A DNA stretch of 64,000 nt from a bacterium. Lineage in GTDB: Bacteria; Patescibacteriota; Minisyncoccia; Phycocordibacterales; UBA9973. The stretch is taken from the NCBI GenBank assembly GCA_037130655.1, contig JBAXSP010000003.1:68684-132683 (forward strand), given 5' to 3'. This document shows, piece after piece, positions 1 to 64,000 of the stretch; the first letter of the stretch is position 1; each line of letters begins with the position of its first letter. The position numbers were made by a program, and so were the translations under genes. The notes under the pieces were generated by a model that searched no databases, had not been told where the DNA came from, and was given only the letters and a program-made list of their open reading frames with translations.

Positions 1-2928
1 GCTTTGGCTGACCTCGCACACTTTACTTTCAACGGTAACGGTACACTTTCACAAGTTACTTTGAAGCGTACAGGTCTATCAACAAGTGCTGACATTTCTA
101 ATGTTTACTTGTTCGATGGAAACATGCGCGTTACTGATGGAGCAAGTGTAAACACAAATGGTGATATCGTTTTCAGTGGTCTAAACATCGCTGTTAACGG
201 AAGTAAGACATTGTCTGTAAAAGCAGATATGGCCGCTTCAAACACAATCTCATCAGTTTCTCTTGGAGTAAGTCTAACAGGTTTCATGGTATCAGGATCT
301 TCTACAGCTAACACTGTAAACATTGCTGGTAACTTACACTATGTTTCAGCTGCACCAAATAACTCTTCATCAGCAACTTTGGGCACACAAACTGTATCAT
401 CTGCATCAATTAATGCAGGTTCAATGCAATACACTGTGTGGTCAGCACCACTCCAAGTTTCTGGACGTGCTGCATGGTTGAAAGGAGCTAACTTCCGCGC
501 AATCGGATCAGCTCCAACTGACGCTGTACAAAACATCAAACTTTATGTTGATGGTACAGCTGTTGGTTCAGCTACATCAGTTAGTGCTAATGGATACGCT
601 TTCTTCGACTTTAGTGCAAACCCAGTCAACTTGACTACAGGTTCACACACAATCGATGTTCGCGGAGATATTCAAAAAGGTTCAAACCGAACTGTACAAT
701 TCTCAATCCAAAACGCATCTGATTTGATGGTTACTGATTCACAACTTGGTACAAACATTGTAGTTACTTCTGCTGTATCAAACGGTGCTGCAGGAACAAT
801 CACTATCAATGCTGGTTCAGTTACAACAACTATCGATCCTTCTTTCCAAACAATGACTAACGTCACTGGTGGAGCAACTAATGCGGTGATCGGTAAGTTC
901 AAACTTCATGCATACGGTGAAGACGTTAAAGTTAACACTCTAAGTGTTACTCCAAACGTTGCAAACGGTGTTGCATCAGGTTCATCTGACCTAAACTCAT
1001 TGAACAACGTTACTTTGTTCTTCAATGGTTCACAAGTTGGATCTTCATTCAACTGGACATCAGGTGCTACTACAGTACAACTAGGATCATCTTTGGTGGT
1101 TCCAGCTGGATCTGACAGTATCCTTGAAGTTCGTGCTGACATTGTTACTTCTGATAACTACAACCTAACATCAGGTACTGTTACAGTATCTCTTGCTGCA
1201 GGAAGTAGTAACGGTCAAGGAATGTCTTCACTATCTACTTCAATTAACGTACCAGCTTCTACAACAGCTACATCAGGTTTGACTATTCAAACAGGATCAC
1301 TTTCTGTTGCTAAGAACACTGCATACGCTAACCAAAGTATTAGTCCAAACACAACTGGAGCAACTATCGGTTCATTCGTTCTTCAAAACCAAAGTTCTTC
1401 AGAATCAGTACGTGTTACTAACTTGGCTGTTGGCCTCGTTCTAACATCTGCAGGTTCTACTAACTACTCAAACTTGAAGACAGATGAAACATCAGGATCA
1501 GGTTCAACACCTATCAATCCTTCAACTGCTAACGCTGGTTCAACTTCATCAAACAACTTCTCTGTTAACTTCACACTTGCTCCTGGAGCAACAAAGGTTA
1601 TCAATGTTATGTCTGATGTAAGTTCAGCTACAGGTTCATTGGCTGTTACTCTTGTTCCTACAGCTCTTGGTGCAAGTTCAAATGTGAACGTTACTCCATC
1701 TTCTGTAACAGGACAAACAATCACTGTACAAACAGCTACATTTGGTACTCCAACTTTGATCAACTCTGCTTCTACAACAGCTCAATACGTTGCTGCTGCT
1801 AACGGAAGTACAGATGGTTCAAAAGCGGAATTCAACCTTACTTCTTCAAACGGTTCAGCAACTGTTTCAGAAGCTAAGTTTGTAGTTCGTGGTACATCAA
1901 CTGTATCAGGTTTGAACACTGTTGCTTCAGTACGCGTTGGTTCACAAACAGCACCAATCGTTCTTGCTACAACAAACTCAACAACACTTTCAACTTCAGC
2001 TGGTTCAGCTACTGCTACAATCAGTTTGACTTCAGCTACAGGTGTTGCTGCAGGTTCAATCCTCTTGATCGATTCAGAACAAATCTTGGTAACAACATAC
2101 TCAAGTGCAAGTTCTGTAAACGTTACTCGTGGTTACAACGGAACAACAGCTGCTACACACTCAAACGGTGCAACAGTTTCTGTTATGAACGGTGTTGCTT
2201 ACTTCACTGGTCTTAACTTGTCTGTTCCAAACAGTACAGCAGGTGTAAACGTTGATGTATACCCAACTTACTCTTCAGTAGGTACAAACGGTGTAACATC
2301 AGGTTCATCATCAACACTTTCATTGTCATACTTGAAATACACTGTTGGTAACTCTACACAAACATCTTGTGTTGCGTCACTATCATGTACAAACAACATG
2401 GCAGAAATCAGTGCTAATGCTATGACTGTTGTTGGCTCAAAACCAACATTCGCAATTGCAACTCCTTCAGCTACATTGTCTGCTGCTTCAACAGCTGCGC
2501 TTGATGTAACTGTTACTGCAGATGCGAAGGGTGATATTACTCTTGTTACACTTCCAATCACTGTTGGTTTGACAGGTGCATCAGTTTCAACTGGTTCTAC
2601 TTCAAACATTGCAGTGTATGCTGGAAATGATTTGAGTACAAACCTTGCTTCTTCTAACACAGCATTCTCTGCTGCTACAGGAAGTTCAAGTACTATCACT
2701 CTTACAAACAGTGGATACCGTATTTCTGCAGGTCAATCTGTAGTATTCCATGTCTATGTAACAATAGTTGGAATGACTTCAGCGGCTTCAGGAAGTAACT
2801 CAATGTCAACTTCACTTTCTACATCTGGCCTAACATGGACAGATACAGCAGGTGGTGGTTCAGCAGGTGCTTTGACATCTTCATTGCTTTACGGATACCC
2901 AACTGGTAACGCAGTTATCCGAAACTAA
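1..2928 (+). CDS. Large Ser/Thr/Gly/Asn-rich secreted surface protein (5' partial, continues upstream of window)
   Basis: 974-codon ORF open to the window edge. Low-complexity beta-rich repeats with dozens of NxS/T sequons and S/T clusters. N-terminal domain pattern recurs in ORF 34629-35357. Confidence 0.7.
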   Translation, partial: ALADLAHFTFNGNGTLSQVTLKRTGLSTSADISNVYLFDGNMRVTDGASVNTNGDIVFSGLNIAVNGSKTLSVKADMAASNTISSVSLGVSLTGFMVSGSSTANTVNIAGNLHYVSAAPNNSSSATLGTQTVSSASINAGSMQYTVWSAPLQVSGRAAWLKGANFRAIGSAPTDAVQNIKLYVDGTAVGSATSVSANGYAFFDFSANPVNLTTGSHTIDVRGDIQKGSNRTVQFSIQNASDLMVTDSQLGTNIVVTSAVSNGAAGTITINAGSVTTTIDPSFQTMTNVTGGATNAVIGKFKLHAYGEDVKVNTLSVTPNVANGVASGSSDLNSLNNVTLFFNGSQVGSSFNWTSGATTVQLGSSLVVPAGSDSILEVRADIVTSDNYNLTSGTVTVSLAAGSSNGQGMSSLSTSINVPASTTATSGLTIQTGSLSVAKNTAYANQSISPNTTGATIGSFVLQNQSSSESVRVTNLAVGLVLTSAGSTNYSNLKTDETSGSGSTPINPSTANAGSTSSNNFSVNFTLAPGATKVINVMSDVSSATGSLAVTLVPTALGASSNVNVTPSSVTGQTITVQTATFGTPTLINSASTTAQYVAAANGSTDGSKAEFNLTSSNGSATVSEAKFVVRGTSTVSGLNTVASVRVGSQTAPIVLATTNSTTLSTSAGSATATISLTSATGVAAGSILLIDSEQILVTTYSSASSVNVTRGYNGTTAATHSNGATVSVMNGVAYFTGLNLSVPNSTAGVNVDVYPTYSSVGTNGVTSGSSSTLSLSYLKYTVGNSTQTSCVASLSCTNNMAEISANAMTVVGSKPTFAIATPSATLSAASTAALDVTVTADAKGDITLVTLPITVGLTGASVSTGSTSNIAVYAGNDLSTNLASSNTAFSAATGSSSTITLTNSGYRISAGQSVVFHVYVTIVGMTSAASGSNSMSTSLSTSGLTWTDTAGGGSAGALTSSLLYGYPTGNAVIRN

Positions 2929-2977
2929 TCGTTTCTGGTAAAACGTTGCAAGACATCATCCTGATGTAAATAGGAAT

Positions 2978-3006
2978 AAAAAACCACCCGAAAGGGTGGT
3001 TTTTTA
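2978..3006 (+). terminator. Rho-independent terminator (CCACCC-GAAA-GGGTGG + T-run)
   Basis: Perfect 6-bp GC-rich stem, GAAA tetraloop and TTTTTT directly after the stop of the large ORF. Confidence 0.75.
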
Positions 3007-3030
3007 TATGGTTTTTGTTACAATGGCTAT

Positions 3031-4365
3031 ATGAAAAATCTTCGAAAAGTATTGATGATCGCGTTATTTGCAACAGCGTTTACTCCAGCAATTTATGCTG
3101 AGAATACACTAACTCCTTCTCAAAATGCCAAAACACTCTTTTTCAGAGGTTGTATAGCACTCGTTTCTGTATTGTTTTCGGTTCTGATGATCAAAAGTGC
3201 TTCATTTAGAAGTGAGGTAAAGGAGCGACTTGTTGTTGTATGGAAACATCCACTGGTTAAAATAACAACACTGTTATACGGAATTCTTTGTGTTAGTACA
3301 ATCTTTGCCTACCATCATTTGCTTGGTTTTTTTGGAGAAGCAGAACGAGATGAAGGTTTCCTCGGTCTTACCTTTTTCTATAGTCTTTTTTTGTACACAA
3401 TACTCTTGTTTCAAAAGAAGGATTGGTATGTTTATTTTGGAACAGCAATCGCAACACAGTTGTTTGTTTTTTCATCAGCAATACATCAATTTGCCAATGG
3501 AACACATCGTACTAATTCAATCGTAGGTAATCCGATTTATTTTGCAACATATGCACTTTGTCTACTGTGTATTAGTTTTGCAATATATTTTCAAGCAAAA
3601 AAAGAAGAATGGTACACTGTCAAAATAATCAGCATTATTTCTATTATTGTTGCTATACTAGAAATCTTTTTGAGTAACACCCGTGCACTCATGTTGGGTG
3701 TTGCGATAGCTGTTCCTGTTGTACTCAGTCTTTTGTTTGTTTATTCAGACACGGTGTTTTCATCTGCAAAAAAAGTATACGCCAAAAGAATCATTGTTGT
3801 GATATTTGCTGCGTTTGTGGTATTTGGGGCAATCTTTTTGTCGACACGTCAGGCAAAAATATGGACACACATACCGGGACTTGATCGTATTGCACAATCA
3901 AGCACCACGGACTCTTCAACCGTCTCTCGTCTTGTTTCTTGGAATATTGCTCTTCATTCAATCAATCCTGTTGAGGCGGGGATTGGCAGAACACTTTTTG
4001 GATATGGTTGGGATAACTATTTCTTTGCATGGCAAAAGTTTTATCAAACAGCATTGTTTGAATACGACACAGCAACATTTGATCGACCGCACAATAAATT
4101 ACTTGATATGTTGGTGATGAACGGAGTATTAGGATTCCTTGCGTATATGTTGTTTTGGTTTTTGTTTATAAAAATACTCGTCCGCTATGCAAAAAAAGAG
4201 CCACTATTTTCTATACTCTTTGTTTCTTGGGCGGTAGCATATTTTGTACAAAATCTTTTTGCGTTTGATAATATTATTACGTGGATTTTATTCTTTGCGA
4301 TCGTTGCATTTGTGACTAACGAAACGCTTGATGCTCAAAAAGAAGTGATAGTTAAAAAACAATAA
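3031..4365 (+). CDS. Wzy_C-family membrane protein (O-antigen ligase / polymerase / PglL-like O-oligosaccharyltransferase family), copy 1
   Basis: About 10 predicted TM segments. Periplasmic-loop motifs SRLVSWNIAL...P.EAGIGRTLFGYG and FDRPHNKLLDMLVMNGVLG match the Wzy_C signature R..W.A..P..G.G...HN..L..G. Extended -10 TGtTACAAT lies 6 nt upstream of the ATG. Confidence 0.75.
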   Translation: MKNLRKVLMIALFATAFTPAIYAENTLTPSQNAKTLFFRGCIALVSVLFSVLMIKSASFRSEVKERLVVVWKHPLVKITTLLYGILCVSTIFAYHHLLGFFGEAERDEGFLGLTFFYSLFLYTILLFQKKDWYVYFGTAIATQLFVFSSAIHQFANGTHRTNSIVGNPIYFATYALCLLCISFAIYFQAKKEEWYTVKIISIISIIVAILEIFLSNTRALMLGVAIAVPVVLSLLFVYSDTVFSSAKKVYAKRIIVVIFAAFVVFGAIFLSTRQAKIWTHIPGLDRIAQSSTTDSSTVSRLVSWNIALHSINPVEAGIGRTLFGYGWDNYFFAWQKFYQTALFEYDTATFDRPHNKLLDMLVMNGVLGFLAYMLFWFLFIKILVRYAKKEPLFSILFVSWAVAYFVQNLFAFDNIITWILFFAIVAFVTNETLDAQKEVIVKKQ

Positions 4366-4366
4366 T

Positions 4367-5254
4367 ATGAAAAACCAAAAAAATACTAAAATAGCAGAAG
4401 AAAAAAACGGGGTAATGAGTATTGTATTTACTTTTATATCAATCTTTTTTTTTGTTGGTTTTATTTATTGGACAGCTGTTCCGTATATACAAATGGTTCA
4501 ATGGAAAAAAGGAATCGGTGCAATGCTTGCGGGAGATGATACAAAATTTCCAAATGATGACTTCATATATCGTCCGTACAATAATTCAATTCAATCAGGT
4601 ATTAGAATCGCTTCTTTCTCGAATGTTTTCAATCAGTATGTTCGTGGTGAAAGAACTAGTTTTACACCGCTATATGACATTGCTTTTAATCGTGAAAAAG
4701 AGTGGGTAGATGCACATCCGTATCGATATGATCATTTGCTCGCTATCGCCAAAGGATATGAGTACAAAGCAAATCTAACAGGTGATACCTCGTATTATCT
4801 ATTGGCAGATGAGTATTATCAAAAAGCACTGGCACTTTGTCCAGAACGACAAGATTTGCTGTATGCGTATTCGCAACACCTTTCAAATACTGGCAAAAAA
4901 CAAGAAGCGATTGATTTGCTTCAAAAAATGCGTAAACAAAATCCTGGTATTGCTCAAACAGGTTATTATTTGGGGACTGTCTATGCCGCAGGGGATAAAA
5001 CAGGATATGATACTGCGTTGACTTATCTAGAAGACTATTTTGCAACAGGTAATCCTATTGTAGATAAAACAGTTATTAAGACATTGTATGAACATTTCTT
5101 TGTTTATTATTATGACAAGAAGGATCTCGGTCGCTTTACTGTTGTCGCTCGAAGAATGATTATTGCAGATCCTTCACAAGCAGATGTGTACAAAAAAATA
5201 TCAGATTATATTGATACGAATAAAACAATGCCGTATCTTAATATTCACAACTAA
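4367..5254 (+). CDS. N-terminally membrane-anchored TPR-like protein, partner of Wzy_C copy 1
   Basis: N-terminal TM helix followed by a VPYIQMVQWKKG motif and a helical-repeat (TPR-like) C-terminal domain. Paralog of 19488-20102. Confidence 0.6.
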   Translation: MKNQKNTKIAEEKNGVMSIVFTFISIFFFVGFIYWTAVPYIQMVQWKKGIGAMLAGDDTKFPNDDFIYRPYNNSIQSGIRIASFSNVFNQYVRGERTSFTPLYDIAFNREKEWVDAHPYRYDHLLAIAKGYEYKANLTGDTSYYLLADEYYQKALALCPERQDLLYAYSQHLSNTGKKQEAIDLLQKMRKQNPGIAQTGYYLGTVYAAGDKTGYDTALTYLEDYFATGNPIVDKTVIKTLYEHFFVYYYDKKDLGRFTVVARRMIIADPSQADVYKKISDYIDTNKTMPYLNIHN

Positions 5255-5255
5255 T

Positions 5256-6101
5256 ATGCTTATTGTACGATTGCAAGGAGGGTTAGGGAATCAACTATTT
5301 CAGTATGCTTTTGCTCGTGCGCTTTCATTGAAACAAAATAAATCAGTTTTTCTTGAAAAATCATTCAAACAACACAAGGTTTTTGGTATCACTCAAAGGG
5401 AGTATGCACTGGATGTTTTTGCTATAGAGGCACAAGTGTTCGAAGAAAATACTTTTCATAAAATAACAAGTGTTATAAAACGGGTTCTCCAAAAAATAGT
5501 TCATATAGAGTGGCGAGGGCTAGAAAAAAGTTTCGCATTCGATCAAAAAATGTTGACTATAAAAGACGGTTATTTTGATGGCTATTGGCAAAGTTATAAA
5601 TATTTTGAACATATAGAAAGTATCATTAAAAATGAACTTGTGTTGAAAGTTATTTCACCTGAAATAAAACAATTTGCTGATCAGATTGAAACAGAGAAAT
5701 CTTTGGCGATACATATTCGCCGAGGAGATTTTGTTAATAATAAAAAACATGAAGTTGTAAAAAATGATTATTATGAGAAAGCGATAAAAATAATCGAATC
5801 AACACATGCGGTAGAACATATCTATGTATTTTCAGATGATATTGCATGGTGTGAAGAACATCTTCATTTTGATTATCCAACAACTTTTGTACCGCTTGCG
5901 TATGAAGGAAAACACGGAGAAGGTCATCTTCATATGATGAGTAAGTGTCAGTATTTCATTATTCCAAATAGTACTTTTGCGTGGTGGGGGGCATGGCTTT
6001 CAAACAGAAAAGATAAAATTGTCATTACTCCAAAAATTTGGCGAAATGATATACTTATTCCACCAGACGATTTACTTCCACCAGATTGGGTTAAAATATA
6101 A
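5256..6101 (+). CDS. GT11-family glycosyltransferase (alpha-1,2-fucosyltransferase-like)
   Basis: GT11 motifs RLQGGLGNQLFQYA, HIRRGDF and IIPNSTFAWWGAWL. Start taken at the internal ATG at 5256, 1 nt after the upstream stop (the ORF-track start 5163 overlaps the upstream gene). Confidence 0.8.
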   Translation: MLIVRLQGGLGNQLFQYAFARALSLKQNKSVFLEKSFKQHKVFGITQREYALDVFAIEAQVFEENTFHKITSVIKRVLQKIVHIEWRGLEKSFAFDQKMLTIKDGYFDGYWQSYKYFEHIESIIKNELVLKVISPEIKQFADQIETEKSLAIHIRRGDFVNNKKHEVVKNDYYEKAIKIIESTHAVEHIYVFSDDIAWCEEHLHFDYPTTFVPLAYEGKHGEGHLHMMSKCQYFIIPNSTFAWWGAWLSNRKDKIVITPKIWRNDILIPPDDLLPPDWVKI

Positions 6102-6104
6102 ATT

Positions 6105-6923
6105 ATGCAAAAACCTCGTATTACAATTATTCTACCTGCTTACAACGGTGCTCGTTGGATTGAAACGGCCATCAAAAGTGCACAAAATCAAACATTTACT
6201 GATTTTGAATTACTCGTTTTTAACGATTGTTCAAAAGATAATACCGAAGAAATCGTACTTCGATTGGCCGAACAAGACAATCGGATTATTTATACAAAGA
6301 ATGAAAAGAATCTTGGCGTTCAGAGAACTCGTAATATTGCGCTCCAAAAAGCTCAGGGTGAATATATAGCTGAAATTGACCAAGACGATGAGTGGATCGA
6401 CAAGGATAAATTACAAAAACAACTTTCGTTTCTAGAAAACAACAAAGACTATGTACTTGTTGGGACCGGTGCAATCATGATTGATGAGAAAGGGAATGAA
6501 ATAGCTCGATATTTGATGCTAGAAACTGATAATCAGATCAAGAATAAACTCTTGCGTGCAAACTGCTTCATTCACTCAAGTGTGATGTATCGCAAAGATA
6601 TCGTAATTGAAATTGGCGGTTATACAATAGAAAAAATGTCTGAAGATCATGACCTTTGGCTTCGCCTCGGAAGACACGGGAAATTTATGAATTTTCCAAC
6701 GTATTCAGTTAAATACCTTTTTACACCGAGTGGATATAACTCTCAAGACAAAATTCTTCGATTGAAACAAAATTTACTTTTTACCAAAGAACATAAAGAT
6801 TTTTACCCAAACTATGTTTATTCAGTTATCTATGGTTGGGCAAAAATTTTATTTACACCAATTTTCAATCTTTTGCCGACAAGGCTAAAAGGATTCTTTC
6901 TTTGGTTGCACAAAAAGATCTAG
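6105..6923 (+). CDS. GT2-family glycosyltransferase
   Basis: ITIILPAYNGARWIETAIKSAQNQTFTDFELLVFNDCSKDNT and a DQDDEW (DxD-like) motif, i.e. GT-A fold. Confidence 0.8.
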   Translation: MQKPRITIILPAYNGARWIETAIKSAQNQTFTDFELLVFNDCSKDNTEEIVLRLAEQDNRIIYTKNEKNLGVQRTRNIALQKAQGEYIAEIDQDDEWIDKDKLQKQLSFLENNKDYVLVGTGAIMIDEKGNEIARYLMLETDNQIKNKLLRANCFIHSSVMYRKDIVIEIGGYTIEKMSEDHDLWLRLGRHGKFMNFPTYSVKYLFTPSGYNSQDKILRLKQNLLFTKEHKDFYPNYVYSVIYGWAKILFTPIFNLLPTRLKGFFLWLHKKI

Positions 6924-7901
6924 TTATTTTACCGTGCCTAATTTAATATATTCTTCGCACGTATTTTTAATATGTTCTTCAATAGAAAGTATGTTTTTGA
7001 AACCAATTGTTTTTTCAATTTTTTCTTGTGACAAAATACTTTGATTGGTCAAAGCTTTGAGTCTTGCGAAGGTCAAAGGGTTTTTCTTTCTTAAAATAAA
7101 ACATACAACTAGTAGTACGGTACTTATTCCAAAAGCTATAAAATAGGGAATCGTGTATGTTTTTCTTGTGATTTTTGGTGTGGCATTTTTGACAATCTCA
7201 TCCATTTTTTTGTATGCAACTGCATTGCTTAGGATATAGATATTACCAAACGAGCTATCGGTTTTTCCGAGTAGTTCTAATGCGCGAATCACTTCGTTTA
7301 TATGGACGATATTATAATATCCAGTACCAATATTTTTATATAAACCACTTCTCATACTTTGGATTAGCTGGAGAAAACTACCACCTTCTTTGTTGTTTCC
7401 GGTGCCAAATATAGTACTAGGACGCAAAATATGGGCCTTTAGACCCTGTTTGATTGCTTGGACGACAACTTGCTCGGCTCTGTATTTTGATCGGCCGTAA
7501 GCATTGTGTGGATGTGGAATGGTTTCTTCTGTAACAATCTTGTCTTTTGTTTGTCCGGTAATTCCGGCACTTGAAAGATATATGAGTGTACAGTTATTTT
7601 TCATTGCTTGAGCTACAATATTTTTTGTCCCGAGTACATTCACTCGTTCAAGTTCTTCTGTATTGTAAATTGATCCCGCGCAATGATAGATAATACGCAC
7701 ATCATTTGGGATTTCAAAAGAATCGGTAATATCAGCTATAATAAAACTCACCCGATCGTTATTTTCAAATAGGGGAGATTTTTTTCTAGATAAAATATAT
7801 ACAAAACAACCTTCGTCCAATAAAGCTGTTACGAGTTTTGCTCCAACATATCCGGTACCACCCGTAACAAGGATTTTTTTGTTTTCCGAAATATGTTCCA
7901 T
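6924..7901 (-). CDS. NAD-dependent epimerase/dehydratase family protein with C-terminal TM segment
   Basis: Rossmann motif LVTGGTGYVGAKLV. Short-chain dehydrogenase (SDR) catalytic YxxxK motif (YGRSK). Hydrophobic C-terminal helix. Confidence 0.75.
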   Translation of the reverse strand: MEHISENKKILVTGGTGYVGAKLVTALLDEGCFVYILSRKKSPLFENNDRVSFIIADITDSFEIPNDVRIIYHCAGSIYNTEELERVNVLGTKNIVAQAMKNNCTLIYLSSAGITGQTKDKIVTEETIPHPHNAYGRSKYRAEQVVVQAIKQGLKAHILRPSTIFGTGNNKEGGSFLQLIQSMRSGLYKNIGTGYYNIVHINEVIRALELLGKTDSSFGNIYILSNAVAYKKMDEIVKNATPKITRKTYTIPYFIAFGISTVLLVVCFILRKKNPLTFARLKALTNQSILSQEKIEKTIGFKNILSIEEHIKNTCEEYIKLGTVK

Positions 7902-7904
7902 ATA

Positions 7905-8573
7905 TTAGTGAGATTTCTTTGTAAAACTTTTGATTTTTCTTTTTAGCCAGTGTTCCATTTTCATTTCTTTTTCAAATACACGAGGATTGATAAGATTTAA
8001 TATTCCTTTTCGGTTTTTGTTGAAGAAATTATAGGTATAAATATTTTCAGTATTATATGTCGATGTAAATAGTTTTTGACTACCTTTTTGAATAATCGCA
8101 CAACCTTCATCGGCATCGATTGTGTAGATTTGCACATCAGGATTTTCTGTTCGCAATTTTAAGATCGCTTTCCAGACATCGCCGTGCCAAACACTCGAAG
8201 CTCGTTCGCGTCGCTGAGTGATTTCTCTGGTTGGATTACAGTCATGGACAACAATTGTTCCGCCATCATTGAGCCATTCCAATCCATTGATAATATCTTT
8301 GTATGCTTGTTCGAAAAGGTGTAACCCATCGATAAAAATGATGTCATATTTCATTTGTATATGACTCGCAAAAAATTCATCAGAAGTCATCTGAAATGTC
8401 GTATCAACCGCTGGGTCAACACCGTGTTTTGTCTCTATGTTGATACTTGTGTGACTGTAACCTGGTTGAGCAGGAGTATTGACACCTATTTCTAAATAGG
8501 TTTTGTAGTTATTTTTTTTGATAAGCGTATTGATAATTTCTGTGCGAGTCAGTGTTTTTAGTAGTTGTCTCAT
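7905..8573 (-). CDS. Class I SAM-dependent methyltransferase (putative sugar or glycan O-methyltransferase)
   Basis: YLEIGVNTP and IIFIDGLH motifs and the TIVVHDCNP acidic patch are typical of CmcI/Methyltransf_24-like folds. It sits inside the glycan cluster. Confidence 0.55.
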   Translation of the reverse strand: MRQLLKTLTRTEIINTLIKKNNYKTYLEIGVNTPAQPGYSHTSINIETKHGVDPAVDTTFQMTSDEFFASHIQMKYDIIFIDGLHLFEQAYKDIINGLEWLNDGGTIVVHDCNPTREITQRRERASSVWHGDVWKAILKLRTENPDVQIYTIDADEGCAIIQKGSQKLFTSTYNTENIYTYNFFNKNRKGILNLINPRVFEKEMKMEHWLKRKIKSFTKKSH

Positions 8574-10348
8574 TTGAATAATTCTTTGTATTTATCTTTA
8601 TTCTCCTTAATATACCGTGGTAGACCCTTTTCATCAATATGATAAGCAAAGTTTCTTCCAGCGACATCTTGATTATTTTGTAATCGTTCAGTTATCTGGT
8701 TTTTTGTTGAATCATTGTTTAGTTCTTGGTGTGAGAAGGACTCGATTTTTTCTTTGACCCGATTCTCGCCACCTTGATAGGTGAAATGCCAGCCACCATT
8801 GTTTACAAAAGTATACGGTGTCTTTCTCTTTGTGCGAAGATGATTGAGACAGTTGTTTTTGATGTTTTTGTACTTTGTCGCCAAAGTGCCAGTCCAGGCT
8901 TCATTCGATTTGTTGTTCAAATAATAGCAATAGACTGCTTGTCTGAATTTATAGATGTCATCTTTTTGGTAATCAATTACTATTTCTGGATTCCAGATTT
9001 CATCAAGGTCAGAGACAAAACAGAAATCATTATCAGAAAGATTTGTTAATGCGTGCTTCACAGATTCCTTTTCATAGAAATCACGCAAGAAATGATTCAT
9101 TCCTTTTGGAATATTATCTGAAGTTAGTGTTTGTTTCAAAATTGTTTTTTCAAGTTGAGATATACTGCCTTCATTTAGTCGTTCTTGTGCGTCAGTAAAA
9201 TCTTGCAACGGATGCTCTATGACATAGTGAATAATTTTGTGTTCAAATTGTTTGAAACGTTCTTTGTTTTTCTCATAAAACAATTCTTTTGGTTTACCTG
9301 AGTGGGTGAGTGTGGATTCAACGATAACGAAATAATCAACATATGGATCAAGAATGTTAAGTCGGATATCAAGTAATTCAAGTTCGTTGAAGAAATTAAA
9401 AATATCATAGATTTTTATCGTTTTACGATAATTGGCAATCTCTGCTATTTTTTTCTTTGAAGGATTCTTATAGGTTTTAGATAGGAGTGCATTTTTTTTG
9501 ATTAAAAGAATGTTTTTGATTTTGCGATATATTTTTTGAATCAAAATTTTGGTATTCATAAAGATTTTTTTGTATAAGATATTTGCAAGAATAGAAGCAA
9601 ATAAGAAATATAACTTTCTACTGATCGGTTCGGGTTTTGTTTCTGTATTTATAAAATCTTCATCAAGTGGTACGAGAATTTTTGGGTTGAACTCGAAATT
9701 GCTCATCATAAGCGTAAACATAGTTCGTTCAATCATGTGTGTTTCTGCTGGTTCCTGACAATGAGACATAAAGAGTCGTAGATTTTGATAGACTACTTTC
9801 GGTACTTTCAAAATACGTTCTTTTGGTGCAATGAAATCTCCTCCAGGAGAAAAACGGACATAGAGTGGAATTACCGGATCTTTGTATAAAAAACGAATGA
9901 AGTCATTGTGGTTGTGGAAATATTTATGTTTCCAGTATTTGAAATACCAACTACTGTTGATTTCACATAAACCGCCATCTGGAGACAGGTATGCGACAGG
10001 GAATATAGTGTCGTATGTTTTCCAGTCTTCAAGTGGTGTATACCAAGTATTGTTCATTACCTTGTCGAATGTTTCTTTTCGAACATGACGTGGAAAAGAC
10101 CAGCCTTTGGCAAAGATAATACAATCAGGAAGGTTGTCGTAATTGTCGATGATATATGTAAAATATTCATATGAATTATATCCGTTGTTTGAGCCAGGTA
10201 ATACTTTTTGAAAATCAATTGTTTCTGGTATTGCCACTTTGTCACTGCGTTTATTATAAATAACATAGTTGTCTGTATATTCAGGCACCCACGAAAGATC
10301 ATTATTGAAATTTGATATAACCAAGAAGTTTTTTTGGATTTTTTTCAT
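8570..10348 (-). CDS. Two-domain glycosyltransferase: unknown N-terminal domain plus GT17-like C-terminal domain
   Basis: The C-terminal IYDIFNFFNELELLDIRLNILDPYVDYFVIVES matches the bacterial GT17 (MGAT3-like) signature. The N-terminal ~240 aa has no motif I recognise. A K-rich hydrophobic linker separates the two. Confidence 0.55.
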   Translation of the reverse strand: MKKIQKNFLVISNFNNDLSWVPEYTDNYVIYNKRSDKVAIPETIDFQKVLPGSNNGYNSYEYFTYIIDNYDNLPDCIIFAKGWSFPRHVRKETFDKVMNNTWYTPLEDWKTYDTIFPVAYLSPDGGLCEINSSWYFKYWKHKYFHNHNDFIRFLYKDPVIPLYVRFSPGGDFIAPKERILKVPKVVYQNLRLFMSHCQEPAETHMIERTMFTLMMSNFEFNPKILVPLDEDFINTETKPEPISRKLYFLFASILANILYKKIFMNTKILIQKIYRKIKNILLIKKNALLSKTYKNPSKKKIAEIANYRKTIKIYDIFNFFNELELLDIRLNILDPYVDYFVIVESTLTHSGKPKELFYEKNKERFKQFEHKIIHYVIEHPLQDFTDAQERLNEGSISQLEKTILKQTLTSDNIPKGMNHFLRDFYEKESVKHALTNLSDNDFCFVSDLDEIWNPEIVIDYQKDDIYKFRQAVYCYYLNNKSNEAWTGTLATKYKNIKNNCLNHLRTKRKTPYTFVNNGGWHFTYQGGENRVKEKIESFSHQELNNDSTKNQITERLQNNQDVAGRNFAYHIDEKGLPRYIKENKDKYKELFK

Positions 10349-10355
10349 ACTAGTT

Positions 10356-11342
10356 TTACAGTGCTTGTCGGATTATTTTGTATAATTTTCGAACCTTGCG
10401 TAACATATTTCTTTGAAATAGAAACAATCGTTTTTTTTCATAGATTACTGGTGTTGTATCCCTTTCTCCTCGTTTATAGTCTTTCATATCAGCGATACAT
10501 TCTTCGTATGACTGTAGTTGAAAAGTTCGATCCATATATTTCCATCCACTGGTAATATTGTATCCGCAACCCCAATAACCGTCTGAGGTATTCCATTGTG
10601 ACCAGTATTTCGGTGCAATGCAGTATTTCAAGTTTTCATTCAACCAAGCAGGGAACCAAGCAAAACTAGAATTTGAAAGAATTAAATAGTGAGCATTTTT
10701 TACAACGACATAATCTTTTGCAATATTAAAATGAAGCACATCAAAAGCAGGGAAGAACTTTTTGGCAGTGATCACATCATCAGTAATGACAATAAAGCGA
10801 AAGTCAGGATTGATTTTGCGCATATGAGTGACTGCGTTGTCCCAATACTCTTGCGGAAGAAATACGTGAGGAATACCAACATATTCACCACCACGAAAAT
10901 TGATTACGCAAATGTGTTCATTTGCGTAATCAAAACATTCATACGTATCTTTTACTTTCAACCACTCACGAATTTCATCTTTGTGTGACAAGATGTATTG
11001 CTCGTCTTGCATGATACCGTCGATTTTGGTGTTGTCAGCTACGTTCATCAAGTCTGCATCGTAAGTACGAATATCAACACCAGTTTTTGGATGGAGGAGT
11101 TGTTTTTCTCGGTAATAATGAGTTATTCCTTCAGGTAGTGTGATAGCAGGTCCTCCTTCAGGACCAGTACCACCAATTACTTGTTCGCCGAAATCTAGAC
11201 TCATGAAATCCAAACATTTGAATTTTTGCGGATTCATGATGCCGTATTTATACCCTTTATTTTTGGCAATTACTCTTGTCACCACATAGCACCACAGTTG
11301 GTTTCCAAGTCCTTGTCCGTTGTATATTTCGGTGACAATCAT
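10356..11342 (-). CDS. GT11-like glycosyltransferase, second copy
   Basis: N-terminal GQGLGNQLW and C-terminal LILSNSSFAWFPAWL mirror GT11 motifs I and III of ORF 5256-6101. Confidence 0.6.
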   Translation of the reverse strand: MIVTEIYNGQGLGNQLWCYVVTRVIAKNKGYKYGIMNPQKFKCLDFMSLDFGEQVIGGTGPEGGPAITLPEGITHYYREKQLLHPKTGVDIRTYDADLMNVADNTKIDGIMQDEQYILSHKDEIREWLKVKDTYECFDYANEHICVINFRGGEYVGIPHVFLPQEYWDNAVTHMRKINPDFRFIVITDDVITAKKFFPAFDVLHFNIAKDYVVVKNAHYLILSNSSFAWFPAWLNENLKYCIAPKYWSQWNTSDGYWGCGYNITSGWKYMDRTFQLQSYEECIADMKDYKRGERDTTPVIYEKKRLFLFQRNMLRKVRKLYKIIRQAL

Positions 11343-11345
11343 AAT

Positions 11346-13040
11346 TTATATTTTAATGTGTAATTTTCTAAGAATCTTTTTTAGTGGCCAGAAAATCTGA
11401 GGAAGAACTAATTTACTTCCATGGAAACCAAACGGTTTCCAAACAGATTCTTTACAATCGGTTTCGTGAGAAAATCGTGCAGCTACATCTACTGGAGCAA
11501 ATTTAATACCTGCATCTTCTAAAGTCTTGCGGTGATACACACAAATCAAACCATCTTCGTGGAAAAATCCAGTACCATTATCAGTAAATGGTAAATTAAG
11601 TTCATTGAGGATGTTCAACAGCTTTTTACTTCGAAGGGTAAAACCTCCATTACCAACACGCACATTCACACCTTCGTTGGTGAAGTGAACATTTGGTGCC
11701 CAGGGTGCGCCAATGTAATCATATTTCAAAAAGTCTGGATCCCATTTTTGCGGACGGAGAATATACCCATCATTTTGTACAAGCATTACATAATCTGTTT
11801 GTATATAATCAGCAAGTTTGTACGCAACAAAATGGTTATATCCTTTGTAGTCGAGTTTTTCGATATTGATAACCTTGATACCTAGATCATCGAGATTTAT
11901 TTTTTCATGCGTAATCAAAATCGCTTCTGCGAAATCAATTCCTTTCATACTTTCGCGAAGTGCATGAATGGTGTCATTGATTCGAGTGCAAGCAACTGCA
12001 ACAAGGGTGACAGTAGGTAATTGTATTTTTTGATTAGTTGTTTTCCAAAAACTATAAATATTTTTGTGGATTTCGTACTTCATATTTTTTACTTGGCGTT
12101 CAGGTTGTTTCTCTGCCCAGTCAAACATCTTACGAATCGTTTTTTCGATATTTGTATCATCAGAAAAGGCTAATAAATTTTTTGCTTTGTCATGATTACA
12201 ATAAGCATCCTTGACTTCAAGGCGAGGTTCTTTGTGTTCGATAGTTGTCTTATGTCCTTTTTCTGCGCCAATTTTTTGTACAAGCTCAGCGATATCTTTG
12301 AGTTTAAATTCTTGGTCTGCTCCAATATTAAAAATCTCACCATCAAAACCATCCATCAATTTTTCGAATGGCTCCATATAAAAAGAGATATCAGAAAAAG
12401 CTCGAGTTTGTTCGCCGTCACCGTAAATAAGTATTGGTTCACCTGCGAGTGTTCGGCGTATCCAAATACCGATAACATTTCGATATCGGTCCCAAATATT
12501 TTGATTTACCCCAATAACGTTGTGTGGTCGGATGATGGTGTATCTTAGTCCGAATTGATCGTGCGCTTGTTTTATATCCATTTCGATGGCGTATTTTGCA
12601 ATACCATATGGATCTGCTGGTTTCGGTAACATTTCTTCGGTGAATGGAGGAGTGCTATGTCCGTATACTGCCATTGATGAAGTAAAGATGAGTTTTTTGA
12701 CATCATGCACAACACAATTATTGATAACATTGGCTGAACAGATGAGATTGTTGGTGTAATTGAAATTTCGAATAAACGGAGAAAGTCCTTCAGCTGCATA
12801 TGCAGCAAAGTGATACACATACTCAGGTTTATGTTTTGCGAAAATGCTGGCTATTTTTTCAGCATCAAAAAGATCTACTTGATAAAAAGTACCTGCATCA
12901 ATGATTCTACTGTCCACAAAATCTTTGTATCCACCAAAGAGACTATCGATACCGATAACCTCATGACCTTTGTCGAGCAGATGTTTTGAAAAATGACTCC
13001 CAAGTAGACCTGCAACACCTGTAACTAAAACTTTACTCAT
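11346..13040 (-). CDS. Fusion protein: NAD-dependent sugar epimerase/dehydratase (N-terminal) plus uncharacterised ~240-aa C-terminal domain
   Basis: N-terminal VLVTGVAGLLGSHFSKHLL Rossmann motif and SDR YxxxK. The C-terminal half (from ~aa 330) has no catalytic motif I recognise. Confidence 0.7.
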   Translation of the reverse strand: MSKVLVTGVAGLLGSHFSKHLLDKGHEVIGIDSLFGGYKDFVDSRIIDAGTFYQVDLFDAEKIASIFAKHKPEYVYHFAAYAAEGLSPFIRNFNYTNNLICSANVINNCVVHDVKKLIFTSSMAVYGHSTPPFTEEMLPKPADPYGIAKYAIEMDIKQAHDQFGLRYTIIRPHNVIGVNQNIWDRYRNVIGIWIRRTLAGEPILIYGDGEQTRAFSDISFYMEPFEKLMDGFDGEIFNIGADQEFKLKDIAELVQKIGAEKGHKTTIEHKEPRLEVKDAYCNHDKAKNLLAFSDDTNIEKTIRKMFDWAEKQPERQVKNMKYEIHKNIYSFWKTTNQKIQLPTVTLVAVACTRINDTIHALRESMKGIDFAEAILITHEKINLDDLGIKVINIEKLDYKGYNHFVAYKLADYIQTDYVMLVQNDGYILRPQKWDPDFLKYDYIGAPWAPNVHFTNEGVNVRVGNGGFTLRSKKLLNILNELNLPFTDNGTGFFHEDGLICVYHRKTLEDAGIKFAPVDVAARFSHETDCKESVWKPFGFHGSKLVLPQIFWPLKKILRKLHIKI

Positions 13041-13816
13041 ATAATTGATCGAAATTTTCTAATAAGTTTTTTTATATAAAACATTCCAACGACGCGTAAT
13101 CTGTAAGGAAAAGAGATGAAGGTTTTACCGTATTTTCGAAGACAGTAACGATATTCTTCATAGCGTATCTGTGTCGTTGCTTCGGTATTTGTTACCTGAT
13201 GCTCTCCTAATCCAATGGATACTGTTATTTCGTTTAGAATTTTAAGTTTACCAAATCTATCATAACATTTTCTATAGTAATCACAATCCATTAACCATGC
13301 TAAATTGTTGTCAAATAAGGGGATATTTTGATTTTTTAGCGTTAAAACAGAAGGGGCTCCAATGGTATTTTTACCTAGATATATATTTGAATTATAGGTG
13401 GGGTAGTGTGTTTTGGAAAAAGATGTGCCGTTGGTAGTGTGATTACAAGCAGTAACCAACCAGTGATCTTTTTCTGTGTCGAAGTTTTTTACGATTTTTT
13501 CTAAAGAATCATTTCCATATAAAAAATCATCTTGGAACAATATTTTAATTAGTGTGCCAGTGGCTTTTGTCATCGCGTTGTTTATATTGGCAGATGAACT
13601 TCCAAGGTGTTCAGTGTTTTTATGATAATGAATCTGTAATTGGTTTCGATATGTTTCGCAAAATTCCTGTATTTTTGTATCTTTTGAATGATCAGAAATG
13701 ACAACATCAAAATCTTTGAATGATTGTTTCAGTAGTGCTTCAAAACTTCGTTGCAAGAAAGACGTTCCTTCTCCATGCATTTCATATGTGGGGATGCAGA
13801 TGCTTATTTTGGCCAT
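13037..13816 (-). CDS. GT2-family glycosyltransferase
   Basis: ISICIPTYEMHGEGTSFLQRSFEALLKQSFKDFDVVISDHS is a GT-A N-terminal signature. Confidence 0.75.
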   Translation of the reverse strand: MAKISICIPTYEMHGEGTSFLQRSFEALLKQSFKDFDVVISDHSKDTKIQEFCETYRNQLQIHYHKNTEHLGSSSANINNAMTKATGTLIKILFQDDFLYGNDSLEKIVKNFDTEKDHWLVTACNHTTNGTSFSKTHYPTYNSNIYLGKNTIGAPSVLTLKNQNIPLFDNNLAWLMDCDYYRKCYDRFGKLKILNEITVSIGLGEHQVTNTEATTQIRYEEYRYCLRKYGKTFISFPYRLRVVGMFYIKKLIRKFRSII

Positions 13817-15252
13817 AGTGTTGTTTGTAAATCTTTTAGAATAGGTTCTTTAAGAAGTAATAATGTTGATAGATAGCAGATCAGGGATATCAATATAATT
13901 ACTACCACCGGTAATTTCAGTGCTTGCAATAGCAAAATTAGAATACTCATGAGTATTGTTGAAAACAATATCTTTTTTATAGTAAGTGGAATACTGTGTT
14001 CAGTACTCATCACTTTCCATGATAATAAAGTGATAACGATTGTTGACAATAGTGTTGCTACTGCTGATCCTGTTGCGCCGAACGTAGGAATTAGTAAAGC
14101 ATTAAGAATAATATTGATACCAACACCAGTAATATAAATGGGTGCTAGTACGCGTTGTTTGTTGTATGAAAAAATTGCATTTGATAGTGAAATTAATGGG
14201 AATGAAAAAATAAGCATAAACATCAGCGTGTACATAATAGGGACCGCTTCAATATATCCAGCGCCGAAAATTAATAAAATTAATTCTTTTGATAACAACA
14301 TACCACCAAAAGCGATTGGTAATCCAACAAGCATTGTCATTGAGATTGTTTTTCCAAGGGTAAAAGAAAAATGATTTTTATCCGTGTGTGCAAGTCGTGA
14401 CAGAATAGGGAAAGTTGCGGTGGCAATCATTGATGGAATGATCAAAATAAATTGCTGGATTCGTTGAACCGATGCATACAAGCCAATTTCATCAGCATTT
14501 TTCCATAAACCAAGCATGTAAATATCAGTGTTTCCGAGGATTGTTCCAATCAAAGCAACAAATGCAAATGGCCATGTTATTTGCATGATTTTTTTTGTAA
14601 GACGTATATTAATTGGTACCCAAAAATCTTTGATATATTTTTTAAGCATTGCAATAACTGCAATTGTTCCAATGGCACTGCCGATTGCGTACGCAATCGC
14701 TATTGATTGTGCGGTCGGTTTATTTTTGATCAGCAGTATTCCTATTATCAATATCAATCCATTAACAATTGTTTTAATAAACATTTCCCACTCCATCTTT
14801 TCATAAGCACGGTTGAGGGAGAATCCAGTTTCTCGTATTGCGTCAAAAAACATAACAACCGCAATCAATGGAAATAACACATTAGCTTCAGGGATATGTG
14901 AAATAGTTGGGCCAATAATAACAATTAAAAACCCACTTATAATAAGTAGTATTGTTTTTATAAAAAGTACTGTAGCAATAAATGATTGATGATCTTCTTT
15001 TTTTTGAATTATTTCTCGAGTCAGTAACCCGCCAAGCCCAATATCAGAAAATATCATAACTAGTCCGCCGATTGATATTGCATATGAAAAAACTCCCCAA
15101 CCAGCACTGCCTAATAATCTGGCTGCATAAATAATCAATCCCATTTTCAAAAGACGTCCTGTTGCTTCACTTGCAATTAACCAAAAAGTATTTTTGGTGA
15201 CAGTTTGTTTTGAACTTGTATTATGAAAAAGAAATTTTTTTATTCTCTGCAT
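13804..15252 (-). CDS. Wzx-type oligosaccharide flippase (MOP/polysaccharide biosynthesis protein family)
   Basis: 482 aa, ~12-14 TM helices, typical Wzx hydrophobic pattern. Location within the glycan cluster. Confidence 0.7.
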   Translation of the reverse strand: MQRIKKFLFHNTSSKQTVTKNTFWLIASEATGRLLKMGLIIYAARLLGSAGWGVFSYAISIGGLVMIFSDIGLGGLLTREIIQKKEDHQSFIATVLFIKTILLIISGFLIVIIGPTISHIPEANVLFPLIAVVMFFDAIRETGFSLNRAYEKMEWEMFIKTIVNGLILIIGILLIKNKPTAQSIAIAYAIGSAIGTIAVIAMLKKYIKDFWVPINIRLTKKIMQITWPFAFVALIGTILGNTDIYMLGLWKNADEIGLYASVQRIQQFILIIPSMIATATFPILSRLAHTDKNHFSFTLGKTISMTMLVGLPIAFGGMLLSKELILLIFGAGYIEAVPIMYTLMFMLIFSFPLISLSNAIFSYNKQRVLAPIYITGVGINIILNALLIPTFGATGSAVATLLSTIVITLLSWKVMSTEHSIPLTIKKILFSTILMSILILLLQALKLPVVVIILISLICYLSTLLLLKEPILKDLQTTLWPK

Positions 15253-15258
15253 AGATAA

Positions 15259-16554
15259 TTAATGAGTGAAAATAATTTGAATTGTTTTGATGATAATTCC
15301 AAGATCGATAAAGAGCGTGTGATTTTTGATATAGAACAAATCGTATTCGAATTTTTCACGAGAGTCCATTATTGAACGAGCATAACGGAATTTGATTTGT
15401 GCCCAACCGGTAAACCCTGGTTTGACGGTATGTCGAAGAAAATAATAGGGGATTTCTTTTTCGAGTCCTTCAACAAATTCAGGTCGTTCCGGTCGTGGTC
15501 CGACAAGTGTAATATCACCACGTAAAATATTTATCATCTGAGGTATTTCATCGATATGAGTTTTTCGAATTATTTTACCTACTTTCGTAATACGATTATC
15601 ATTTTGCGATGCCCATTGCGCACCTGTATTTTCTGCTGATCCGTCTGCGGAAAGTACAATCATGCTACGAAATTTGTATATTGTAAAAAGGTTCTTTTGT
15701 TTGCCTACACGAGTTTGTTTTAGGAATATTTGTTTTCTGTCGTTTATAAAAATGGCAATAGCTGTAATGATTGTAATAGGTAGTGTGATAAGTATGACAG
15801 AGGAAGCAAAAACAATATCGATTAATCGTCTGATAGTTTTTTCAAGAATATTTTCGCGTTGTTCCAATATTTTTATTGCAAGACCATCATCTATCAAAGA
15901 AACAGGGAGCTTAGACAAAATCATTTGAAATGCTTTTTTGATATCGAGATATTGATATGACGATTGCGAAAGTTGCATCAAGTCAGCGGTGTGAATAGTT
16001 TGTATGTAGACAATCGTATCTATTTTTTCTGATGATTGTAGTAATGCATCAAAATCAGTAAACGTTCCTTTGTAGGCATATCCAATGTGCGGATTTTGCT
16101 TGATATTTTCAATAAGGATTTTTGATTCGGGTGTTTCTCCAATGAAGGCAATGTTGTTTTTGAAATTTTTAGCAAAAACGTAATAGAACAAACTTCTCCA
16201 GAGAAATACCAATCCTGCAAAGAGTGCTTGTGTAATCAACAGGTTTGTTTTGGGTGCGATTTGGAATGAAAGAAAGTAAAACAACGTAATACCAGCAAGG
16301 GTGCTAGTCCCAAGTGCCAAAAGAAACTGTCTGAGATTAGTGAAATTTGGTTTGAGTGACGTTGCTTCGTATACATTGAAGATATAGAAAATCACAAAAA
16401 TAAGTCCACCCCAAATACTAAATGGTACAAGGTGTGGTTGCACCATTTGCGGTGCATCATTTATTCCAAAGCGAATAATCAGCATCAAATATCCAGCACC
16501 ACAGAGCATTAGTGCATCACCGAGAAAGAGAAGTGTTTTACGCCAATTTTTCAT
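15259..16554 (-). CDS. Polyprenyl-phosphate glycosylphosphotransferase (WbaP/CpsE-type initiating sugar transferase)
   Basis: C-terminal bacterial sugar transferase domain: KQTRVGKQKNLFTIYKFRSM...DEIPQMINILRGDITLVGPRPERPEF. N-terminal TM bundle. Confidence 0.85.
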   Translation of the reverse strand: MKNWRKTLLFLGDALMLCGAGYLMLIIRFGINDAPQMVQPHLVPFSIWGGLIFVIFYIFNVYEATSLKPNFTNLRQFLLALGTSTLAGITLFYFLSFQIAPKTNLLITQALFAGLVFLWRSLFYYVFAKNFKNNIAFIGETPESKILIENIKQNPHIGYAYKGTFTDFDALLQSSEKIDTIVYIQTIHTADLMQLSQSSYQYLDIKKAFQMILSKLPVSLIDDGLAIKILEQRENILEKTIRRLIDIVFASSVILITLPITIITAIAIFINDRKQIFLKQTRVGKQKNLFTIYKFRSMIVLSADGSAENTGAQWASQNDNRITKVGKIIRKTHIDEIPQMINILRGDITLVGPRPERPEFVEGLEKEIPYYFLRHTVKPGFTGWAQIKFRYARSIMDSREKFEYDLFYIKNHTLFIDLGIIIKTIQIIFTH

Positions 16555-16603
16555 ATGGCTATAGTATACCGTAGATAACTGCGAATGTAGAGTTGCGTAA
16601 AAT

Positions 16604-17632
16604 TTGACGATTTGTATACTTTACGGTGAGATGTTTACTTTTCTCAAGAACAACCGAAGAGCAATAGTGTATACAGTCGCCCTGCTTGGTATCGGCTTTG
16701 TTGTTGGTTATGTTGTCAAACCATCACAAATAGTTTCATCAAAAGCAATCAGAGAAAACACCAATAAGTATACTTTTATACACCCGTTACTCGCAGTAAA
16801 TCGTCAGGATGATACACCTTCTCCGCAATTTAATGATTTGTACAACAGTGTAGATAAGTTGATTGATCAAAAAAAGAAAACAACTTCATTGATTGATTCA
16901 TCGGTGTATTTTATTAGTTACGATAAAAATAACGGGTCTTTTGCGATTAATCAAGATCAAAAATATTCTCCGGCAAGTTTGCTCAAGGTGGTGATTATGA
17001 TTGCATATCTCAAAAAATCAGAAACGTATCAAAATATTTTAAATCAAAAAATTGTCTACACAGCCACTATCGAGCAGACATTGGAAAAGGTTCCTTTTGA
17101 AACACCAAGTAATTTGATGATAGGTCAGTCATATTCTTTTTCTGAGTTGATTAATCGAATGATCGTTGATTCTGATAATGGCGCCAAAAATATTCTCTTG
17201 TCACACATTGAAGATGAGTATCTCAATCAGGTATATAGTGATTTGAATTTGAAAGGCCCAAGTGATAATACTGACTACACTATTTCAGTCAAAGATTATG
17301 CGCTATTTTTGCGAGTACTATTTAATGCCACCTATTTGAGTGATGTTAATTCTGAAAAAGCACTCGCTATATTAAGTAAGGCAACTTTCGATAAAGGGTT
17401 GTCGATAGGGGTTCCGTCGGGTACGGTTATTGCGCATAAATTTGGCGAACATATCAACGGCAAAAACGATAGTATTGATTCTATTGAGTTGCATGATTGT
17501 GGTATTGTGTATTATCCAAAAAATCCATATCTTGTTTGCGTGATGACTCGAGGAAAAGATATTAAGGTGTTGCAAAATACAATCGGAGAAATTTCAAAAA
17601 CAATATATGATTTTGTTTCAAAACAAAATTAA
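16604..17632 (+). CDS. Membrane-anchored serine hydrolase, class A beta-lactamase-like / PBP-like
   Basis: N-terminal TM segment. SxxK (SLLK) and SDN motifs. Degenerate KTG-like motif (HKFG). Confidence 0.6.
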   Translation: MTICILYGEMFTFLKNNRRAIVYTVALLGIGFVVGYVVKPSQIVSSKAIRENTNKYTFIHPLLAVNRQDDTPSPQFNDLYNSVDKLIDQKKKTTSLIDSSVYFISYDKNNGSFAINQDQKYSPASLLKVVIMIAYLKKSETYQNILNQKIVYTATIEQTLEKVPFETPSNLMIGQSYSFSELINRMIVDSDNGAKNILLSHIEDEYLNQVYSDLNLKGPSDNTDYTISVKDYALFLRVLFNATYLSDVNSEKALAILSKATFDKGLSIGVPSGTVIAHKFGEHINGKNDSIDSIELHDCGIVYYPKNPYLVCVMTRGKDIKVLQNTIGEISKTIYDFVSKQN

Positions 17633-17692
17633 AGCATCACTGTTTACGGGAAATCGTGGTATATATTAGGTGTACCATAAATAATCATTTCT

Positions 17693-18157
17693 ATGTCAAA
17701 TAATAAAAAAATACTTAGTACTATTGCACTCATTGTCATTATTATACTTCTTGCTTTTTTTGTTTGGAAACAAACAAAACAAACAGAGACTTCTATTGAT
17801 ACAAATATATCAATAGAATCAACAGAGGATGTTGATGTTGCAACAACAACCACTTCAGTTAAACCAGTAACAATAAGTTATCAAAAGGCACTTGAAATAT
17901 ATAAGGATAAGCGCATCCAGCTAGGCGCTACAACTGTCTGTACTGCTACACCAAATAATGTGACTTACAAAAACGGGACAAGTATCATGATAGACAATCG
18001 TTCAACAATTGCTCGAACAATCAAAATCGGAAGCACCTATACCGTCAAACCATATGGTTTCAAAATTATCAAACTGACAAGTAAAACACTTCCAGTTAAA
18101 TGGTATATGGATTGTAATAAACAGCAAAATGTTGCAACAATCTTGCTTCAAAAATAA
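17693..18157 (+). CDS. Hypothetical membrane-anchored protein
   Basis: ORF with N-terminal TM helix and no recognisable domain. Confidence 0.45.
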   Translation: MSNNKKILSTIALIVIIILLAFFVWKQTKQTETSIDTNISIESTEDVDVATTTTSVKPVTISYQKALEIYKDKRIQLGATTVCTATPNNVTYKNGTSIMIDNRSTIARTIKIGSTYTVKPYGFKIIKLTSKTLPVKWYMDCNKQQNVATILLQK

Positions 18158-18166
18158 TACTATATT

Positions 18167-18201
18167 CAAAAACCCGAAAGGGTTTTTGTTTTTGTTTTTT
18201 T
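18167..18201 (+). terminator. Rho-independent terminator (AAAAACCC-GAAA-GGGTTTTT + T-run)
   Basis: Hairpin with T-tract. Near-identical in layout to the terminator at 2978. Confidence 0.7.
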
Positions 18202-18217
18202 AACGTACAATAGCTAT

Positions 18218-19498
18218 ATGAAAAATTGGATAACTAAAATGATTATTGCCATACCGTTTGTACCACTCTTGTTTGATGCAAATGTATTTTTCCCTTTTAT
18301 TTCTCCGAAAGTTTTTGTCTTACGTTTTTTTGCTTTTCTGATAGCTGTTTGTATTGTATGGGATTTGTTCGGAGTCGAAAAAGAGTCCGCAATGGAGACC
18401 ATTGGTCGCATTGTCAAAAACAAACTTTTCAAGGTGTATATAGTACTTCTTGGGGTGATTACACTTTCTTCGTTATTTGCTGTTGATGCACACAAGGCGT
18501 TGATGGGGGATATTGAGCGATCAGAAGGACTGATTACACATCTCTGTTTTTCGGTTATCGTTTTTGGTGCAGTCTATGCAATGACCAAAAAAGACTGGAT
18601 CGCTTTTGCAAAATCTACGATTGTTAGTTGTTTTATTTTGTTTGTTTCAATATTGATTCCATATATACATGGAGCTAATCGTCCTTCTTCTTTTGTTGAT
18701 AACCCAATCTTTTTGGCAGCTTATTTTATTTTTACACTCACAGTGAGTGCTCTTTTGTCGACAACCCTGTTGCGTGAAGGTGAACAATGGAAAAGTACTT
18801 TTTGTCTCTGGGGTTTTGTGGGTGTATTACTTTCTTTTTTTGGTTTAATTATCACAGAAACAAGAGGTGCAATTTTGGGGGTGATGATAGGTCTTTTTTC
18901 AACGGGCATTGTATTACTTGTTCGTTCTTGGTCAGTTGTTTCAAAAAAACAAAAAATTATTTTGTTCGCCTCATTGCTACTTTTTGTTTCTCTTGTGCTG
19001 ACTTGTTTGTTTACACCGTTCGGACAAAAAATTCCGGGATTCAAACGATTGTCTGAGTCATCGCATACTGACTTTACCAAAACTGCCCGTTTTTTGAATA
19101 TTGGAATTTCTTTGCAAGCTGTTAATCCAGTGAAAAATGGTATCAAGCCACTGTTGATTGGCTGGGGGCAAGATAATTACAACGCTGCGTGGTACAAAAA
19201 TTATAATCCAAAAGTATACGAAGACGACAAAGCTTCGTTTGACCGTACACACAATAAAATTTTTGATGTGTTGGTAATGAATGGATTGTTTGCACTACTA
19301 CTTTATTTATTTGTTTGGGCACTCATTATTCGTACATGGTTTCGTGCTCCGTTGTACATAGGTTTGCCACTATTTTTCTGGTGTGTCGCGCACTTTATTC
19401 AAAACCTTTTTGCTTTTGAAAGTATCGTAAACTACATACCGTTTTTCTTGGTCGTAGCATTTACTGTGTGGTATCAAATCAATTCATATGAAAAATAA
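18218..19498 (+). CDS. Wzy_C-family membrane protein, copy 2 (paralog of 3031-4365)
   Basis: The FDRTHNKIFDVLVMNGLFALLLY and GWGQDNYNAAW motifs align with copy 1. The same TACAAT-6nt-ATG and ATGAAAAAT 5' end. Confidence 0.75.
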   Translation: MKNWITKMIIAIPFVPLLFDANVFFPFISPKVFVLRFFAFLIAVCIVWDLFGVEKESAMETIGRIVKNKLFKVYIVLLGVITLSSLFAVDAHKALMGDIERSEGLITHLCFSVIVFGAVYAMTKKDWIAFAKSTIVSCFILFVSILIPYIHGANRPSSFVDNPIFLAAYFIFTLTVSALLSTTLLREGEQWKSTFCLWGFVGVLLSFFGLIITETRGAILGVMIGLFSTGIVLLVRSWSVVSKKQKIILFASLLLFVSLVLTCLFTPFGQKIPGFKRLSESSHTDFTKTARFLNIGISLQAVNPVKNGIKPLLIGWGQDNYNAAWYKNYNPKVYEDDKASFDRTHNKIFDVLVMNGLFALLLYLFVWALIIRTWFRAPLYIGLPLFFWCVAHFIQNLFAFESIVNYIPFFLVVAFTVWYQINSYEK

Positions 19499-20102
19499 TA
19501 TTTTACACATACAAATAATAGCTATTCTTGTAATGGTTCTTGCGGGTGTTGTATTTGTCTGTGGTTCACTCATTCCATATATTCAAATGAATCAATACCA
19601 TTCTATTTTGGTAAACGGAGGAAATTTTGAAAATATTTTAGAAAAAGATGCTATTTTTAGTCCGCACACAACTGCAACTGATATGGTCTGTACACAAATA
19701 ATTGGAAATGTTTCGATTCCAATCACAAAGACATTCAATGAGGTTACTCCGGAAATAAAAGCATATGTACCTTTTTTACAAAATGTATTGTTACGTTGTA
19801 GCGATACTCTTACAAAAAGCACTGATCCAGTAGATAGATTTTTGATTAGTACTATTTATATGTACCTTGGAAATATTACAAATGAAAAAGTTTATTTTGA
19901 CAAAAGTGATGCTTTGATAAAAAGTATTTTTGATCAATCTCCTAAACGTCAACCGTTTGTTGAGTTTGCTGGAGTAAATTCATTTTTCAAAAGAGATTTT
20001 GTGAATGCAAAAAAACAGTTTACAGAAGCATTGAAAACAAATCCGAATTCTCGACAGGCGACATACTATCTAAATACCATCAATAGTTTCGGTATAAAAT
20101 AA
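19488..20102 (+). CDS. Membrane-anchored TPR-like partner protein, copy 2 (paralog of 4367-5254)
   Basis: N-terminal TM helix plus IPYIQMNQYH (cf. VPYIQMVQWK) and a C-terminal helical-repeat region. Confidence 0.6.
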   Translation: MKNNILHIQIIAILVMVLAGVVFVCGSLIPYIQMNQYHSILVNGGNFENILEKDAIFSPHTTATDMVCTQIIGNVSIPITKTFNEVTPEIKAYVPFLQNVLLRCSDTLTKSTDPVDRFLISTIYMYLGNITNEKVYFDKSDALIKSIFDQSPKRQPFVEFAGVNSFFKRDFVNAKKQFTEALKTNPNSRQATYYLNTINSFGIK

Positions 20103-20128
20103 GTTTTCATATGGTATAATAAAACCAT

Positions 20129-20218
20129 ATGAAAGGAGGAATTGCTTCAGTTTTATTGAAATATGTCGCACTGATTGGTGTAGGTGTGTTGTTGTGGTGG
20201 ATAGTCACACTGAAGTAA
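20129..20218 (+). CDS. 29-aa hydrophobic small ORF (MKGGIASVLLKYVALIGVGVLLWWIVTLK)
   Basis: TATAAT at 20115-20120 lies 8 nt upstream of the ATG. A 13-bp perfect hairpin follows immediately. Too short for the ORF track. Confidence 0.35.
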   Translation: MKGGIASVLLKYVALIGVGVLLWWIVTLK

Positions 20219-20229
20219 TTATTGCCAGC

Positions 20230-20275
20230 AAAGGGCCGATTCTACTCCGTAGAATCGGCCCTTGTCATTTTCCTA
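20230..20275 (+). terminator. Strong hairpin GGGCCGATTCTAC-TCCG-GTAGAATCGGCCC plus T-rich tail (terminator and/or part of rplJ leader)
   Basis: Perfect 13-bp inverted repeat followed by TTGTCATTTTCC. Confidence 0.55.
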
Positions 20276-20418
20276 TTTTTCCTATATAGTATTTTCCATA
20301 ACGCCGTAGAAAGAAGACAGGGTTTTACCCAGAGGATCTTCCGAGGTATCTCACAAATCATAAGGATTTGGATACGGACGTTTGGTCGAAAACCAAAATA
20401 AAAAATTATGCTAGCATT

Positions 20419-20907
20419 ATGGCTATTTCAAAAGATAAGAAAGTAGAAATTGTAGCGAAATTGGAAAAAGCAGTTGCTGATGCACAATCAGTGGTGTTTG
20501 TTCAATTTCACAAATTGACAGTATCTCAAGTAAACACACTTCGCCGTTCTCTTCAAAAAGAAGACGTCGGATATACGGTGGCTAAAAAGACACTTATCAA
20601 GCGTGCATTTGATACAAAAGGATATGAAGGGGAATTCCCTGAACTTCCTGGAGAAATCGCAATCGCGTACAGTAAGGATCTTCTAGCGCCAGCACACGGT
20701 GTCTACGATTTCATGAAGGAGAACAAAGATGTTCTAACTATTGAAGGAGGAGTATTCGAAGGAAAGTATTTGAGTAAAGAAGAAATGATGGCAATCGCAA
20801 CAATTCCAGGAACGCAAACACTTCGCGGAATGTTCGTTAATGTTATCAACTCTCCAATTCAACGATTTGTTATTGCTCTCGACAAGATTGCAGAAACAAA
20901 AAACTAG
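20419..20907 (+). CDS. rplJ: 50S ribosomal protein L10
   Basis: MAISKDKKVEIVAKLEKAVADAQSVVFVQF... has the L10 N-terminal domain signature. Start placed at the internal Met of ORF-track 20368. Confidence 0.85.
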   Translation: MAISKDKKVEIVAKLEKAVADAQSVVFVQFHKLTVSQVNTLRRSLQKEDVGYTVAKKTLIKRAFDTKGYEGEFPELPGEIAIAYSKDLLAPAHGVYDFMKENKDVLTIEGGVFEGKYLSKEEMMAIATIPGTQTLRGMFVNVINSPIQRFVIALDKIAETKN

Positions 20908-20965
20908 TGCCTGAAAGTCACGTAAAAAACTTTTAATAAATTATAAATTGTAACTAAAAAATATT

Positions 20966-21352
20966 ATGGAAGAAACAAATTTCGAAGTACCAGCAAAATT
21001 TGCTGATATCGTAAAAACTATCGAACAAATGTCAGTTATCGATTTGAATGAATTGGTAAAGACATTCGAACAAAAATTTGGTGTTTCTGCAGCAGCTGTT
21101 GCAGGACCAGCAGTAGCAGCAGGACCAGCAGCTGAAGAAAAAGATTCATTTACTGTTGTTCTATCAGCAGCAGGTGAACAAAAAATCGCTGTTATGAAAG
21201 CAGTTAAAGAAGCGCTTGGACTCGGTCTTAAAGAAGCTAAAGACCTCGTAGATGGTGCACCAGCAACATTGAAAGAAGGAATGAAGAAAGACGAAGCTGA
21301 AGCTCTTAAAAAAGCTGTTGAAGAAGCAGGAGGAAAGGTTGAGTTGAAATAA
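20966..21352 (+). CDS. rplL: 50S ribosomal protein L7/L12
   Basis: Ala-rich hinge, C-terminal domain [19 protein letters not shown]...[10 protein letters not shown]. Confidence 0.9.
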
Positions 21353-21435
21353 ACGAAGTTTGTTTTAACGAAAGCTTTCCGGAAGTACTCGGCTTTTCCT
21401 ACAAAGAAAAGCCAGGGTGCAAGGAGAAAAAAATA

Positions 21436-21472
21436 AACGACTGGATTTTCAAATCCAGTCGTTTATTTTTAT
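21436..21472 (+). terminator. Intrinsic terminator 1 of a tandem set after rplL
   Basis: AAACGACTGGATTTTCAAATCCAGTCGTTT + TTTTT. Confidence 0.7.
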
Positions 21473-21582
21473 AAAAGTTGAATTGAAATAAGCGAAGCTT
21501 AATTCAATTAAACTTTTCCGGCGCCCTAGGAGTCGCCTCAAAGCGACGAGAGAGGGCAGGAGGAAAACAAAAAATAGGACTC

Positions 21583-21612
21583 CTAAGTCCTATTTTTTGT
21601 TTTATAGATAAA
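21583..21612 (+). terminator. Intrinsic terminator 2 after rplL
   Basis: AATAGGACTCCTAAGTCCTATT + TTTTTGTTTT. Confidence 0.7.
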
Positions 21613-21635
21613 AACAGAACAGCTAAAAAGCGGCG

Positions 21636-21670
21636 GATTCCGAAGGAATCCGCCGCTTTTTCGTTTTCCA
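21636..21670 (+). terminator. Intrinsic terminator 3 after rplL
   Basis: AAAAGCGGCGGATTCCGAAGGAATCCGCCGCTTTTT. Confidence 0.75.
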
Positions 21671-21770
21671 CTAAAACCTAACCACTCTAAACGAGAACCT
21701 ATGATGTATACTATCTACATCAGCCCGTCTGGTCGTTAGAAATACTAAACTGCAGAATTCTGCCACAACC

Positions 21771-22370
21771 ATGGATATCTTAGGAAAATTATTCGGAACA
21801 CCGGCTCGAGTCAAATTGATGCGATTATTTCTTTTCAATACTGACACTGTCTACGATGTCAAAACCGCATGTCAAAGAACTCGAGTGCAAAAAGCATCAG
21901 GAAGAAAAGAATTAAACGCGCTTACTACTATTGGTTTCATCAAGAAAAAAATGGCAAAAGGAAAAACACTTGGTTATTCACTTAATCCAGATTTCAGATT
22001 TCTTGGTCCAATCAAAGCACTCCTTATTGATCCAGAATTTTTATCAAAAGAAGAATTGGTTGGCAGACTAAAAGGAGCAGGCAAATTGAAAATGCTTGTT
22101 GCTTCAGGTGTCTTTTTGCAAAACCCAGACAGCCGTCTCGACCTCCTCATTGTCTCAGACAAACTCAAGCGTCCAGTGCTTGATGAAGCAGTTCGTAAAC
22201 TCGAATCTGAAATCGGCAAAGAACTTGCCTATGCAGTTTTTGATACCGAAGAATTCAAATATCGTCTCGAAATGTATGACAAGCTTGTCTCTGATGTCTT
22301 TGATTTTGAGCACGAAAAGCTTATTACTGCTCCAGAGTTTTCCACACTCATCATAAAGAAAAAAGCATAA
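21771..22370 (+). CDS. Hypothetical protein, possible winged-helix N-terminal domain
   Basis: 199-aa ORF with a basic N-terminal region (PARVKLMRLFLF...RTRVQKASGRKELNAL). No confident family. Confidence 0.45.
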   Translation: MDILGKLFGTPARVKLMRLFLFNTDTVYDVKTACQRTRVQKASGRKELNALTTIGFIKKKMAKGKTLGYSLNPDFRFLGPIKALLIDPEFLSKEELVGRLKGAGKLKMLVASGVFLQNPDSRLDLLIVSDKLKRPVLDEAVRKLESEIGKELAYAVFDTEEFKYRLEMYDKLVSDVFDFEHEKLITAPEFSTLIIKKKA

Positions 22371-22442
22371 GTGATATAATAGATATACCCGAAAGGCAAT
22401 TGCCTCGAGGACTTTATCAACGGTTTTATTCATGAATTTTTT

Positions 22443-23123
22443 ATGTTGATTCAAACATGGGGTGATGTATTTACATCATCAGTTTACAATCTCTGGTATG
22501 GGATCATTGCGTACGTACCAATGCTCATTCTTGCGATCGTAGTTTTCATTATTGGCTGGGTAATTGCTTCTGTAGTTGGAAAGGCATTTGCACAAGTTAT
22601 CGGAGCACTCAAGCTTGATAAGTTTTTCGCACAAGCAGGAATGGAAGCAGCTCTTTCAAAAGCTGGTTTCAAACTTGATGTTGGTGGATTCATCGGTGGA
22701 CTAGTAAAATGGTTCATCATCGTTATCTTCTTGATGACATCACTTGATTTCTTGGGACTTTCTCAAGTAAGTGGTTTCCTTCGTGAAGTAGTAGTGCAAT
22801 ACATTCCACAAGTGATTGTTGCTGCACTAATACTTATGGTTGCGGGTGTGGTTTCTCAAACAGCTCGACGTATCATCACTGGTGGTGCAAAAGCTGCTAA
22901 CATTACTTCAGCAGGACTACTAGGTTCTATTGCGTACCACGCAATTTGGATCTTTGCATTCATCATTGCGCTATCACAACTTGGTATTGCAAGTGGATTT
23001 ATGAACACTCTATTTGCTGGAATCGTTGGAATGCTTGCACTAGCAGGCGGACTAGCATTCGGTCTTGGAGGGAAAGAAGCTGCAGCTCGCGCTGTTGAAC
23101 ACTTCCGTTCAGATATGAAATAA
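22443..23123 (+). CDS. Membrane protein with repeated conserved-TM-helix (MscS-N-like) motifs
   Basis: Two repeats of the pattern ...YIP.(L/V)I.A..IL..G...S......I.G. Extended -10 TGATATAAT at 22371. Confidence 0.5.
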   Translation: MLIQTWGDVFTSSVYNLWYGIIAYVPMLILAIVVFIIGWVIASVVGKAFAQVIGALKLDKFFAQAGMEAALSKAGFKLDVGGFIGGLVKWFIIVIFLMTSLDFLGLSQVSGFLREVVVQYIPQVIVAALILMVAGVVSQTARRIITGGAKAANITSAGLLGSIAYHAIWIFAFIIALSQLGIASGFMNTLFAGIVGMLALAGGLAFGLGGKEAAARAVEHFRSDMK

Positions 23124-23142
23124 GAGATTATTTCTAAATAAA

Positions 23143-23180
23143 ATAACACGACGAAAGTCGTGTTATTTTATTTTTTAAAA
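23143..23180 (+). terminator. Rho-independent terminator
   Basis: AACACGACGAAAGTCGTGTT + TATTTTATTTTTT. Confidence 0.7.
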
Positions 23181-23300
23181 AGCTTCAAAAAACAGTGAAA
23201 AAGCTCAATCAAAAAAATGGATTTAAAACCTTAAAAATCAAGGTTTTGACTCGATTTACGAGGGGGTAAAAATTATATACAAGAACCTTTGAAATTCCAC

Positions 23301-23329
23301 TTGACTTCAAATCTTGATTGAGATATACT
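23301..23329 (+). promoter_or_regulatory. Sigma70-type rRNA promoter TTGACT-17nt-TATACT (second TTGAC-containing candidate ~55 nt upstream)
   Basis: Consensus-like -35 and -10 hexamers with a 17-nt spacer, ~140 nt upstream of the 23S 5' end. Confidence 0.65.
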
Positions 23330-23469
23330 CGCCCTTGTATTCTTTGAAAAAGTAAACCCGCCCTCCGCTCCTTTCATTAGGGGTCTTTTCAAGAATGGAG
23401 AGGCGGATAAAACACGATGTACACAACGAAGCGGTTCTGCGTGTACATCGTTTAGGAAAGTGGTTTTTA

Positions 23470-27046
<3,577 letters not shown>

Positions 27047-27171
27047 TGAAAACCACGTGCGATTGTTTTCGCATATATACATATAAAACAACTATGAACA
27101 CTCAATTTTGATTGGTAATGATATACAATTATTACTTGATCTTGTTGATTATGGTACTTTGAGTACTTAGT

Positions 27172-27280
<109 letters not shown>

Positions 27281-27379
27281 AAGTACTCAAATATCTAGTC
27301 ATTAAGATCAAGTAATAAACGTACTGACTTACTGATCAAAATTGAGTGTTCATAGCTAAGAATTTTTTAGAATACACAG

Positions 27380-27412
27380 AAAATACCACGCAAGTGGTAT
27401 TTTTTGTTTGTA
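27380..27412 (+). terminator. rRNA operon terminator
   Basis: AAAATACCACGCAAGTGGTATTTT + TTGTTTGTATTTTTT. Confidence 0.7.
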
Positions 27413-27465
27413 TTTTTTCTTATAACTTAAATCTTTAATCTAAAAAATTATGCTATAATTTTTTT

Positions 27466-28248
27466 ATGACTTGGGCAAATCGTCACCGCGCAGTATATCT
27501 CGCAGGACTTCTTCTGGTAATCGCAGGAGCAGTCTATTTGACGATTCGTCCATATATCAATGTCGCTCCAACTTGTTTTGATATGAAGCAAAACGGTGAC
27601 GAAGCTGGTGTTGATTGTGGTGGTGGATGTGATTTGTATTGTCCATCACAAATCAAAAATCCTGTCGTCTTGTGGAGTCGTTCATACAAAGTAACTGACC
27701 AGATTTATAATGCCGTTGCGTATATAGAAAACCAAAATCCAAACGCAGTTACTTCACGACTTGAGTATGTGTTTCGTTTGTACGATGAAAACAATATTCT
27801 CATTGCTTCTCGAGAAGGAGCAACAACACTTGCTCCAAATGGTAGACAAGTAATTTTTGAAGGTGGTATTTCGGTTGCCGATCACACACCAAAGAGAACA
27901 TCATTTTCAGTTACCAATAGTCCAATTTGGTACAAAAATACTACATCGATTGCCAGTCTGCCGATTCGTATTGAAGATGTTCGTGAACCAATTGATTTAA
28001 CCAGTCCAAAAGTGACAGCTACGGTCAAAAATATTGGCCTGATAAAACTCCCTCCGTTTAAGGTTTCTATTATTGTGACTGATGAAGAAAATAATGTTGA
28101 GGCAGTGTCACAAACATTGGTAGATGAAATCAATCCCGACGGTTCATTTCCGGTGGTGTTTACTTGGCCATATGCTTTTTCAAGTAAACCGCTTCGATAT
28201 ATTATCGAACCAATCGTTGATGTGCTTTCTTTGCCGAAACTAAACTAA
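27466..28248 (+). CDS. Hypothetical membrane-anchored protein with Cys-rich segment
   Basis: N-terminal TM helix, CGGGCDLYC motif. Extended -10 TGCTATAAT 6 nt upstream of the ATG. Confidence 0.5.
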   Translation: MTWANRHRAVYLAGLLLVIAGAVYLTIRPYINVAPTCFDMKQNGDEAGVDCGGGCDLYCPSQIKNPVVLWSRSYKVTDQIYNAVAYIENQNPNAVTSRLEYVFRLYDENNILIASREGATTLAPNGRQVIFEGGISVADHTPKRTSFSVTNSPIWYKNTTSIASLPIRIEDVREPIDLTSPKVTATVKNIGLIKLPPFKVSIIVTDEENNVEAVSQTLVDEINPDGSFPVVFTWPYAFSSKPLRYIIEPIVDVLSLPKLN

Positions 28249-28249
28249 T

Positions 28250-29377
28250 ATGGAACACAAACAAAAAAGCTCAATTGATTGGTTGCTCTTTGGTAGTATG
28301 TTGCCGATTATTGGCGCAGGTCTTATTACCATGAGCGGGTTGGGGAGTGATGCAAAATCTTTTTTCTTCAAACAAGGTATTTTTGTTGTTATTTCACTCG
28401 TACTCTTTTTTCTTTGTAGTCGTTTTGATGTACGTATTTTCAAAGAATCACGATTGTTGATGCGATTGTTTATTGGTTTTCTTTCGATACTTTTAATTTT
28501 GTTTGTTGTTGGTCACACCGCAAAAGGTGCAAAAAGTTGGTTTTCTTTTGGAGGTTTTTCATTTCAGCCGGTTGATGCCATGAAGCTTGTTGTTATACTG
28601 TTGTTGGCAAAATATTTTTCTCGCAGACATGTGGCGATTGGGGATTGGAAGCATGTGATTGTTTCTAGTGTGTATGCATTTATTCCATTTATATTGGTTT
28701 TTTTGCAACCAGACTTCGGTAGTGCGATGGTAATCTTTTTTGTCTGGTTTGGTATGTTGTTGACCTCAGGACTTCGAAGAAAACAATTATTGGTATTAAT
28801 ATCTATCGGTATCATTGCGTTTGCTTGTTTATGGGTTGGTGTATTTAAGTCGTACCAAAAAGCTCGTATCGAAAACTTTCTCAATCCAATGAGTGATATT
28901 CGTGGCTCTGGATACAATGTGTACCAATCAACCATCGCTGTCGGCTCAGGGCAGTTTTTGGGTAAAGGGGTAGGGTTCGGCACACAATCACGATTGCAAT
29001 ATTTGCCTGAATATCAAACAGACTTTATTTTCTCTGCCTTTGCTGAAGAATGGGGGTTCCTTGGATCAGTGTTGTTGTTACTCTTTTACTTGGTGCTTAT
29101 TTGGAGAATTATTTATATTGCGCAAATTGGTGCAACGAACTTTGAAATATTGTTTGGTACAGGGATAGCTATTTTGTTTATTTCACACATCGTTATCAAC
29201 GTAGGAATGAATATTGGACTTATGCCGGTGACTGGAATTCCGTTGCCACTGATGAGTTATGGTGGGTCTCATTTGTTGATCGAGTGTATTGCATTGGGGC
29301 TGCTTTCGAGTACTTTGCGCTATAGTCGAGCTACGCACCCCGATCGCATGAAAAACGAATTCCTAGGATCAGTCTGA
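28250..29377 (+). CDS. SEDS-family peptidoglycan glycosyltransferase (FtsW/RodA)
   Basis: 10-TM protein. GSGQFLGKGVGFGTQSRLQYLPEYQTDFIFSAFAEEWGFLGS is an FtsW/RodA signature. Confidence 0.85.
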   Translation: MEHKQKSSIDWLLFGSMLPIIGAGLITMSGLGSDAKSFFFKQGIFVVISLVLFFLCSRFDVRIFKESRLLMRLFIGFLSILLILFVVGHTAKGAKSWFSFGGFSFQPVDAMKLVVILLLAKYFSRRHVAIGDWKHVIVSSVYAFIPFILVFLQPDFGSAMVIFFVWFGMLLTSGLRRKQLLVLISIGIIAFACLWVGVFKSYQKARIENFLNPMSDIRGSGYNVYQSTIAVGSGQFLGKGVGFGTQSRLQYLPEYQTDFIFSAFAEEWGFLGSVLLLLFYLVLIWRIIYIAQIGATNFEILFGTGIAILFISHIVINVGMNIGLMPVTGIPLPLMSYGGSHLLIECIALGLLSSTLRYSRATHPDRMKNEFLGSV

Positions 29378-29379
29378 TA

Positions 29380-29490
29380 AAAATTCTTCAGCTACTGCAT
29401 TGTCTTCGGCGGAAAAACACTCAATGTACAATACGTACATCTCGTATTTTTCCGCCATTGACGCCTTGTATCTGAAGTTTTTTATCAAAC
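29380..29490. repeat. ~110-bp imperfect-palindrome intergenic repeat, copy 1 (second copy at 57716-57840)
   Basis: Shares AAAAATTCTTCA..TACTGC.TT.T.TTCG.CG.GAAA...ATGCCTTGTAT.TGAAGTTTTTTA with 57716-57840. Internal GGCGGAAAAA pairs with TTTTTCCGCC. Confidence 0.6.
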
Positions 29491-29576
29491 CGATAAATTC
29501 AGTGCTAGAGAAATAATCCTCCATTTTTCCTTTATTTTTTTAGTGTTCAAGACATAATTTTGATACAATAAATGGA

Positions 29577-30059
29577 ATGTTCAATTTCCTTTTCTCATTA
29601 TCAAAATATCCACTGATCGCAAAGAGTGCATTATTCATTTCGTATCCATTTGCTTATGTCGCACCTGTTATAATCGTCGTTTTTCTTTTGGTAAGAAAAC
29701 AGCAAAAAATGGCCACTTTTTCTTTATTATTTTTGACAGGATTTTTTTCTTGGATATCTGCAAGGGTAATTAAGAATATGTTCCATACAGTCAGACCATA
29801 TATTGAGCAAAACGTAGTACCATTATTTTATGAACCAGGATATAGTTTTCCATCAGAGCATGTCACTATTTTCACTGCTTTGAGCGTGGCGGTATTTTTC
29901 TTGCACAGGAAATGTGGAATAGTTTTAGGTGTCATTACTATTTTAATAGCAATTTCAAGAATCATTATTGGTGTCCATTATCCGATCGATATTCTCGGGG
30001 GATTTGTACTTGGAGGAATAATCGGATTTTTATTAGTTAAGGTATTTAAAAATATATGA
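29577..30059 (+). CDS. PAP2-family phosphatase (undecaprenyl-diphosphate phosphatase-like)
   Basis: PAP2 motifs KxxxxxxRP (KNMFHTVRP), PSEH, SRxxxxxHxxxD (SRIIIGVHYPIDIL). Confidence 0.75.
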   Translation: MFNFLFSLSKYPLIAKSALFISYPFAYVAPVIIVVFLLVRKQQKMATFSLLFLTGFFSWISARVIKNMFHTVRPYIEQNVVPLFYEPGYSFPSEHVTIFTALSVAVFFLHRKCGIVLGVITILIAISRIIIGVHYPIDILGGFVLGGIIGFLLVKVFKNI

Positions 30060-30835
30060 GTTTTTTGCACACAGTCATATTGGGTATCGTAGAAGGGTTG
30101 ACGGAATTTTTACCGATCTCATCAACGGCGCACATTGATATCGCACGTTCATTGCTTGCGATACCAGTGAGTGAGTTTATCAAGAGTTTTGAAATTATTA
30201 TTCAGCTTGGAGCGATTTGCGCCGTCATAGTTGTCTACGGTAAAAAGATTTTGACATCGGCTTGCTATATCCGGAATCTGTGCATTGCATTTATTCCGAC
30301 CGGTATCATCGGTTTTTTGTTGTACAAGATCATCAAAGCTTTTTTGATCGGCAATATACTCATTGCAGGGATTATGCTGTTGCTCGGTGGAATTATCATC
30401 ATTGTATTTGAACGAAGAGAAGTAAGAAAAGTTGTTCCTGTTTCTGATATAGCTGTAGAAAATTTATCTATAAAAACATTATTATCGCTCGGTGTAATTC
30501 AAGCACTTGCAGTCGTTCCTGGAGTTTCTCGCTCGGGTGCGGTCATTATTGGAGGCCGTATGCTCGGCCTCCCAAAAACCACGATTACCGAATTTTCATT
30601 TGCACTGGCAATTCCTACAATGCTCGCGGCTACTGCATATGATTTATTGAAATCTGGACTTTCTTTTTCAAGCAGTCAGTGGGGAACAGTCGCACTCGGA
30701 TTTATTATTTCTTTCTTGGTTGCATTTGCAGTAATTAAATGGTTTCTTTCGTATATCAAAAAACATTCATTTGAAGTGTTCGGCTGGTATCGGGTTATCA
30801 TAGGCAGTATTATTATATTAATTTTTATTCTATAA
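30056..30835 (+). CDS. uppP: Undecaprenyl-diphosphatase UppP/BacA
   Basis: ILGIVEGLTEFLPISSTAHI, GVSRSGAVIIGG, 8 TM helices. Confidence 0.85.
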   Translation: MSFLHTVILGIVEGLTEFLPISSTAHIDIARSLLAIPVSEFIKSFEIIIQLGAICAVIVVYGKKILTSACYIRNLCIAFIPTGIIGFLLYKIIKAFLIGNILIAGIMLLLGGIIIIVFERREVRKVVPVSDIAVENLSIKTLLSLGVIQALAVVPGVSRSGAVIIGGRMLGLPKTTITEFSFALAIPTMLAATAYDLLKSGLSFSSSQWGTVALGFIISFLVAFAVIKWFLSYIKKHSFEVFGWYRVIIGSIIILIFIL

Positions 30836-30858
30836 TAATGTGTTATAATAATTTCTAT

Positions 30859-31650
30859 ATGAAAAAACAAAGATTGATACTTTTTGGTACCGTATTGTTG
30901 TTAGTTATAATTACTGTCTATCTTTTACATTCCAATTCTATTTCTAAATCGACACAACCGAACAATCTAGCTGCAGCAGCAGTTGGCTCTTGTCCATATG
31001 GCTGTAGTCCAAGTAATTTTACTGAAACAGTAAAAGCAGTGAGTCAAAATAGTGTAATTCTTTCTACAAGCTTTGCTAATCAGAACTATTCCAATTTTCC
31101 AAATACTCCAACATCCATTTATTTTAGTTATGACAAAGTAAATAATCCTCAAAGTACTAATGGTTTTGGGTATAATCAATATGTTAATAAAACAAAAAAT
31201 ACTGACTATCTCGGTTCAAATATAACTGCCACTGCGGTATTGAATGGTTTAGAGCCTGATACAACATATTATTGGGGATATAATGCATTGATAAAAATAA
31301 ATAAAAGTATATATCTTACTTTTCCAAATAGTTTTGAATTCACAACTCTTGCTCCTCAAGCTGACACTCTTAACGCAAATAAAATAGGCAAAACATTCGC
31401 CACGATCAATGGAACAGTAAGTACTTCAATGCAAACACTGCAATTTAAGTATGGAACAAGTTCTGGAAGTCTGACAAAAATGGCAGTAGCAACTGGATTT
31501 ACTCCACTCGTCGCTTCCCCTGTTTCTGCAATGATTATTGGACTTACTCCAAACACTACTTATTACTATCAACTTGTTGGAACGTGGACTGGAGCTGCAG
31601 GAACAAAAACAGCAGCAGGACAGATACTGAGTTTTAAAACATTGCCATAA
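30859..31650 (+). CDS. Secreted protein with two fibronectin-III-like repeats
   Basis: Signal/TM MKKQRLILFGTVLLLVIITVYL. Repeats LEPDTTYYWGYNA and LTPNTTYYYQLVG. Start at the internal ATG to avoid overlap. Confidence 0.55.
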   Translation: MKKQRLILFGTVLLLVIITVYLLHSNSISKSTQPNNLAAAAVGSCPYGCSPSNFTETVKAVSQNSVILSTSFANQNYSNFPNTPTSIYFSYDKVNNPQSTNGFGYNQYVNKTKNTDYLGSNITATAVLNGLEPDTTYYWGYNALIKINKSIYLTFPNSFEFTTLAPQADTLNANKIGKTFATINGTVSTSMQTLQFKYGTSSGSLTKMAVATGFTPLVASPVSAMIIGLTPNTTYYYQLVGTWTGAAGTKTAAGQILSFKTLP

Positions 31651-31740
31651 AGAACATATAAATTCTAACTTAGCAATGGCCACAAACGTACGTTTGTGGC
31701 CATTGCTTTTTACGCTAAAAGCCTATAAAATAGTCCTATT

Positions 31741-33093
31741 ATGTGGAAAATCAGAACAGTTTCGTTAATACTTATTATTCTTGCAGTGGGTGTCGGTTTC
31801 TTTGTTTATAAGAGTGAGGTTTCAGGAAGTAAAAGATATGGTTTTCACCAAGGTCTCGACCTGAAAGGTGGAACACATCTTATCTATAGTGCAGATGTTT
31901 CTCAAATCGCAAAAGAAGATGTTCGTTCATCAATGGACGCACTTCGTGATGTGATTGAACGTCGTGTCAATTTGTTTGGTGTTTCAGAACCTGTTGTGCA
32001 AATACAAGAAGGTGGTTTTACTAATGGTGAACAATTGATTGTTGATTTGCCTGGTGTGACTGATGTTGAAAAAGCAACAGCTATGATCGGCCAAACTCCT
32101 TTACTTGAATTCAAAACTGAAAATCCAAAACCAGGAATGGCAGAATTGAAAGTTGGTGCAGATGGAAAAGCAACACTTGATCCACAAGAATTACAAGATG
32201 CAAAATACATCAACACAGCATTGACTGGACGATATTTGAAAAAAGCGTATTTGGAATTTGACCCAAATACTCGTGAACCTCGCGTCAGTGTGCAATTCGA
32301 CGATACTGGTTCAGCATTGTTCGAAAAGATTACCAAAGAAAATATCGGCAAAACAGTCGCTATTTATCTCGATGGTGCACCTATTTCTACACCAGTTGTT
32401 CGTGAAGCAATCTCTGGTGGACGTGCAGTCATTTCAGGAAATTTCACTCCGAACGAAGCAAAATTGTTTGTTGGCCGTTTGAACTCTGGTGCACTTCCAG
32501 TGCCAATCTCTTTGGTTTCTACTGAATCAATAGGTGCGTCTCTTGGGGAACAAGCAACACATGATGGAGTCAAAGCAGCATTGATTGGATTTCTTGCCGT
32601 CGCACTCTTCTTGATTTTCTGGTACCGCCTCCCTGGATTGATTGCAATCTTGGCACTTTCTATCTATGTATCAATTATGCTCGCATTATTTAAATTGGTT
32701 CCGGTTACTTTGACTGCTGCTGGTATTGCTGGATTCATTATTACAATCGGTACGGCGGTTGATGGAAACATCCTCATCTTCGAACGTATCAAAGAAGAAA
32801 TCCGTGCAGGTAAAACAATTGCTGATGCAATCAAGGCAGGTTTTGAACGAGCATGGTTTTCTATTCGTGACTCAAACTTGGCGTCTATTATCTCAGGACT
32901 TATTTTGTTCTGGGTTGGTACACCACTGATGAAAGGGTTTGCATTGACACTAGTCATCGGTATGATCGTCTCTTTGGTTTCAGCTGTTTCAATCTCAAAA
33001 GCATTTATGTACTCACTTCGTTTTACAAAAAACACCAAGTTTACAAAGTTCCTCTTTGGGTCGGGTTTTTCTTTTAACCAAAAAAATAATTAA
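31741..33093 (+). CDS. secD: Protein translocase subunit SecD
   Basis: N-terminal TM, large periplasmic domain, C-terminal 6-TM domain with LTLTAAGIAGFIITIGTAVDGNILIFERIKEE. Confidence 0.85.
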   Translation: MWKIRTVSLILIILAVGVGFFVYKSEVSGSKRYGFHQGLDLKGGTHLIYSADVSQIAKEDVRSSMDALRDVIERRVNLFGVSEPVVQIQEGGFTNGEQLIVDLPGVTDVEKATAMIGQTPLLEFKTENPKPGMAELKVGADGKATLDPQELQDAKYINTALTGRYLKKAYLEFDPNTREPRVSVQFDDTGSALFEKITKENIGKTVAIYLDGAPISTPVVREAISGGRAVISGNFTPNEAKLFVGRLNSGALPVPISLVSTESIGASLGEQATHDGVKAALIGFLAVALFLIFWYRLPGLIAILALSIYVSIMLALFKLVPVTLTAAGIAGFIITIGTAVDGNILIFERIKEEIRAGKTIADAIKAGFERAWFSIRDSNLASIISGLILFWVGTPLMKGFALTLVIGMIVSLVSAVSISKAFMYSLRFTKNTKFTKFLFGSGFSFNQKNN

Positions 33094-33099
33094 TTCTAT

Positions 33100-33993
33100 A
33101 TGTTTATCATCAAATACAAAAAAGTTTTCGTTCTTATTTCGGTTTGTTTGGTTGCGGTCTCTATCGCACTCATTTCAATCTTTGGTATTCCGCTAGGAAT
33201 TGACTTCAAAGGAGGTGCAATGATGCAAGTATCATATGATGGAACTCGTCCTGAAATCGCACTTGTTGAACAATTGGTAAAAGAATCAAACGTTGGAACT
33301 GCATTGATCCAGCCAGCTGGCACCAACGCATACACCATCAAAACTCGTGATTTGTCTGAAACAGAACGAGTAGGACTCCTTTCATCGCTCTCAGTTTCAA
33401 ATAGTGTTGTTGTTCACCAAGACAGTTATACTTCTATTGGTCCGACAGTTGGAAAAGACTTGGCTCACAAAGCATTGCTTGCAATCATACTCGTATCACT
33501 CGCAATCATTATCTTTATCGCGTTTGCATTTCGCGGGGTAAACAAACCAGTTTCTTCTTGGAAATACGGACTCGTTGCAATCATTACATTGATTCACGAC
33601 ATCATTATTCCTGTTGGAGTGTTTGCAGTACTTGCAAAAGAGTATGGTGCAGAAGTGGATACACTCTTTGTTGTTGCATTGCTCACTGTGCTCGGTCTTT
33701 CTATCTCAGATACAATCGTTGTGTTTGACCGAGTTCGTGAGAATTTGAAATTCAAAAAATACAGTACCTTTTCTGAGACAGTAGGGAAGAGTATTGAACA
33801 AGCATATGTTCGTTCAATCGCTACTTCACTGACAGTTATTATGGTACTTGTTGCGCTTGCAATCTGGGGGCCAGTAACTACACGCATCTTCGCGATGATG
33901 CTTGCTGCTGGAATGTTCTTTGGAACATACTCAAGTATCTTCTTGGCAAGTCCACTGCTTGTATACTTTGAAAAATGGCAAACTAAAAAATAA
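33100..33993 (+). CDS. secF: Protein translocase subunit SecF
   Basis: GIDFKGGAMMQV..., C-terminal 6-TM domain. Directly follows secD. Confidence 0.85.
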   Translation: MFIIKYKKVFVLISVCLVAVSIALISIFGIPLGIDFKGGAMMQVSYDGTRPEIALVEQLVKESNVGTALIQPAGTNAYTIKTRDLSETERVGLLSSLSVSNSVVVHQDSYTSIGPTVGKDLAHKALLAIILVSLAIIIFIAFAFRGVNKPVSSWKYGLVAIITLIHDIIIPVGVFAVLAKEYGAEVDTLFVVALLTVLGLSISDTIVVFDRVRENLKFKKYSTFSETVGKSIEQAYVRSIATSLTVIMVLVALAIWGPVTTRIFAMMLAAGMFFGTYSSIFLASPLLVYFEKWQTKK

Positions 33994-33999
33994 ATTTAT

Positions 34000-34036
34000 T
34001 TATTTAAAAAAACACTAGCATTAGCTGGTGTTTTTT
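34000..34036. terminator. Bidirectional terminator between secF and the NUDIX gene
   Basis: AAACACTAGCATTAGCTGGTGTTTTTTTT with A-tract upstream. Confidence 0.6.
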
Positions 34037-34461
34037 TTAAATAAAATAAAAAAAGAAGCAGCCTTTAGGACTGCTTCGAGTAATAGATCTCTGATTAATT
34101 TACGATGAGAACTTTTGACTTTTTCAGTAGAATCCAATTGATCTTCAGCTATCCAGAATGCTCTTCTGATCTCTGGATCAACAGGTGTTAATTCTGTAAG
34201 TTCTTCCATTTTGAGTTCGATGCTATACACTTTCATGTATTTAATAGGTCTTTTGACCAAGAATTGCATGTCGATAGTGACACCAGCTTCTTCGTAAAAT
34301 TCTCGCTTTGCTGACTCAAGGAAGGTCTCTCCTTTTTCTTTTGTGCCTCCAGGGAGACAAATTTTTCCATTAAACTCTTCTACGAAAAGAAAATGACGTA
34401 ATCCGTTAAGATCTGTTGAGTGTGCAATAATTCTGCACGTTTTATAACAAGGTTTTCCCAA
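34021..34461 (-). CDS. NUDIX hydrolase
   Basis: Nudix box GGTKEKGETFLESAKREFYEEAGV. Confidence 0.8.
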   Translation of the reverse strand: MGKPCYKTCRIIAHSTDLNGLRHFLFVEEFNGKICLPGGTKEKGETFLESAKREFYEEAGVTIDMQFLVKRPIKYMKVYSIELKMEELTELTPVDPEIRRAFWIAEDQLDSTEKVKSSHRKLIRDLLLEAVLKAASFFILFKKNTS

Positions 34462-34628
34462 AATATTTATAGGTTTATTAAGTACCTACTCCTCATATAG
34501 TATACTATATTAATATTATTTTTGTCAATACTTATATCGTTGATGCATTTTTACCCTAAAAAACCTTATTTTTCAATGTCCTTGCCTGTTATCTAGAGTC
34601 TGGGCTTTCTTTTTGCTATAATTAAGGC

Positions 34629-35357
34629 ATGAAAAACATCATCAAAAAAACAACATTCTTTATCGGACTTTTTGCTCTAATTGGCTCTTTGCACACTGTA
34701 TCAGCTGCTACAGATAAGTGTATTTCCGTAAATCCCGGTAGTTCAAAATCTGCCAATGCAGAAGCGGTGCTTACTGGTAGTACGAACATGAATATTGCCA
34801 ATTTCAACTTTAATGTGAATGGGGATACTTCACTCGCTTGTGCCGGTGTAACCATCAAAAAAATGTCTTTTGCTATTGGTAGTAAAAACCCAGTATCAGT
34901 CAAAAATATTACACTCGTAACTTCAGGTGAAAATCAGATTACACTTTCAGGTAACACAATCAAAGACACGACTACTTTCATTTTCCCTGAAAATTATTTT
35001 GTAAAAACTGGCGAATCAGTTCACTTGTCTCTTGTTGCTGATACTGGAAAGACTACAAGTAATACTTCTGGACAACTGCAAGTGTATTTCAAATCAATGG
35101 ACCTTGTGGATACATTAACAACTAAAAAAGTTGTTAGCCCAAAGTCAGTGAGTGATGATTTGAAATTGTTGGTGTTGAATGATGTTGATCAATATATTTT
35201 TAAGTCACTTTCACGAATCCGTAACCAAGTTCGGATAATAGAATTGACCGGAATGAAAGGGTACTCATTTTGTATTGATGATAAAAACACTATTCCAAAA
35301 CTATTGAAGTACAGCGCAAAGAACGCTATTGATAAAAAAACAAACATGTGTCGCTAG
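34629..35357 (+). CDS. Secreted protein sharing an N-terminal domain with the giant surface protein
   Basis: Signal peptide. FNFNVNGDTSL...VTIKK / NITLVTSGENQITLSG / SLVADTGKTT parallels FTFNGNGTLSQVTLKR / NVYLFDGNMRVTDG / SVKADMAASNT at 1-300. TGCTATAAT 6 nt upstream of the ATG. Confidence 0.55.
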   Translation: MKNIIKKTTFFIGLFALIGSLHTVSAATDKCISVNPGSSKSANAEAVLTGSTNMNIANFNFNVNGDTSLACAGVTIKKMSFAIGSKNPVSVKNITLVTSGENQITLSGNTIKDTTTFIFPENYFVKTGESVHLSLVADTGKTTSNTSGQLQVYFKSMDLVDTLTTKKVVSPKSVSDDLKLLVLNDVDQYIFKSLSRIRNQVRIIELTGMKGYSFCIDDKNTIPKLLKYSAKNAIDKKTNMCR

Positions 35358-35386
35358 TCTATTAAAAATTATTTAATCATTACTAT

Positions 35387-35938
35387 ATGTATATTATTTT
35401 AGGAATTCTCGCAGTCGTTATTATCATTGTTGTTTCAATGTTCAACGGTTTTGTTCGTGGAAGAAATCGTGCAGAAGAAGCATGGGCAGATATCGAAGTG
35501 CAACTGAAGCGTCGTTATGATTTGATTCCAAACTTGGTGAATACCGTCAAAGGTTATGCGACTCACGAAAGTACTGCTTTTGAAAAGGTGACTGAAGCTC
35601 GTGCACAAGCGATGGGAGCAAAAACAATGGGTGATCACGCAACTTCTGAAAAAGTGCTTGGTTCTGCAATCAGTGGAATCTTTGGTATCGCTGAAGCGTA
35701 TCCAGAATTGAAAGCCAATACAAACTTTATGGAATTGCAACGCGAGCTTTCAGATACTGAAAACAAAATCCAAGCTGCTCGCCGTTTCTACAATGGCAAT
35801 GTTCGCGATTACAATACATCACTCCAAGTATTTCCTGGAAATATCTTTGCCAAAATGTTTTCATTTACCAAAAAAGAATTCTTCGACATTGATGACAATG
35901 GTCCAGAATCAAAGCCGGTAGAAGTAAAATTTAATTAA
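35387..35938 (+). CDS. lemA: LemA family protein
   Basis: N-terminal TM plus RAEEAWADIEVQLKRRYDLIPNLVNTVKGYATHE. Confidence 0.8.
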   Translation: MYIILGILAVVIIIVVSMFNGFVRGRNRAEEAWADIEVQLKRRYDLIPNLVNTVKGYATHESTAFEKVTEARAQAMGAKTMGDHATSEKVLGSAISGIFGIAEAYPELKANTNFMELQRELSDTENKIQAARRFYNGNVRDYNTSLQVFPGNIFAKMFSFTKKEFFDIDDNGPESKPVEVKFN

Positions 35939-35954
35939 GTTTTATTTATTACAT

Positions 35955-36320
35955 ATGGAAAAACCAACAAAAATTGAAGATATTGCAAGCACAATAAGAA
36001 TGGATAAACAACTCACTGATTTTGAACAGAAGTGGAACAATGGAGAATTACCAGGTCAGAAAAGTGAGACAGCTCCAACTGTTTCAGAATCTGTAGAAAC
36101 TCCAAAAACAGAAAAAACGTTTGAGGAGTCAAATGCCGACTTTTGGGCAGAACAACACAAAGAAGAAGAGCACAGAGAAAAAGTTGCAAAAATAAAAAGA
36201 GATATCGAAAATAATATGATTGTTTCTGTTGATGGAAAATCACCGAACGACAACATATTTGTTTCAGAAAAAATCATAACCGAAGAACCGAAACCAAAAA
36301 AGAAATGGTGGCAGTTTTAG
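35955..36320 (+). CDS. Hypothetical charged protein
   Basis: 121-aa E/K-rich ORF with no known motif. Confidence 0.4.
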   Translation: MEKPTKIEDIASTIRMDKQLTDFEQKWNNGELPGQKSETAPTVSESVETPKTEKTFEESNADFWAEQHKEEEHREKVAKIKRDIENNMIVSVDGKSPNDNIFVSEKIITEEPKPKKKWWQF

Positions 36321-36328
36321 TTTAAAAT

Positions 36329-37222
36329 ATGGCGTCAATTTATACCCAACAAGATAAGAACACCAGAAAAACATGGCTCCTCATGAGTTTGTTTTTTGGT
36401 ATTGTTATTGCGCTTGGATTTGTGTTCGCACGAATGTACGGCAATCCGAATATCCTTTATATCTTCGTCATTTTTAGTGTCGGAATGAATATTGCGGGCT
36501 ATTGGTTTTCGGACAAAATCGCACTTTCGATTGCTGGTGCAAAGCCTGCAACTCGTGAAGAGTATTTTGATTTGTATACAACCGTTGAAAATCTTTCTAT
36601 TACAGCAGGACTACCAACGCCAAAAATCTATGTGATTGAAGATAGTGCGCCAAACGCATTTGCAACTGGACGTGATAAAAATCACGCAGTTGTCGCTTGT
36701 ACAACGGGGCTCCTTGCAATTATGAACAAGACCGAACTCGAGGGTGTGATTGCTCATGAACTTTCGCATATCGGCAACAAAGATATGTTGGTCTCGACAG
36801 TTGCGGTCGTACTTGTCGGTTTTGTATCAATCATTTCAGATATGTTGCTTCGCATGTCCTTTTTTGGCGGACGTGATCGTGATGATCGAGAGGGTGGAGG
36901 ATTGATGATGATTATCACACTTGTTCTTTCAATTCTTGCGCCAATCTTTGCAACATTGATTCAACTTTCTATTTCTCGCAAACGTGAATATCTAGCCGAT
37001 GCTTCAGGTGCACTCCTTACTCGGTATCCCGAAGGACTTGCTTCGGCGCTCGAAAAACTTCGTGATCATAGTGAGCCAATGTCGCATCAATCAACCGCAA
37101 TTGCGCACTTGTATATTGCCAATCCATTTGGAGATGGAAATGGTTTTACAAAAAAAGTTGGCACACTTTTCTCAACGCACCCACCAATCGAAGAACGAAT
37201 TAAAGTACTCCGAGGAATGTAG
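36329..37222 (+). CDS. htpX: Protease HtpX (M48 zinc metalloprotease)
   Basis: TM helices, HEXXH (AHELSHI), downstream E (EYLAD). Confidence 0.85.
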   Translation: MASIYTQQDKNTRKTWLLMSLFFGIVIALGFVFARMYGNPNILYIFVIFSVGMNIAGYWFSDKIALSIAGAKPATREEYFDLYTTVENLSITAGLPTPKIYVIEDSAPNAFATGRDKNHAVVACTTGLLAIMNKTELEGVIAHELSHIGNKDMLVSTVAVVLVGFVSIISDMLLRMSFFGGRDRDDREGGGLMMIITLVLSILAPIFATLIQLSISRKREYLADASGALLTRYPEGLASALEKLRDHSEPMSHQSTAIAHLYIANPFGDGNGFTKKVGTLFSTHPPIEERIKVLRGM

Positions 37223-37245
37223 TTTGAATAATGTATAAGCATATT

Positions 37246-37274
37246 GACTTTTATACTAATATATGATATTATGT
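37246..37274 (+). promoter_or_regulatory. Sigma70-like promoter TTGACT-17-TATTAT with ~120-nt leader
   Basis: Consensus hexamers, followed by an unusually long 5' UTR before ORF 37398. Confidence 0.45.
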
Positions 37275-37397
37275 AAAGGTAAAGTAGTTCTTTAAAAATG
37301 TTGATTTTTAGAGGATATTTTGGGATTTACCCCAAGAACGGAGATTCGGTTCATGAGGTAAATTTCAAAATCATTCACTTAAAATAAAAAAAACAAC

Positions 37398-37709
37398 ATG
37401 AAAAATTTAATTAAATTAGCTATTACACTATCTCTTTCTGCTATTATCTTAACTGCACTTTTGTATCGTAACGAATTGAGTCACATTGATTTATCGCAAA
37501 TCACTTGGGCCAATGTTGCTCCATGGATGATCGGTATCGGTATTGGTGGTGTTGTATTTTTCGGAATACTATTAATCTATTTCTTTATGACTGTAAATGA
37601 CATGAAGAGATTAGATAGAATAGGAAACAGGATTGCTTTTACTGCTGGATGCTTTGCAGTTTTGTATGTTGTAGGGTTTGGTTACTATGCTATTTATCCA
37701 ACATTTTAA
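37398..37709 (+). CDS. Small membrane protein (3 TM)
   Basis: 103-aa hydrophobic ORF. Confidence 0.45.
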   Translation: MKNLIKLAITLSLSAIILTALLYRNELSHIDLSQITWANVAPWMIGIGIGGVVFFGILLIYFFMTVNDMKRLDRIGNRIAFTAGCFAVLYVVGFGYYAIYPTF

Positions 37710-37737
37710 ACGAAATCTACGAGTATCAAATTTAAAA

Positions 37738-37772
37738 CCGCTTCTATAAAAAAGAAGTGGTTTTTTTATTTT
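37738..37772 (+). terminator. Rho-independent terminator
   Basis: AAACCGCTTCT-ATAAAAA-AGAAGTGGTTTTTTTATTTT. Confidence 0.65.
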
Positions 37773-37773
37773 A

Positions 37774-38499
37774 GTGTTTTTAGTAGCGATGTTCTATAAT
37801 GAAATCGTTATGTCACACCAAGGAACTGTTTGGGAAAAAGAATATCGGCAACCAAAATTGGTTACCAAAAAAGACGGACCGCAAGCTGATACGGTTCGTT
37901 TTTTGAAATTTTTGAAAAAGGAAGAAAAATTCAAGGTTGAAGATTGTAGTGTGCTTGATATTGGTTGTGGTACTGGGCGCAATGCCAACTATTTGGCAGA
38001 ACTTGGAAATACGGTGATTGGTATTGAAATTTCATCAACCGCAATTGCACTTGCAAAAGAACGTGCAAAAGCATTGGATGTGACAGTCGACTATCGTTTG
38101 GGTGATATTGGTGAGCCATACCAAATTGATGACAATTCAATCGATGTTATTTTGGATGTTACTGCTTCAAATTCACTCGATGAAAAAGGGCGTGCTACAT
38201 ATCTCAAGGAAATGCACCGAGTACTCAAATCAGGTGGATATATTTTTGTCAGAGCGTTGTGTAAAGATGGCAACAAGAACGTTAAAAATCTTTTGAAAGA
38301 TAGTCCAGGAAAAGAAAAGGATACGTATATTTTGAAAGAGATTGGTCTAACAGAACGTGTATTTACCAAAGAAGACATTCGCACACTCTATGGAGCCTAT
38401 TTTGATATTTTGCAATTAGAGAAAAAAACTGGATATAGCACCTTCAATGACCGAATTTATAAAAGAGATTATTGGTTGTTGTATCTCAAAAAAGCGTAA
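37774..38499 (+). CDS. Class I SAM-dependent methyltransferase (TehB/TPMT-like)
   Basis: Motif I VLDIGCGTGRNANYL, motif post-I, VILDVTA. True start may be the internal ATG at 37810 (TATAAT 37795-37800). Confidence 0.75.
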   Translation: MFLVAMFYNEIVMSHQGTVWEKEYRQPKLVTKKDGPQADTVRFLKFLKKEEKFKVEDCSVLDIGCGTGRNANYLAELGNTVIGIEISSTAIALAKERAKALDVTVDYRLGDIGEPYQIDDNSIDVILDVTASNSLDEKGRATYLKEMHRVLKSGGYIFVRALCKDGNKNVKNLLKDSPGKEKDTYILKEIGLTERVFTKEDIRTLYGAYFDILQLEKKTGYSTFNDRIYKRDYWLLYLKKA

Positions 38500-38621
38500 T
38501 TTGAAAAAGACTTAAAAATAAGGTAAAATAGACCCAGAGTTCTTTTTTATCGGACCTTGATGATTATATTTGGGTCCATATATCCTCGCCAAGCCTTTGT
38601 ACGCGTTAGTGTATGAAGTGA

Positions 38622-38669
38622 TGCGAGGAATGAAGATAGTCAAATGGTGACCTATCGGGTTCGAATCCT
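38622..38669 (+). other. tRNA-like fragment: 7-nt acceptor-like strand, short hairpin, canonical T-arm (TCGGG-TTCGAAT-CCTGA) and complementary 3' acceptor strand. No D- or anticodon arm.
   Basis: GAAGATA...TGTCTTC complementary (one G-U pair). GGTTCGAATCC T-loop. Only ~48 nt long. Confidence 0.4.
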
Positions 38670-38710
38670 GATGTCTTCACAAAACAAAATCCCTGAAAAG
38701 GGATTTTGTT
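38663..38710. repeat. Perfect 21-bp-stem palindrome GTCTTCACAAAACAAAATCCC-TGAAAA-GGGATTTTGTTTTGTGAAGAC
   Basis: Read directly. The left arm overlaps the tRNA-like 3' end. Confidence 0.8.
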
Positions 38711-38826
38711 TTGTGAAGACATAGCAAGTAAACTGCTTTACTTGCGTAAGGATTCGAAAGACTGAGGCTTAATTTTTCACCAGAAAAATAGCCGAGTCGG
38801 GGTCGAGAGATTTTTCTGCAGAAAAA

Positions 38827-38848
38827 TACTCGTGACCGAATCCTGATG
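38827..38848 (+). repeat. 22-nt direct repeat CGAATCCTGATGTCTTCACAAA (second copy of 38652-38673)
   Basis: Exact 22/22 match 153 nt downstream of the first copy. Confidence 0.8.
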
Positions 38849-38875
38849 TCTTCACAAATTTGTTATAATATAAAA

Positions 38876-39247
38876 ATGAATAAACAAGATTTTTCTATAA
38901 TTAAAAGAACCAAGAGTTTTTCTCACGCATTTCGTGGGATAGGTATCTTGCTGAAGACTACACCCAATTTTTGGTTGCATATTCTTATCGGTACCGTTTT
39001 GGTAATACTCGGTGTCCACTATCACATTGCTCATTATGATTGGATGTTTCTACTGCTCTCAATCGGATTGGTGTTGGTAACTGAAGCAGTTAATACGGCT
39101 ATTGAAATTGACATTGATCTGACCTCGCCGGAATATCATCCCTTTGCCCGTGACACCAAAGATGTAGCAGCGGGGGTGGTACTCATTTCTGGATTTATTT
39201 TACTTGCTGTATCAATCATTATTTTCTTACCGAAGATTGTTGGATAA
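38876..39247 (+). CDS. dgkA: Diacylglycerol / undecaprenol kinase (DgkA family)
   Basis: TEAVNTAIE motif, 3 TM. TATAAT 38864-38869 lies 6 nt before the ATG. The ORF-track start 38846 would include the promoter. Confidence 0.8.
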   Translation: MNKQDFSIIKRTKSFSHAFRGIGILLKTTPNFWLHILIGTVLVILGVHYHIAHYDWMFLLLSIGLVLVTEAVNTAIEIDIDLTSPEYHPFARDTKDVAAGVVLISGFILLAVSIIIFLPKIVG

Positions 39248-39261
39248 AAATAATAAAAATA

Positions 39262-39292
39262 AAAGAGCGCGGACCGCGCTCTTTTATTTTAC
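39262..39292. terminator. Bidirectional terminator AAAGAGCGCGGACCGCGCTCTTT flanked by A/T runs
   Basis: GC-rich 9-bp stem between convergent genes. Confidence 0.75.
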
Positions 39293-39295
39293 TTC

Positions 39296-40312
39296 TTAAT
39301 CTGTCTGACCAAAAACCGGTTGTGGTAGTTCAGTCTTTTTTCTTTTTGCCAACCAACTATCGATTGAAAGAAAACCTCCGCCTTCGATTGCGACAATTGC
39401 CAAAATACTAAAGAGTGATACGTGTGACGCAACAGACTCTTTGAAGAAGAAGAATGAAAACGATAGCACAACGATTGCCACACAAGCGGTCGTGCGAGTG
39501 AAGAATCCGACAAAAATACAAAGTCCGACAAGGATTTCAATAATCGCAACTGCAAGCACCCACATTGCTGGTGATACTGGAATGACATGATTGAGTCCGT
39601 ATGCTCGCACCACTACATCAGAGACGTGTGGGTTGAGCAGTTTTTCATAGATTGCCAAATAGGTCATTGCAATACCTACGCCTGCACGCATAATCGGTGC
39701 GAGCCAGTGACGTTTGATATGAATAAATCGTAGTAATGAAATACGCAAAATATCATCTACTCCTGGGCGTGCGCTGTGGAATACCAACACACCGATTGCA
39801 AGTGCGAAGATATCAAGATTGCCGATCAAGTATGAGGTGTGAAAGAGGGCAATGATATAGAGTCCAAGTGTTGTCAGTACAGCTGGGACAAGTGCAAATC
39901 CAACCAAGAAGAAAAATCCAAGGAAGATTTCAAGTACACCAAATGCTTCACCGTGTGGAATAATTGGTGAAATGAGTGCATGTTCGGTACCAGCACCAAT
40001 CAGTGCAATACCGAGTCCAAGTCGAATAATCCATGGAATAAATTCATGATATGACGCAAGGATTTGTTCAGTGATATCAAAAAACTTCCGCACAGGTGGT
40101 GTGCGACGAAGCAAGAATGCAAGTCCGATGGTGATACCTGCAACGCCAATCATCAAGCTCACATAGAGTGGATTGTGAAAGACTTGGAGAAAATAAGACC
40201 AATCAGTCCCACCAAATTTTTCAAAGGTACCTTCGGGTGCCACATATGCAATGTGCGCAGAAGAAAGGAAGGGAAGTAATAATGAAGTAAGAATCGCAAT
40301 GTATTTTTTCAT
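39296..40312 (-). CDS. DoxX-like polytopic membrane protein
   Basis: 338 aa, ~8 TM, with an internal duplication of a DoxX-like 4-TM unit. Confidence 0.5.
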   Translation of the reverse strand: MKKYIAILTSLLLPFLSSAHIAYVAPEGTFEKFGGTDWSYFLQVFHNPLYVSLMIGVAGITIGLAFLLRRTPPVRKFFDITEQILASYHEFIPWIIRLGLGIALIGAGTEHALISPIIPHGEAFGVLEIFLGFFFLVGFALVPAVLTTLGLYIIALFHTSYLIGNLDIFALAIGVLVFHSARPGVDDILRISLLRFIHIKRHWLAPIMRAGVGIAMTYLAIYEKLLNPHVSDVVVRAYGLNHVIPVSPAMWVLAVAIIEILVGLCIFVGFFTRTTACVAIVVLSFSFFFFKESVASHVSLFSILAIVAIEGGGFLSIDSWLAKRKKTELPQPVFGQTD

Positions 40313-40348
40313 ATACTTCTATTGTAACAAATATCTATTTGAGAGAGT

Positions 40349-41101
40349 GTGATTTTACATGATACAATGATTCTAATGACCTGGATACTCCAACGACATA
40401 AACATATCTATCAGCGACGTTGGCATGTTATTTTCGCGTTGATAGTAATTGCGCTTCCACTCATCTTTTTTGCATTCTTTGCTCACTTGGCACACATAGA
40501 GACGGCGGTAATTTATGCAGATATTGGGTCATCGCTCTTGCGTCTGTTTATTGCATATATCATTGCCACAATTCTCGGCTGGACATTGGCAGTAATGTTT
40601 TATCGTGGACGTGGTTCAAATATCGCACTGCCTGCATTTGATGTGCTCCAGAGTGTGCCGACATTTGCCGCGCTTCCGATTGCGGTGCTGACATTCGGCA
40701 AAAGTAACGGACTGATTATTTTCTTTCTTGTTCTTGCAATCATCTGGCCAGTGTTTTTCAGTGTATTGTCTTCGCTCAAGATGATCAAAGGTGAATATCA
40801 CGAAGCTGTGCAAATCTATGGACTTCGCGGTTGGAAGAAATTGAAACTCTTCGTGATTCCAGCTAGTATTCCAGGACTGATCACTGGTTCAATTGTCGGA
40901 CTCGGCGATGCATGGGAAGCTTTGGTTACGACGGAAATTATTGTTGGTATCGGCACCGGATTCGGTGCATTCTTCCAGCAATTTTCGAATGATTCCAAAA
41001 TGACGATTATCGGTATCATTGGACTACTCATGATTATTTTCACCATTAACAAAATGATTTGGCTTCCACTGTTAGAGAAAAGTCATTCACTTGCCGAATA
41101 A
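40349..41101 (+). CDS. ABC transporter permease (NitT/TauT-family, SsuC/TauC-like)
   Basis: 6 TM. Conserved loop ALPAFDVLQSVPTFAALPIAVLTFG. The ATPase gene follows. Confidence 0.75.
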   Translation: MILHDTMILMTWILQRHKHIYQRRWHVIFALIVIALPLIFFAFFAHLAHIETAVIYADIGSSLLRLFIAYIIATILGWTLAVMFYRGRGSNIALPAFDVLQSVPTFAALPIAVLTFGKSNGLIIFFLVLAIIWPVFFSVLSSLKMIKGEYHEAVQIYGLRGWKKLKLFVIPASIPGLITGSIVGLGDAWEALVTTEIIVGIGTGFGAFFQQFSNDSKMTIIGIIGLLMIIFTINKMIWLPLLEKSHSLAE

Positions 41102-41106
41102 ATAAT

Positions 41107-41847
41107 ATGAACGCTATAACTTTCAACCACATCCATAAAACATTCAAAGACTATCGAGGAAAGAAACTCGAAGCACTTCATGATGTTACTTGCAGTATCA
41201 AACAAGGAGAATTTTTCATATTACTCGGTCCATCTGGTTGTGGTAAATCTACCTTGCTTCGAATTGCATCGGGACTTGAAAAAGATTTTGCAGGTGAGTG
41301 TGTGTATGACAAAGAAATCAATCAGTCGGCATTTGGTTTTGTTTTTCAATCATTTGCCATTTTGCCGTGGTTGTCAGTCTATGACAATGTGGCACTTCCA
41401 CTTGTTGCGCAGAAAATGAATGAAAATAAAATCCACACACTTGTTATGGAAGAACTCGAAAGTTTGGGATTGACTAAATTTGCGCATCATTTACCAAAAG
41501 AATTATCAGGCGGAATGAAACAACGGGTGGGTATTGCACGTGCGCTTGTCATCAAACCAAAAGTAATTTTTTTGGATGAACCATTTTCTGCACTCGATTC
41601 TTTTACTGCAACAGAACTTCGTATCGAACTTTTGAAAATCTGGCAAGAACGCAAAATGACCATTGTTATGGTGACGCACAATATCGAAGAGGCGATAGAA
41701 CTCGGAGATCGGATTGCGGTGATGTCTGCTCGTCCAGGGAAAATTGATACGATTATCGACAACACTTTTTCTCGTCCTAGAAATTCTCGCAGTCAAACGT
41801 TCTTTGAAATGGAAGACAAAATTACGGAATTGATTGTGAAAGGATAA
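41107..41847 (+). CDS. ABC transporter ATP-binding protein (SsuB/TauB-like)
   Basis: Walker A GPSGCGKST, signature LSGGMKQRVGIARAL, Walker B IFLDEPFSALD. Start at the internal ATG to avoid overlap. Confidence 0.85.
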   Translation: MNAITFNHIHKTFKDYRGKKLEALHDVTCSIKQGEFFILLGPSGCGKSTLLRIASGLEKDFAGECVYDKEINQSAFGFVFQSFAILPWLSVYDNVALPLVAQKMNENKIHTLVMEELESLGLTKFAHHLPKELSGGMKQRVGIARALVIKPKVIFLDEPFSALDSFTATELRIELLKIWQERKMTIVMVTHNIEEAIELGDRIAVMSARPGKIDTIIDNTFSRPRNSRSQTFFEMEDKITELIVKG

Positions 41848-41852
41848 TATTA

Positions 41853-41880
41853 GAAAACCACCAATTTGGTGGTTTTCTAA
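41853..41880 (+). terminator. Rho-independent terminator
   Basis: AGAAAACCACCAAATTTGGTGGTTTTCT. Confidence 0.65.
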
Positions 41881-41885
41881 TAATG

Positions 41886-41973
41886 CGGAACCGGCGAGAT
41901 TCGAACTCGCGAGGGTTTTTACACCCTGCCTCTTTAGCAAAGAGGTACGTTAGACCACTCTGACACGGTTCCA
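41886..41973 (-). tRNA. tRNA-Ser (anticodon GCU), type II
   Basis: Minus-strand fold: acceptor GGAACCG/CGGTTCC, anticodon loop TTGCTAA, long variable arm, T-arm GCGAGTTCGAATCTCGC, discriminator G. Confidence 0.8.
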
Positions 41974-42040
41974 ATTCTCGTATCATAGCAGAATTTAAGG
42001 GCTTTTTCTATGACAAATTATTTGCTATACTCTGCGGAAC

Positions 42041-42127
42041 GGAGGATTGGATGAGTGGTTTAAATCAACGGTTTACTAAACCGTCGGCTCGTAAAAAGGC
42101 CCGTGAGTTCGAATCTCACATCCTCCG
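42041..42127 (+). tRNA. Type II tRNA (Ser-like: 3-bp D-stem, long variable arm, G73). Anticodon reads ACU by manual folding, which is unusual.
   Basis: Acceptor GGAGGAT/ATCCTCC, anticodon stem ACGGT/ACCGT with loop TTACTAA, T-arm GTGAGTTCGAATCTCAC. TGCTATACT extended -10 at 42023-42031. Confidence 0.65.
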
Positions 42128-42296
42128 CAAAATAGGAAGTCACTGGAAGTGACGACCATGTTTTGCGCAGTACACAAACAAGGAACGAAGTGACTATGTT
42201 TTGCCTCCGCAACGAAGACAGTTTTATCGGCAGAACCCGAGTGTTTAGAAGTATGGAGTGGTCCGATTGCTATAATCTTGATATCTAAGCTAAAAT

Positions 42297-42800
42297 ATGA
42301 CCATGGAACAATTTCCTAAGAAAATAGAAAGTAAGGAAAGCTCTACTTTTGAAACAAAGATTCTTTCGCGTGATGATTTGGTAGATTACATCTACAAAGG
42401 ACAGTCTCTTCCTCAAGATACTCGTTTTCTAGATGTTGAAAAAGGTGGAGTATTTAAGTATTTTCATCTAGAAGATATCGTCGGAATAAATTCTTACTCA
42501 AAAGAGCAGAAATTGTTTCCCTTGGTGGAAACAGAGGGAGTAATTGCTGGACTTGCCGAACTTGAACAAGACCCTAATGATTCAAATAACTTTTGGATCA
42601 AATTTGTTTCTATTGATCCTAAATTCCAGGGGAAGGGATATGCTTCGACACTTATTAGTAAGATTTTTGATTTTGCCAAAGAAAATAATTATTCACTAGA
42701 ACCATCTTTTTATTCAGAGGAAGGCGAGAATAAGTTAAAAGAAGTAATGGAAAAAACCGAAAGAGAAACAGGGGTAAAAGTTGTGCGAAAGTATCAGTAG
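42297..42800 (+). CDS. GNAT family N-acetyltransferase
   Basis: Motif A FQGKGYASTLISKIFDFAKEN. Confidence 0.7.
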   Translation: MTMEQFPKKIESKESSTFETKILSRDDLVDYIYKGQSLPQDTRFLDVEKGGVFKYFHLEDIVGINSYSKEQKLFPLVETEGVIAGLAELEQDPNDSNNFWIKFVSIDPKFQGKGYASTLISKIFDFAKENNYSLEPSFYSEEGENKLKEVMEKTERETGVKVVRKYQ

Positions 42801-42899
42801 TGTCACCGACTCGCATACATCATTTTAACTTTCAAAATTCTACTAAAAACTCTTACGTTGTCTCACCACTCTAGTACTGAACCCGCATGACCCGCAAAA

Positions 42900-42928
42900 C
42901 AAAAATCCCCGATTGGGGATTTTTGTTT
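42900..42928. terminator. Bidirectional terminator AAAAATCCCCGATTGGGGATTTTTGTTTT
   Basis: Hairpin between convergent genes. Confidence 0.7.
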
Positions 42929-42936
42929 TACTCACG

Positions 42937-43710
42937 CTATTGCTGAATAACGGATTTCTGTTTTTTGATAGTATAAACAATTAATCCAATCAAGACTGCA
43001 AGTAATACTGCTGATGAGCCGATAGTACCAAATCCAAGCCCTCCCTTGTCAGGAGTTTTGGTGAGTACATCACCGACGGTTGCACCGAATGGACGAGTGA
43101 GAATGAAGGCGATCCAAAAGAGGAGTACGCCAGAAATCTTGGTAGCGTATTTCAGGATAACAGTAACCAAGATCAAACTACCGACAAGCAATGCTCCTCC
43201 AGCAAATCCAAGTCCGGAGTTATGTGCGAGAAAATCTCCGAGGGCTGTGCCGAGTGTGTTTGAAAACAAGATTGCCATCCAATAAAAAATCTCGCCTTTC
43301 TTTGTTTTTATTTCAGTCACAGAAATAGATTTTTCGGTAAAATACCAAAGACCTAAAATAATAAGTAAGAGACTAATAAGAATCGCTGTTCCTGTGGCAT
43401 AACCAAGTCCAAGTGTACGATCCATAAAATCTGACATTGTCGTACCTGCCGTACTTGTTGCAAGAATCACCGTCCAGTATAGTGCTGGGTTGTATCGTTT
43501 TGATTTCAACTGAGCAACGAGCGCAAGAATAAAAATACCGAAGAGAAAAATAGAACTAAGTGCATAGCCAATATTGAGTGTCATTGAAAATAAATCTCCG
43601 CCGGTTTCTCCAAGTGTTGTCGCTGCTATTTTCATAATCCAGAAAAGAATCGTAATTTCTGGTAATTTATTTGATATGTTGTTTGTAATGGTGTTCATAC
43701 GGTCCATCAT
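42937..43710 (-). CDS. Polytopic membrane protein with four internal (T/A)LG(E/D)xxxD repeats
   Basis: ILFWIMKIAATTLGETGGD, TLGLGYATG, TALGDFLAH, ATVGDVLTK. Confidence 0.5.
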   Translation of the reverse strand: MMDRMNTITNNISNKLPEITILFWIMKIAATTLGETGGDLFSMTLNIGYALSSIFLFGIFILALVAQLKSKRYNPALYWTVILATSTAGTTMSDFMDRTLGLGYATGTAILISLLLIILGLWYFTEKSISVTEIKTKKGEIFYWMAILFSNTLGTALGDFLAHNSGLGFAGGALLVGSLILVTVILKYATKISGVLLFWIAFILTRPFGATVGDVLTKTPDKGGLGFGTIGSSAVLLAVLIGLIVYTIKKQKSVIQQ

Positions 43711-43765
43711 AACACTTCTTGTATCAATGGTACATTACAAAAATCTTTGTGATAAAATCTATCTT

Positions 43766-44437
43766 ATGGACAAAAAAGTCTCAATTGAACCAGAATGGGA
43801 AGTAGTCTTGCATGAGTATTTTGAAACTGAGTCTTTCAAAAAACTGACTAGTTTTGTCAAAGAAGAATACAAAACCAAAACAGTGTATCCTGCACCAAAA
43901 GATTTGTTCAACGCATTTTCGCTTACACCGTTTTCAAAAATCAAAGTAGTAATTCTCGGACAAGATCCATATCACGGAGTAGGGCAGGCACACGGACTGT
44001 GTTTTTCAGTGCAAGATGGGGTGAAGCTTCCGCCGTCACTCAAAAATATTTACAAAGAAATCGAAAGCGACCTCGGAATCAAAAAAGATTTTTCAAATGG
44101 CAATTTGGAATCTTGGGCAAAGCAAGGGGTCTTTTTGCCAAATGCAATTTTGTCAGTTGTTGCAAGTTCGCCTGCGTCGCATCAAGGCAAAGGTTGGGAA
44201 GCATTTACTGATACGGTCATCAAAACAATTTCGGACAAACATGAGCATGTTGTTTTCCTCTTGTGGGGCAATTTTGCGCGCAGTAAAAAAGTCTTGATTG
44301 ATGAATCGAAACACTTGGTACTCGAAGCTCCGCACCCGTCGCCATTTTCAGCACATTCAGGATTCTTCGGTTGTAAGCATTTTTCGAAGTGTAATGCGTA
44401 TTTGAAAAAGTACGGAAAAACTCTTATAGATTGGTAG
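43766..44437 (+). CDS. ung: Uracil-DNA glycosylase (family 1)
   Basis: VVILGQDPYHGVGQAHGLCFSV, HPSPFSA. Start at the internal ATG (TAAAAT -10 sits 7 nt upstream). The ORF-track N-terminal extension is hydrophobic junk. Confidence 0.85.
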   Translation: MDKKVSIEPEWEVVLHEYFETESFKKLTSFVKEEYKTKTVYPAPKDLFNAFSLTPFSKIKVVILGQDPYHGVGQAHGLCFSVQDGVKLPPSLKNIYKEIESDLGIKKDFSNGNLESWAKQGVFLPNAILSVVASSPASHQGKGWEAFTDTVIKTISDKHEHVVFLLWGNFARSKKVLIDESKHLVLEAPHPSPFSAHSGFFGCKHFSKCNAYLKKYGKTLIDW

Positions 44438-44618
44438 TTTTTGGGTAATTCACAGCTATTAGGTACATTGCTATTACTATGGTATAGTGTTTGAGTAAGT
44501 TCGATTTGTCTATTTGTGCCAACTATTCTCTCAGCTAAGCGTTTAATCGTAAGTTCGAAAAAGGTGTCCACTGGTGTCAAATTACTTACGGTTATTATTT
44601 AGTTTATATTTTTTGCAT

Positions 44619-44936
44619 ATGTCAAACAAATTGTTCGTAGGATCCCTAGCTTGGGCTACTACAGATGAAACTCTTGGAGCACACTTTGCTTCAGCTGGTA
44701 CAGTTACTTCTGCTCGTGTTGTCAAAGACAAAATGAGTGGTCGTTCACGTGGATTCGGCTTCGTTGAAATGTCTTCTGTTGAAGAAGCACAAAACGCAGT
44801 TAATTCATTGAATGGAACTGAACTTGATGGACGCGCAATCACTGTATCTGAAGCACAACCACAAACAGAACGTCCAGCTCGTACTGGAGGATTCGGTGGT
44901 GGAAACCGCGGAGGATTCGGTGGTAACCGTGAATAA
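44619..44936 (+). CDS. RRM-domain RNA-binding protein with Gly-rich tail
   Basis: RNP-2 LFVGSLAW, RNP-1 RGFGFVEM, C-terminal GGFGGGNRGGFGG. Confidence 0.8.
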   Translation: MSNKLFVGSLAWATTDETLGAHFASAGTVTSARVVKDKMSGRSRGFGFVEMSSVEEAQNAVNSLNGTELDGRAITVSEAQPQTERPARTGGFGGGNRGGFGGNRE

Positions 44937-44957
44937 TTACCACAGGTAATTACAACT

Positions 44958-44995
44958 AAAAAAGCGGCGGGACCTTTTGGTCCCGCCGCTTTTTT
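44958..44995. terminator. Bidirectional terminator AAAAAGCGGCGGGACC-TTTT-GGTCCCGCCGCTTTTTT
   Basis: 12-bp GC-rich stem. Confidence 0.8.
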
Positions 44996-45641
44996 AGTGT
45001 GCAATCGCAACACCGATAATCATGCGATGTTTGCCGTAGTGTTTTTTCAATACGCGCATTGCTTCTGTCATAGTTGCACCGGTGGTAATCACGTCGTCGA
45101 CAATGACAATTGGTATGCCAGGTTTTATGGTTGTTTGAATTGCATCAAAAACCCCATGCATATTGGTGATACGCTCATGTTTGTTTTTGATATGCGCTTG
45201 CTGTTTTGTTTGAATTCTTTTGGTGAGTAATTGTTTGACTGTTACGGTAGTGCTTTGTTTGGCAATTGCTTCTGCTATTTTTTGTGCATGATTATGAACA
45301 CGGTTTTTCTTATTTGAAAGCGGAATAGGGCAGAGGATGAATTGGTCTGACCGTAGTAGTTTGTCAGCAAGTTCTTCGGTAATCAGTTCGTATAGTGCCC
45401 GACCAAAACTTTCGGTATACGCATGACGATTGTTGTATTTTATCTTTTTGATAACATGACGTATTGTTTTGTCTTTGTATGAAAAAATAGCCAAGGTGTT
45501 TTTGGGAAGTGTGTATGTGTTTGTTGGGGTGCATTTACTAAAACACTGTTCACACAAAACAGCACCGCTCCTCCCGCAGAGGATACAGTTGATAGGGAAC
45601 AAAAAATTAACTACTTGTGTATAGAATGATAAGCGCTTCAT
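44994..45641 (-). CDS. ComF-family protein (phosphoribosyltransferase domain, ComFC-like)
   Basis: N-terminal Cys4 (CILCGR...CEQCF) and PRTase motif IVIVDDVITTGATM. Confidence 0.75.
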   Translation of the reverse strand: MKRLSFYTQVVNFLFPINCILCGRSGAVLCEQCFSKCTPTNTYTLPKNTLAIFSYKDKTIRHVIKKIKYNNRHAYTESFGRALYELITEELADKLLRSDQFILCPIPLSNKKNRVHNHAQKIAEAIAKQSTTVTVKQLLTKRIQTKQQAHIKNKHERITNMHGVFDAIQTTIKPGIPIVIVDDVITTGATMTEAMRVLKKHYGKHRMIIGVAIAH

Positions 45642-45659
45642 GGTATACTTTTATTATAT

Positions 45660-46793
45660 ATGCAAGGAATAATTGAGAAAATCAAAAACACCATCAAAGG
45701 ACTTTTTGCAAGCAATGGCACTGTGCACGGCAGTGTTGTCGGTCTTGATATTGGTGCGTCTGCGATCAAAGTAGTACAAATCAAAAAAGAAAATAACAAA
45801 GCAGTACTTGAGACATACGGTTCTATTGCACTTGGTCCGTTTTTGAAAACAGAAGTTGGAAAACCAATCGCACTTACTCCAGAAATTATTGCACAATCAG
45901 TTGTTCAGCTATTCAAAGAATCAGGTATTTCTGGTACGACCGTACAATGTGTTATTCCGACGTATTCAGCGTTGGTTTTTGTGTTATCGATTCCAGTTTC
46001 AATCCCAACAACTTCTTTCAAAGATGTTGTTCCGACAGAAGCTCGCAAATACATTCCTGTTCCTATCGAAGAGGTGACACTCGATTGGTTTTTGTTGCCC
46101 AAAAAAGACGTCTTCGATATGAGCGCGCAAGAATCAAAAGAAGTCGTTGAAGAAAAAAATGAAGTCTTGGTGGTGGCAATTCATAATGAAGCAATCAAGC
46201 GATATCAAGACGGTTTGGCACAAGCACAAGTCGAAAGTTCTTCTTTTGAAGTTGAGGCATTTTCTCAAGTGCGCGCAATTTTGACACATGAGCTAGCACC
46301 GGTAGTAGTTGTTGATGTTGGTGCATCAAAAACAAAAATCGCGATTGTTGAATACGGTATCGTAAAATCAACACACATTGTAAACAAAGGTGGTGCAGAT
46401 TTTACAAATGCAATCAAAGAATCAATGGAGGTCAATTTTGCACAAGCAGAAAACTGGAAACGTGATTATGGTTTGAATTCTGATGGAAGAGGAGAAGAGG
46501 TTGCGAAAGCAATAATGCCGAGTGTTGATTTTATTCTTTCTGAAATAAACACTGCAATGATACAATATGAACGTACGAGCAACCGATCAATCAACAAAGT
46601 ATTTCTCACTGGCGGAGGAGTGTTGGTCAAAGGTTTTACCGAAAAAGCATACGATTATCTCCGAACAGAAACAGTACTTGGAAATCCTTTTTATAAGGTC
46701 GACGCACCAGCTTTTCTTGCTCCGACATTGTTAACTATCGGACCAGAATTTTCAGGTGCAATTGGAATCGCACTTCGCGCACTTGATTCTTAA
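45660..46793 (+). CDS. pilM: Type IV pilus assembly protein PilM (actin-like ATPase)
   Basis: VVGLDIGASAIKVVQIKKENNKAVLETYGSIAL, C-terminal actin-fold motifs. Confidence 0.8.
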   Translation: MQGIIEKIKNTIKGLFASNGTVHGSVVGLDIGASAIKVVQIKKENNKAVLETYGSIALGPFLKTEVGKPIALTPEIIAQSVVQLFKESGISGTTVQCVIPTYSALVFVLSIPVSIPTTSFKDVVPTEARKYIPVPIEEVTLDWFLLPKKDVFDMSAQESKEVVEEKNEVLVVAIHNEAIKRYQDGLAQAQVESSSFEVEAFSQVRAILTHELAPVVVVDVGASKTKIAIVEYGIVKSTHIVNKGGADFTNAIKESMEVNFAQAENWKRDYGLNSDGRGEEVAKAIMPSVDFILSEINTAMIQYERTSNRSINKVFLTGGGVLVKGFTEKAYDYLRTETVLGNPFYKVDAPAFLAPTLLTIGPEFSGAIGIALRALDS

Positions 46794-46801
46794 GTTATTG
46801 T

Positions 46802-47419
46802 ATGGATCCAAAAATACAACAAACAGCTTTTATACCCAAAAAACCACTCGCTGAAGAACGAGCTTTTTCTGCAAGTACACCGGTACGAAGAGGTGGAGGT
46901 TTGTTGTCATTGGTTTCAGTTTTTTTACTCATTGTTTCAATCGCATTGGCAGGAGGAGTCTTTTTTTGGAAAACAACAAAAGAAAAATCTTTTAATGAAA
47001 AGAGAAATCAGATTCAAAACTCAGAAGATGCAATTGATACCAAGTTTCTCGATGAAATCAAGGATTTGGATAGAAGAATCAAAGCATCGAACCAGCTCTT
47101 GAATAATCACATTAGTTTGTCACCGCTATTTACTGCGCTTGGACAATCAACACTGAAGTCTGTTCAATATACTCGTTTTGATTATAAAATAAGTGATGGT
47201 TCTGATCTGAATCCAAAAATGGTTACCATCAGTCTTTCTGGTGTTGCAAAATCGTACGCATCTATCGCGCTTCAGTCAGACGCATTTTCTCAGAATCGAA
47301 ATATTCAAGATCCTATTTTTTCAGGACTTAGTAGAGATGAGAAAGATGGCACGGTCACTTTCAATCTTAATTTCACAGTAAACCCAGCTTTTTTGAACTA
47401 TAAAGGTAATCAAAAATAA
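46802..47419 (+). CDS. PilN-like bitopic pilus assembly protein
   Basis: Single N-terminal TM. Position after pilM. Confidence 0.5.
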   Translation: MDPKIQQTAFIPKKPLAEERAFSASTPVRRGGGLLSLVSVFLLIVSIALAGGVFFWKTTKEKSFNEKRNQIQNSEDAIDTKFLDEIKDLDRRIKASNQLLNNHISLSPLFTALGQSTLKSVQYTRFDYKISDGSDLNPKMVTISLSGVAKSYASIALQSDAFSQNRNIQDPIFSGLSRDEKDGTVTFNLNFTVNPAFLNYKGNQK

Positions 47420-47420
47420 T

Positions 47421-48041
47421 ATGCAATTTATTACACCAATCATTTTAATAGCAATCTCAGCTGGAACTTTCTTTTTCTATACATACCCAGCATACAAATC
47501 AGTATCGAGTATGGATACTGATCAAGGTGCACTCAATCAGGCAATTGATAATGCTGTTCGCTATCGAACAGTACAAGATAACCTTGCCTCAAATTATCGA
47601 AACATTAAGCAAGACGACATCAATAAAATGCGTTTGATGTTGCCTGACAATATCGACAATGTTCGACTGGTGATTGATTTGGAAAAAATAGCGAATGATA
47701 GTGGTCTTGCATTCAAGAGTGTGCAGTATGATGCAAGTGCTAGTAAAGAAGCAAAATCATCAAAACCTGTTTCTCCGCACGGAGCTACGGTACCCACAGC
47801 TAGTGTCAATGGTAGTAGTGACGGAACTCCATATGGTTCAGCAAATATTACATTCACAGTGACTGGTCCATATGAACAATTTATTGTTTTCTTGAAAAAG
47901 TTAGAACAAAGTTTGCGTCTGATGGATGTGACTTCTGTTGGATTTTCTGTTGCAGAGGTGTCAGCTGATTCAAAGAAAAAATCTGATGTGCCTGCGTATG
48001 ATTATAATATTACTATTAGAACCTATTGGTTGAAAAATTAA
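47421..48041 (+). CDS. PilO-like bitopic pilus assembly protein
   Basis: Single TM. Position and size. Confidence 0.5.
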   Translation: MQFITPIILIAISAGTFFFYTYPAYKSVSSMDTDQGALNQAIDNAVRYRTVQDNLASNYRNIKQDDINKMRLMLPDNIDNVRLVIDLEKIANDSGLAFKSVQYDASASKEAKSSKPVSPHGATVPTASVNGSSDGTPYGSANITFTVTGPYEQFIVFLKKLEQSLRLMDVTSVGFSVAEVSADSKKKSDVPAYDYNITIRTYWLKN

Positions 48042-48044
48042 AGT

Positions 48045-48437
48045 ATGAATAAAACGATAAAAATAATTGCAATCATTGTTTTTTTGGCAGGAGGTGGATA
48101 CCTTGCATATTTTTATTTTGGAATAAATCAATCAAATGTAAGTAGTGGAGAAGCTGCTCCAAGCGCATCAACTGAAGAGATCAATCAGAAGTTTGTACAA
48201 TCACTTGCTGGTATTTCAACAATAGTACTCGATAAAAATATATTTTCAAATCCAGCTTTTGCTTCTTTGGTTGATTATTCAAATCCACTCGTACCAGAAC
48301 CAACAATCGGGCGAAATGATCCGTTTCTTCCGATCGGGTCTGATGATACAAGTGTTTCTTCTGATGCTCCTGTAGTAGATACGACAAATACAACAACTGG
48401 AACTCCAAATAAATTACCAGCAAAAAGAAATCAATAA
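48045..48437 (+). CDS. Small PilP-like / hypothetical membrane-anchored protein
   Basis: N-terminal TM, Pro/Thr-rich tail. Confidence 0.4.
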   Translation: MNKTIKIIAIIVFLAGGGYLAYFYFGINQSNVSSGEAAPSASTEEINQKFVQSLAGISTIVLDKNIFSNPAFASLVDYSNPLVPEPTIGRNDPFLPIGSDDTSVSSDAPVVDTTNTTTGTPNKLPAKRNQ

Positions 48438-48438
48438 T

Positions 48439-50196
48439 ATGGATTATATTGATACATTGGTTGAGAAAAAATTCATCAGTAGTCAAATAGCTAAAGAGGC
48501 AAGAGCTCTTGCAGTTTCAAAATTTGATGGGAATATTGATGCTGCGTTGCTTGATATGGGAATACCATCTTCTTCTATTCGTGATGCAAAAAGTGCGTTT
48601 TTTGCTATTCCAGTCAAAAGTGTTTCTCCAAAAGATGTCGGGGCAGATTTATTGAAATATATTCCTGAAGATGCTGCAAATCACTACATGTTTATTCCAA
48701 TTGGATACAAAGATGACGTACTCGAAGTCGGTGTTGTTAATCCTGAAGATTCGTCTGCAATGAATGCACTGCAATTTATTTCAGTTAAATCAAACATTCC
48801 ATACAAACAGTTTGTTATCTCTCGAGAAGATTTTGAAGCGGTTTTGGGAAATTATAAAAACACTACTGGAGAAGTTGATCAGGCGCTTTCTCAAATGGAT
48901 ACAGAACTCGAAACAGCCAATGCTGATATTTCAAATAGTGATTCTCATGAAGAGCTCAAAGACAAACAAGAAGACAAGATTGTAGAAGATGCGCCGATTA
49001 TCAAAATCGTGGCCGTGATTTTGCGTCACGCTATCGAAGGAGATGCTTCTGATATTCACATTGAAAATAATGGTGACAAGGTGAATGTGCGTTTTCGTGT
49101 AGATGGAACACTTCATACCTCACTAGTGCTTCCGATGAATACCTACAACGGAATTGTTGCGCGTATCAAAATTTTGGCTCGACTTCGTCTCGATGAAAAA
49201 CGTAAACCACAAGACGGGTCATTTTCTTCAAAAATTGATGGACGAAAAATTGATTTCCGTGTCTCTACGATGCCAACATCATATGGTGAAAAAGTCGTGA
49301 TGCGTATTTTGGATTCTGAAAAAGGTTTGAAACCACTCGATCAGTTAGGGCTTTCTCCTCATAATTTGGAATTGGTAAAAAAGGCGCTTGAGTTGCCATA
49401 TGGATTGATTTTGATTACCGGCCCAACTGGTTCTGGTAAAACAACCACCTTGTATTCGATGCTTGCTTCACTTGATCGTGATGGAGAAAACATTGTCTCA
49501 CTTGAAGATCCTGTCGAGTATAATCTTCCTGGTGTGAATCAATCACAAGTGATGGCAGAAATTGGATATACGTTTGCCTCAGGACTTCGTTCTATTTTGC
49601 GTCAAGACCCAGATATTATTTTGGTTGGAGAAATCCGTGACAAAGAAACTGCACAGTTGGCGATTCAAGCGGCGCTTACTGGTCACTTGGTGCTTTCGAC
49701 GTTGCACACCAACAATGCTGCCGGAGTTGTTCCACGTTTGATAGACATGGGAGTTGATCCATATCTTATTGCTCCAACACTCGCACTTGCTGTCGGTCAA
49801 CGACTTGTTCGGGCAACACATCCTTCATCACGCAAAGAAGTTCCAACATCAGAAGAAGTCAAAGGATTGTATAACAAATATTTCGGAGATTTGACCCCAG
49901 AAGCAAAAGCGCAAATTCCACTCAAAGACACTATGATTGAAACTGTTCCATCTGCAGAGTGTCCATCAGGAACTCGTGGGCGTATCGCGGTGCATGAAAT
50001 GTTTATTGTAGACAAAGAAATGCAAACATTGATTATGAAGTCTCCGGGAGAACAAGAGATTATGAGAGTTGCTCGAAAGCAGGGAATGATCACAATGAAA
50101 GAAGATGGATTTATCAAGAGTTTGAACGGACTGCTTCCGATGACTGAAGTGTATACCCTGGGACAAGATGATGATTCTGAAGAGGTGGTTGCATAA
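48439..50196 (+). CDS. pilB: Type IV pilus assembly ATPase PilB (GspE family)
   Basis: N-terminal GSPII_E_N domain, Walker A GPTGSGKTT, Asp box, His box, Walker B. Tetracysteine-like C-terminal region CPSGTRGR. Confidence 0.9.
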   Translation: MDYIDTLVEKKFISSQIAKEARALAVSKFDGNIDAALLDMGIPSSSIRDAKSAFFAIPVKSVSPKDVGADLLKYIPEDAANHYMFIPIGYKDDVLEVGVVNPEDSSAMNALQFISVKSNIPYKQFVISREDFEAVLGNYKNTTGEVDQALSQMDTELETANADISNSDSHEELKDKQEDKIVEDAPIIKIVAVILRHAIEGDASDIHIENNGDKVNVRFRVDGTLHTSLVLPMNTYNGIVARIKILARLRLDEKRKPQDGSFSSKIDGRKIDFRVSTMPTSYGEKVVMRILDSEKGLKPLDQLGLSPHNLELVKKALELPYGLILITGPTGSGKTTTLYSMLASLDRDGENIVSLEDPVEYNLPGVNQSQVMAEIGYTFASGLRSILRQDPDIILVGEIRDKETAQLAIQAALTGHLVLSTLHTNNAAGVVPRLIDMGVDPYLIAPTLALAVGQRLVRATHPSSRKEVPTSEEVKGLYNKYFGDLTPEAKAQIPLKDTMIETVPSAECPSGTRGRIAVHEMFIVDKEMQTLIMKSPGEQEIMRVARKQGMITMKEDGFIKSLNGLLPMTEVYTLGQDDDSEEVVA

Positions 50197-50205
50197 AAAG
50201 CAATA

Positions 50206-50256
50206 AAAAGCGGATTTTACTGACTTTTCAAAATTAGGTCAGTAAAATCCGCTTTT
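50206..50256 (+). terminator. Terminator AAAAGCGGATTTTACTGAC...GTCAGTAAAATCCGCTTTTTCG
   Basis: Long perfect inverted repeat plus T-run. Confidence 0.75.
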
Positions 50257-50324
50257 TCGATATGTGGTAAGTTTTACACAGACCGTAGGAGAAAAGTGAT
50301 TATTTTTGGTATACTTTATTCACT

Positions 50325-50717
50325 ATGGATACACCGAAAAAGATTTTGATTGTTGATGATGACAGTTTTTTGCTTGATATGTATGCGCTCAAATTTACAC
50401 AAGCGGGATATACTGTCGACACGGCACTTGGTCCAAAAATTTGTCTTGAAAAACTACGAGGAGGACTTGTTCCCGATATTATGCTCATGGATATCGTGAT
50501 GCCAGAAATGGATGGTTTTGAAATGCTTGAAGTTATTAATGCTGAAGGTCTTATTGCTCATACAATCAAAATTGTTCTTTCTAATCGAGGTCAATCTGCT
50601 GATGTTGCTCGCGGGCAAGCACTTGGAGTCAGTGGATATATTGTCAAAGCCAACACTACACCAACAGAAGTTATCGGACGTGTCGCTGAAATTATCACTA
50701 CTAAAAAAACAGCGTAG
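50325..50717 (+). CDS. Stand-alone response-regulator receiver (CheY/PilH-like)
   Basis: DDD acidic pocket, phospho-acceptor D in MLMDIVMP, conserved S/T and K. Confidence 0.8.
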   Translation: MDTPKKILIVDDDSFLLDMYALKFTQAGYTVDTALGPKICLEKLRGGLVPDIMLMDIVMPEMDGFEMLEVINAEGLIAHTIKIVLSNRGQSADVARGQALGVSGYIVKANTTPTEVIGRVAEIITTKKTA

Positions 50718-50719
50718 CT

Positions 50720-51775
50720 ATGGATCACGAGAAATATCTTCGCGATCTCGTAAAAGAAATGATAGATCAAGGTGCTTCTGATCTTCATATTTCTTCTTTG
50801 CGCACACCACTGATTCGAATCTCTGGTGAATTAAAAGCACTTGCATACGAAGCACCGAAGAACGATGACATGGCAAGTATCTTGACCAGTATTGTTGGTA
50901 AAGAAAAATTTACTACTTTCTCTGAAAAACTAGATTTAGACTTTTCATATGATTACGATGAAAACGCTCGATTGCGTGGACATGCGTTTATCCAAAAGAC
51001 TGGTATTTCACTGGTCTTTCGTCTCATTCCAAAAATAAAATCATTGGCAGAATTACAACTTCCTCCAATGCTTGAACAATTTGCTTTGGCACGACAAGGA
51101 TTCTTTTTGGTTGTTGGTCCGGTTGGACAAGGAAAGACTACAACACTAGCTTCGATGGTAAATATCATCAATGAAAAACGCGCAGCTCACATCGTAACTA
51201 TTGAAGACCCGATTGAACACATCTACGATCAAAAGAAATCATTAATCGATCAAAGAGAAGTCGGTATCGAAGCACATTCTTTTGAATCAGCATTAACTTC
51301 TGCTTTTCGTGAAGATGTGAACGTTATCTTGATTGGAGAAATGCGCACGAGAGAAACGATGGCAACTGCCGTAACTGCTGCAGAAACAGGTCACTTGGTA
51401 TTGGCAACACTTCACACTAACAATGCTTCTCAAACAATCGATCGTATTATTGACTCGTTTCCTGCAGAACAACAAGATCAAATTCGTGTACAATTAGCGG
51501 CTTCATTGCTCGGTGTTTTTTCACAACGATTGATTCCGAAAATCACTGGTGGGCGAATTCCTGCGTATGAACTCTTGATCAATACTCCAGCTGTTTCAAA
51601 TTTGATTCGAGAAAAAAGAACACACGAAATAGATGTGGTGATTGAAACAGGTACTGATCAAGGAATGGTGGATATGAATCGTTCACTTGTCGAACTTGTT
51701 CGAAACGGAGAAATTACTCAAGAAAATGCATTTGCATATTCTTCAAATCCGAGAGCGTTGACACAGCTTCTATAG
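50720..51775 (+). CDS. pilT: Twitching-motility ATPase PilT
   Basis: Walker A GPVGQGKTT, Asp and His boxes, 351 aa. Confidence 0.9.
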   Translation: MDHEKYLRDLVKEMIDQGASDLHISSLRTPLIRISGELKALAYEAPKNDDMASILTSIVGKEKFTTFSEKLDLDFSYDYDENARLRGHAFIQKTGISLVFRLIPKIKSLAELQLPPMLEQFALARQGFFLVVGPVGQGKTTTLASMVNIINEKRAAHIVTIEDPIEHIYDQKKSLIDQREVGIEAHSFESALTSAFREDVNVILIGEMRTRETMATAVTAAETGHLVLATLHTNNASQTIDRIIDSFPAEQQDQIRVQLAASLLGVFSQRLIPKITGGRIPAYELLINTPAVSNLIREKRTHEIDVVIETGTDQGMVDMNRSLVELVRNGEITQENAFAYSSNPRALTQLL

Positions 51776-51789
51776 GAAAAGTATTTAGT

Positions 51790-51880
51790 ATGTCAGAGTA
51801 TGGAATATAGAAAAGAGTGACGACCGCAGGTCGTCACTCTTTATGTTGTGTGGATTTTCTATATTCCTTACAGGAACAGT
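51790..51880. repeat. Intergenic inverted-repeat element with terminator core (related to 60690-60775)
   Basis: GTATGTCAGAGTATGGAATATAGAAAAG, then hairpin AGTGACGACCGCAGGTCGTCACTC, then GGATTTTCTATATTCC. Confidence 0.6.
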
Positions 51881-51992
51881 ACACCTTTTCGATTTTTTGT
51901 TTCGTCGATACTCACAAAAATACTGAAAAGGTCTTGCAAAGTTCCCCCCAAAACTTTTCACTGAAATACTATACTCTGATATACTTATTTAT

Positions 51993-53201
51993 ATGAACTT
52001 TAAGTATCAAGCAGTTAGTGATAAAGGTGAAAAGAAGAATGGTGTTGTTGAGGCTATCAACAAAGACGCCGCTATTACTGCGCTTCAACGCAGAGGTCTT
52101 GTTGTTGTTGGGCTGGCTCCTGAAGATGAAAAAAAGGGGTTAGCGAGTATTTCATTTTTTGCAGGTACCGTACCAATGAAAGATGTGGTGATTGCTTCTC
52201 GGCAAATTTCAACATTGTTCGAAGCACAAGTTTCGGCTCTCAAAGCTTTTAGTTTGATGGCAACAAATGCAGAAAATAAAACGCTTGCAAAAGCATTCGA
52301 AACTATTGTGAGTGACCTGCAAGCGGGCTCATCTATCTCTGGTGCACTCGAGAAACATCCCAAAATTTTCTCAGCCTTTTATGTGTCTATGATCAAATCA
52401 GGTGAAGAATCTGGAAAGCTTACGCAAACATTTGCGTATTTGGCAGAATATCTTGACCGTCAATATGCACTCAGTAAAAAAATCAAAAATGCACTTATTT
52501 ATCCAGCGTTCGTTGTTGGTATTTTCTTCACGGTGATGACGTTGATGTTGGTGATTGTTATTCCAAAACTTTCAAAGATTATTTTGGATAGTGGGCAAGT
52601 GGTGCCGTGGTATACAAAAATGGTGATGTTTGCCAGTGATATGTTGGTCCATTATGGGATTTTTGTACTCATTATCATTGTTGCTTTTGTTGGGTATGTT
52701 ATTTATTTGTCACGATCAGAAACAGGTAAAGCATTTTTAGATAGAACAAAAATTGCAGTACCGGTATTTGGTCCACTCTTTCGTAAAATGTATTTGGCGC
52801 GTTTAGCAGACAACATGGACACAATGCTTTCATCAGGTATTCCGATTGTTCGTGCGATTGAAATTACTGCTGACATTGTCGACAACCAAACCTATCACGA
52901 TATCTTGCGTCAATCTGCAGAAAAGGTGAAAGGCGGGGTGACATTTTCTGATTCTCTCGAAGGGAATCCAGAAATTCCACAAGTGCTTACACAAATGATC
53001 AAAGTGGGTGAAGAGTCAGGAGCAATGGGAAGTATTTTGAAAACATTGGCAAAGTTTTATAAGCGTGAAGTTGATGACGCAGTAGATACGATGGTTGGTT
53101 TGATTGAACCGCTTATGATTGTGGGACTTGGACTTGGTGTCGGAACCTTGCTTGTTTCAGTGCTTATGCCGATTTATAACATTGCGGGAGGGATAAATTA
53201 G
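51993..53201 (+). CDS. pilC: Type IV pilus platform protein PilC (GspF family)
   Basis: Two GspF repeats, 3 TM. Confidence 0.9.
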   Translation: MNFKYQAVSDKGEKKNGVVEAINKDAAITALQRRGLVVVGLAPEDEKKGLASISFFAGTVPMKDVVIASRQISTLFEAQVSALKAFSLMATNAENKTLAKAFETIVSDLQAGSSISGALEKHPKIFSAFYVSMIKSGEESGKLTQTFAYLAEYLDRQYALSKKIKNALIYPAFVVGIFFTVMTLMLVIVIPKLSKIILDSGQVVPWYTKMVMFASDMLVHYGIFVLIIIVAFVGYVIYLSRSETGKAFLDRTKIAVPVFGPLFRKMYLARLADNMDTMLSSGIPIVRAIEITADIVDNQTYHDILRQSAEKVKGGVTFSDSLEGNPEIPQVLTQMIKVGEESGAMGSILKTLAKFYKREVDDAVDTMVGLIEPLMIVGLGLGVGTLLVSVLMPIYNIAGGIN

Positions 53202-53247
53202 TCGAAAGTTATAAAGTTATAAAGTCGAAAGCAGAAAGAGAGTAGTA

Positions 53248-53292
53248 AATATGGGTGACCACGAAGTGGTCGCTCATATTTTTTACTTTATA
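53248..53292 (+). terminator. Terminator hairpin ATATGGGTGACCAC-GAA-GTGGTCGCTCATAT + TTTTTAC
   Basis: Imperfect 14-bp stem after pilC. Confidence 0.55.
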
Positions 53293-53428
53293 AACTTTGG
53301 ACTTTATGACTTTCGACTCTTTTCTTTTATCCACTTTTGCACCTTGTCTTATTCTGTACGGTGCTATAATAAGAACATTACAAGATTGTGCGCCGTCGGG
53401 CGCTAAAAAATTTACGGATTTTATAATT

Positions 53429-53851
53429 ATGAAAAAAGGATTAAAAGGTTTTACATTGATTGAATTGTTGGTTGTTATTGCTATTATTGGTATCTTGGCT
53501 TCTGTGGTGCTTGCATCATTGAACTCAGCTCGTTCAAAAGGACAAGCTGCTTCAATCAAGGCAAACATGAAGAACATGCAATCACAAGCTGCTTTGTACT
53601 ATGATACAAACAATGCATATGCAACAAGTACACTTTCAACTTGTTCAGGTGGTTTGTTCTCTGATGCAAACATTGTTGCTGCAATCAACCAAGCTTCAAG
53701 TACAGGTGCAACTATCGTTTGTAACGCTACAGCAGGTGCTTCAGGTGCGTACTCTATCATGGCTTCAAGTACAGCTCTAGGTGGATACTTCTGTGTGGAC
53801 TCAACTGGTAAAGCTTCAAACGCATCAAACACTGGTGCTGCTTGTAACTAG
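53429..53851 (+). CDS. Type IVa pilin (major pilin candidate 1)
   Basis: Prepilin leader MKKGLKG|FTLIELLVVIAIIGILA (G-1, F+1, E+5). Ser/Thr-rich C-terminal domain with two Cys pairs. Confidence 0.85.
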   Translation: MKKGLKGFTLIELLVVIAIIGILASVVLASLNSARSKGQAASIKANMKNMQSQAALYYDTNNAYATSTLSTCSGGLFSDANIVAAINQASSTGATIVCNATAGASGAYSIMASSTALGGYFCVDSTGKASNASNTGAACN

Positions 53852-53865
53852 TCATTTGTTTTCAA

Positions 53866-53900
53866 CACAAAAAACACCCTTTCGGGGTGTTTTTTGTTTT
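53866..53900 (+). terminator. Terminator AAAAAACACCCTTTCGGGGTGTTTTTTGTTTT
   Basis: Hairpin plus T-run. Confidence 0.75.
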
Positions 53901-53969
53901 ATAATCAATACAGTGTATGGCTGTGTAATTTTCCTGCACAAAATAATCTATCGTTAATTTATATATACT

Positions 53970-54497
53970 ATGAAAAAAGGTTTACAGAAAATAAAAGGTT
54001 TTACATTGATTGAATTGTTGGTTGTTGTTGGTATTATCGGTATATTGGCCGCTGTTATTGTCGCTGCTACTAGTACTGCTCGCGCCAAAGGTGACAACGC
54101 TGCGATTCAACGAGGACTGGATACTATCAGAAAACAGTCTGAAATATACTATACAAACAACAATTATAAATACGGCACAACAGATTTGAATGCGGCCGGT
54201 TCAATATCTGCTGATTGTTCTACTGCTGCAAGTAATATGTTTGCTGACCCAACAATCTCAACAGCAATTACGCAAATCGGGAAATCTTCAGGTGGGCAAA
54301 CAAAAGCAAACATCGCTTGTGCATTCGGATCTGCAAAAAATGCTTGGACATTTTCTGTATTAATGAAGAATTCAGGAAATATTACAGGGGTGTGGTGTGT
54401 TGATGGTCGCGGAGGTACCATGAAGAAATATGCATCTTCTACTCAAGCGGACGATACAACAAACGTGGTAGATACTGCTAACTTTATCTGTAAATAA
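53970..54497 (+). CDS. Type IVa pilin (major pilin candidate 2)
   Basis: MKKGLQKIKG|FTLIELLVVVGIIGILAAV. C-terminal disulfide-type Cys pair. Confidence 0.85.
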   Translation: MKKGLQKIKGFTLIELLVVVGIIGILAAVIVAATSTARAKGDNAAIQRGLDTIRKQSEIYYTNNNYKYGTTDLNAAGSISADCSTAASNMFADPTISTAITQIGKSSGGQTKANIACAFGSAKNAWTFSVLMKNSGNITGVWCVDGRGGTMKKYASSTQADDTTNVVDTANFICK

Positions 54498-54498
54498 T

Positions 54499-55296
54499 AT
54501 GAACTCACTTCTTGTTGTCGCATTCTTTTCTGTTATCGGACTATTCATCGGCTCATTTTTGAATGTGGTAATTTACCGTATCGGCACAGGAAGATCAATG
54601 ATCAAAGGGCGTTCAAAGTGTTTTTGTTGTAGCAAGGTGCTTACCGGTAAAGAATTGGTTCCAGTAGTCTCATTTTTAGTCCAAGGAGGGAAGTGTACCA
54701 AGTGTCTATCGAAAATTTCTGTACAATATCCAATCATTGAATTACTTACGGGTTTTGTGTTTGGTGCTATTGCATATGTCTTGATGCCCGTTTTTGCTAA
54801 TACGATTATTTTTGCAGCACTGTTTGCTGTGTACTCATTTGTGTTTTCTTCACTCATTGTTATCTCTGTGTATGACATCAAACACAAAATGATACCGACT
54901 TCAGTTGTATATACCGGTATTATTGTTGGTCTATTAAGTTCACTGCTCGTGTTTCGTGCACCGCTACTGACCGTGTTTACGAGCGTTATCTTTTGTGCGG
55001 CACCATTCGCGTTGTTGTCATTTCTTTCAAAAGAACGCTGGATGGGTTGGGGTGACACATTGATCGGTATTTTGATCGGTTCACTTTTTTCTTGGCAACG
55101 AGGAGTAGCGGCGATAATGCTTTCATTTTGGATCGGTGCAGTTTTTGCGCTAGTTATGATGTTGGTTAAAAAAGGTTCACTTAAAATGAAGAGTGAAGTA
55201 CCGTTTGGTCCGTTTCTTGCCATTGCACTGTTTGTTGTTTTTGTTTTTCAACTAGATGTATTTTCTATTTTGAGTTGGTTTAGAATAGGGAATTAA
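54499..55296 (+). CDS. pilD: Prepilin peptidase PilD (A24 family)
   Basis: N-terminal Cys-tetrad CFCC...CTKC, catalytic Asp-containing TM domain. Confidence 0.85.
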   Translation: MNSLLVVAFFSVIGLFIGSFLNVVIYRIGTGRSMIKGRSKCFCCSKVLTGKELVPVVSFLVQGGKCTKCLSKISVQYPIIELLTGFVFGAIAYVLMPVFANTIIFAALFAVYSFVFSSLIVISVYDIKHKMIPTSVVYTGIIVGLLSSLLVFRAPLLTVFTSVIFCAAPFALLSFLSKERWMGWGDTLIGILIGSLFSWQRGVAAIMLSFWIGAVFALVMMLVKKGSLKMKSEVPFGPFLAIALFVVFVFQLDVFSILSWFRIGN

Positions 55297-55310
55297 ATAA
55301 TTATTCAGTA

Positions 55311-56012
55311 ATGAAAATAAAAATTATCAAAAAAACTATTTTCAAAAAAGCATTTACTGTTGTTGAAATGTTGGTTGTTGTTGGTATTTTTGTGATGATT
55401 TCTGGAGTAATTTTGTTCAACTCAAAATCTTTTTCAAGTAGTGCGAATTTGCAAAATGTGATGCAAGACTTAGCTTTGGCAATACGAAAAGCACAAGGAT
55501 ATGCTTTGGGGTTTCAGACGCCAAGTGTTGTAGGTGGTACTATTACCGGTTTTGGGGTTTATTTTGGTGACACTCAAACAACAAATTCTGCGTGGCAGAA
55601 AAAATATGCAATCTATGCAGATTTTAATGATGCTGGTGTCGGTGCATATAATCCATCAGGAAGTAGTTGTGGAACAGGTTCACTTGCTGCAGGGAGTGAA
55701 TGTTTGGAGGTACTAAACATGACAACTGGTGAAAAAATTTCTAATATTTGTTTGTCATATAATGGTACGAGTAATCAAATGTCAGGAGCAGTGACTGGTA
55801 CAAGTTGTGTTGGTACAAGTGATGCAGTTACCATGTATTTCAATCGACCAAAACCAGATGCGCAATTTTGTTGGTTTAAGTCAGGTAGTACAACATGTAC
55901 CACTACTGTTTCAAGTAATGCAATTAGTGACGTCAGTATTGAGGTGACTGCACTTAACAATAGTAAAAAAATTGTCACCGTTTGGAATACTGGACAGATT
56001 GGAATTAAATAA
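55311..56012 (+). CDS. Minor pilin / pseudopilin
   Basis: Prepilin-type N-terminus ...KKA|FTVVEMLVVVGIF. Confidence 0.7.
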   Translation: MKIKIIKKTIFKKAFTVVEMLVVVGIFVMISGVILFNSKSFSSSANLQNVMQDLALAIRKAQGYALGFQTPSVVGGTITGFGVYFGDTQTTNSAWQKKYAIYADFNDAGVGAYNPSGSSCGTGSLAAGSECLEVLNMTTGEKISNICLSYNGTSNQMSGAVTGTSCVGTSDAVTMYFNRPKPDAQFCWFKSGSTTCTTTVSSNAISDVSIEVTALNNSKKIVTVWNTGQIGIK

Positions 56013-56014
56013 AT

Positions 56015-56647
56015 ATGTTCAAAAAAATACCTACAACAAAAAAGCTATTCAAAAACAAGCGAGGATTTACCTTGATTGAATTACTTGTTGCAACAAGTAT
56101 TTTTGTGATTGTAATGGTTGTGGCACTTTCAACACTGCTTGCAGTCAACAATGCAAGTAAGCGATCTCAAGCACTGCGTTCTGCAATGGATAATTTGAAT
56201 TTTGCGATGGAAAATATGTCTCGCAATATCCGTTACGGATATGCATTCGGTTGTGTTTCTACTACAGGTTCAGTCAATTTCAATGCAAACTGTAGTTTGA
56301 ATGTTGCTACAAGTAATCCGATAATGGGGTCATCTGGTGTCGTTTTTAAATTATATAATAATGCAACAGCCGCCACTGATTATTATTTGTATCAAATGAA
56401 TAATTCAACCAGTAACAATTATATTGAGCGATGTATTGCTCCAGGGGGTGGGTCGTATGTTTGTGCACCTATTACCTCAACTGATTTGAATATCACCACA
56501 CTTCGTTTTGCGGTATACGGAGCAACTACTTCCGATGGATATCAACCAGGAGTGTTTGCATATATTGAAGGAACAGCAAAAGTCGGCAAAGAACAGTCGC
56601 CATTTAAAATACAAACCTTTTTTACTCAACGGCAATATGAACAATAA
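56015..56647 (+). CDS. Minor pilin / pseudopilin
   Basis: KNKRG|FTLIELLVATSIF. Confidence 0.75.
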   Translation: MFKKIPTTKKLFKNKRGFTLIELLVATSIFVIVMVVALSTLLAVNNASKRSQALRSAMDNLNFAMENMSRNIRYGYAFGCVSTTGSVNFNANCSLNVATSNPIMGSSGVVFKLYNNATAATDYYLYQMNNSTSNNYIERCIAPGGGSYVCAPITSTDLNITTLRFAVYGATTSDGYQPGVFAYIEGTAKVGKEQSPFKIQTFFTQRQYEQ

Positions 56648-56648
56648 C

Positions 56649-57218
56649 ATGACAAAAAACCTTAGAGCTTTTACTCTTCTTGAGACACTCATTGCTATTT
56701 TCATATTTATATTAGCAGTGACTGCCGTACTTTCTTTGGTGGGTGACAGTGTCAATAGTACCAATGCACTCAAAGATGAAATTACTGCATCATATTTGGC
56801 GGACGAGGTAATGGATTATATTCGTAACGATAGAGATACTATCGCTTTTCAAAAAACAGCAAATGGTGCAACTTCTGGTGATTGGCAAGGATTCATTGAA
56901 AAGTACGGATATCCAAGTAGTACTTGTTTTTCTTCAAATGGTTGTGAAATAGATGTGCTTCAGCAAAATTATATTCAACAATGTTTGAGTGAAAAGTGTA
57001 CTAATATTTCTTTTTATGATGATGGGACGACAAAATATTATGGACTCTACGGTAATGGTAGTTTTCAGGCAACAAAATTTCAACGAAAAATTCGTTTTAG
57101 TATGCCAAGTGGTGCAACAGACAAATTTGTTATGACCGTGACTGTTACCTGGCAAAATAGAACTGGTGTTACTCGATCGAAAACATATATCGGTGCATTG
57201 TATAATTGGGGAGCATAA
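56649..57218 (+). CDS. Minor pilin / pseudopilin
   Basis: MTKNLRA|FTLLETLIAIF. Start chosen at the internal ATG at 56649 (alternative 56637). The longer ORF-track start overlaps the upstream gene by 140 nt. Confidence 0.65.
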   Translation: MTKNLRAFTLLETLIAIFIFILAVTAVLSLVGDSVNSTNALKDEITASYLADEVMDYIRNDRDTIAFQKTANGATSGDWQGFIEKYGYPSSTCFSSNGCEIDVLQQNYIQQCLSEKCTNISFYDDGTTKYYGLYGNGSFQATKFQRKIRFSMPSGATDKFVMTVTVTWQNRTGVTRSKTYIGALYNWGA

Positions 57219-57226
57219 TCAACTAT

Positions 57227-57715
57227 ATGAATACAACCATCTTTTCAAAAAATAAAAAAACAAAAGGATACACAATACTGTTTACGATTTTAGTAATCAG
57301 TGTGTTGGCAACACTTTCTGTTGGTATTGCAAACATTAGTATCAAACAACGATTTCTTTCGCGTCTTGCTTCTGATTCTCAGTCTGCAATGTATTTGACT
57401 GACGCAGGTATGGAATGTGCCTTGTACAACTATTATCTTGGAACATTAAACGGTACATTTAGCTGTTTAATGCTCAAAGATCCAGGGTCTGGAAGTGCGA
57501 CCACTATCAATATGAAAGAAGCAACAGCTGGGAGCGGTATTTTTACCTTTGATACTAGTTTTGCACCGGTGGCTGACACAGAGCCTTGTTTTCAAATAGA
57601 AACAACGCAAGACGGCAATGGAAATATCATCAAGATTATTTCGAGAGGGTATAATACTTGTAAGACTACGGATTCGCGTAGAGTAGAGCGGGCCCTTGAA
57701 GTGACCTTCCAGTAA
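57227..57715 (+). CDS. Minor pilin-like protein
   Basis: ...KKTKG|YTILFTILVISVLATL. Start at the internal ATG. Confidence 0.6.
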   Translation: MNTTIFSKNKKTKGYTILFTILVISVLATLSVGIANISIKQRFLSRLASDSQSAMYLTDAGMECALYNYYLGTLNGTFSCLMLKDPGSGSATTINMKEATAGSGIFTFDTSFAPVADTEPCFQIETTQDGNGNIIKIISRGYNTCKTTDSRRVERALEVTFQ

Positions 57716-57840
57716 AAGTTCTTAAAAATTCTTCAATTACTGCGTTATTTTCGTCGCGGAAATTCTCACTGTACTAGGTGTACACCTCCAATTTCCACTC
57801 CTCAATGCCTTGTATTTGAAGTTTTTTAAGAACTTTTTTA
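57716..57840. repeat. ~110-bp imperfect-palindrome intergenic repeat, copy 2 (see 29380-29490)
   Basis: AAAAATTCTTCAATTACTGCGTTATTTTCGTCGCGGAAA...AATGCCTTGTATTTGAAGTTTTTTAAGAAC. The ends AAAAGTTCTTAAAAA and TTTTTTAAGAACTTTTT are mutually inverted. Confidence 0.6.
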
Positions 57841-57865
57841 ACGTACACTTAAATGTTAGAATTAA

Positions 57866-59896
<2,031 letters not shown>

Positions 59897-59911
59897 AAAA
59901 AAGACCCATTT

Positions 59912-60328
59912 TTATAAATGAGTCTTTTTGGGTTGTTGTATTGATAGCTCTAATTCATTTATTTTTTCCCAATTTTGAGCTAAATACAGAAGTAGTTCTT
60001 TTTCTTGTAAAACTCTCTCATTGTTTTCAATTTCTTCTTCTTTTGAAAATTTTCCATTAAAGTTTTTATTACCTATACCTTTTTCCCATCTTATCACTTC
60101 TTCCGCGTTATTGATTAAAAGCTGTACACACAGTCTTTGGTTTTCGGATCCTCGTTCATCCAATATACTATTGAAAAACGATCGAAGATTACTTAATGCG
60201 TAGTATCGAAAAATTTGTTCTTTTGATAAAGGTGTTGTTATATAGCTATCGGTAAACGATGTACGTATTCTATACAAATCGCCTTTTTTGTGAATTTCGT
60301 CTCCCATGTTTATTTTATTTTTATCCAC
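59912..60328 (-). CDS. Hypothetical protein
   Basis: 138-aa ORF with no recognised domain. Confidence 0.4.
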   Translation of the reverse strand: MDKNKINMGDEIHKKGDLYRIRTSFTDSYITTPLSKEQIFRYYALSNLRSFFNSILDERGSENQRLCVQLLINNAEEVIRWEKGIGNKNFNGKFSKEEEIENNERVLQEKELLLYLAQNWEKINELELSIQQPKKTHL

Positions 60329-60404
60329 CCGTTATAATATTACTATCTATAGATAGTAATGTCAAGTATAAGAAAAATGGTTTTTTTTATGCTAAAATAG
60401 CCCT

Positions 60405-60683
60405 ATGAACACCGAAGCAGTACAAAAATTAGCTACTATGATGCGGATGGAAATCTCACCTGAAGAGGCGGAGTCTATTGGTCGCGACATGGACGCAGTC
60501 ATTGGGTACATTGACCAGCTCAGTCAAATCGATACAAGTGCTATCCAAAACACTGCGCCATTGCTTTCAAATATCGCTCGCGAAGACGTAGCAACAAATG
60601 ACAGCGGAAGTTATACAGCACAAATTCTTGCTGAAGCACCAGTGGTTGATAATGATTTCGTCAAAGTTAAAAAAGTAATGTAA
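60405..60683 (+). CDS. gatC: Asp/Glu-tRNA amidotransferase subunit C
   Basis: 92 aa, VQKLATMMRMEISPEEAESIGRDMDAVIGYIDQL. Precedes gatA. TGCTAAAAT 6 nt before the ATG. Confidence 0.8.
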   Translation: MNTEAVQKLATMMRMEISPEEAESIGRDMDAVIGYIDQLSQIDTSAIQNTAPLLSNIAREDVATNDSGSYTAQILAEAPVVDNDFVKVKKVM

Positions 60684-60689
60684 CGAGGG

Positions 60690-60775
60690 ACAAAGTATGT
60701 CAGTATAGCAGAGTATAGAATATAGAAAATGCAGTTAGTCCGGTCTATATTCTAAAATACTATATTCTGAAATAC
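60690..60775. repeat. Intergenic inverted-repeat element (related to 51790-51880)
   Basis: GTATGTCAGTATAGCAGAGTATAGAATATAGAAAATG...TCTATATTCTAAAATACTATATTCTG. Confidence 0.55.
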
Positions 60776-60785
60776 TAAAAATTAT

Positions 60786-62207
60786 ATGATTGATCTAACA
60801 AATATAACAATAGAAAAGGCGCACAATTCACTCACTAATCGTGAGTATACGGTGCGTGAACTTGTTGATGCATATTTGAAAAACATTGATGAAAAGAATG
60901 CGAACATCAATGCGTATTTGGAAATATACAAATCACTCGATGAACAAATTGTTCGTGCGCAAAAAATGATTGACGATGGAAGTGCGGGAGTTATGACCGG
61001 TATCCCTGTTTCAATCAAAGACAATATGTTGGTGACCGGCGAGCATGCAAGTGCTTCATCAAAGATGCTTGAAGGATTTGTTGCGGTTAGTGATGCAACG
61101 GTAATTGCAAAATTGAAGTCTGCCGGAGCGGTGCTAATCGGTCGCACAAATATGGATGAATTCGCTATGGGTTCATCAACTGAGACAAGTGCGTATGGTA
61201 TCACACGCAATCCACTGAATCCTGACTATGTGCCAGGTGGTTCATCTGGTGGTGCTGTGTCGTCTGTAGCGATGGACGGAGCATTGGTAGCACTCGGCTC
61301 AGATACTGGAGGATCTATTCGTCAGCCAGCTGGGTACACTGGACTTGTTGGTTTCAAACCGACCTATGGAGAAGTTTCTCGTTCAGGAATTATTGCAATG
61401 GCCTCATCACTTGATCAAGTTGGTCCGATTGCAAAAACAGTTGCAGATGCAGAAATACTTTTCAATATAATTCGTGGTGTTGATGTGATGGACGAAACTT
61501 CTATTTCAGAAACTGTTGTACGTGACACACGAGAAATTAAAAAAATTGGTGTGCCGACTAACTGGATTGAACAAGGTGGAATTGAAGCGTCAGTCAAAAA
61601 GAATTTTGATGAGACGGTGGAAAAATTAAAAAATGAAGGATATGAAATCGTATCAGTCGACTTACCAATCACGCAGTACTCACTCGCAGTCTACTATGTC
61701 TTGAACACTGCTGAAGTTTCAAGTAACCTAGCTCGCTATGACGGTCTTCGTTATGGATTGAGTAAAGAAGGGAAGACATTGCAAGAAGTCTATGAAAAGA
61801 CTCGTGGTCAAGGTTTCGGTAAAGAAGTTCGTCGTCGTATTTTGCTCGGTGCATACATTCTTTCTCATGGATATTATGACGCGTATTACAAAAAAGCCCT
61901 CGATGTACAAAATGTGATTCGTGGAGAGCTTGCAGGTGTGTTCAAAAAGGTAGATGTCATCATGACACCGACAGCACCATTTCTTCCATTTAAATTTGGT
62001 GAAAAAATGAATGACCCGATTGCTATGAAATTGGCAGACCTTTTCTTGGCACCAGCAAACATTGCCGGTAATCCCGCACTCTCGATTCCGTCAGGTGATG
62101 CAGAAGGCAATTTGAAACACAGTACACACTTTTTGGCTCCAATGCTTGCAGATGATGCACTGTTATCATTTGGAAAAAAAGTAGAAAAAATAATGACCAA
62201 TTACTAA
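60786..62207 (+). CDS. gatA: Glu-tRNA(Gln)/Asp-tRNA(Asn) amidotransferase subunit A
   Basis: Amidase signature GGSSGGAVSSVA, Ser-cisSer-Lys triad context, 473 aa. The last 5 codons plus stop lie inside the repeat arm 62191-62219. Confidence 0.9.
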   Translation: MIDLTNITIEKAHNSLTNREYTVRELVDAYLKNIDEKNANINAYLEIYKSLDEQIVRAQKMIDDGSAGVMTGIPVSIKDNMLVTGEHASASSKMLEGFVAVSDATVIAKLKSAGAVLIGRTNMDEFAMGSSTETSAYGITRNPLNPDYVPGGSSGGAVSSVAMDGALVALGSDTGGSIRQPAGYTGLVGFKPTYGEVSRSGIIAMASSLDQVGPIAKTVADAEILFNIIRGVDVMDETSISETVVRDTREIKKIGVPTNWIEQGGIEASVKKNFDETVEKLKNEGYEIVSVDLPITQYSLAVYYVLNTAEVSSNLARYDGLRYGLSKEGKTLQEVYEKTRGQGFGKEVRRRILLGAYILSHGYYDAYYKKALDVQNVIRGELAGVFKKVDVIMTPTAPFLPFKFGEKMNDPIAMKLADLFLAPANIAGNPALSIPSGDAEGNLKHSTHFLAPMLADDALLSFGKKVEKIMTNY

Positions 62208-62312
62208 TGACTAGTGACTAATAAAAGTGCGAAGCCTACTGCTTCGCACTTTTATTATTTTATTTTTAATTAGTCATTAGACACTGGTCATTAGTCATTA
62301 CCCTCTGTTATA
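62191..62312. repeat. Left ~123-bp inverted repeat (stop-rich arm, hairpin GTGCGAAGC-loop-GCTTCGCAC and T-tract, then TAATTAGTCATTAGACACTGGTCATTAGTCATTACCCTCTGTTATAC)
   Basis: Reverse complement of 63490-63612, differing only in the hairpin loop. Confidence 0.85.
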
Positions 62313-62322
62313 CTTAATCCAT

Positions 62323-62979
62323 ATGGAACAAGCTCCAATTGTCGGTGTCGTGAATAATACTGCAGGTAAGGTTGACCCAACCTATTTGAACCTAGATTAT
62401 ATTTTTTATCAGGTGTACCATTTTTTTGCATCATTGTTTGGTGGAGGTAGTGGTAGTGGAACAGGTGGTGGTTCAAGTCAAAGTGCAGGAACTTCTTTTA
62501 TCATTTTTATGAAAAATCTCTCAGCGGTCATTTGTATTTTCCTCATCACGGTTATTTTGTATTGCTTGGTGCGTTTATATGAAAAGAAAATAGAAAAAGA
62601 AAAAGCTGCAAAAGAAGCAAAAGAAGCAGCAGTAAATCAAAAAGTAGAAAATGCTTTCAAATCACAAAATGATAAATGGGAAAACATTGTTGACCACAGC
62701 ATGACTGCAAATCCGAACGATTGGCGACTGGCGATTATCGAAGCAGATAGCATGCTTGATGAATTGACTCAAAATTTGAATCTCTCAGGTGAGAGTCTTG
62801 GTGAGCGGTTGAAGAGTGCAAGTCGAAATAGTTTTCAAACAATTGATTTGGCATGGGAGGCTCACAAACGCCGAAACAAAATTGCTCATGAAGGATTGTC
62901 GTATGATCTGACGCAAAGAGAAACAAAAGAAACAATAGAAATGTACCGCCATATTTTTGAGGAGTTTAAAATCATATAG
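62323..62979 (+). CDS. Bitopic membrane protein with Gly/Ser-rich N-terminal region and cytoplasmic HEPN-like (Rx4H: RRNKIAHEG) C-terminal domain
   Basis: A TM helix (FIIFMKNLSAVICIFLITVILYCLV) separates the GGGSGSGTGGGSS region from a ~120-aa helical C-terminal domain ending in the motif WEAHKRRNKIAHEG. Confidence 0.5.
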   Translation: MEQAPIVGVVNNTAGKVDPTYLNLDYIFYQVYHFFASLFGGGSGSGTGGGSSQSAGTSFIIFMKNLSAVICIFLITVILYCLVRLYEKKIEKEKAAKEAKEAAVNQKVENAFKSQNDKWENIVDHSMTANPNDWRLAIIEADSMLDELTQNLNLSGESLGERLKSASRNSFQTIDLAWEAHKRRNKIAHEGLSYDLTQRETKETIEMYRHIFEEFKII

Positions 62980-63088
62980 TAATTACTAGTGACTAATGAC
63001 CAATGACTAGTAATTTCGAAAACCAAAAAGTGCGAAGCCTACGGCTTCGCACTTTTATTAGTCACTAGTCATTAGTAATTGGTCATTA
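62980..63088. repeat. Central palindromic terminator module (TAATTACTAGTGACTAATGACCAATGACTAGTAATT ... GTGCGAAGCCTACGGCTTCGCAC TTTTATT AGTCACTAGTCATTAGTAATTGGTCATTA)
   Basis: Same hairpin and arm sequences as the flanking repeats. Lies between the convergent stops of genes 62323 and 63094. Confidence 0.8.
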
Positions 63089-63093
63089 CATTT

Positions 63094-63480
63094 CTACCCT
63101 ATAATAATTGTATCAAAATATTCTTTCATCTCTCGGTCTTCCATTTTGATAGTACTATTACTGCAATCAAGTACCGCAACGTCTGCTCGCAAGTAGGTGA
63201 TTTGATGAGGGAAGTCTGGAAGAAAACGTTTGCCCAATGCTTCGATAATTCCCGCATGAATTTTTTGTTTGATGTCATTTTTGTTTCCCAAGACATCGAC
63301 ATCGAAATTTGTTGTACTTGCTTCTTTGATTTCTACAAAAAGTTTTGCATTAATAATATCCACCTCTAAGATTTCAGGGTCTTCAATGATTTCATTCAAC
63401 TCAGTTTGATTTCCAATTATTTCAACAATTTTATTTGGAAGCTCTTTTGGAGTTGCTTCTGGTATGAGATTATTTTCCAT
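63094..63480 (-). CDS. Hypothetical acidic 128-aa protein, partner of the HEPN-like gene
   Basis: ORF convergent with 62323-62979 inside the repeat-bracketed cassette. No recognised domain. Confidence 0.45.
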   Translation of the reverse strand: MENNLIPEATPKELPNKIVEIIGNQTELNEIIEDPEILEVDIINAKLFVEIKEASTTNFDVDVLGNKNDIKQKIHAGIIEALGKRFLPDFPHQITYLRADVAVLDCSNSTIKMEDREMKEYFDTIIIG

Positions 63481-63489
63481 ATAAAATAA

Positions 63490-63612
63490 GTATAACAGAG
63501 GGTAATGACTAATGACCAGTGTCTAATGACTAATTAAAAATAAAATAATAAAAGTGCGAAGCCGTAGGCTTCGCACTTTTATTAGTCACTAGTCATTAGT
63601 AATTGGTCATTA
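63490..63612. repeat. Right ~123-bp inverted repeat (reverse complement of 62191-62312)
   Basis: GTATAACAGAGGGTAATGACTAATGACCAGTGTCTAATGACTAATTAAAAATAAAATAATAAAAGTGCGAAGCCGTAGGCTTCGCACTTTTATTAGTCACTAGTCATTAGTAATTGGTCATTA. Its last 3 nt form the TAA stop of the minus-strand helicase gene. Confidence 0.85.
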
Positions 63613-64000
63613 TCTACGTGATTGTACAAACGTCAGAGAATTTCCTGTTTTTGTTCCACGTCCTGTTCGTCCAATACGGTGCACATAGGTGTCGTAGGTA
63701 GAAGGAAGGTCGTAGTTGATCACGTGAGTGATGTCAGCAATATCGATACCACGAGCAGCAACGTCTGTTGCGATCACGACATGAGCTTCTCCATTTGCTA
63801 GAGATTTGACTGCACGATCGCGTTCACGGTTGCGCATATCTCCGTGGAGTGCCAATGCTTTGAATCCGCGAGTTTTTAGTTCGTGTGCCAATTCATCAAC
63901 ACTTCTTTTCATTTCTCGGAAAATAAGCACTTTACTTGCTTCAGGTTTGATAAGTACTTCGTGTAGTTTTTCGATTTTATCTTTTTGATCAACGAAACGA
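63610..64000 (-). CDS. DEAD-box RNA helicase (C-terminal part; gene continues beyond the window end)
   Basis: Helicase-C motifs VIATDVAARGIDI (V) and HRIGRTGR (VI). The reading frame stays open to coordinate 64000. Confidence 0.8.
   Translation of the reverse strand, partial: RFVDQKDKIEKLHEVLIKPEASKVLIFREMKRSVDELAHELKTRGFKALALHGDMRNRERDRAVKSLANGEAHVVIATDVAARGIDIADITHVINYDLPSTYDTYVHRIGRTGRGTKTGNSLTFVQSRR

Follow-up and report, generated by a model that had tools for sequence, protein, structure and literature searches.

Why does a long island of glycan genes lie directly behind the gene of a large surface protein in the genome of an ultra-small CPR/Paceibacteria cell, and where is the glycan placed? 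We analysed a 64-kb stretch of DNA around this junction (the window, whose coordinates are used below), for which a sequence-only reading had proposed a protein-glycosylation locus. A ligase-like Wzy_C enzyme, its recurrent linkage to the surface protein and the exchange of the two as a unit are in keeping with that proposal, the protein nature of the acceptor being among the points that we infer. The island, beside a conserved wall-anchored protein, is likely a candidate protein-glycosylation system and, in our judgement, somewhat probably an slg-type (S-layer-glycosylation-like) O-glycosylation cassette; it would then stand in a phylum (Patescibacteria/Paceibacteria) for which the literature that we searched describes no such locus.

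Gene content of the island

The window opens inside the gene of the surface protein, here called BIG, whose C-terminal 974 aa occupy positions 1-2928 of the forward strand (ORF 4-2928, open at the window's 5' end), residues 1-147 being encoded upstream; the complete gene (4732-8097 of L001, the source contig) specifies 1121 aa. The description of this protein as secreted and rich in Ser, Thr and Asn was accurate: the 974-aa part contains 29.8% S+T and 7.7% N, and the full-length protein consists of a signal peptide, a PG_binding_1 anchor, a Thr/Pro linker (GGSTTPTTPTTPTQTGP) and about eight folded beta-sandwich domains. Its AF2 model (pLDDT 82.7) is all-beta, with disorder only in the signal peptide and residues 111-123, and Foldseek returned generic tandem Ig-like matches. 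BIG is a member of a large Paceibacteria family (at least 857 homologues, about 1050-1200 aa long and most of them with PF01471) with a fixed locus, FtsK-HTH-BIG-variable region-rplJL. The ORF at 34629, formerly held to be a relative of BIG, was rejected, as no relationship is detectable (BLASTP E 0.04).

Gene calls were checked by Pfam/NCBIfam profile searches. Behind BIG, a strong intrinsic-terminator-like hairpin (2976-3007, forward strand; 14 bp stem, GAAA loop, T-run) precedes four forward-strand genes, so that BIG and the first of them are probably not strictly co-transcribed. They encode WzyC1, a 12-TM WaaL-fold Wzy_C enzyme and candidate O-oligosaccharyltransferase (3031-4365; PF04932, 49.8 bits vs a cutoff of 31.7), TPR295, a 295-aa protein with one N-terminal TM helix and a TPR-like domain (4367-5254; weak TPR Pfam matches), a 281-aa GT11-family glycosyltransferase (5256-6101; PF01531, E 3.9e-28; start taken from the 281-aa gene call of L001, the mechanical ORF beginning at 5163) and a GT2 glycosyltransferase (6105-6923; PF00535, E 1e-33). 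The reverse strand then carries an SDR epimerase/dehydratase/reductase (6924-7901; PF01370, E 7e-29), a class I methyltransferase (7905-8573; Methyltransf_24, E 1.5e-10), a two-domain protein (8570-10348), a second, divergent GT11-like glycosyltransferase (10356-11342; PF01531 at 28.8 vs a cutoff of 23.9 bits, a weak match above the cutoff), a GalE-like SDR with a fused domain (11346-13040; PF01370, E 1e-46), a GT2 glycosyltransferase (13037-13816; PF00535, E 1.7e-12), a Wzx-type flippase of the MOP superfamily (13804-15252; Polysacc_synt PF01943, E 1e-33) and the initiating enzyme, a WbaP/WcaJ-class polyprenyl-phosphate hexose-1-phosphate transferase (15259-16554; Bac_transf PF02397, E 1.8e-60; TIGR03025, 302.7 bits vs a cutoff of 295.6).

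All the glycan genes that had been listed between positions 1 and 16554 are present (Pfam/NCBIfam). The two fused domains that had been called unknown exist as described but do match families: the protein at 8570-10348 joins DUF3431 (PF11913, E 5.5e-10) to a GT17-like domain (PF04724, E 7.9e-20, residues 306-405), and the SDR at 11346-13040 is fused to DUF5672 (PF18922, E 2.1e-20). The DUF3431+GT17 protein found no sequence relative in a PDB search; homologues are present in three other islands (L007, L016 and L027), the last two of which also hold homologues of the divergent GT11-like protein (64% and 54% identity, respectively).

Further forward-strand genes follow, among them a second Wzy_C module, so that the functional unit reaches about 20102 instead of ending at 16554: unk154, a small protein with a membrane anchor and a T-rich linker (17693-18157; no match in a Pfam search), a terminator-like hairpin 3' of it (18167-18188), the WzyC1 paralogue WzyC2 (18218-19498; PF04932, 55.4 bits) and unk204, a shortened TPR295 homologue (19488-20102; 24% identity to TPR295 residues 13-211, E 8e-9). 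The two TPR partners, at 4367-5254 and 19488-20102, had been overlooked. Several copies of the unk154 family lie in this variable region, and unk154 may be a second acceptor. Between the island and unk154 lies a Beta-lactamase2-family serine hydrolase (16604-17632, forward strand; PF13354, E 6.8e-33), a recurrent neighbour of BIG and Wzy_C whose homologues directly follow BIG in L033, L037, L038, L041, L051, L059 and L071.

The WbaP-class initiating transferase, 5-7 GT domains, methyltransferase, two sugar-modifying SDR enzymes and Wzx support the assembly of a lipid-linked oligosaccharide and its flipping by Wzx, as had been proposed. The idea that this glycan is probably fucosylated did not hold up: neither SDR attains the Gmd or Fcl equivalog cutoff (NCBIfam), the one at 6924-7901 reaching no NCBIfam equivalog cutoff and the one at 11346-13040 scoring 140 bits with the GalE model, under its cutoff of 262.

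Wzy_C enzymes and their TPR partners

Their fold, that of WaaL, and their invariant R-R-H triad mark the Wzy_C proteins as ligase/oligosaccharyltransferase-like. The AF2 model of WzyC1 (pLDDT 86.7) has 12 TM helices and a big TM9-TM10 loop, and a PDB search with it gave a single significant match, WaaL (7tpg_B; E 5.5e-6, TM 0.55-0.59, 14% sequence identity). Alignment shows R106, R160, R218, R300, D351, H354 and G365 of WzyC1 to be invariant. Both paralogues, which are 31% identical over their full length (E 9e-61), retain the triad; in WzyC1 it consists of R218/R300/H354, with a spacing that matches R215/R288/H338 of E. coli WaaL and R224/R298/H349 of PglL (PMC3643930). From sequence and fold, a protein O-OTase cannot be told apart from a ligase with a lipid or glycan acceptor, nor reliably from some Wzy polymerases.

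WzyC1 and TPR295 together correspond to a Wzy_C-TPR enzyme of ~730 aa that has been split in two: the N-terminal part of one such fused protein (P0123, 734 aa) is 58% identical to WzyC1, and its residues 439-734 are 56% identical to the whole length of TPR295, the latter being the detached C-terminal half. WzyC2 and unk204 (18218-20102) form a second, paralogous split pair. Among 2507 family representatives (E<=1e-30), the fused and the split arrangement are both frequent.

Linkage to BIG and exchange as one cassette

When the locus was compared across relatives, as had been suggested, Wzy_C(-TPR) was found directly downstream of BIG in about a third of the species-level loci. It starts at most 2 kb downstream in 24/70 informative loci and lies within 10 kb in 26/70, with no Wzy_C match in 593 kb of flanks upstream of BIG; in those 24 loci, which comprise three architectures, at most one gene separates it from BIG. 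The linkage can also be absent: 44/70 BIG loci have no Wzy_C nearby (a count that covers the locus only). In L068 and L082, the order is BIG, a small TPR protein, a fused Wzy_C-TPR enzyme and rplJ, with no recognised GT genes between and, in L082, one further, unassigned 397-aa ORF in the BIG-rplJ interval. In L069, Wzy_C lies between BIG and rplJ and a homology search gave zero matches there to the glycan genes of the window. The pilins that had also been put forward as acceptors lie >30 kb away, and no pilin-Wzy_C linkage was seen in any locus.

A closely related locus, L009, shows how these genes move. FtsK is 97% identical (aa) to that of the source contig, and the DNA is 85-89% identical up to BIG codon ~185; past this point identity drops to 32% for Wzy_C and 30% for TPR, the island genes differ, and BIG retains 54% overall. 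What was exchanged, as a single cassette, comprises the island, the Wzy_C-TPR pair and the exposed portion of BIG, which belongs to the swapped unit because the recombination breakpoint falls inside BIG. Across loci, the identities of BIG and Wzy_C co-vary (rho 0.58, p 0.006) and those of BIG and FtsK do not; like the linkage counts, this correlation ignores kinship among loci. The Thr/Pro-rich linkers of BIG are longer at Wzy_C-positive loci (MWU p 0.003, phylogeny ignored). Yet L009 and the source contig, whose Wzy_C enzymes are only 32% identical, have a conserved linker, so that an acceptor site there does not explain the enzyme swapping. In S-layer cassette switching of Clostridioides difficile, one cassette type includes a glycosylation cluster, so that there, too, a surface gene and a glycosylation cluster are exchanged on near-identical backbones; the protein families differ, and the breakpoint seen here, inside the surface-protein gene, retains the anchor domain.

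Destination of the glycan and related systems

With its ligase-type enzyme and TPR partner, the island is similar to loci for S-layer glycosylation in Gram-positive bacteria, which makes a protein-glycosylation system likely. We propose that the WbaP-class enzyme would place a hexose-1-phosphate on undecaprenyl phosphate at the cytoplasmic face, that the GT2, GT11-like and GT17-like transferases, perhaps with the DUF3431 and DUF5672 domains, would build a complex oligosaccharide using modified sugars from the two SDR enzymes, and that the methyltransferase would cap or decorate it. Wzx would move the Und-PP-oligosaccharide to the outer face, where WzyC1, acting with its membrane-anchored partner and a TPR domain that presumably faces outward, would transfer the glycan en bloc, without polymerisation, to Ser/Thr of an extracytoplasmic protein. 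The adjacent peptidoglycan-anchored multi-Ig-like BIG, in which the Thr/Pro linker is the one disordered segment besides the signal peptide, would be the prime acceptor, although its predicted well-folded beta structure, not mucin-like and disordered (AF2), counts against it; the WzyC2/unk204 pair probably serves another acceptor set.

Possible, but decidedly less probable, is an ordinary Wzx/Wzy-dependent surface polysaccharide (capsule, EPS or secondary cell-wall polymer), in which one of the Wzy_C paralogues would polymerise the flipped repeat units and its counterpart, or an enzyme encoded elsewhere, would attach the polymer to wall or lipid, with BIG close by through a common envelope neighbourhood or because the polymer helps to anchor it. 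WbaP, Wzx and the GTs do form a canonical repeat-unit pathway, but the 5-7 GT domains suit one long oligosaccharide equally well. The window has two Wzy_C paralogues, and the Pfam family also includes some polymerases; the triad in both and WaaL as the only significant structural match speak rather for ligases or OTases. A few BIG homologues (P0099, P0104) bear SLH domains, which bind secondary cell-wall polymers in Firmicutes, whereas most use PG_binding_1, for which no accessory polymer is required. TPR295 is weakly similar to the TPR regions of BcsC and PrsT, and TPR domains also serve as polysaccharide export scaffolds, according to a reference cited in PMC2943079. Against a polymer, profile searches of island and window found no Wzz/PCP chain-length regulator, LCP ligase or OPX gene, there is no further polytopic Wzy candidate in either and no polysaccharide export component in the window, and a Wzy_C-TPR enzyme beside BIG with no recognised glycan-synthesis genes, as in L068, L082 and, by homology search, L069, would be odd for a polymerase.

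We regard as unlikely that the Wzy_C-TPR enzymes are true ligases with a non-protein acceptor (a membrane glycolipid/lipoglycan or peptidoglycan), a WaaL-like reaction in a cell without outer membrane. The nearest solved structure is indeed the LPS O-antigen ligase, a Pfam search did not detect the PglL-specific motif (PglL_A, PF15864), and with 12,770 representatives in CPR genomes (E<=1e-3) the family is large enough to suggest a housekeeping role in the envelope. But the linked genes include none for a lipid A-core or lipoglycan anchor, both the TPR domain, probably extracytoplasmic, and the position right beside the target agree with what is seen in protein-directed OTases (WsfB, WsaA/WsaB, PglL/pilin pairs), and the cassette is exchanged along with the exposed domains of BIG. 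That the BIG-rplJL interval is merely a recombination hotspot for accessory surface genes, the island being unrelated to BIG, is very improbable: the interval is highly variable, holding elsewhere other large surface proteins, a transposase and unk154 copies, and 44/70 loci lack Wzy_C there, but this reading sits badly with the position of Wzy_C next to BIG in 24 species-level loci of three architectures, its persistence in L068 and L082 where GT genes are not recognised, and the breakpoint inside BIG.

The O-glycosylation cassette that we favour can be set beside three known systems. WaaL of Cupriavidus metallidurans (7TPG) has, like WzyC1, 12 TM helices and a catalytic loop that carries Arg/His, but WzyC1 has a TPR partner and the envelope genes here show no sign of an LPS or lipid A-core acceptor. 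PglL, TfpO(PilO) and PglS of Proteobacteria belong, like WzyC1, to the Wzy_C superfamily with its conserved Arg-Arg-His and transfer glycans en bloc from Und-PP once Wzx has flipped them, as proposed here. Some Acinetobacter strains have two such OTases, one target-specific and one general, a parallel to the window's two Wzy_C/TPR pairs. O-OTase genes typically adjoin the gene of their target (21/31 pglL homologues lie beside pilin genes; PMC3643930), as Wzy_C adjoins BIG; here the candidate target next to it is no pilin but a multi-Ig protein anchored in the wall, the large TPR module forms a polypeptide of its own, and PglL_A is not detected.

The closest likeness is to the slg clusters of Geobacillus stearothermophilus NRS 2004/3a (sgsE, wsaA-wsaP) and Paenibacillus alvei CCM 2051T (spaA, wsfB, wsfP) (PMC2943079). 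Two Wzy_C/TPR pairs are present here, in another phylum; export is by Wzx, in contrast to the Wzm/Wzt ABC transporter of G. stearothermophilus, and the candidate acceptor BIG, at most a putative S-layer protein, is of an unrelated PG_binding_1-anchored family. Both kinds of locus link a glycan island to a surface-layer structural gene and combine a WbaP-like initiating enzyme (WsaP/WsfP) with GTs and a methyltransferase (an O-methyltransferase in slg). Like PglL, the predicted S-layer O-OTase WsfB has a C-terminal TPR motif, whereas WsaB has none and the neighbouring wsaA encodes a separate TPR protein (PMC2943079): by domains and arrangement, the split Wzy_C/TPR pair of the window mirrors WsaB/WsaA, and the fused form of its relatives mirrors WsfB.

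A conserved wall-anchored surface protein

The gene at the left edge of the window (1..2928, +) lacks its 5′ end, which was recovered on a 16-kb contig by exact-match look-up. The full protein, hereafter BIG, has 1121 aa: a signal peptide precedes a PG_binding_1 domain and a GGSTTPTTPTTPTQTGP linker, after which some 950 residues are rich in S/T/N/A/G. At least 857 homologues, found among the 8000 candidates scored, share a very uniform length of about 1050-1200 aa, with an SLH domain in place of PG_binding_1 in a few of them; an alignment of 29 diverse members has a mean column identity of 38% and many invariant Gly/Asp/Asn positions. The AlphaFold model is confident (pLDDT 82.7) and consists of roughly eight beta-sandwich domains, disorder being limited to the signal peptide and to linker residues 111-123. 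A strong terminator hairpin lies directly 3′ of the gene. The conservation of the homologues, the confident fold and the terminator therefore establish that BIG is a conserved, wall-anchored and probably separately transcribed surface protein, not low-complexity filler. A Foldseek search returned generic tandem Ig-like matches only (alpha-2-macroglobulin, integrins, mastigoneme) and no specific match to a known S-layer protein; BIG is a reasonable candidate for an S-layer or surface-fibril protein, both roles being putative.

The sequence-only reading had named two further acceptors, neither of which we retain. The ORF at 34629, proposed as a relative of BIG, matches it with a BLASTP E of 0.04 and is rejected. 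The pilins belong to a type IV pilus cluster at 45.6-56.6 kb, are ordinary type IV pilins with S+T of 18-20%, and no linkage of Wzy_C to pilins was seen. N-glycosylation of BIG was also considered and discarded: N-x-S/T sequons are not enriched (31 vs 24.8 +/- 4.0 in shuffles) and no STT3/PglB was seen in the 64-kb window, which counts against it. The Bacteroidota motif D(S/T)(A/I/L/V/M/T) occurs only twice in BIG and is uninformative.

The glycan island and its Wzy_C-TPR enzymes

The gene list drawn from positions 1-16554 by sequence alone was borne out, all genes being present and their families reproduced by Pfam and NCBIfam: a Wzy_C gene, two GT11-like genes (one with a strong match to PF01531, E 3.9e-28, the other weak), two GT2 genes, a GT17-like protein whose N-terminal half matches DUF3431, two SDRs, one of them fused to DUF5672, a Methyltransf_24, a Wzx, and a Bac_transf (WbaP-class) phosphoglycosyl transferase that scores above the TIGR03025 cutoff. 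No sequence relatives of the DUF3431 and DUF5672 domains were found in the PDB. The glycan genes lie close together and form two blocks that converge, 3031-6923 (+ strand) and 16554-6924 (- strand). Because a second Wzy_C gene is a paralogue of the first and is followed by a similar TPR gene (see below), the unit extends to about 20102, just 5′ of rplJ/rplL. The proposed fucosylation is not supported: its sole basis is GT11 membership, and the best NCBIfam scores for Fcl (60 vs a cutoff of 500 bits) and Gmd (29.6 vs 415 bits) fall far short. The two island SDRs are GalE-like or without equivalog, and GDP-L-fucose genes (Gmd, Fcl/WcaG) could sit elsewhere in the genome.

The two Wzy_C proteins, WzyC1 (3031-4365, +) and WzyC2 (18218-19498, +), score 49.8 and 55.4 bits against Pfam Wzy_C (PF04932; gathering cutoff 31.7) and are full-length paralogues (31% identical, E 9e-61). 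The AF2 model of WzyC1 (pLDDT 86.7) has 12 long TM helices and a large loop, 276-355, before TM10; among solved structures, Foldseek matched it significantly only to the O-antigen ligase WaaL (7tpg_B, E 5.5e-6, prob 1.00, TM 0.55-0.59). Sequence searches of PDB chains with WzyC1, single or as a TPR-free profile, gave nothing significant, TPR matches swamped the result when the profile included fused members, and a WzyC1-family profile search of a 5.8-billion-protein set reached no named, characterised relatives. Family alignments of 23 and 51 sequences show no variation at R218, R300 and H354, and H354 lies in the context H-N-x9-G-x-x-G, the WaaL-family motif. By order and spacing, we infer that this triad corresponds to the Arg-Arg-His of WaaL/PglL, where R215, R288 and H338 are required in E. 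coli WaaL and R224, R298 and H349 are conserved in PglL (PMC3643930). Transfer of an Und-PP-linked glycan to an acceptor is the activity predicted for WzyC1.

The ORF directly 3′ of WzyC1 (4367-5254, +), overlooked by the sequence-only reading, encodes a membrane-anchored TPR-like protein of 295 aa, TPR295, and the ORF after WzyC2 (19488-20102, +) is a shortened homologue of it (E 8e-9). In the fused 734-aa homologue P0123, the N-terminal part is 58% identical to WzyC1 and residues 439-734 are 56% identical to TPR295; by these alignments, WzyC1 and TPR295 are the split halves of a fused Wzy_C-TPR enzyme. An exhaustive HMMER scan yielded 2507 representatives (50% identity) at E<=1e-30, in which short forms (about 430 aa) and long ones (about 720-790 aa) intermingle. 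The topology of WaaL is N-in/C-in, and in TPR295 a Lys-rich N-terminus precedes the single TM helix; the TPR domain should therefore face outward.

The window belongs to a low-GC (0.34-0.41) genome of the CPR/Paceibacteria, to judge by its overlong 23S rRNA gene set apart from any 16S gene, by close homologues in MAGs of Nomurabacteria, Yonathbacteria and Staskawiczbacteria, and by the type IV pilus cluster. Genes for a PAP2 phosphatase and for BacA/UppP (undecaprenyl-pyrophosphate recycling) adjoin FtsW at 29577-30835; they are relevant to any Und-P-dependent pathway and are probably general cell-wall housekeeping genes. The 23S rRNA gene (23475-27043) measures 3569 nt against a 2925-nt model, some 640 nt being inserted, and includes a group-I-intron-like match at 26505-26702, which with 42.6 bits (E 1e-8) falls short of the gathering score of 50, and an ORF (24703-25455, -) for which no Pfam match was found. 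It is not linked to a 16S gene, and the 5S gene comes next (27172-27278). Two divergent tRNA-Ser genes lie at 41885-42128, the second of which (42041-42128) was given the unusual anticodon ACT by ARAGORN, which would mean either a true A34 tRNA or an erroneous call.

Variation of the BIG locus

The BIG gene occupies a fixed neighbourhood: RecA, a small protein, FtsK (-), an unknown protein of about 270 aa (+), BIG (+), a variable interval, rplJ and rplL. Species-representative genomes supplied 79 loci, whose ORFs we searched using the window proteins and a Wzy_C profile; 70 loci were informative. The association of the surface protein with a Wzy_C gene, first read from a single stretch, recurred across species: in 24 of the 70, Wzy_C is the first or second gene downstream of BIG and starts no more than 2 kb from the BIG stop, in two further loci it lies 5.6-6.2 kb away, and 593 kb of upstream BIG flanks contained none. 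Three architectures are found, namely a split Wzy_C and TPR pair, co-directional and directly 3′ of BIG; an opposite-strand fused Wzy_C-TPR, which often immediately follows a beta-lactamase-family gene; and a fused Wzy_C-TPR, co-directional, just 5′ of rplJ. Homologues of window-type glycan genes are present in 14 of 26 Wzy_C-positive loci vs 4 of 44 negative ones. The island content varies from locus to locus, with GT4s (L002), methyltransferases (L009) or a CapD/FnlA-like dehydratase (L053), and GT11/GT17/GT2 sets resembling that of the window in L007, L016 and L027.

The genome that carries locus L009 is closely related to that of the window (FtsK 97% aa identity; upstream genes 89% DNA identity), and the locus was compared with L001, the source contig copy extending 5′ of the window. 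DNA identity is 85% over the first ~185 BIG codons, which encode the signal peptide, anchor and linker, and then collapses, placing a recombination breakpoint inside the BIG gene at about codon 185 (L001:4115-5288 vs L009:4257-5425). Past this point, identity is 54% for BIG overall, 32% for Wzy_C and 30% for the TPR partner, and the island carries other genes. This collapse beyond conserved upstream sequence indicates that the exposed BIG domains, the Wzy_C-TPR pair and the island were exchanged as a block. Across loci, BIG and Wzy_C identities to the window copies correlate (rho 0.58, n=21, p 0.006) and BIG genes linked to Wzy_C encode Thr/Pro-rich linkers of slightly greater length (p 0.003), both being hints only because they ignore phylogeny, as does the comparison of BIG with FtsK identity, where no correlation was seen (rho -0.15, n=46). 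Coincidental adjacency of BIG and island at a recombination hotspot is highly improbable given the recurrence of Wzy_C beside BIG.

Other genes recur in the same neighbourhood. A beta-lactamase2-family serine hydrolase (window 16604-17632) lies directly 3′ of BIG in L033, L037, L038, L041, L051, L059 and L071, and directly adjoins the fused Wzy_C-TPR gene in L037, L041, L051 and L059; may it act in wall anchoring or processing of BIG? The unk154 family (window 17693-18157, +), for which no Pfam match was found, comprises proteins of ~150-170 aa in which an N-terminal TM anchor is joined through a Thr-rich linker to a domain of ~90 aa. Many loci (e.g. L017, L021, L024, L056, L060) have between one and three copies in the BIG-rplJ interval; additional targets of glycosylation or accessory proteins of the surface layer are possible roles. 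The protein between FtsK and BIG (~265-290 aa; L001:3214-4011, upstream of the window) keeps its place and BIG's orientation in nearly all loci, and may regulate the BIG gene, one homologue having a weak HTH_DeoR match. Loci without a glycan island carry other very large surface proteins in the variable interval instead, such as L003:18068-21466 (1132 aa, with Bact_surface_Ig-like) and L004:14698-19014 (1438 aa, with DUF5018); the interval of L004 also contains a Y1 transposase gene.

Proposed transfer of the glycan and likeness to known systems

The general scheme has much better support than any particular acceptor: Wzx would flip an undecaprenyl-pyrophosphate-linked oligosaccharide, which a Wzy_C-TPR enzyme of WaaL fold would then move to an acceptor of some kind outside the cytoplasm. 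As to that acceptor, we lean towards BIG, O-glycosylated en bloc, with other envelope proteins probably served by the second Wzy_C/TPR pair, because the gene set resembles that of S-layer glycosylation (slg) loci, with WbaP-like initiation (Bac_transf/TIGR03025), glycosyltransferases (two GT2, two GT11, GT17-like) and a lipid-linked export step (Wzx), the Wzy_C and TPR genes are arranged like those of WsaB and WsaA, and the enzyme is encoded beside its presumed target. An ordinary Wzx/Wzy polysaccharide locus, in which one Wzy_C paralogue would be the polymerase, is an unlikely alternative; the only polytopic polymerase candidates in the island are WzyC1 and WzyC2, which look ligase-like, with no other multi-TM ORF. 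Against it, none of the ORFs scanned in the 64-kb window matched the Pfam families of Wzz/PCP, CpsCD, LCP or OPX or of other export genes, and some loci keep a Wzy_C-TPR beside BIG without recognised glycan genes: L068 and L082 have a small TPR protein and a fused Wzy_C-TPR between BIG and rplJ and no recognised glycosyltransferase gene in that interval (L082 holds one unassigned 397-aa ORF), and L069, with Wzy_C in the same place, has no match to any window glycan gene. Ligation of the glycan to a lipid or to the wall is still less probable. The PglL_A motif (PF15864), which separates PglL from WaaL, has no match in WzyC1 or WzyC2 at E<=0.01, yet PilO is an O-OTase although it lacks this motif (PMC3643930).

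Beyond O-glycosylation of BIG, it is tempting to speculate that Paceibacteria have a member of the BIG family as their principal surface-layer protein, that the large, CPR-specific Wzy_C-TPR family comprises its dedicated O-OTases, and that the exposed domains of BIG, the OTase and the hypervariable island form one cassette that switches by recombination; we offer this tentatively, as a possibility that we would rather doubt than expect. CPR/Patescibacteria are ultra-small, mostly uncultured episymbionts whose attachment to the host is mediated by the cell surface. To our knowledge, no principal surface-layer protein of the Paceibacteria has been molecularly identified; the literature searched on O-antigen ligases, S-layer proteins and glycosylation of proteins in CPR gave nothing relevant, and no prior description of protein glycosylation or of the BIG family in CPR/Patescibacteria was found there. 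On that speculation, the cassette would set the surface identity of the episymbiont and hence host attachment and phage susceptibility. If the reading as O-glycosylation is right, a conserved major surface protein and a candidate O-OTase family with thousands of members can be named, and the hypervariable cassette could serve in metagenomes to follow how surfaces diversify at the strain level.

Among described systems, the slg loci of Firmicutes come closest; there, initiation is WbaP-like, the glycan is built by glycosyltransferases and a methyltransferase, and a Wzy_C protein is the predicted O-OTase (PMC2943079). WsfB and PglL bear a C-terminal TPR motif, whereas WsaB lacks it and a separate TPR protein, WsaA, is encoded before WsaB (PMC2943079); the window shares the latter arrangement, with TPR295 adjacent to its Wzy_C. 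PglL-type O-OTases differ in their PglL_A motif, which was not detected in the window Wzy_C proteins. Proteobacterial O-OTase genes are typically placed beside the target gene (PMC3643930), as WzyC1 adjoins BIG. The structural gene of slg loci encodes an S-layer protein; BIG, a candidate for such a role, is secreted, peptidoglycan-anchored (a few homologues by SLH instead), conserved and all-beta, and a strong terminator follows its gene. Given this parallel in the slg loci, the predicted mechanism is not new; the novelty lies in the phylum and the putative acceptor family, in how large the Wzy_C-TPR family is across CPR genomes, and in the behaviour of the cassette.

Follow-up and report, generated by a model that had tools for sequence, protein, structure and literature searches.

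Two genes for polytopic Wzy_C proteins occur in the stretch of Patescibacteria DNA analysed here (64,000 nucleotides, hereafter the window), and each is followed by a gene for a small membrane-anchored protein with a TPR-like domain. This arrangement raises the question of whether the small partner is a new accessory factor, duplicated together with the enzyme and its promoter as a first-pass annotation of the sequence had proposed, and of which acceptor such pairs may act on. Much of bacterial diversity belongs to the Patescibacteria (CPR), whose episymbiotic lifestyle is mediated by the cell surface. To our knowledge, the glycobiology of the CPR envelope is essentially uncharacterised.

The gene pairs and the region upstream of them

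A check of the open reading frames placed the two pairs where they had been annotated:

3031-4365, plus strand: Wzy_C-1 (W1), putative catalytic subunit, 444 aa, polytopic
4367-5254, plus strand: partner-1, 295 aa, with a cytoplasmic Lys-rich tail, one TM helix, the PYIQM motif and an extracytoplasmic TPR-like domain
18218-19498, plus strand: Wzy_C-2 (W2), putative catalytic subunit, 426 aa, Pfam Wzy_C E 7.8e-15
19488-20102, plus strand: partner-2 (T2), 204 aa, with a TM helix, the PYIQM motif and a shorter TPR-like domain

The two polytopic proteins match Pfam Wzy_C (PF04932) with 49.8 and 55.4 bits, both above the gathering score of 31.7 bits, and a search of NCBIfam gave no model for either. 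They are paralogues, as had been claimed (31% identity over 433 aa, E 9e-61), and the partners are likewise homologous to each other (24% identity, E 8e-9). Each partner consists of a single N-terminal TM helix, the PYIQM motif immediately after it and a helical, TPR-like C-terminal part. Repeats are recognisable in the partners by profile or by fold, with Pfam TPR scores below gathering: partner-1 matches TPR_2 (24.0 bits) and TPR_14 (22.8 bits) slightly below the respective gathering scores, and the matches of partner-2 are weak. In NCBIfam the partners gave weak, generic TPR matches only, to polysaccharide-export TPR proteins such as BcsC, PgaA and PrsT. Within pair 1 the junction reads TAAtATG, a stop followed by a start 1 nt further on, while the two genes of pair 2 overlap by 11 nt.

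The loop motifs first reported for the Wzy_C proteins are present, but their spacing as it had been written is approximate only. Positions conserved across the unfused Wzy_C members (W1 numbering) include R106, E108, G109, R160, R218, R286, R300, D351 and H354; R218, R300, D351 and H354 are invariant in 26 unfused members, and R216, R291, R343 and H345 (W2 numbering) are nearly invariant among 51 sequences. Conserved Arg and His residues of the outer loop are catalytic in WaaL and PglL. Judging by order and spacing alone, the conserved Arg and His of the two Wzy_C copies may be the counterparts of the catalytic residues of WaaL.

Upstream of the pairs, and at one further site, the following elements were found:

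2976-3007, plus strand: intrinsic-terminator-like hairpin after the surface-protein gene, with a 14-bp stem, GAAA loop and T-run; core CCCGAAAGGG
18167-18188, plus strand: intrinsic-terminator-like hairpin upstream of pair 2; core CCCGAAAGGG
3019-3039, plus strand: 21-mer at the Wzy_C-1 start, with a -10 box TACAAT, the 6-nt spacer GGCTAT and then ATGAAAAAT; putative leaderless promoter
18206-18226, plus strand: 21-mer at the Wzy_C-2 start, TACAATAGCTATATGAAAAAT; putative leaderless promoter
16546-16566, minus strand: third copy of the 21-mer, TACTATAGCCATATGAAAAAT, with 2 mismatches, at the start of the phosphoglycosyl transferase (Bac_transf) gene

The description given earlier of these elements, hairpins and then TACAAT(G/A)GCTAT followed by ATGAAAAAT ahead of both pairs, was correct. 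No Shine-Dalgarno sequence is seen upstream of the Wzy_C-1 start, where the putative promoter may give rise to a leaderless mRNA. With at most 3 mismatches the 21-mer matches three times against 0.01 expected, far above chance; the bare pattern TACAAT-N6-ATG was found twice against 1.07 expected, which is not above chance. The hairpin at 2976-3007 is the same element as one kept in a related locus (L001), and the hairpin form also stands upstream of a pilin gene.

It seems unlikely that the promoter was duplicated together with the pairs, as had been suggested. The proteins are only 31% identical, so that neutral upstream DNA would keep no identity. Moreover, the third copy of the 21-mer heads the operon of the Bac_transf gene, which is no paralogue of Wzy_C; and at the phosphoglycosyl transferase gene of the orthologous loci L003 and L004 TATACT, 6-7 nt and then ATGAAAAA are retained, that is, the -10 box and the spacing are kept and the spacer sequence differs. 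We therefore rejected the 21-mer as a relic of a duplicated promoter. To judge from these sequences, the likeness was not inherited but has a functional or generic cause (an MKN start behind a leaderless promoter), and the shared "promoter" largely reflects a generic leaderless design of this genome.

Split and single-chain forms of the family

A single chain that carries Wzy_C and a C-terminal TM-TPR part is the majority architecture of the family, about 105 of 145 family matches being 650-800 aa long. These proteins are annotated in the database as 'O-antigen ligase/TPR repeat protein'. By BLAST, partner-1 covers residues 439-734 of the fused protein P0013 (56% identity, E 5e-116); over 20 further fused homologues match it in their C-terminal part. 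The match of partner-2 to fused P0033 spans residues 483-663 (E 4e-8). Among the best 150 matches of a partner profile, 86 were stand-alone and 25 of fused size, the library being clustered at 50% identity so that the stand-alone count is one of clusters; in the fused-size matches listed the partner match is C-terminal, mostly at about 440-735. Stand-alone and fused proteins alike retain the signatures P-[YHF]-x-Q-M and P-x-[RK]-Q. Taken together, though not as one polypeptide, the two gene products are collinear over the full length with single-chain Wzy_C-TM-TPR. By alignment, each pair corresponds to a two-gene version of the enzyme that most relatives make as one protein.

In a neighbour-joining tree, built without support values, the unfused Wzy_C forms are nested within the fused ones, and the fused form is probably the ancestral state. 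Fused P0013 falls inside the W1 clade (58% identity), and in locus L005 a split copy adjoins a fused copy 45% identical to it; fission and fusion appear to be labile in this family. The orthologues of Wzy_C-2 in L003 and L004 (79-80% identity) are likewise unfused, their partners have 204 aa and the 11-nt overlap is identical; the best non-orthologous match of Wzy_C-2 is fused P0033 (38%). Paralogues in one locus are generally more similar to one another than to those of other lineages, which argues against two ancient, functionally fixed classes, polymerase and transferase.

A decaying gene or an artefact, i.e. a fused gene interrupted by a frameshift or nonsense mutation and a partner without separate function, would also explain the stop and restart 1 nt apart in pair 1, and a relative 58% identical is indeed one continuous ORF. 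Yet neither half is damaged, each partner begins with a conserved ATG and a Lys-rich N-terminus of its own, and orthologues 34-80% identical retain the split in eight or more loci, which come from different assemblies. The 86 stand-alone clusters also stand against this reading, which we regard as very improbable; a frameshift artefact in particular was rejected, being contradicted by the conservation of the split. A partner gene lies immediately downstream of the unfused Wzy_C gene in every related locus examined, so the predicted conservation of the pairing was borne out. A search of contigs with the partner profile returned one locus, on the Saccharibacteria-labelled contig of L001; the degenerate patterns were over-specific and the search gives no view of the distribution.

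The first-pass annotation had also held that a Wzy_C enzyme with a dedicated TPR partner is not a described arrangement. This could not be upheld. The fused form is the family majority, and a 2010 review of S-layer glycomes notes that WsfB and PglL carry a C-terminal TPR and that WsaB, without TPR, is encoded beside a small TPR protein, WsaA (168 aa), in the S-layer glycosylation locus of Geobacillus stearothermophilus (PMC2943079). For both reasons the partner is best seen as a split-off domain and not as a new accessory factor: gene fission has released it from enzymes of a very common, unstudied Wzy_C-TPR family, and the pairs are no new kind of system. No experimentally characterised member of either form was found, and literature searches on Saccharibacteria O-antigen ligases and on CPR S-layer glycosylation returned nothing specific to the family. 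The split form is a natural experiment: with the TPR module on a gene of its own, it could be expressed, exchanged or left out independently of the catalytic subunit, which would reveal what the module does in Wzy_C-family transferases.

Predicted models were obtained for the fused P0013 (pLDDT 94.8, pTM 0.91) and for a pseudo-fusion of W2 and T2 (pLDDT 93.3, pTM 0.91), in which confidence is low at the junction only. The confident single-chain model supports a physical complex of W2 and T2, docking being judged here from the pTM of covalently joined chains with an underlying alignment dominated by natural fusions. The Wzy_C copies have a WaaL-like polytopic fold with a large extracytoplasmic loop. 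WaaL, the sole solved structure of the fold that the PDB searches returned and the best structural match, is a lipid ligase and not a protein oligosaccharyltransferase. A profile of the unfused Wzy_C proteins matched none of all PDB chains, even at E up to 10; the family is linked to WaaL by fold comparison only.

The glycan gene cluster and the conserved surface protein

Between the pairs lies a cluster of genes for glycan synthesis, and pair 1 is preceded by a gene for a large surface protein:

4-2928, plus strand: large Ser/Thr-rich surface protein gene, 3' part, cut by the window start; candidate acceptor glycoprotein
5256-6101, plus strand: GT11 gene (Pfam), in a tightly packed operon with pair 1
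6105-6923, plus strand: GT2 gene (Pfam), in the same tightly packed operon
6924-16554, minus strand: convergent glycan-synthesis operon (Pfam matches)
15259-16554, minus strand: Bac_transf phosphoglycosyl transferase (Pfam), first gene from the promoter
13804-15252, minus strand: Wzx-type flippase (Polysacc_synt, Pfam), second gene from the promoter

The junction of partner-1 and the GT11 gene is again TAAtATG. The rest of the minus-strand operon encodes, in order, GT2, epimerase plus DUF5672, GT11-like, GT17/DUF3431, methyltransferase and epimerase proteins (Pfam). An initiating phosphoglycosyl transferase and a flippase are thus both encoded nearby, as for a lipid-linked donor pathway. The ORFs scanned in the window included neither a Wzz/PCP or GNVR-type protein nor another candidate polymerase; genes for an LCP-type ligase or for anchor synthesis were likewise not seen in the window, nor was any lpx or outer-membrane gene over its 64 kb.

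Ser and Thr make up 30.9% of the surface protein, compared with 12.6% in the other proteins of the window. Its full-length orthologues (69% identity in L001, 60% in L006, 48% in L010 and 43% in L005) have a signal peptide, a PG_binding_1 domain and a linker of the TTTTPTTPTTT type. In the related loci examined the split Wzy_C pair invariably follows directly after the surface-protein gene. The trio of a large PG_binding_1 Ser/Thr-rich protein, split Wzy_C and TM-TPR partner was found in at least six loci, namely the window, the Saccharibacteria-labelled L001, one further related locus, L005, L006 and L010, and in part in L011, with the surface protein 37-69% identical across them. Locus L002 carries the same partner protein as L001. 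The conserved trio points to possible protein O-glycosylation. For one Wzy_C subfamily the synteny with this highly conserved giant surface protein is strict, which makes the trio a concrete candidate for a surface-protein glycosylation system in CPR bacteria.

Possible function and comparison with known systems

Taken together, the above results are best explained if each pair is a two-subunit, gene-fission form of a Wzy_C-TM-TPR membrane glycan transferase, with pair 1 acting on the surface protein encoded upstream; we give this reading a probability of about 0.6. The larger subunit would be a polytopic enzyme of WaaL fold with the conserved Arg and His in its large extracytoplasmic loop. 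The smaller would contribute the 13th TM helix of the single-chain forms, a conserved P-Y-x-Q-M turn on the outer side of the membrane and an extracellular TPR solenoid; the chain is broken ahead of the last TM helix, within the cytoplasmic linker. The two genes are translationally coupled (TAAtATG in pair 1, the 11-nt overlap in pair 2), and their products may reassemble the same architecture. The pairs bracket what would be a Wzx-dependent pathway, in which the Bac_transf enzyme would prime undecaprenyl phosphate, about eight glycosyltransferases and modifying enzymes would build an oligosaccharide, probably with fucose, and Wzx would flip it; on the outer face the Wzy_C/TPR enzymes would take this lipid-linked glycan as their substrate. 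The large Ser/Thr-rich, peptidoglycan-binding surface protein upstream is the likeliest acceptor of pair 1, so that the pair may act as an O-oligosaccharyltransferase with the TPR domain as acceptor-binding module. Pair 2 may polymerise the repeat unit or transfer it to a second acceptor.

A role of the pairs in surface glycan or protein O-glycosylation, as first proposed, is plausible. A more specific version, which we put forward tentatively, is that both pairs are two-subunit protein O-oligosaccharyltransferases whose detachable TPR subunit chooses the acceptor, pair 1 serving the S-layer-like coat protein upstream and pair 2, with its shorter TPR, a different one. If true, CPR bacteria would have their first defined surface-glycoprotein system, and the pairs would be the first heterodimeric bacterial O-oligosaccharyltransferase.

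Alternatively, both pairs might act on polysaccharide, one or both of them being a Wzy-type polymerase or a ligase that joins a cell-wall glycopolymer to its lipid or peptidoglycan anchor; the TPR protein would then be a scaffold for the growing chain or a Wzz-like length regulator. Such a role, which we consider rather improbable, would fit the Wzx flippase and phosphoglycosyl transferase, the want of any other polymerase candidate or Wzz/PCP gene among the ORFs scanned, WaaL as best structural match and the weak likeness of the partners to BcsC, PgaA and PrsT; a bitopic partner with a helical outer domain is also loosely co-polymerase-like. It does not explain, however, why one particular Ser/Thr-rich surface protein is kept in such tight synteny; in most homologues the TPR module and the enzyme form one chain, 1:1 in cis, unlike the oligomeric, two-TM Wzz, and the window shows no LCP-type ligase or anchor-synthesis gene. 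Pilins could be the acceptors instead, since known pilin oligosaccharyltransferases (TfpO/PglL-like) carry a Wzy_C domain, TfpW has a periplasmic TPR, and a type IV pilus operon, complete and including two genes for N_methyl pilins, is present at 45660-56647. But more than 30 kb separate either pair from the pilin genes and the conserved neighbour in related loci is the large surface protein, not a pilin, so that we think pilin glycosylation decidedly unlikely.

The closest counterparts of the proposed two-subunit transferase are the single-chain proteins of other Patescibacteria, e.g. P0035 (Candidatus Wolfebacteria), P0094 (Zambryskibacteria) and P0082 (Nomurabacteria), which are homologous over their whole length. 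Their N-terminal 440 aa or so match Wzy_C-1 and Wzy_C-2 at 25-38% and their C-terminal 200-290 aa match the partners; the PYxQM and PxRQ signatures and the glycan-cluster context are common to both, and some loci have two copies and a PG_binding_1 protein nearby, as here. They differ from the pairs described here, in which two translationally coupled genes take the place of one.

WsaA/WsaB and WsfB (Paenibacillus alvei) are S-layer protein O-oligosaccharyltransferases, to which the pairs were likened by descriptions of architecture and context, not by sequence: a Wzy_C transferase and a lipid-carrier-dependent glycan cluster adjoin a surface-protein gene. The TPR is C-terminal within WsfB and a small adjacent ORF in the case of WsaA. 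However, wsaA lies ahead of wsaB; here the partner is TM-anchored and its gene follows that of the enzyme. The host is a Patescibacterium, and the large protein is S-layer-like as a candidate only. PglL/TfpO (PilO), similar by domain and context and not as close homologues, share the Wzy_C domain and transfer a glycan en bloc from flipped undecaprenyl-PP-glycan; tfpO adjoins its substrate gene, parallel to pair 1 beside the surface-protein gene. Each of them is one polypeptide, and in our case the acceptor would be a peptidoglycan-binding protein of at least 1000 aa, not a pilin.

WaaL of Cupriavidus metallidurans (PDB 7TPG/7TPJ) has about 10% identity and no sequence-level match to the Wzy_C copies, and it is without the 13th TM helix or the TPR domain. 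Its acceptor, lipid A-core, is not expected in a monoderm CPR cell, and Patescibacteria are generally regarded as monoderm. Wzy with Wzz resembles the pairs in that a membrane enzyme of the Wzy_C superfamily has a helical outer-face partner in a Wzx-dependent pathway; Wzz, however, has two TM helices and a different fold, is oligomeric and is never a C-terminal domain of Wzy, whereas the partner usually is. TfpW of Pseudomonas aeruginosa (Pa5196/PA7) is a membrane oligosaccharyltransferase with a periplasmic TPR, and tfpW lies immediately downstream of its substrate gene pilA. Eukaryotic TMTC-type GT-C enzymes, too, are polytopic membrane glycosyltransferases with an extracytoplasmic TPR domain. 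TfpW and TMTC belong to another catalytic family (GT-C, DDX motif, ArnT/Emb-like), and their likeness to the pairs is one of design, not of descent.

Split Wzy_C enzymes and their fused relatives

Two paralogous pairs, each a polytopic Wzy_C protein followed by a small membrane-anchored partner, had been proposed in the first-pass annotation, and all four open reading frames are indeed present on the plus strand (lengths from the ORF listing):

3031-4365 (+): Wzy_C-1, 444 aa
4367-5254 (+): partner-1, 295 aa
18218-19498 (+): Wzy_C-2, 426 aa
19488-20102 (+): partner-2, 204 aa

Both Wzy_C proteins exceed the Pfam Wzy_C gathering score and are 31% identical to each other over 433 residues (E 9e-61). 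The partners are also homologous (24% identity, E 8e-9); each has one N-terminal hydrophobic helix followed directly by a PYIQM motif common to both, and the TPR matches are slightly under Pfam thresholds in partner-1 and weak in partner-2. As for the loop motifs proposed for the Wzy_C proteins, invariant residues exist in the family alignments, but the proposed spacing is only approximate. The junction of pair 1 is TAAtATG, as is that between partner-1 and the next gene, and in pair 2 the two genes overlap by 11 nt; these junctions point to probable translational coupling in both pairs.

Homology searches with Wzy_C-1 and Wzy_C-2 recovered 66 and 83 proteins, respectively, most of which carry both Wzy_C and TPR Pfam domains in a single chain of 650-800 aa (a size found in about 105 of 145 family matches). 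They are named O-antigen ligase family or TPR repeat proteins, and come from Wolfebacteria, Colwellbacteria, Nomurabacteria, Zambryskibacteria, Kaiserbacteria and Paceibacterota. Partner-1 aligned to residues 439-734 of one such fused protein, P0013 (734 aa), with 56% identity (E 5e-116), and the N-terminal part of P0013 is 58% identical to Wzy_C-1. Partner-1 also matches the C-terminal 200-290 aa of more than 20 further fused proteins, and partner-2 aligned to residues 483-663 of fused P0033. When 1.84 billion representative proteins (clusters at 50% identity) were searched with a partner profile, 77 matches were obtained at E ≤1e-30. Among the best 150 matches, 86 were stand-alone (≤380 aa) and 25 of fused size; in the fused-size matches listed, the aligned region was C-terminal, mostly at about 440-735. 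A P-[YHF]-x-Q-M turn after the TM helix and a P-x-[RK]-Q signature within the TPR region are kept in both forms. Taken together, the alignments, the profile and the signatures indicate that the partner is the TM-TPR module found at the C-terminus of a common single-chain enzyme, evidently freed by a break in the cytoplasmic linker. Profile, fold and context place Wzy_C-1 and Wzy_C-2 in the Wzy_C/WaaL superfamily, and the two polypeptides summed correspond to the patescibacterial Wzy_C-TM-TPR family.

AlphaFold2 modelled fused P0013 (57-sequence alignment) with pLDDT 94.8 and pTM 0.91, and a pseudo-fusion of Wzy_C-2 and partner-2 with pLDDT 93.3 and pTM 0.91, confidence being low at the artificial junction only. 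These high whole-chain values, obtained with covalently joined chains, imply that the TM-TPR module is predicted to pack in a definite way on the catalytic domain.

The partner is conserved beside Wzy_C homologues, being located directly 3' of unfused Wzy_C in every related locus examined, and this conservation excludes a sequencing or frameshift artefact as the origin of the split. Among relatives of pair 1 or its partner family, Wzy_C is 34-60% identical to Wzy_C-1 where measured; orthologues of pair 2 show 79-80% identity, 204-aa partners and an identical 11-nt overlap. The nearest locus among species-representative genomes (L001/L007) is labelled Candidatus Saccharibacteria. In a neighbour-joining tree without support values, unfused proteins are nested in the family and the deeper branches are all fused. 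Since fused P0013 falls within the Wzy_C-1 clade, and the related locus L005 carries adjacent split and fused copies (45% identical), fission and fusion have evidently recurred repeatedly, which argues that the two forms may work alike.

A C-terminal TPR is present in WsfB and PglL, and WsaB adjoins a small TPR protein, WsaA, in S-layer glycosylation loci that lie beside the S-layer gene (PMC2943079). In TfpW, a membrane oligosaccharyltransferase, the TPR is periplasmic, and the tfpW gene comes immediately after pilA, the gene of its substrate (bioRxiv 10.1101/2020.04.19.049825). These systems are design precedents for an enzyme plus TPR near a surface-protein substrate gene. A dedicated TPR partner had been taken for an undescribed arrangement; this does not hold, because most family members are fused and a split pair had already been pointed out in 2010. 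Two features appear undescribed in the literature searched: the wide occurrence of a split form whose partner is TM-anchored (no fewer than 86 clusters at 50% identity) and, in Patescibacteria, the conserved trio that includes a giant surface protein.

Upstream elements and gene starts

The near-identical region reported upstream of both pairs was found again: a hairpin, TACAAT(G/A)GCTAT and then ATGAAAAAT.

2976-3007: GAAA-loop hairpin with T-run, upstream of Wzy_C-1
18167-18188: GAAA-loop hairpin with T-run, upstream of Wzy_C-2
16546-16566 (-): third copy of the 21-mer promoter/start motif, TACTATAGCCATATGAAAAAT, at the start of the operon of the Bac_transf phosphoglycosyl transferase (PGT)

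The 21-mer has three matches against 0.01 expected, well over chance, and is common to all three transcription units of the glycan locus; the proteins start MKNWRK (PGT), MKNWIT (Wzy_C-2) and MKNLRK (Wzy_C-1). In orthologous loci, the Wzy_C-2 and PGT genes retain the -10 box at a spacing of 6-7 nt together with the ATGAAAAA(T/C)TGG start, and the spacer sequence between box and start differs. The proposal that the promoter was duplicated together with the enzyme is therefore not sustained, as the motif also serves the PGT gene, a non-paralogue of the pairs, and its spacer has diverged in orthologues. A relic of promoter duplication was rejected also because 31% identity between the Wzy_C proteins is too low for a promoter identical by descent. 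The hairpin type is generic, a similar one being located upstream of a pilin gene.

No Shine-Dalgarno sequence was found at any gene start in the window. In many operon-first genes a TAnAAT box lies 6-9 nt 5' of the ATG (example starts surveyed: 27466, 29577, 34629, 39296 on the minus strand, 62323), several proteins start MKN or MKK, and internal genes of operons are joined by TAAtATG, ATGA-type or 11-nt overlaps. The gene starts suggest that leaderless mRNAs may be the rule in this genome, and we read the 21-mer as its putative leaderless-promoter design, used by three transcription units of one glycan locus.

In L001 (4566-4697), a relative labelled Saccharibacteria, both the terminator and the TACAATGGC box are kept, but the Wzy_C start codon is separated from the -10 box by an insert of about 120 nt, bounded by an 11-nt inverted repeat (cccgttagagg ... 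cctctaacggg); this insert may represent a small mobile element or else a structured leader. In the window (20100-20260), an inverted repeat (CATATGGT...ACCATATG) after partner-2 overlaps a GGTATAAT box. Next come AGGAGG, the sole Shine-Dalgarno-like motif noticed near the pair genes, and a GC-rich hairpin terminator before rplJ.

The glycan locus and the candidate acceptor

A Wzx-dependent glycan pathway sits between the two pairs, and GT11 and GT2 genes are co-transcribed with pair 1. No Wzz/PCP or LCP gene was found among the ORFs scanned in the window.

4-2928: 3' portion of a very large gene that immediately precedes pair 1
Convergent operon (-): Bac_transf, Wzx flippase, GT2, epimerase+DUF5672, GT11-like, GT17/DUF3431, methyltransferase, epimerase
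16604-17632: class-A beta-lactamase-like/Beta-lactamase2 protein
17693-18157: membrane-anchored 154-aa protein, weakly matching sortase-dependent surface-protein family NF053819 (E 0.002)
45660-56647: type IV pilus operon (PilM, PilO-like, PilB ATPase, response regulator, PilT, PilC, a pilin, prepilin peptidase, an N_methyl protein)
53970-54497: pilin, in that operon
56015-56647: second N_methyl protein, after the prepilin peptidase

The large protein contains 31% Ser+Thr, compared with 12.6% in other window proteins, and 7% charged residues. Its full-length orthologues (43-69% identical; one partial at 37%) have a signal peptide, a PG_binding_1 domain and a Thr/Pro linker, and it precedes a split Wzy_C pair in L001, the call-13 locus, L005, L006 and L010, and partly in L011. 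In L006 (1607-4888) it is 60% identical to the window protein, the adjacent Wzy_C only about 37%; such conservation suits a putative major structural surface protein. A conserved SWTD-AGGG...YGYP/YNFP motif was seen at its C-terminus.

We propose that the PGT and glycosyltransferases would assemble an undecaprenyl-PP-oligosaccharide, that Wzx would flip it, and that a Wzy_C:partner heterodimer, equivalent to the single-chain enzyme, would use it at the outer face. Given its fixed position beside the gene for the Ser/Thr-rich peptidoglycan-binding protein, pair 1 is most likely the O-oligosaccharyltransferase of that protein, and the TPR solenoid would present the acceptor. Pair 2 may be a polymerase, or a transferase for another acceptor. 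Within one locus, paralogues often resemble each other more than they resemble copies of other lineages, which makes two ancient, fixed roles less plausible.

A purely polysaccharide role, in which the pairs are polymerase or ligase and the TPR a chain-handling scaffold, is credible, though less probable than protein glycosylation by pair 1. Glycosylation of pilins by the pairs is possible, given a type IV pilus operon inside the window, but synteny lends it no support.

Loci with fused enzymes have contexts related to those of split loci. In L009 (3193-9175) the order is PG_binding_1 protein, fused Wzy_C, PMT-family protein, fused Wzy_C-TPR, methyltransferases and glycosyltransferases. The PMT-family protein (PF02366/PF16192, protein O-mannosyltransferase family) represents, by its domains, a second type of enzyme for protein O-glycosylation in such loci.

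Neighbouring genes and RNA loci

The two genes at 16604-18157, between the PGT gene and Wzy_C-2, are extra relative to orthologous loci L003 and L004. Carrier-lipid recycling genes (FtsW/RodA, PAP2 phosphatase, UppP/BacA undecaprenyl-pyrophosphate phosphatase) are clustered at 28250-30835, about 8 kb from the glycan locus.

The 23S rRNA gene (23475-27043, +) measures 3569 nt against a 2925-position model, hence about 640 nt of insertions. On the opposite strand inside it lies an ORF of 250 aa (24703-25455, -), for which no Pfam match was found. The 5S gene follows (27172-27278), with no 16S adjacent. Two divergent tRNA-Ser genes lie at 41885-41972 (-) and 42041-42128 (+); ARAGORN assigned one the unusual anticodon ACT and the other GCT.

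Follow-up and report, generated by a model that had tools for sequence, protein, structure and literature searches.

In a 64,000-nt stretch of bacterial DNA (hereafter, the window), genes very probably follow a real and pervasive leaderless architecture, in which housekeeping promoters of the extended -10 type are set close to AUG start codons and downstream cistrons lacking Shine-Dalgarno (SD) sequences would be translated by reinitiated ribosomes. The evidence lies in the motif itself and where it sits, its confinement to first genes, the lack of SD sequences, tight gene junctions, and conservation in relatives.

Judged from its sequence relationships, the host belongs to the Parcubacteria within the CPR/Patescibacteria and stands close to Nomurabacteria. 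Its LigA shares 92% identity with the protein of a CPR MAG and ~60% with those of Nomurabacteria MAGs, and 80 related loci (1.25 Mb) were nearly all from Parcubacteria/Patescibacteria. The 23S rRNA is ~640 nt longer than the model, carries a group-I-intron-like insert whose ORFs had no Pfam match, and is unlinked to 16S. The window has 38% G+C, and its intergenic regions are even more A/T-rich. An alternative genetic code with recoded TGA was also considered and rejected: TGA stops are rare (3/49), but recoding merges no real genes and code 11 therefore stands.

The sequence-only reading had listed eleven starts with a -10 box immediately upstream, and checking the sequence showed that hexamer, TG extension, and spacing all match as written. 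The TGn extension is in fact also carried by four boxes that had been written without it, at 20129 (TGg), 38876 (TGt), 43766 (TGa), and 57869 (TGt). Two entries need qualification: at 20129, box and spacing hold and the site opens only a 29-codon ORF, and at the tRNA gene at 42041, box and spacer of 9 hold, but the word leaderless in its translational sense is not applicable to tRNA promoters. The eleven sites are given below (spacer, nt from hexamer to ATG unless stated otherwise).

3016..3033, + strand: tgtTACAAT, spacer 6; Wzy_C/O-antigen-ligase-like gene 3031-4365, with a terminator hairpin just upstream
18203..18220, + strand: acgTACAAT, spacer 6; second Wzy_C gene 18218-19498
20112..20131, + strand: tggTATAAT, spacer 8; 29-codon hydrophobic mini-ORF 20129-20218, then a terminator
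27451..27468, + strand: tgcTATAAT, spacer 6; index site of the sequence-only reading, CARDB-domain gene 27466-28248
29561..29579, + strand: tgaTACAAT, spacer 7; PAP2 gene 29577-30059
34614..34631, + strand: tgcTATAAT, spacer 6; hypothetical gene 34629-35357
38861..38878, + strand: tgtTATAAT, spacer 6; diacylglycerol kinase 38876-39247 (123 aa)
42023..42043, + strand: tgcTATACT, 9 nt to the mature 5' end of tRNA-Ser(ACU)
43750..43768, + strand: tgaTAAAAT, spacer 7; uracil-DNA glycosylase 43766-44437
57854..57871, + strand: tgtTAGAAT, spacer 6; NAD-dependent DNA ligase (ligA) 57869-59896
60390..60407, + strand: tgcTAAAAT, spacer 6; gatC

About 16 further sites were found in the 64-kb window, including a TGt-extended box at 40312 on the - strand, which lies back-to-back with the promoter of 40376 (+ strand) in a 63-nt spacer.

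16552..16571, - strand: cggTATACT, spacer 8; sugar transferase 15259-16554 (start 16554), heading a nine-gene polysaccharide operon
16612..16633, + strand: TATACT, spacer 10; beta-lactamase-family gene, revised start 16631
30841..30861, + strand: tgtTATAAT, spacer 9; start probably 30859 (MKKQRL...), not 30838
31723..31743, + strand: TAAAAT, spacer 9; secD 31741-33093
37792..37812, + strand: TATAAT, spacer 9; methyltransferase, revised start 37810
40310..40329, - strand: tgtTACAAT, spacer 8; DoxX/HTTM gene 39296-40312
40360..40378, + strand: tgaTACAAT, spacer 7; ABC permease, start 40376
41970..41990, - strand: tgcTATGAT, 9 nt to the mature 5' end of tRNA-Ser(GCU), the second tRNA-Ser (41972)
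42288..42305, + strand: TAAAAT, spacer 6 to ATG 42303; GNAT gene, ambiguous
43696..43714, - strand: tgtTATGAT, spacer 7 to ATG 43698; DUF347 gene
44602..44621, + strand: TATATT, spacer 8; RRM RNA-binding protein, start 44619
45641..45662, + strand: tggTATACT, spacer 10; pilM (start 45660), heading the type IV pilus operon
50307..50327, + strand: tggTATACT, spacer 9; response regulator (start 50325)
51977..51995, + strand: tgaTATACT, spacer 7; pilC (start 51993)
62306..62325, + strand: tgtTATACT, spacer 8; gene 62323-62979, inside a 139-nt inverted repeat
63478..63497, - strand: tgtTATACT, spacer 8; gene 63094-63480, in the opposite arm of the inverted repeat

A Pfam search of the two inverted-repeat genes gave no match, nor did an exact-protein look-up of the product of gene 62323.

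In an alignment of 25 promoters, T-17, T-15, and G-14 were each present in 20, and no -35 consensus was seen. The consensus in the window is TnTGnTA(t/c/a)A(A/C)T, and these sequence features are typical of sigma-70 promoters with an extended -10. The housekeeping promoters would accordingly be described as extended -10 and -35-independent, with the hexamer ending 6-7 nt before the ATG in probably about two thirds of transcription units. A second spacer group, whose hexamers end 8-10 nt before the ATG, consists mostly of TATACT boxes, a class with spacers of 7-10. All 25 protein-coding promoter-start modules use ATG, which also accounts for 63 of the 65 curated starts.

Hexamers resembling TAnAAT are expected near ATG codons in A/T-rich DNA, and matching cases might merely have been picked, an explanation whose probability we regard as negligible. 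Some raw counts do look like chance. The enrichment scan suggested in the sequence-only reading gave no enrichment in the window, with 28 occurrences of TANAAT-N5-8-ATG versus 22.9 +/- 4.7 in 200 dinucleotide shuffles; half of these matches fall within genes or open tiny ORFs. Similarly, TGNTANNNT-N5-8-ATG occurred 22 times versus 14.9 +/- 4.1, and a generic -35/-10 scan, which is uninformative in A/T-rich DNA, returned 58 sites versus 57 in shuffles. Because shuffling ignores gene position, the raw count was set aside as a test; relied on alone, it would have amounted to a false refutation of the leaderless idea, and significance is limited to the count conditioned on gene starts. Under a blind rule by which every ORF of 120 aa or more is taken to start at its first ATG (64 starts in the window), TGNTANNNT (written TGnTAnnnT) lay at spacer 6-8 in 10 of 64 versus 0.26 expected (p = 3e-13), and TANNNT in 20 versus 6.5 expected (p = 1.5e-5). 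Among ORFs of at least 90 aa, TANAAT-to-ATG spacing showed eight cases at spacer 6, seven at spacer 7, and ~1.1 per other bin. The spacer 6-8 peak recurs in the 1.25 Mb of related loci, with 21 cases in near relatives (1.5 expected) and 57 in other loci (6.2 expected), and the mode across all 80 loci is spacer 6. Thus, start-conditioned spacing tests reject the chance explanation.

Orthologous promoters, moreover, keep box, spacer, and ATG while their flanks diverge, which also speaks against chance. The gatC promoter shares 24 identical nt (box, spacer, and ATG) with that of the relative L001 although the flank has diverged, and the box, spacer, and ATG of the response regulator are kept in L001 as well. 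GatC orthologues at only 27-41% identity have TANNNT at 6-8 in 13 of 22 cases, and at least 10 ligA orthologues have TGnTAnnnT with spacer 6. The spacing can nevertheless shift, as the ligA spacer is 6 here versus 9 in L001, whose LigA is 92% identical.

With regard to gene position, the TANNNT box was found in 23 of 37 curated first genes versus 3 of 28 internal genes, and its TGn form in 14 of 37 versus 0 of 28; several curated starts were picked with the promoter in view, which makes these two comparisons partly circular, a circularity avoided by the spacing histogram of ORFs of at least 90 aa, the blind-start spacing test, and the blind SD count. In about 10 first genes, a proximal -10 box is missing. 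Both tRNA-Ser genes are preceded by the element at a distance of 9 nt, and intrinsic terminators (34 versus 12.7 in shuffles) stand just upstream of several of these promoters. Because of the first-gene restriction, the extended -10 TG, and the tRNA genes, the element is a promoter rather than a ribosome site, and the earlier claim of a -10 box abutting the start codon with no room for an SD sequence is borne out.

It is improbable that the box is instead a non-SD motif, rich in A/U, that binds ribosomes or acts as an enhancer inside a longer 5'UTR (group B-like), with transcription starting further upstream. Such a motif would suit the -20..-1 region, which is ~79% A+T and SD-less in all genes, as well as the A/U-rich, SD-less regions upstream of the probably leadered rplJ and pilin genes, and the prevalence of T at -1 in both first and internal genes points to some translation-level signal near the start. 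However, a ribosome motif should be carried by internal genes, in which the box is rare and its TGn form absent; TG at -15/-14 together with T at -17 marks a promoter; and two of the genes preceded by the element are untranslated tRNA genes. In addition, terminators immediately upstream of several sites leave no room for another promoter, and the entire intergenic spacer of divergent pairs measures just 55-76 nt.

The promoters might also be real while a codon further downstream serves as translation start, which would give the mRNAs ordinary short leaders consisting of apparent N-terminal coding sequence; this appears very improbable. Start codons are predictions, a few sites are ambiguous (42297/42303, 60328/60307, and 34461 TTG), and the ORF at 20129 is very short. 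The codon-usage score discriminated too weakly for short ORFs, and genes were curated with Pfam and manually in its place. Against downstream starts, alignments begin at residues 1-5 in 73 of 81 LigA matches and 23 of 31 GatC matches, Pfam domains start 4-17 residues from the proposed N-termini, downstream candidate codons have no SD, and if the ATG were unused, its constant distance of 6-8 nt from the box would be unexplained. A gene call made independently for a Logan contig places the LigA and GatC starts identically; an 8-kb Logan contig was the sole match in an exact-protein look-up of LigA, and a LigA of identical sequence is present in run SRR12676975. As the sequence-only reading had noted, several ORF starts are too long and run through the promoter; this applies to 38846 (revised to 38876), 40349 (40376), 43574 (43766), 30838 (30859), and 43710 (43698), and a gene starting at 43574 would extend 137 nt into its divergent neighbour. 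Overall, at least 6-9 genes of the window have longest-ORF starts that cross the promoter.

SD sequences are nearly absent in the leaderless architecture proposed here. SD 4-mers at -20..-4 were present in 1 of 65 genes versus 3-10 of 65 in control windows, and the blind rule gave 2 of 64 starts in the window and 4 of 188 in close relatives, versus 83% by the same metric in the non-CPR-like contig L075. Internal genes (n = 28) start between -13 and +16 nt from the upstream stop; for 22, the gap falls in the range of -4 to +8. Of the 28, 24 have T at -1 versus a 28% background (blind rule: 23 of 26 in the window and 51 of 66 in near relatives). The junctions in question are as follows.

4363..4369, + strand: SD-less TAAtATG (stop, 1 nt, start), the commonest junction form
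5256, 28250, 47421, 48439, and 54499: further TAAtATG junctions (six in all)
directly after CARDB-domain gene 27466-28248, + strand: FtsW/RodA gene, joined via one of these six TAAtATG junctions
56649: TAAcATG

This arrangement suggests that internal genes may be translated by termination-reinitiation, a process established in archaea and bacteria (PMC6728339), and downstream cistrons would most likely be served by ribosomes that terminate and then reinitiate. No 16S rRNA is present in the window. Among the 80 loci, L022 contains the sole 16S end, which has an intact CCTCC tail, and the ligA gene of L022 nevertheless has a leaderless-type promoter; therefore, the architecture does not need loss of the anti-SD. 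Among Parcubacteria, only 48% had an anti-SD motif that could be detected (PMC9297842).

Several transcripts are predicted to be exceptions, namely the 23S rRNA and probably rplJ and the major pilin gene, which would have long, A/U-rich, SD-less leaders.

23301..23329, + strand: TTGACT-17-TATACT promoter ~140 nt ahead of the 23S rRNA; leadered transcript of a stable RNA
20219..20421, + strand: SD-less region of ~200 nt preceding rplJ (start 20419), a probable leader
53202..53431, + strand: no correctly spaced -10 box before the major pilin gene (start 53429), which probably has an A/U-rich, SD-less 5'UTR

The fold of the region upstream of rplJ is mildly stable (z = -1.8), and a search there for the Rfam L10-leader gave no credible match. 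Within the window, which is the part of the genome in view, rplJ-rplL has no rplK-rplA upstream; rplA encodes uL1, which is missing from the Parcubacteria subgroup that lacks the anti-SD (PMC9297842). Such leadered SD-less genes, together with internal cistrons, could fit a mixed regime in which upstream promoters or read-through also yield leadered SD-less transcripts and leaderless initiation is one route of several. A second TGcTATAAT near 42303, 20 nt before the alternative GNAT start ATG 42297, and the position of some apparent first genes 26-60 nt after the previous gene with no obvious terminator would agree with such a regime. We consider it unlikely, as strong terminators precede several promoters and the box-to-ATG distance is kept in distant relatives, implying selection on the leaderless form itself.

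If the promoters are used as proposed, the geometry is informative. With spacer 6, the canonical +1 (the seventh base after the hexamer) is the A of the ATG, which fits the earlier suggestion that transcripts begin at or within 1-2 nt of the AUG; the range is probably slightly wider, as spacers of 8-10 would give leaders of 1-3 nt. The spacing is not fixed (ligA, 6 versus 9; TATACT boxes, 7-10), so some transcripts would carry leaders of 1-4 nt. Leaders of this length are poorly translated in E. coli. From this geometry we infer primary transcripts that are leaderless or nearly so, on which the ribosome with initiator tRNA would load directly at the 5'-terminal AUG.

A more far-reaching possibility, held tentatively and with somewhat less than even confidence, is that this lineage does without SD/anti-SD pairing altogether, and that starts are set only by a 5'-terminal AUG made by an extended -10 promoter at a fixed distance or, within operons, by a stop-proximal U-AUG. 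The near-universal U at -1 might help to define the start context, for instance through pairing with A37 of the initiator tRNA. If true, the lineage would have a bacterial mode of initiation akin to those of mitochondria or haloarchaea, and one that forms the functional side of the anti-SD loss which about half of Parcubacteria are reported to show.

CPR/Patescibacteria account for a large part of bacterial diversity and have reduced ribosomes, and about half of Parcubacteria are without a detectable anti-SD (PMC9297842). Leaderless first cistrons combined with reinitiation at packed downstream cistrons may offer a testable answer to how mRNAs are recognised in CPR. In gene calling, small genes such as the 29-codon ORF could be recognised through the promoter-ATG module, and the TnTGnTAnAAT-N6-ATG cassette may be a ready expression signal for genetics in these organisms. 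The literature search found, among the papers it covered, none tying leaderless mRNAs to gene architecture in Parcubacteria/CPR. With respect to leaderless initiation in CPR, it gave just a passing mention, in connection with the retention of YchF.

Compared with known systems, the window appears to show the known group C architecture, which is apparently undocumented for this lineage. Leaderless group C genomes as defined with GeneMarkS-2 (Actinobacteria and Deinococcus-Thermus, e.g., M. tuberculosis and D. deserti) are recognised by a Pribnow box at 6-8 nt and thus share the -10 box before first-gene starts (PMC6028130), and the lack of room for an SD, AUG starts, and the large share of operons are also similar. 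However, internal and leadered genes of group C use SD, whereas SD 4-mers occur in 1 of 65 genes here, and the low-G+C CPR host, the TGn extended -10 without -35, and the TATACT subclass with spacers of 7-10 are further differences. Archaeal group D (Haloferax and Sulfolobus, in which SD has little or no role) likewise has mostly leaderless units, SD-less downstream cistrons, and tight or overlapping junctions, but it uses TATA/BRE elements ~26 nt upstream and other initiation factors, in contrast to the sigma-70-type -10 at 6-8 nt. Bacteroidetes (group B) also have near-absent SD and A/U-rich sequence before starts; their mRNAs are leadered and carry the motif before internal genes too, whereas the motif here has promoter features and is found mostly at first genes and tRNA genes. 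The extended -10 promoters (TGn/TRTGn) of E. coli and Gram-positive bacteria have the same T-15 and G-14 upstream of TAnAAT, T-17, and a weak or absent -35, but in those organisms a 5'UTR with SD normally comes after the transcription start, while in the window the promoter is set on the start codon. Systems of termination-reinitiation coupling (PMC6728339) similarly have stop/start overlaps or gaps of a few nt (ATGA, TAAtATG) and no SD; compared with them, the window favours a 1-nt gap over overlap and has a very strong U at -1, and coupling here is a prediction. Finally, Parcubacteria lacking the anti-SD belong to the same group, and Tsurumaki et al. 2022 reported missing anti-SD motifs and inferred that SD helices do not form (PMC9297842). 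That study addressed rRNA and ribosomal proteins, whereas the present analysis addresses mRNA start-site architecture, and the SD-poor mRNAs described here are the expected counterpart of those ribosomes.

The eleven promoter-start modules listed by the sequence-only reading, each with a -10 box immediately before a start codon or tRNA, were all present exactly as described, except that the hexamers given as plain at 20129, 38876, 43766, and 57869 also bear TGn. About 16 further modules were added by pattern search and curation, including two divergent back-to-back pairs (40312(-)/40376(+) and 43698(-)/43766(+)) and a second tRNA-Ser gene. The index module is as follows:

TG 27451-27452, c, TATAAT 27454-27459, tttttt, ATG 27466, + strand: index module, read from the sequence

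The source DNA has a G+C content of 38% across the window and uses the standard genetic code, and its genes include a polysaccharide cluster, rplJ-rplL, secDF, a type IV pilus cluster, ligA, and gatCA. The encoded DNA ligase has 92% identity to one CPR MAG and ~60% to Candidatus Nomurabacteria MAGs, and Parcubacteria/Patescibacteria accounted for nearly all of the 80 best loci.

The enrichment of TANAAT-N5-8-ATG over shuffled controls, proposed as a check, was not seen in raw counts (28 in the window vs. 22.9 ± 4.7 in shuffles), and a generic -35/-10 promoter scan of the window was flat; what held was the tie to gene starts, as the signal is positional and does not lie in raw motif abundance. 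Upstream of ATGs that open ORFs of 90 aa or longer, TANAAT was found eight times at a spacer (hexamer end to ATG) of 6 nt and seven times at 7 nt, other spacers averaging ~1.1. To escape circularity, starts were also assigned blindly, each ORF of 120 aa or longer being taken from its first ATG; under this rule, spacers of 6-8 nt held TGNTANNNT in 10 cases vs. 0.26 expected (p = 3e-13) and TANNNT in 20 vs. 6.5 expected. The peak recurred in twelve close relatives (21 observed vs. 1.5 expected) and in the remaining Parcubacteria loci (57 vs. 6.2), spacer 6 being the commonest.

A curated set of 65 genes comprised 37 that are first in their transcription unit and 28 internal ones. In this set, whose curation, unlike the blind tests, was partly promoter-guided, TANNNT at spacer 6-8 preceded 23/37 first genes vs. 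3/28 internal genes, and the TGn form 14/37 vs. 0/28. Alignment of 25 sites on the hexamer revealed T-17, G-14, and T-15 in 20 sites each and no -35 consensus, which by sequence is the extended -10 promoter class. Terminators are enriched in the window and often lie directly upstream of module promoters. By established promoter geometry, the -10 hexamer occupies positions -12 to -7, and a 6-nt spacer would therefore set +1 on the A of ATG. Spacers were mostly 6-7 nt for TAnAAT boxes and 7-10 nt for TATACT boxes, the latter implying transcripts with probable leaders of 1-3 nt (e.g., 5'-AUAUG). Exceptions were rplJ (start 20419), which has a 200-nt SD-less region upstream, the major pilin (start 53429), which has no -10 box at the correct spacing, and about 10 first genes without a proximal box.

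In contrast to the modules, the 23S rRNA gene (23475-27043) has a full TTGACT-17-TATACT promoter ~140 nt upstream. Its -10 box runs into a G+C-rich discriminator (TATACTcgccc; 23324-23340) resembling that of stringently controlled rRNA promoters in other bacteria. No 16S gene lies upstream, so the rRNA genes are unlinked. The 23S gene exceeds the Rfam bacterial model by ~640 nt, and a group I intron model matched within it below threshold (42.6 bits, E = 1e-8; insert signal 26505-26702); ORFs within the insert had no Pfam match.

The proposed starts agree with homology. Alignments began at residues 1-5 in 73/81 LigA and 23/31 GatC orthologue matches, Pfam domains started 4-17 residues from the proposed N-termini, and identical starts had been called independently on a Logan contig. 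A TANNNT box at 6-8 nt was kept in 13/22 gatC orthologues (27-41% identity), and TGnTAnnnT at +6 was found in at least 10 ligA genes of relatives; where pilC or ligA is internal in relatives, there is no box and the ATG directly adjoins a stop codon. Between flanks that have diverged, every base of the gatC and response-regulator modules is conserved, and the ligA spacer drifts from 6 in the window to 9 in L001, a near relative with a 92%-identical LigA.

AGGA, GGAG, or GAGG at -20 to -4 occurred in 1/65 curated genes vs. 3-10/65 in control windows; by the blind rule, SD 4-mers were found in 2/64 genes of the window and 4/188 of close relatives. The identical metric gave 83% for L075, a contig labelled Aminicenantes, and hence it works. 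The anti-SD motif has been found in only 48% of Parcubacteria, where SD helices were inferred not to form (Tsurumaki et al., PMC9297842). The rplJ-rplL pair lacks rplK-rplA ahead of it, being preceded by a Wzy_C-family gene and a hypothetical gene (region 19488-21352), which fits, without proving, placement in the Parcubacteria subgroup that has no uL1 and partly coincides with the anti-SD-lacking one. A NUDIX gene (34021-34461, -) is an outlier among ATG-only starts: no ATG occurs before codon 65, and the sole plausible start is TTG 34461, with a TATACT box ~38 nt upstream and a GAGGAG ~30 nt upstream, too distant for an SD role.

All 28 internal genes start at -13 to +16 nt relative to the preceding stop, most commonly as TAAtATG, with three ATGA overlaps; termination-reinitiation (PMC6728339), which we infer from these junctions, would be the most economical reading. 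T at -1 was present in 24/28 internal genes vs. 28% for all ATGs, and in 50/65 curated starts overall. By the blind rule, it preceded 23/26 internal genes of the window, 51/66 of near relatives, and 155/295 of other loci, being highest in this lineage (77-88%; window and loci L001-L009) and lower (53%) in more distant Parcubacteria. It does not depend on the stop-start gap length and thus reflects more than a UAAU stop context. The lineage might be wholly SD-free, with U(-1) serving as a start-context signal.

Several neighbouring elements carry the same boxes or lie beside them:

41885-41972, - strand: tRNA-Ser, anticodon GCU, divergent pair
42041-42128, + strand: tRNA-Ser, anticodon ACU (loop UUACUAA), divergent pair
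62190-62328 and 63475-63613: arms of an inverted repeat (139 nt, 97% complementary) flanking two convergent genes
20112-20270: self-contained mini-gene immediately 5' of the rplJ region; a 29-codon hydrophobic ORF (MKGGIASVLLKYVALIGVGVLLWWIVTLK) starts 8 nt after a TGgTATAAT promoter and is followed by a strong intrinsic terminator

In both tRNA-Ser genes, 9 nt separate a TGcTAT(A/G)(C/A)T box from the mature 5' end, and hence pre-tRNA leaders of only 1-3 nt are predicted; A34, as in the ACU anticodon, is unusual in bacterial tRNA-Ser. In each arm of the inverted repeat, tandem 7-nt units (TAATGAC/TAGTGAC) are followed by a terminator hairpin (AAAAGTGCGAAGCC...GGCTTCGCACTTTT), then by a heptad array in mirror orientation, and last by a putative leaderless module (TGtTATACT+8+ATGGAA). 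The heptad-terminator module occurs a third time (62980-63093) between the two convergent genes, neither of which had a Pfam match. CCTARNN heptads also occur upstream of pilC in L001. A helicase C-terminal domain ORF (63610-63930, -) starts directly after an in-frame stop, with no in-frame N-terminal DEAD domain; candidate explanations are a DEAD-box helicase gene that is split or frameshifted and one that runs on past the window edge in another frame. The paralogous Wzy_C genes (3031-4365 and 18218-19498) have near-identical terminator-promoter-start modules (cccgaaaggg...TACAATnGCTATATGAAAAAT), and two glycosyltransferase junctions (6088-6107 and 11340-11360, -) share the identical sequence TTAAAATATAAATTATG. 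Both observations suggest cassette duplication in the polysaccharide region.

The defining trait of GeneMarkS-2 'group C' genomes, e.g., Actinobacteria and Deinococcus, is a Pribnow box 6-8 nt from the starts of first genes (PMC6028130), and this type of architecture is therefore already known; a literature search found no paper connecting leaderless mRNAs to Parcubacteria or CPR gene architecture. Two features set the window apart from group C: its promoters belong to the TGn extended -10 type, and all genes are without SD, the latter being closer to haloarchaeal regimes.

Follow-up and report, generated by a model that had tools for sequence, protein, structure and literature searches.

A long inverted repeat around a predicted membrane-anchored HEPN gene behind gatC-gatA in Paceibacterota: probable local copies of a terminator- and promoter-like module

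Introduction

Most HEPN proteins belong to conflict systems. In the membrane HEPN proteins of the DUF4145 group (PF13643), one transmembrane helix precedes a cytoplasmic HEPN domain whose third helix ends in an Rx4H motif, the arginine being followed by a polar residue, and whose second helix carries acidic residues (Anantharaman et al. 2013, PMC3710099). In HEPN-MNT toxin-antitoxin systems (for example Shewanella SO_3166/SO_3165, PDB 5yep, and the HEPN/MNT structure 7ae2), the HEPN protein has an adjacent and co-transcribed MNT nucleotidyltransferase partner. Among regulatory sequences, the bidirectional intrinsic terminators of convergent genes combine a G+C-rich stem with an A-run and a T-run directly after the stop codons. 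REP, Correia/CREE, RUP and BOX elements are small palindromes that sit between genes, where they can act as terminators or promoters and reshape gene ends; each family numbers tens to hundreds of copies scattered over a genome. In invertons, such as those of the fimS type and of Bacteroides, short recombinase sites lie beside a recombinase gene and a promoter is flipped relative to its gene.

Here, we describe a locus in a 64-kb stretch of DNA (64,000 nt; hereafter the window) that resembles each of these systems in part. An earlier note had read it as a mobile or recombination-prone toxin/immunity or abortive-infection cassette on a MITE-like or terminator-like repeat, or alternatively as an invertible segment. 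We propose instead an ordinary chromosomal locus of Paceibacterota (Patescibacteria/CPR) with locally copied modules. In the searchable literature we found no description of a membrane-anchored HEPN protein behind gatC-gatA in Paceibacterota, and nothing relevant on HEPN with gatCAB or in Patescibacteria, or on GatB in Parcubacteria.

Results

The inverted repeat and its module

The two arms of the inverted repeat (Table 1) are 139 nt each, 97% complementary and 1146 nt apart, slightly longer than first claimed. A base-by-base comparison placed only one mismatch within the outer 127 nt (62190-62316), at position 62240 in the top of the hairpin; three more (62317, 62319 and 62320) lie immediately 5' of a common ATATGGAA. 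The observation that the arms supply the stop codons of both housekeeping genes also stands, as the last five codons of gatA and its stop (62205-62207) lie inside arm A and the helicase stop (63610-63612) inside arm C, of which it forms the first triplet. Module B is a third copy, in which the outer arm and stem are identical to those of arm A and the loop is flipped (63026-63093 is 91% complementary to 62186-62253). The earlier suggestion that it forms a bidirectional terminator agrees with our predictions on both strands, with the reservation that the copy is only partial.

Table 1. Features of the locus, with positions in the window
Feature	Position	Strand	Description and evidence
gatC	60405..60683	+	ORF; homologs in relatives called PF02686 GatC; tblastn synteny; first gene of the gatC-gatA-ORF1 block
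gatA (amidase subunit)	60786..62207	+	Pfam Amidase, E=1e-124
Repeat arm A	62190..62328		Inverted-repeat search, mismatch map, terminator and promoter scans, TRF period 7; RNA fold -47.3 kcal/mol, z=-9.9
Arm A, heptamer array	62191-62222
Arm A, predicted terminator hairpin	62219-62257		Followed by T-rich tract
Arm A, second heptamer array	62269-62300
Arm A, -35-like TGGTCA	62285-62290
Arm A, TG-extended -10 TATACT	62309-62314
Arm A, ORF1 ATG	62323
ORF1	62323..62979	+	Single-pass membrane protein; charged linker; predicted C-terminal HEPN-fold domain, residues ~112-218
Module B	62980..63088		Inverted and direct repeat, terminator scan; predicted bidirectional terminator between convergent ORF1 and ORF2
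ORF2	63094..63480	-	128 aa, acidic, pI 4.48; lineage-specific orphan
Repeat arm C	63475..63613		Mirror of arm A; predicted helicase terminator plus ORF2 promoter and start; fold -51 kcal/mol, z=-12.7
DEAD-box helicase, 3' part	63610..64000, continuing beyond window	-	Pfam Helicase_C, E=9.7e-32

Each module is built around a hairpin, AAAAGTGCGAAGCC-loop-GGCTTCGCACTTTT, with a G+C core. As an A-run precedes the hairpin and a T-run follows it, it would be capable of acting in both directions. Heptamer arrays (7-nt TAATGAC/TAGTGAC; TRF reports period-7 arrays of TAATGAC/ATTAGTC) lengthen the stem to ~45 bp and carry stop codons in all three frames. Within the window, the six exact matches to the hairpin stem (three hairpins on both strands) and the 13 matches to the heptamer array, a pattern expected 0.1 times by chance, all fall in the three module copies. 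The predicted RNA folds of the modules range from -47 to -51 kcal/mol (z -8 to -13), with one fold per strand for module B (-49.9 and -48.0 kcal/mol).

Predicted terminators and promoters

All three hairpins were called terminator-like, with stems of 14-18 pairs including 6-7 G-C pairs, and the predicted sites (G+C-rich stem-loop followed by a T-run) come after the stop codons of gatA, of ORF1/ORF2 and of the helicase gene. The promoter scan called TGGTCA-18-TGnTATACT in both long arms, in each case ending 8 nt 5' of the ATG. All of these calls are no more than matches to a consensus, and the region holds no excess of promoter-like sites (14 against 10.5 expected from shuffles). A similar spacing recurs across the window, in which a TAnnnT box lies 5-11 nt 5' of the ATG in 30 of 64 crudely called genes and an SD-like motif precedes only one of the 64; judged by sequence, leaderless-mRNA geometry is common in this genome, which seems to be without Shine-Dalgarno sequences.

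We infer that the modules have terminator and promoter activity, so that arm A would end transcription of gatA and start that of ORF1, and arm C would likewise end transcription of the helicase gene and start that of ORF2, while module B would terminate both convergent genes. The module is comparable to the bidirectional intrinsic terminators of other convergent genes, from which it differs in its heptamer-extended stem, in its triplication within 1.4 kb, and in its fusion, in two copies, to a predicted leaderless promoter.

Inverted repeats bracketing a short segment are also found in invertons, and the 1.15-kb segment between the arms could in principle be inverted by homologous recombination. 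The arms are long enough, at this identity, for RecA-type recombination, and their near-identity implies ongoing exchange between them. However, only one orientation occurs in the window and in the four relatives assembled independently (L001-L004), and no recombinase gene lies adjacent. Furthermore, a flip should leave expression as it is and so have no functional effect, since the predicted promoter and the start codon of ORF1 are part of arm A and those of ORF2 part of arm C; unlike invertons, the locus has long arms in place of short recombinase sites, and its predicted promoters stay with their genes. We regard inversion as unlikely.

ORF1 has a predicted membrane-anchored HEPN domain

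As first noted, ORF1 encodes a membrane protein with an RRNKIAHEG motif, and ORF2 an acidic protein of 128 aa. ORF1 has one strong hydrophobic segment (residues ~57-84). Five residues are the same in all 42 sequences of the ORF1 family: R184, N185 and H189, which close helix 174-193 at its C-terminus, and E140 and D142 in helix 131-151. ORF1 thus has the Rx4-6H motif at the end of helix 3, the polar residue after the arginine and the acidic helix-2 residues that mark HEPN domains, including those of the DUF4145 group, and it shares the single transmembrane helix and following HEPN domain of that group; its transmembrane region, however, does not have the WP signature of the Vibrio-type group (PMC3710099). 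The top structural matches of the predicted fold are HEPN toxins, and the gene has a dN/dS of 0.06.

Profile searches on ORF1 gave a divided answer. The window protein reaches no Pfam HEPN threshold (best match HEPN_RiboL-PSP, E=0.44), and a profile of the ORF1 family run against PDB chains returned transmembrane-helix noise and no solved HEPN structure; the HEPN assignment therefore rests on the predicted fold and the motif. For PF13643, the window protein has no match at E<=1, five of the 42 homologs match at E<=0.01 (best 2.1e-06), and one database homolog (P0087) was already annotated with this family. PADLOC and NCBIfam gave nothing significant for ORF1 or ORF2. The predicted HEPN domain is tethered to the membrane, faces the cytoplasm and is probably dimeric. 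With its Rx4H motif intact, it would act at the membrane, either as a metal-independent RNase or by binding RNA.

ORF1 is linked to gatC-gatA across Paceibacterota

By tblastn synteny, 79 of 80 species-representative genomes have an ORF1 homolog directly 3' of gatC-gatA and in the same orientation, and ORF1 directly follows gatA in four further contexts; the median gatA-ORF1 gap is 16 nt. One search yielded 412 ORF1 homologs, and at least 571 genome stretches encode the protein, whereas none of 2.9 million viral contigs does. No empty site was seen among the loci compared, an outcome that the earlier note had itself named as speaking against its reading. The distribution of ORF1 is thus fixed rather than patchy, and the gatC-gatA-HEPN linkage is conserved across Paceibacterota, although adjacency is no proof of a functional link. 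This sets the ORF1 family apart from the DUF4145 group, which occurs in R-M and defence contexts. ORF1 is thus not cargo but comes third in gatC-gatA-ORF1, a gene block of deep conservation.

In many bacteria, gatB holds the operon slot taken here by ORF1. GatB signature motifs had no match when the window and 114 loci were translated in all six frames, and gatB therefore does not appear to be adjacent, a result that bears on its neighbourhood here and not on its presence elsewhere. In this genome only, gatC and gatA are separated by another, unrelated palindromic insert.

ORF2 is a real gene without relatives beyond its own lineage

ORF2 is under purifying selection (dN/dS 0.045-0.11) and is a real gene. 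An exhaustive HMMER search of 1.84 billion representatives found homologs only in its own cluster, and no remote homolog was present among the genes downstream of ORF1 in 80 genomes; ORF2 occurs only in the closest relatives, and almost every genome with ORF1 lacks it. One candidate, the 687-aa tandem-repeat protein P0124, was rejected as spurious because the match score comes from eight repeated stretches. No MNT, antitoxin or defence family was matched in Pfam, NCBIfam or PADLOC, the structure model is of low confidence (pLDDT 46.9), and Foldseek found nothing in the PDB at E<=0.001. We read ORF2 as a lineage-specific orphan gene inserted into the variable region downstream of ORF1.

These results bear directly on whether ORF1 and ORF2 are partners in a toxin-immunity or abortive-infection system specific to this lineage, in which the acidic ORF2 product would restrain a HEPN RNase. 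The toxin-like fold and intact Rx4H motif of ORF1 are in keeping with such a pair, as are the small size, acidity, adjacency and selective constraint of ORF2, and a promoter-start motif is common to both genes in all three lineages, identical promoters being what a functional pair might have. However, ~570 genome stretches have ORF1, in every case behind gatCA, and no ORF2, and the searches above give ORF2 neither homologs outside its cluster nor an MNT fold or motif. Moreover, the two genes are convergent and not co-transcribed, whereas an MNT partner shares the operon of its HEPN gene, and ORF1 differs further from HEPN-MNT systems in being membrane-anchored and in its conserved chromosomal position in hundreds of species. 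A toxin-immunity pair is accordingly an improbable reading.

Close relatives and the origin of the repeat

The gene order gatC-gatA-ORF1-ORF2(-)-DEAD(-) is kept in relatives (84-92% protein identity), which have full-length DEAD/Helicase_C genes of 449-451 aa at the same position, but the hairpins of the three spacers differ. Related hairpin cores occur on both flanks in L001; in L004, gatA is followed by a hairpin resembling that of the module (AAAAGAGCGAAGC...), with arrays of 7-mers. Furthermore, TATACTTAnTnnATATGGAA forms a short inverted homology upstream of ORF1 and ORF2 in all relatives and is found in six of six flanking spacers. The window and its relatives are separated by a dS of 0.7-3.0; arms A and C differ at one of 127 positions. 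As far as these sequences tell, the repeat is young.

Since the gene order is kept in close relatives whose hairpins are not those of the window, a recent duplication within the locus, or gene conversion, is the most likely origin of the long inverted repeat, and the short ancestral TATACTTAnTnnATATGGAA homology probably seeded it. One regulatory module would thereby have been copied locally into three adjacent intergenic spacers; the copying may have proceeded by gene conversion, template switching or transposition.

The last of these routes raises the question of whether the module is a small mobile palindrome (MITE, REP or Correia-like) inserted three times. The module is indeed an intergenic palindromic unit of ~110 nt with repeat-built arms, much like REP, Correia, RUP and BOX elements; the 3' end of gatA is altered relative to relatives (C-terminus IMTNY* here, LVSK* or IVSSK* there), and the unrelated insert between gatC and gatA is a further palindrome in this genome. 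Unlike those elements, though, the module occurs in only three copies in the 64-kb window, clustered in a span of 1.4 kb, and an exact 21-mer of arm and hairpin had no match among metagenome or viral contigs. The borders show no evident target-site duplication, a possible TA apart, and the identity does not stop at the palindrome but includes the predicted promoter and the start codon. In addition, the repeat-armed hairpin that L004 has in the same spacer, between gatA and ORF1, could reflect descent in place. We therefore hold insertion of a mobile palindrome to be quite unlikely; the terminator-like half of the original description fits the three hairpins, the MITE-like half found no support, and wide dispersal of the repeat was not seen in the window or in the metagenome and viral scans.

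A search with a degenerate hairpin core gave 26 metagenome-contig matches, which were single AAAGAGCGAAGC-type terminators without heptamer arms on unrelated contigs (GC 27-57%); this is a generic hairpin and the matches are uninformative. Similarly, Rfam returned only sub-threshold matches to generic hairpins (miRNA precursors, traJ_5) at the locus.

Finally, metagenome assemblers can create inverted duplications, and the contig of L001 is itself a mirror-image assembly. An assembly artefact is nonetheless extremely unlikely here. Four independent assemblies share the gene order, and the arms are not identical next to the genes, where the ORF2 side looks like that of the relatives. Moreover, ORF1 and ORF2 are both intact, and purifying selection acts on each of them.

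Discussion

We consider it likely that this is an ordinary locus, in which local terminator-promoter copies surround a gene of the conserved gatC-gatA-ORF1 block and the orphan ORF2. It is not a mobile toxin cassette, because the repeats are three local copies of one module and ORF1 follows gatC-gatA in hundreds of Paceibacterota genomes. The earlier note was correct that the segment holds no transposase or recombinase: neither ORF matches such a family, and no recombinase was found among the neighbouring genes either. Its mobile cassette and its toxin/immunity pair found no backing, nor did the MNT similarity that it wished to see checked for ORF2, and we found no evidence of a functional inversion switch or a MITE. 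This removes a false lead.

The locus also illustrates the turnover and homogenization of predicted terminators and leaderless promoters between adjacent spacers. The linkage of gatCA to a HEPN gene is, however, a more interesting result than the repeats. For example, ORF1 could work with the tRNA-dependent amidotransferase GatCA throughout Paceibacterota, as a housekeeping RNase or as a module that binds tRNA, with ORF2 acquired in this lineage as a partner under an identical promoter; taken as a whole, we give this proposal a low probability. A coupled ORF1 might remove or sequester mis-acylated Glu-tRNAGln or Asp-tRNAAsn, or might tie transamidation to the membrane. Since HEPN proteins are for the most part parts of conflict systems, a conserved, operon-embedded HEPN protein in the ultra-small genomes of the CPR stands out as a candidate housekeeping RNase, possibly one related to tRNA.

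Structure and predicted function of the repeat modules

The segment between gatA and a DEAD-box helicase gene is enclosed by an inverted repeat (arm A behind gatA, arm C behind the helicase gene on the other strand), as an earlier note on this DNA had described. The same note correctly placed the stop codons of both housekeeping genes inside the arms and a third copy of the module, here called module B, between ORF1 and ORF2; this copy is partial, with outer arm and stem identical to those of arm A and its loop flipped. Direct comparison of the two arms gave a single mismatch across 62190-62316 (at 62240, the hairpin top) and three more at 62317, 62319 and 62320, after which both share ATATGGAA, which takes in both start codons. 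In the 64-kb window, every exact match to the hairpin stem is confined to the three copies, as is every one of the 13 heptamer-array matches (0.1 expected by chance), and TRF reported period-7 arrays (TAATGAC/ATTAGTC) at the modules.

Features of the window with their coordinates
Feature	Position (strand)	Details
23S rRNA	23475-27043	3569-nt match to a 2925-nt Rfam model
Palindrome within 23S rRNA	26376-26459	41-nt arms
5S rRNA	27172-27278	after 23S rRNA
tRNA-Ser genes	41885-42128	divergent pair
tRNA-Ser	42041-42128 (+)	anticodon ACT (ARAGORN)
ORF between ligA and gatC	59912-60328 (-)	138 aa; opposite strand to its neighbours; no Pfam match
Imperfect palindrome	60684-60785	about 100 nt; AGTATAG/CTATATTCT-type short repeats
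Inverted repeat arms A and C	62190-62328 and 63475-63613	139 nt, 97% complementary, 1146 nt apart (repeat search)
gatA stop codon	62205-62207	in arm A
ORF1	62323-62979 (+)	218 aa
Module B	62980-63088	right half (63026-63093) 91% complementary to 62186-62253
ORF2	63094-63480 (-)	128 aa, acidic, pI 4.48
Helicase gene stop codon	63610-63612	in arm C

Each copy contains the hairpin AAAAGTGCGAAGCC-loop-GGCTTCGCACTTTT, with an A-run 5' and a T-run 3', flanked on both sides by 7-nt arrays that lengthen the stem and hold TAA, TGA and TAG across all three frames. All three hairpins were called terminator-like by a terminator scan, and the 120-nt modules, computationally folded as RNA, gave -47 to -51 kcal/mol (z -8 to -13); no Rfam family matched them. 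Only the long arms A and C carry a promoter-like extension reaching the start codon: the inner array ends in TGGTCA, followed by 18 nt, TGnTATACT, 8 nt and ATG, and the TGGTCA-18-TGnTATACT element was called a promoter on both. Among 64 genes of a crude gene set for the window, a TAnnnT box lies 5-11 nt before the ATG in 30 (often TATAAT, TACAAT or TATACT, at 6-8 nt), and a Shine-Dalgarno-like motif in just one. The same geometry precedes long-spacer ORF1 homologs in other genomes. As this geometry is the rule and Shine-Dalgarno-like motifs are nearly absent, leaderless transcripts are to be expected, and leaderless mRNAs seem, on sequence grounds, to be the norm in this genome. We infer that the repeats combine intrinsic terminators with leaderless promoters. 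Each long arm would thereby terminate the incoming housekeeping gene and start the outgoing one from a leaderless promoter, and module B would be a bidirectional terminator serving convergent ORF1 and ORF2. The likeness to REP or Correia-type elements is one of form only.

Arms of 139 nt are long enough for homologous recombination to flip the segment between them. A single orientation is seen in the window and in four related assemblies, no gene for a recombinase lies next to the segment and, because each arm bears its own gene's promoter and start codon, a flip would leave expression unaltered.

Elsewhere in the window, the length of the 23S rRNA match implies about 640 nt of insertions, and no 16S rRNA gene is adjacent to the 23S and 5S rRNAs. 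With that anticodon, the forward-strand tRNA-Ser would carry A34, which is unusual for serine.

Origin of the inverted repeat

The three spacers of the close relatives L001 and L004 carry hairpins that differ from those of the window. Behind gatA, L004 has a similar hairpin (AAAAGAGCGAAGC-loop-GCTTCGCTCTTTT), likewise with 7-mer arrays, and in L001 both flanks carry related CGGAACCC-type hairpins. When the six flanking spacers were aligned, a single invariant block remained, TATACTTAnTnnATATGGAA; thus, the short inverted homology of promoter and start is older than the long repeat. Compared with these relatives, the window shows a synonymous divergence of at least 0.7, yet 1 position in 127 is different between the arms. 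The three mismatches further in are specific to the adjacent gene: next to ORF2 the sequence is like that of the relatives (TTATTTTATATG in the window, TTATTTCATATG in the relatives), and the ORF1 side retains its own, different leader. This pattern fits a recent intralocus duplication or gene conversion of the putative terminator-promoter unit, possibly a recurrent event in this clade.

Insertion of a mobile element, such as the MITE-like carrier proposed earlier, fits less well: the three copies in the window are clustered, the exact module had no match in metagenome and viral collections, and the degenerate hairpin core, searched for in the metagenome contigs, turned up only single generic terminators on unrelated contigs. 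Separately, the L001 contig (ENA ERZ3602260 NODE_676) is self-mirrored around position 7500 (~5071-10537), with HIT, DEAD helicase, ORF2 and ORF1 recurring with order and orientation reversed, probably through an assembly artefact that has no connection with the repeat in the window.

ORF1 is a predicted membrane-anchored HEPN protein

The 412 ORF1 homologs in the protein collection are all named hypothetical proteins of Patescibacteria, Parcubacteria or Nomurabacteria. Aligned, 42 members show a conserved LNLEY..F helix at the N-terminus, a linker rich in Gly and Ser, a strongly hydrophobic segment, a charged linker and a highly conserved C-terminal domain, with E140, A141, D142, W178, H181, R184, N185, H189 and G191 among the invariant residues. 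All 42 have a transmembrane segment with a Lys-rich C-terminal flank, which by the positive-inside rule places the C-terminal domain in the cytoplasm.

In the definition of Anantharaman et al. (2013; PMC3710099), helix 3 of the HEPN active site ends with an Rx4-6H motif in which the R is followed by a polar residue; helix 2 contributes an acidic residue, and an insert separates the two helices. ORF1 agrees in every respect: helix 174-193 ends with R184-N185-K-I-A-H189, helix 131-151 contains E140/D142, and a short helix (159-165) lies in between. The C-terminal domain is therefore, by predicted fold and motif, a member of the HEPN superfamily, which bears out the earlier assignment at that level. 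In profile searches, Pfam DUF4145 was matched by 5 of the 42 family members, ABC-3C CTD11 by two and Cas_Csm6_HEPN by one (E<=0.01); ORF1 itself had no significant Pfam match, and the family profile reached no solved HEPN structure. Of the kinds described, the membrane-anchored DUF4145-type HEPN protein comes closest; such proteins have been proposed to cleave RNA in a stimulus-dependent manner at the membrane's inner face (PMC3710099).

ORF1 is a fixed neighbour of gatC-gatA

In close relatives (ORF1 88-89% and ORF2 84-92% identical), the order gatC-gatA-ORF1-ORF2(-)-DEAD(-) is that of the window. More distant ORF1 homologs (36-44% identity) lie 9-33 nt after gatC-gatA, often with ligA upstream; gatB was not adjacent at the loci examined. 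When each GTDB species was scanned through one genome, at least 571 stretches proved to encode an ORF1 relative, and GatA is directly upstream on the same strand in 79 of the best 80 loci, the sole exception (L064) having a histidine kinase there. The distance between the gatA stop codon and the first ATG in frame has a median of 16 nt (<=50 nt in 63 of 77 loci), an operon-like spacing. This constancy, together with the lack of any ORF1 relative among 2.9 million viral contigs, speaks against the mobile cassette that had been suggested, as does the finding that no examined locus had an empty site, with gatA and the helicase gene joined over a single repeat copy.

On its downstream side, the gatC-gatA-HEPN block adjoins a variable spot (L007 6066-8588; L115 5106-5720; loci L009-L088) containing prfB, LAGLIDADG-like and GIY-YIG-like ORFs, large serine recombinases and tRNA genes, and a 225-aa HTH-like ORF recurs downstream of ORF1 homologs in different genomes. 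The ligA-gatC position, occupied by the 138-aa ORF in the window, holds ORFs of 133 and 180 aa in L001 and L004. In these relatives gatC and gatA abut (1-2 nt) without the imperfect palindrome that splits them in the window, a second lineage-specific palindromic intergenic insertion at this operon.

ORF2 and the toxin-antitoxin reading

ORF2 has only three homologs in the protein collection, all in the closest relatives, and is missing around the ORF1 homologs of the other 79 genomes. The only addition from an exhaustive HMMER search over 1.84 billion representatives was a tandem-repeat protein, rejected because its score was a repeat artefact. The dN/dS of ORF2 against close relatives (0.045-0.11) is similar to that of gatA (0.07-0.12) and ORF1 (0.06-0.09), indicating a real gene. 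The structure model of ORF2 is unreliable (pLDDT 46.9), and a fold search with it returned nothing at E<=0.001. Pfam, NCBIfam and PADLOC gave no match for ORF2, and no link to MNT antitoxins emerged. A HEPN-MNT toxin-antitoxin module was rejected: there is no fitting partner and no operon structure, and the distribution is not patchy.

In summary, the locus is an ordinary chromosomal one in which a regulatory module has been locally triplicated. In contrast to described DUF4145-type HEPN proteins, the ORF1 family sits at a conserved place behind gatCA in one phylum-level lineage. We found no paper on this gatCA-HEPN linkage, which is moderately interesting and apparently undescribed.
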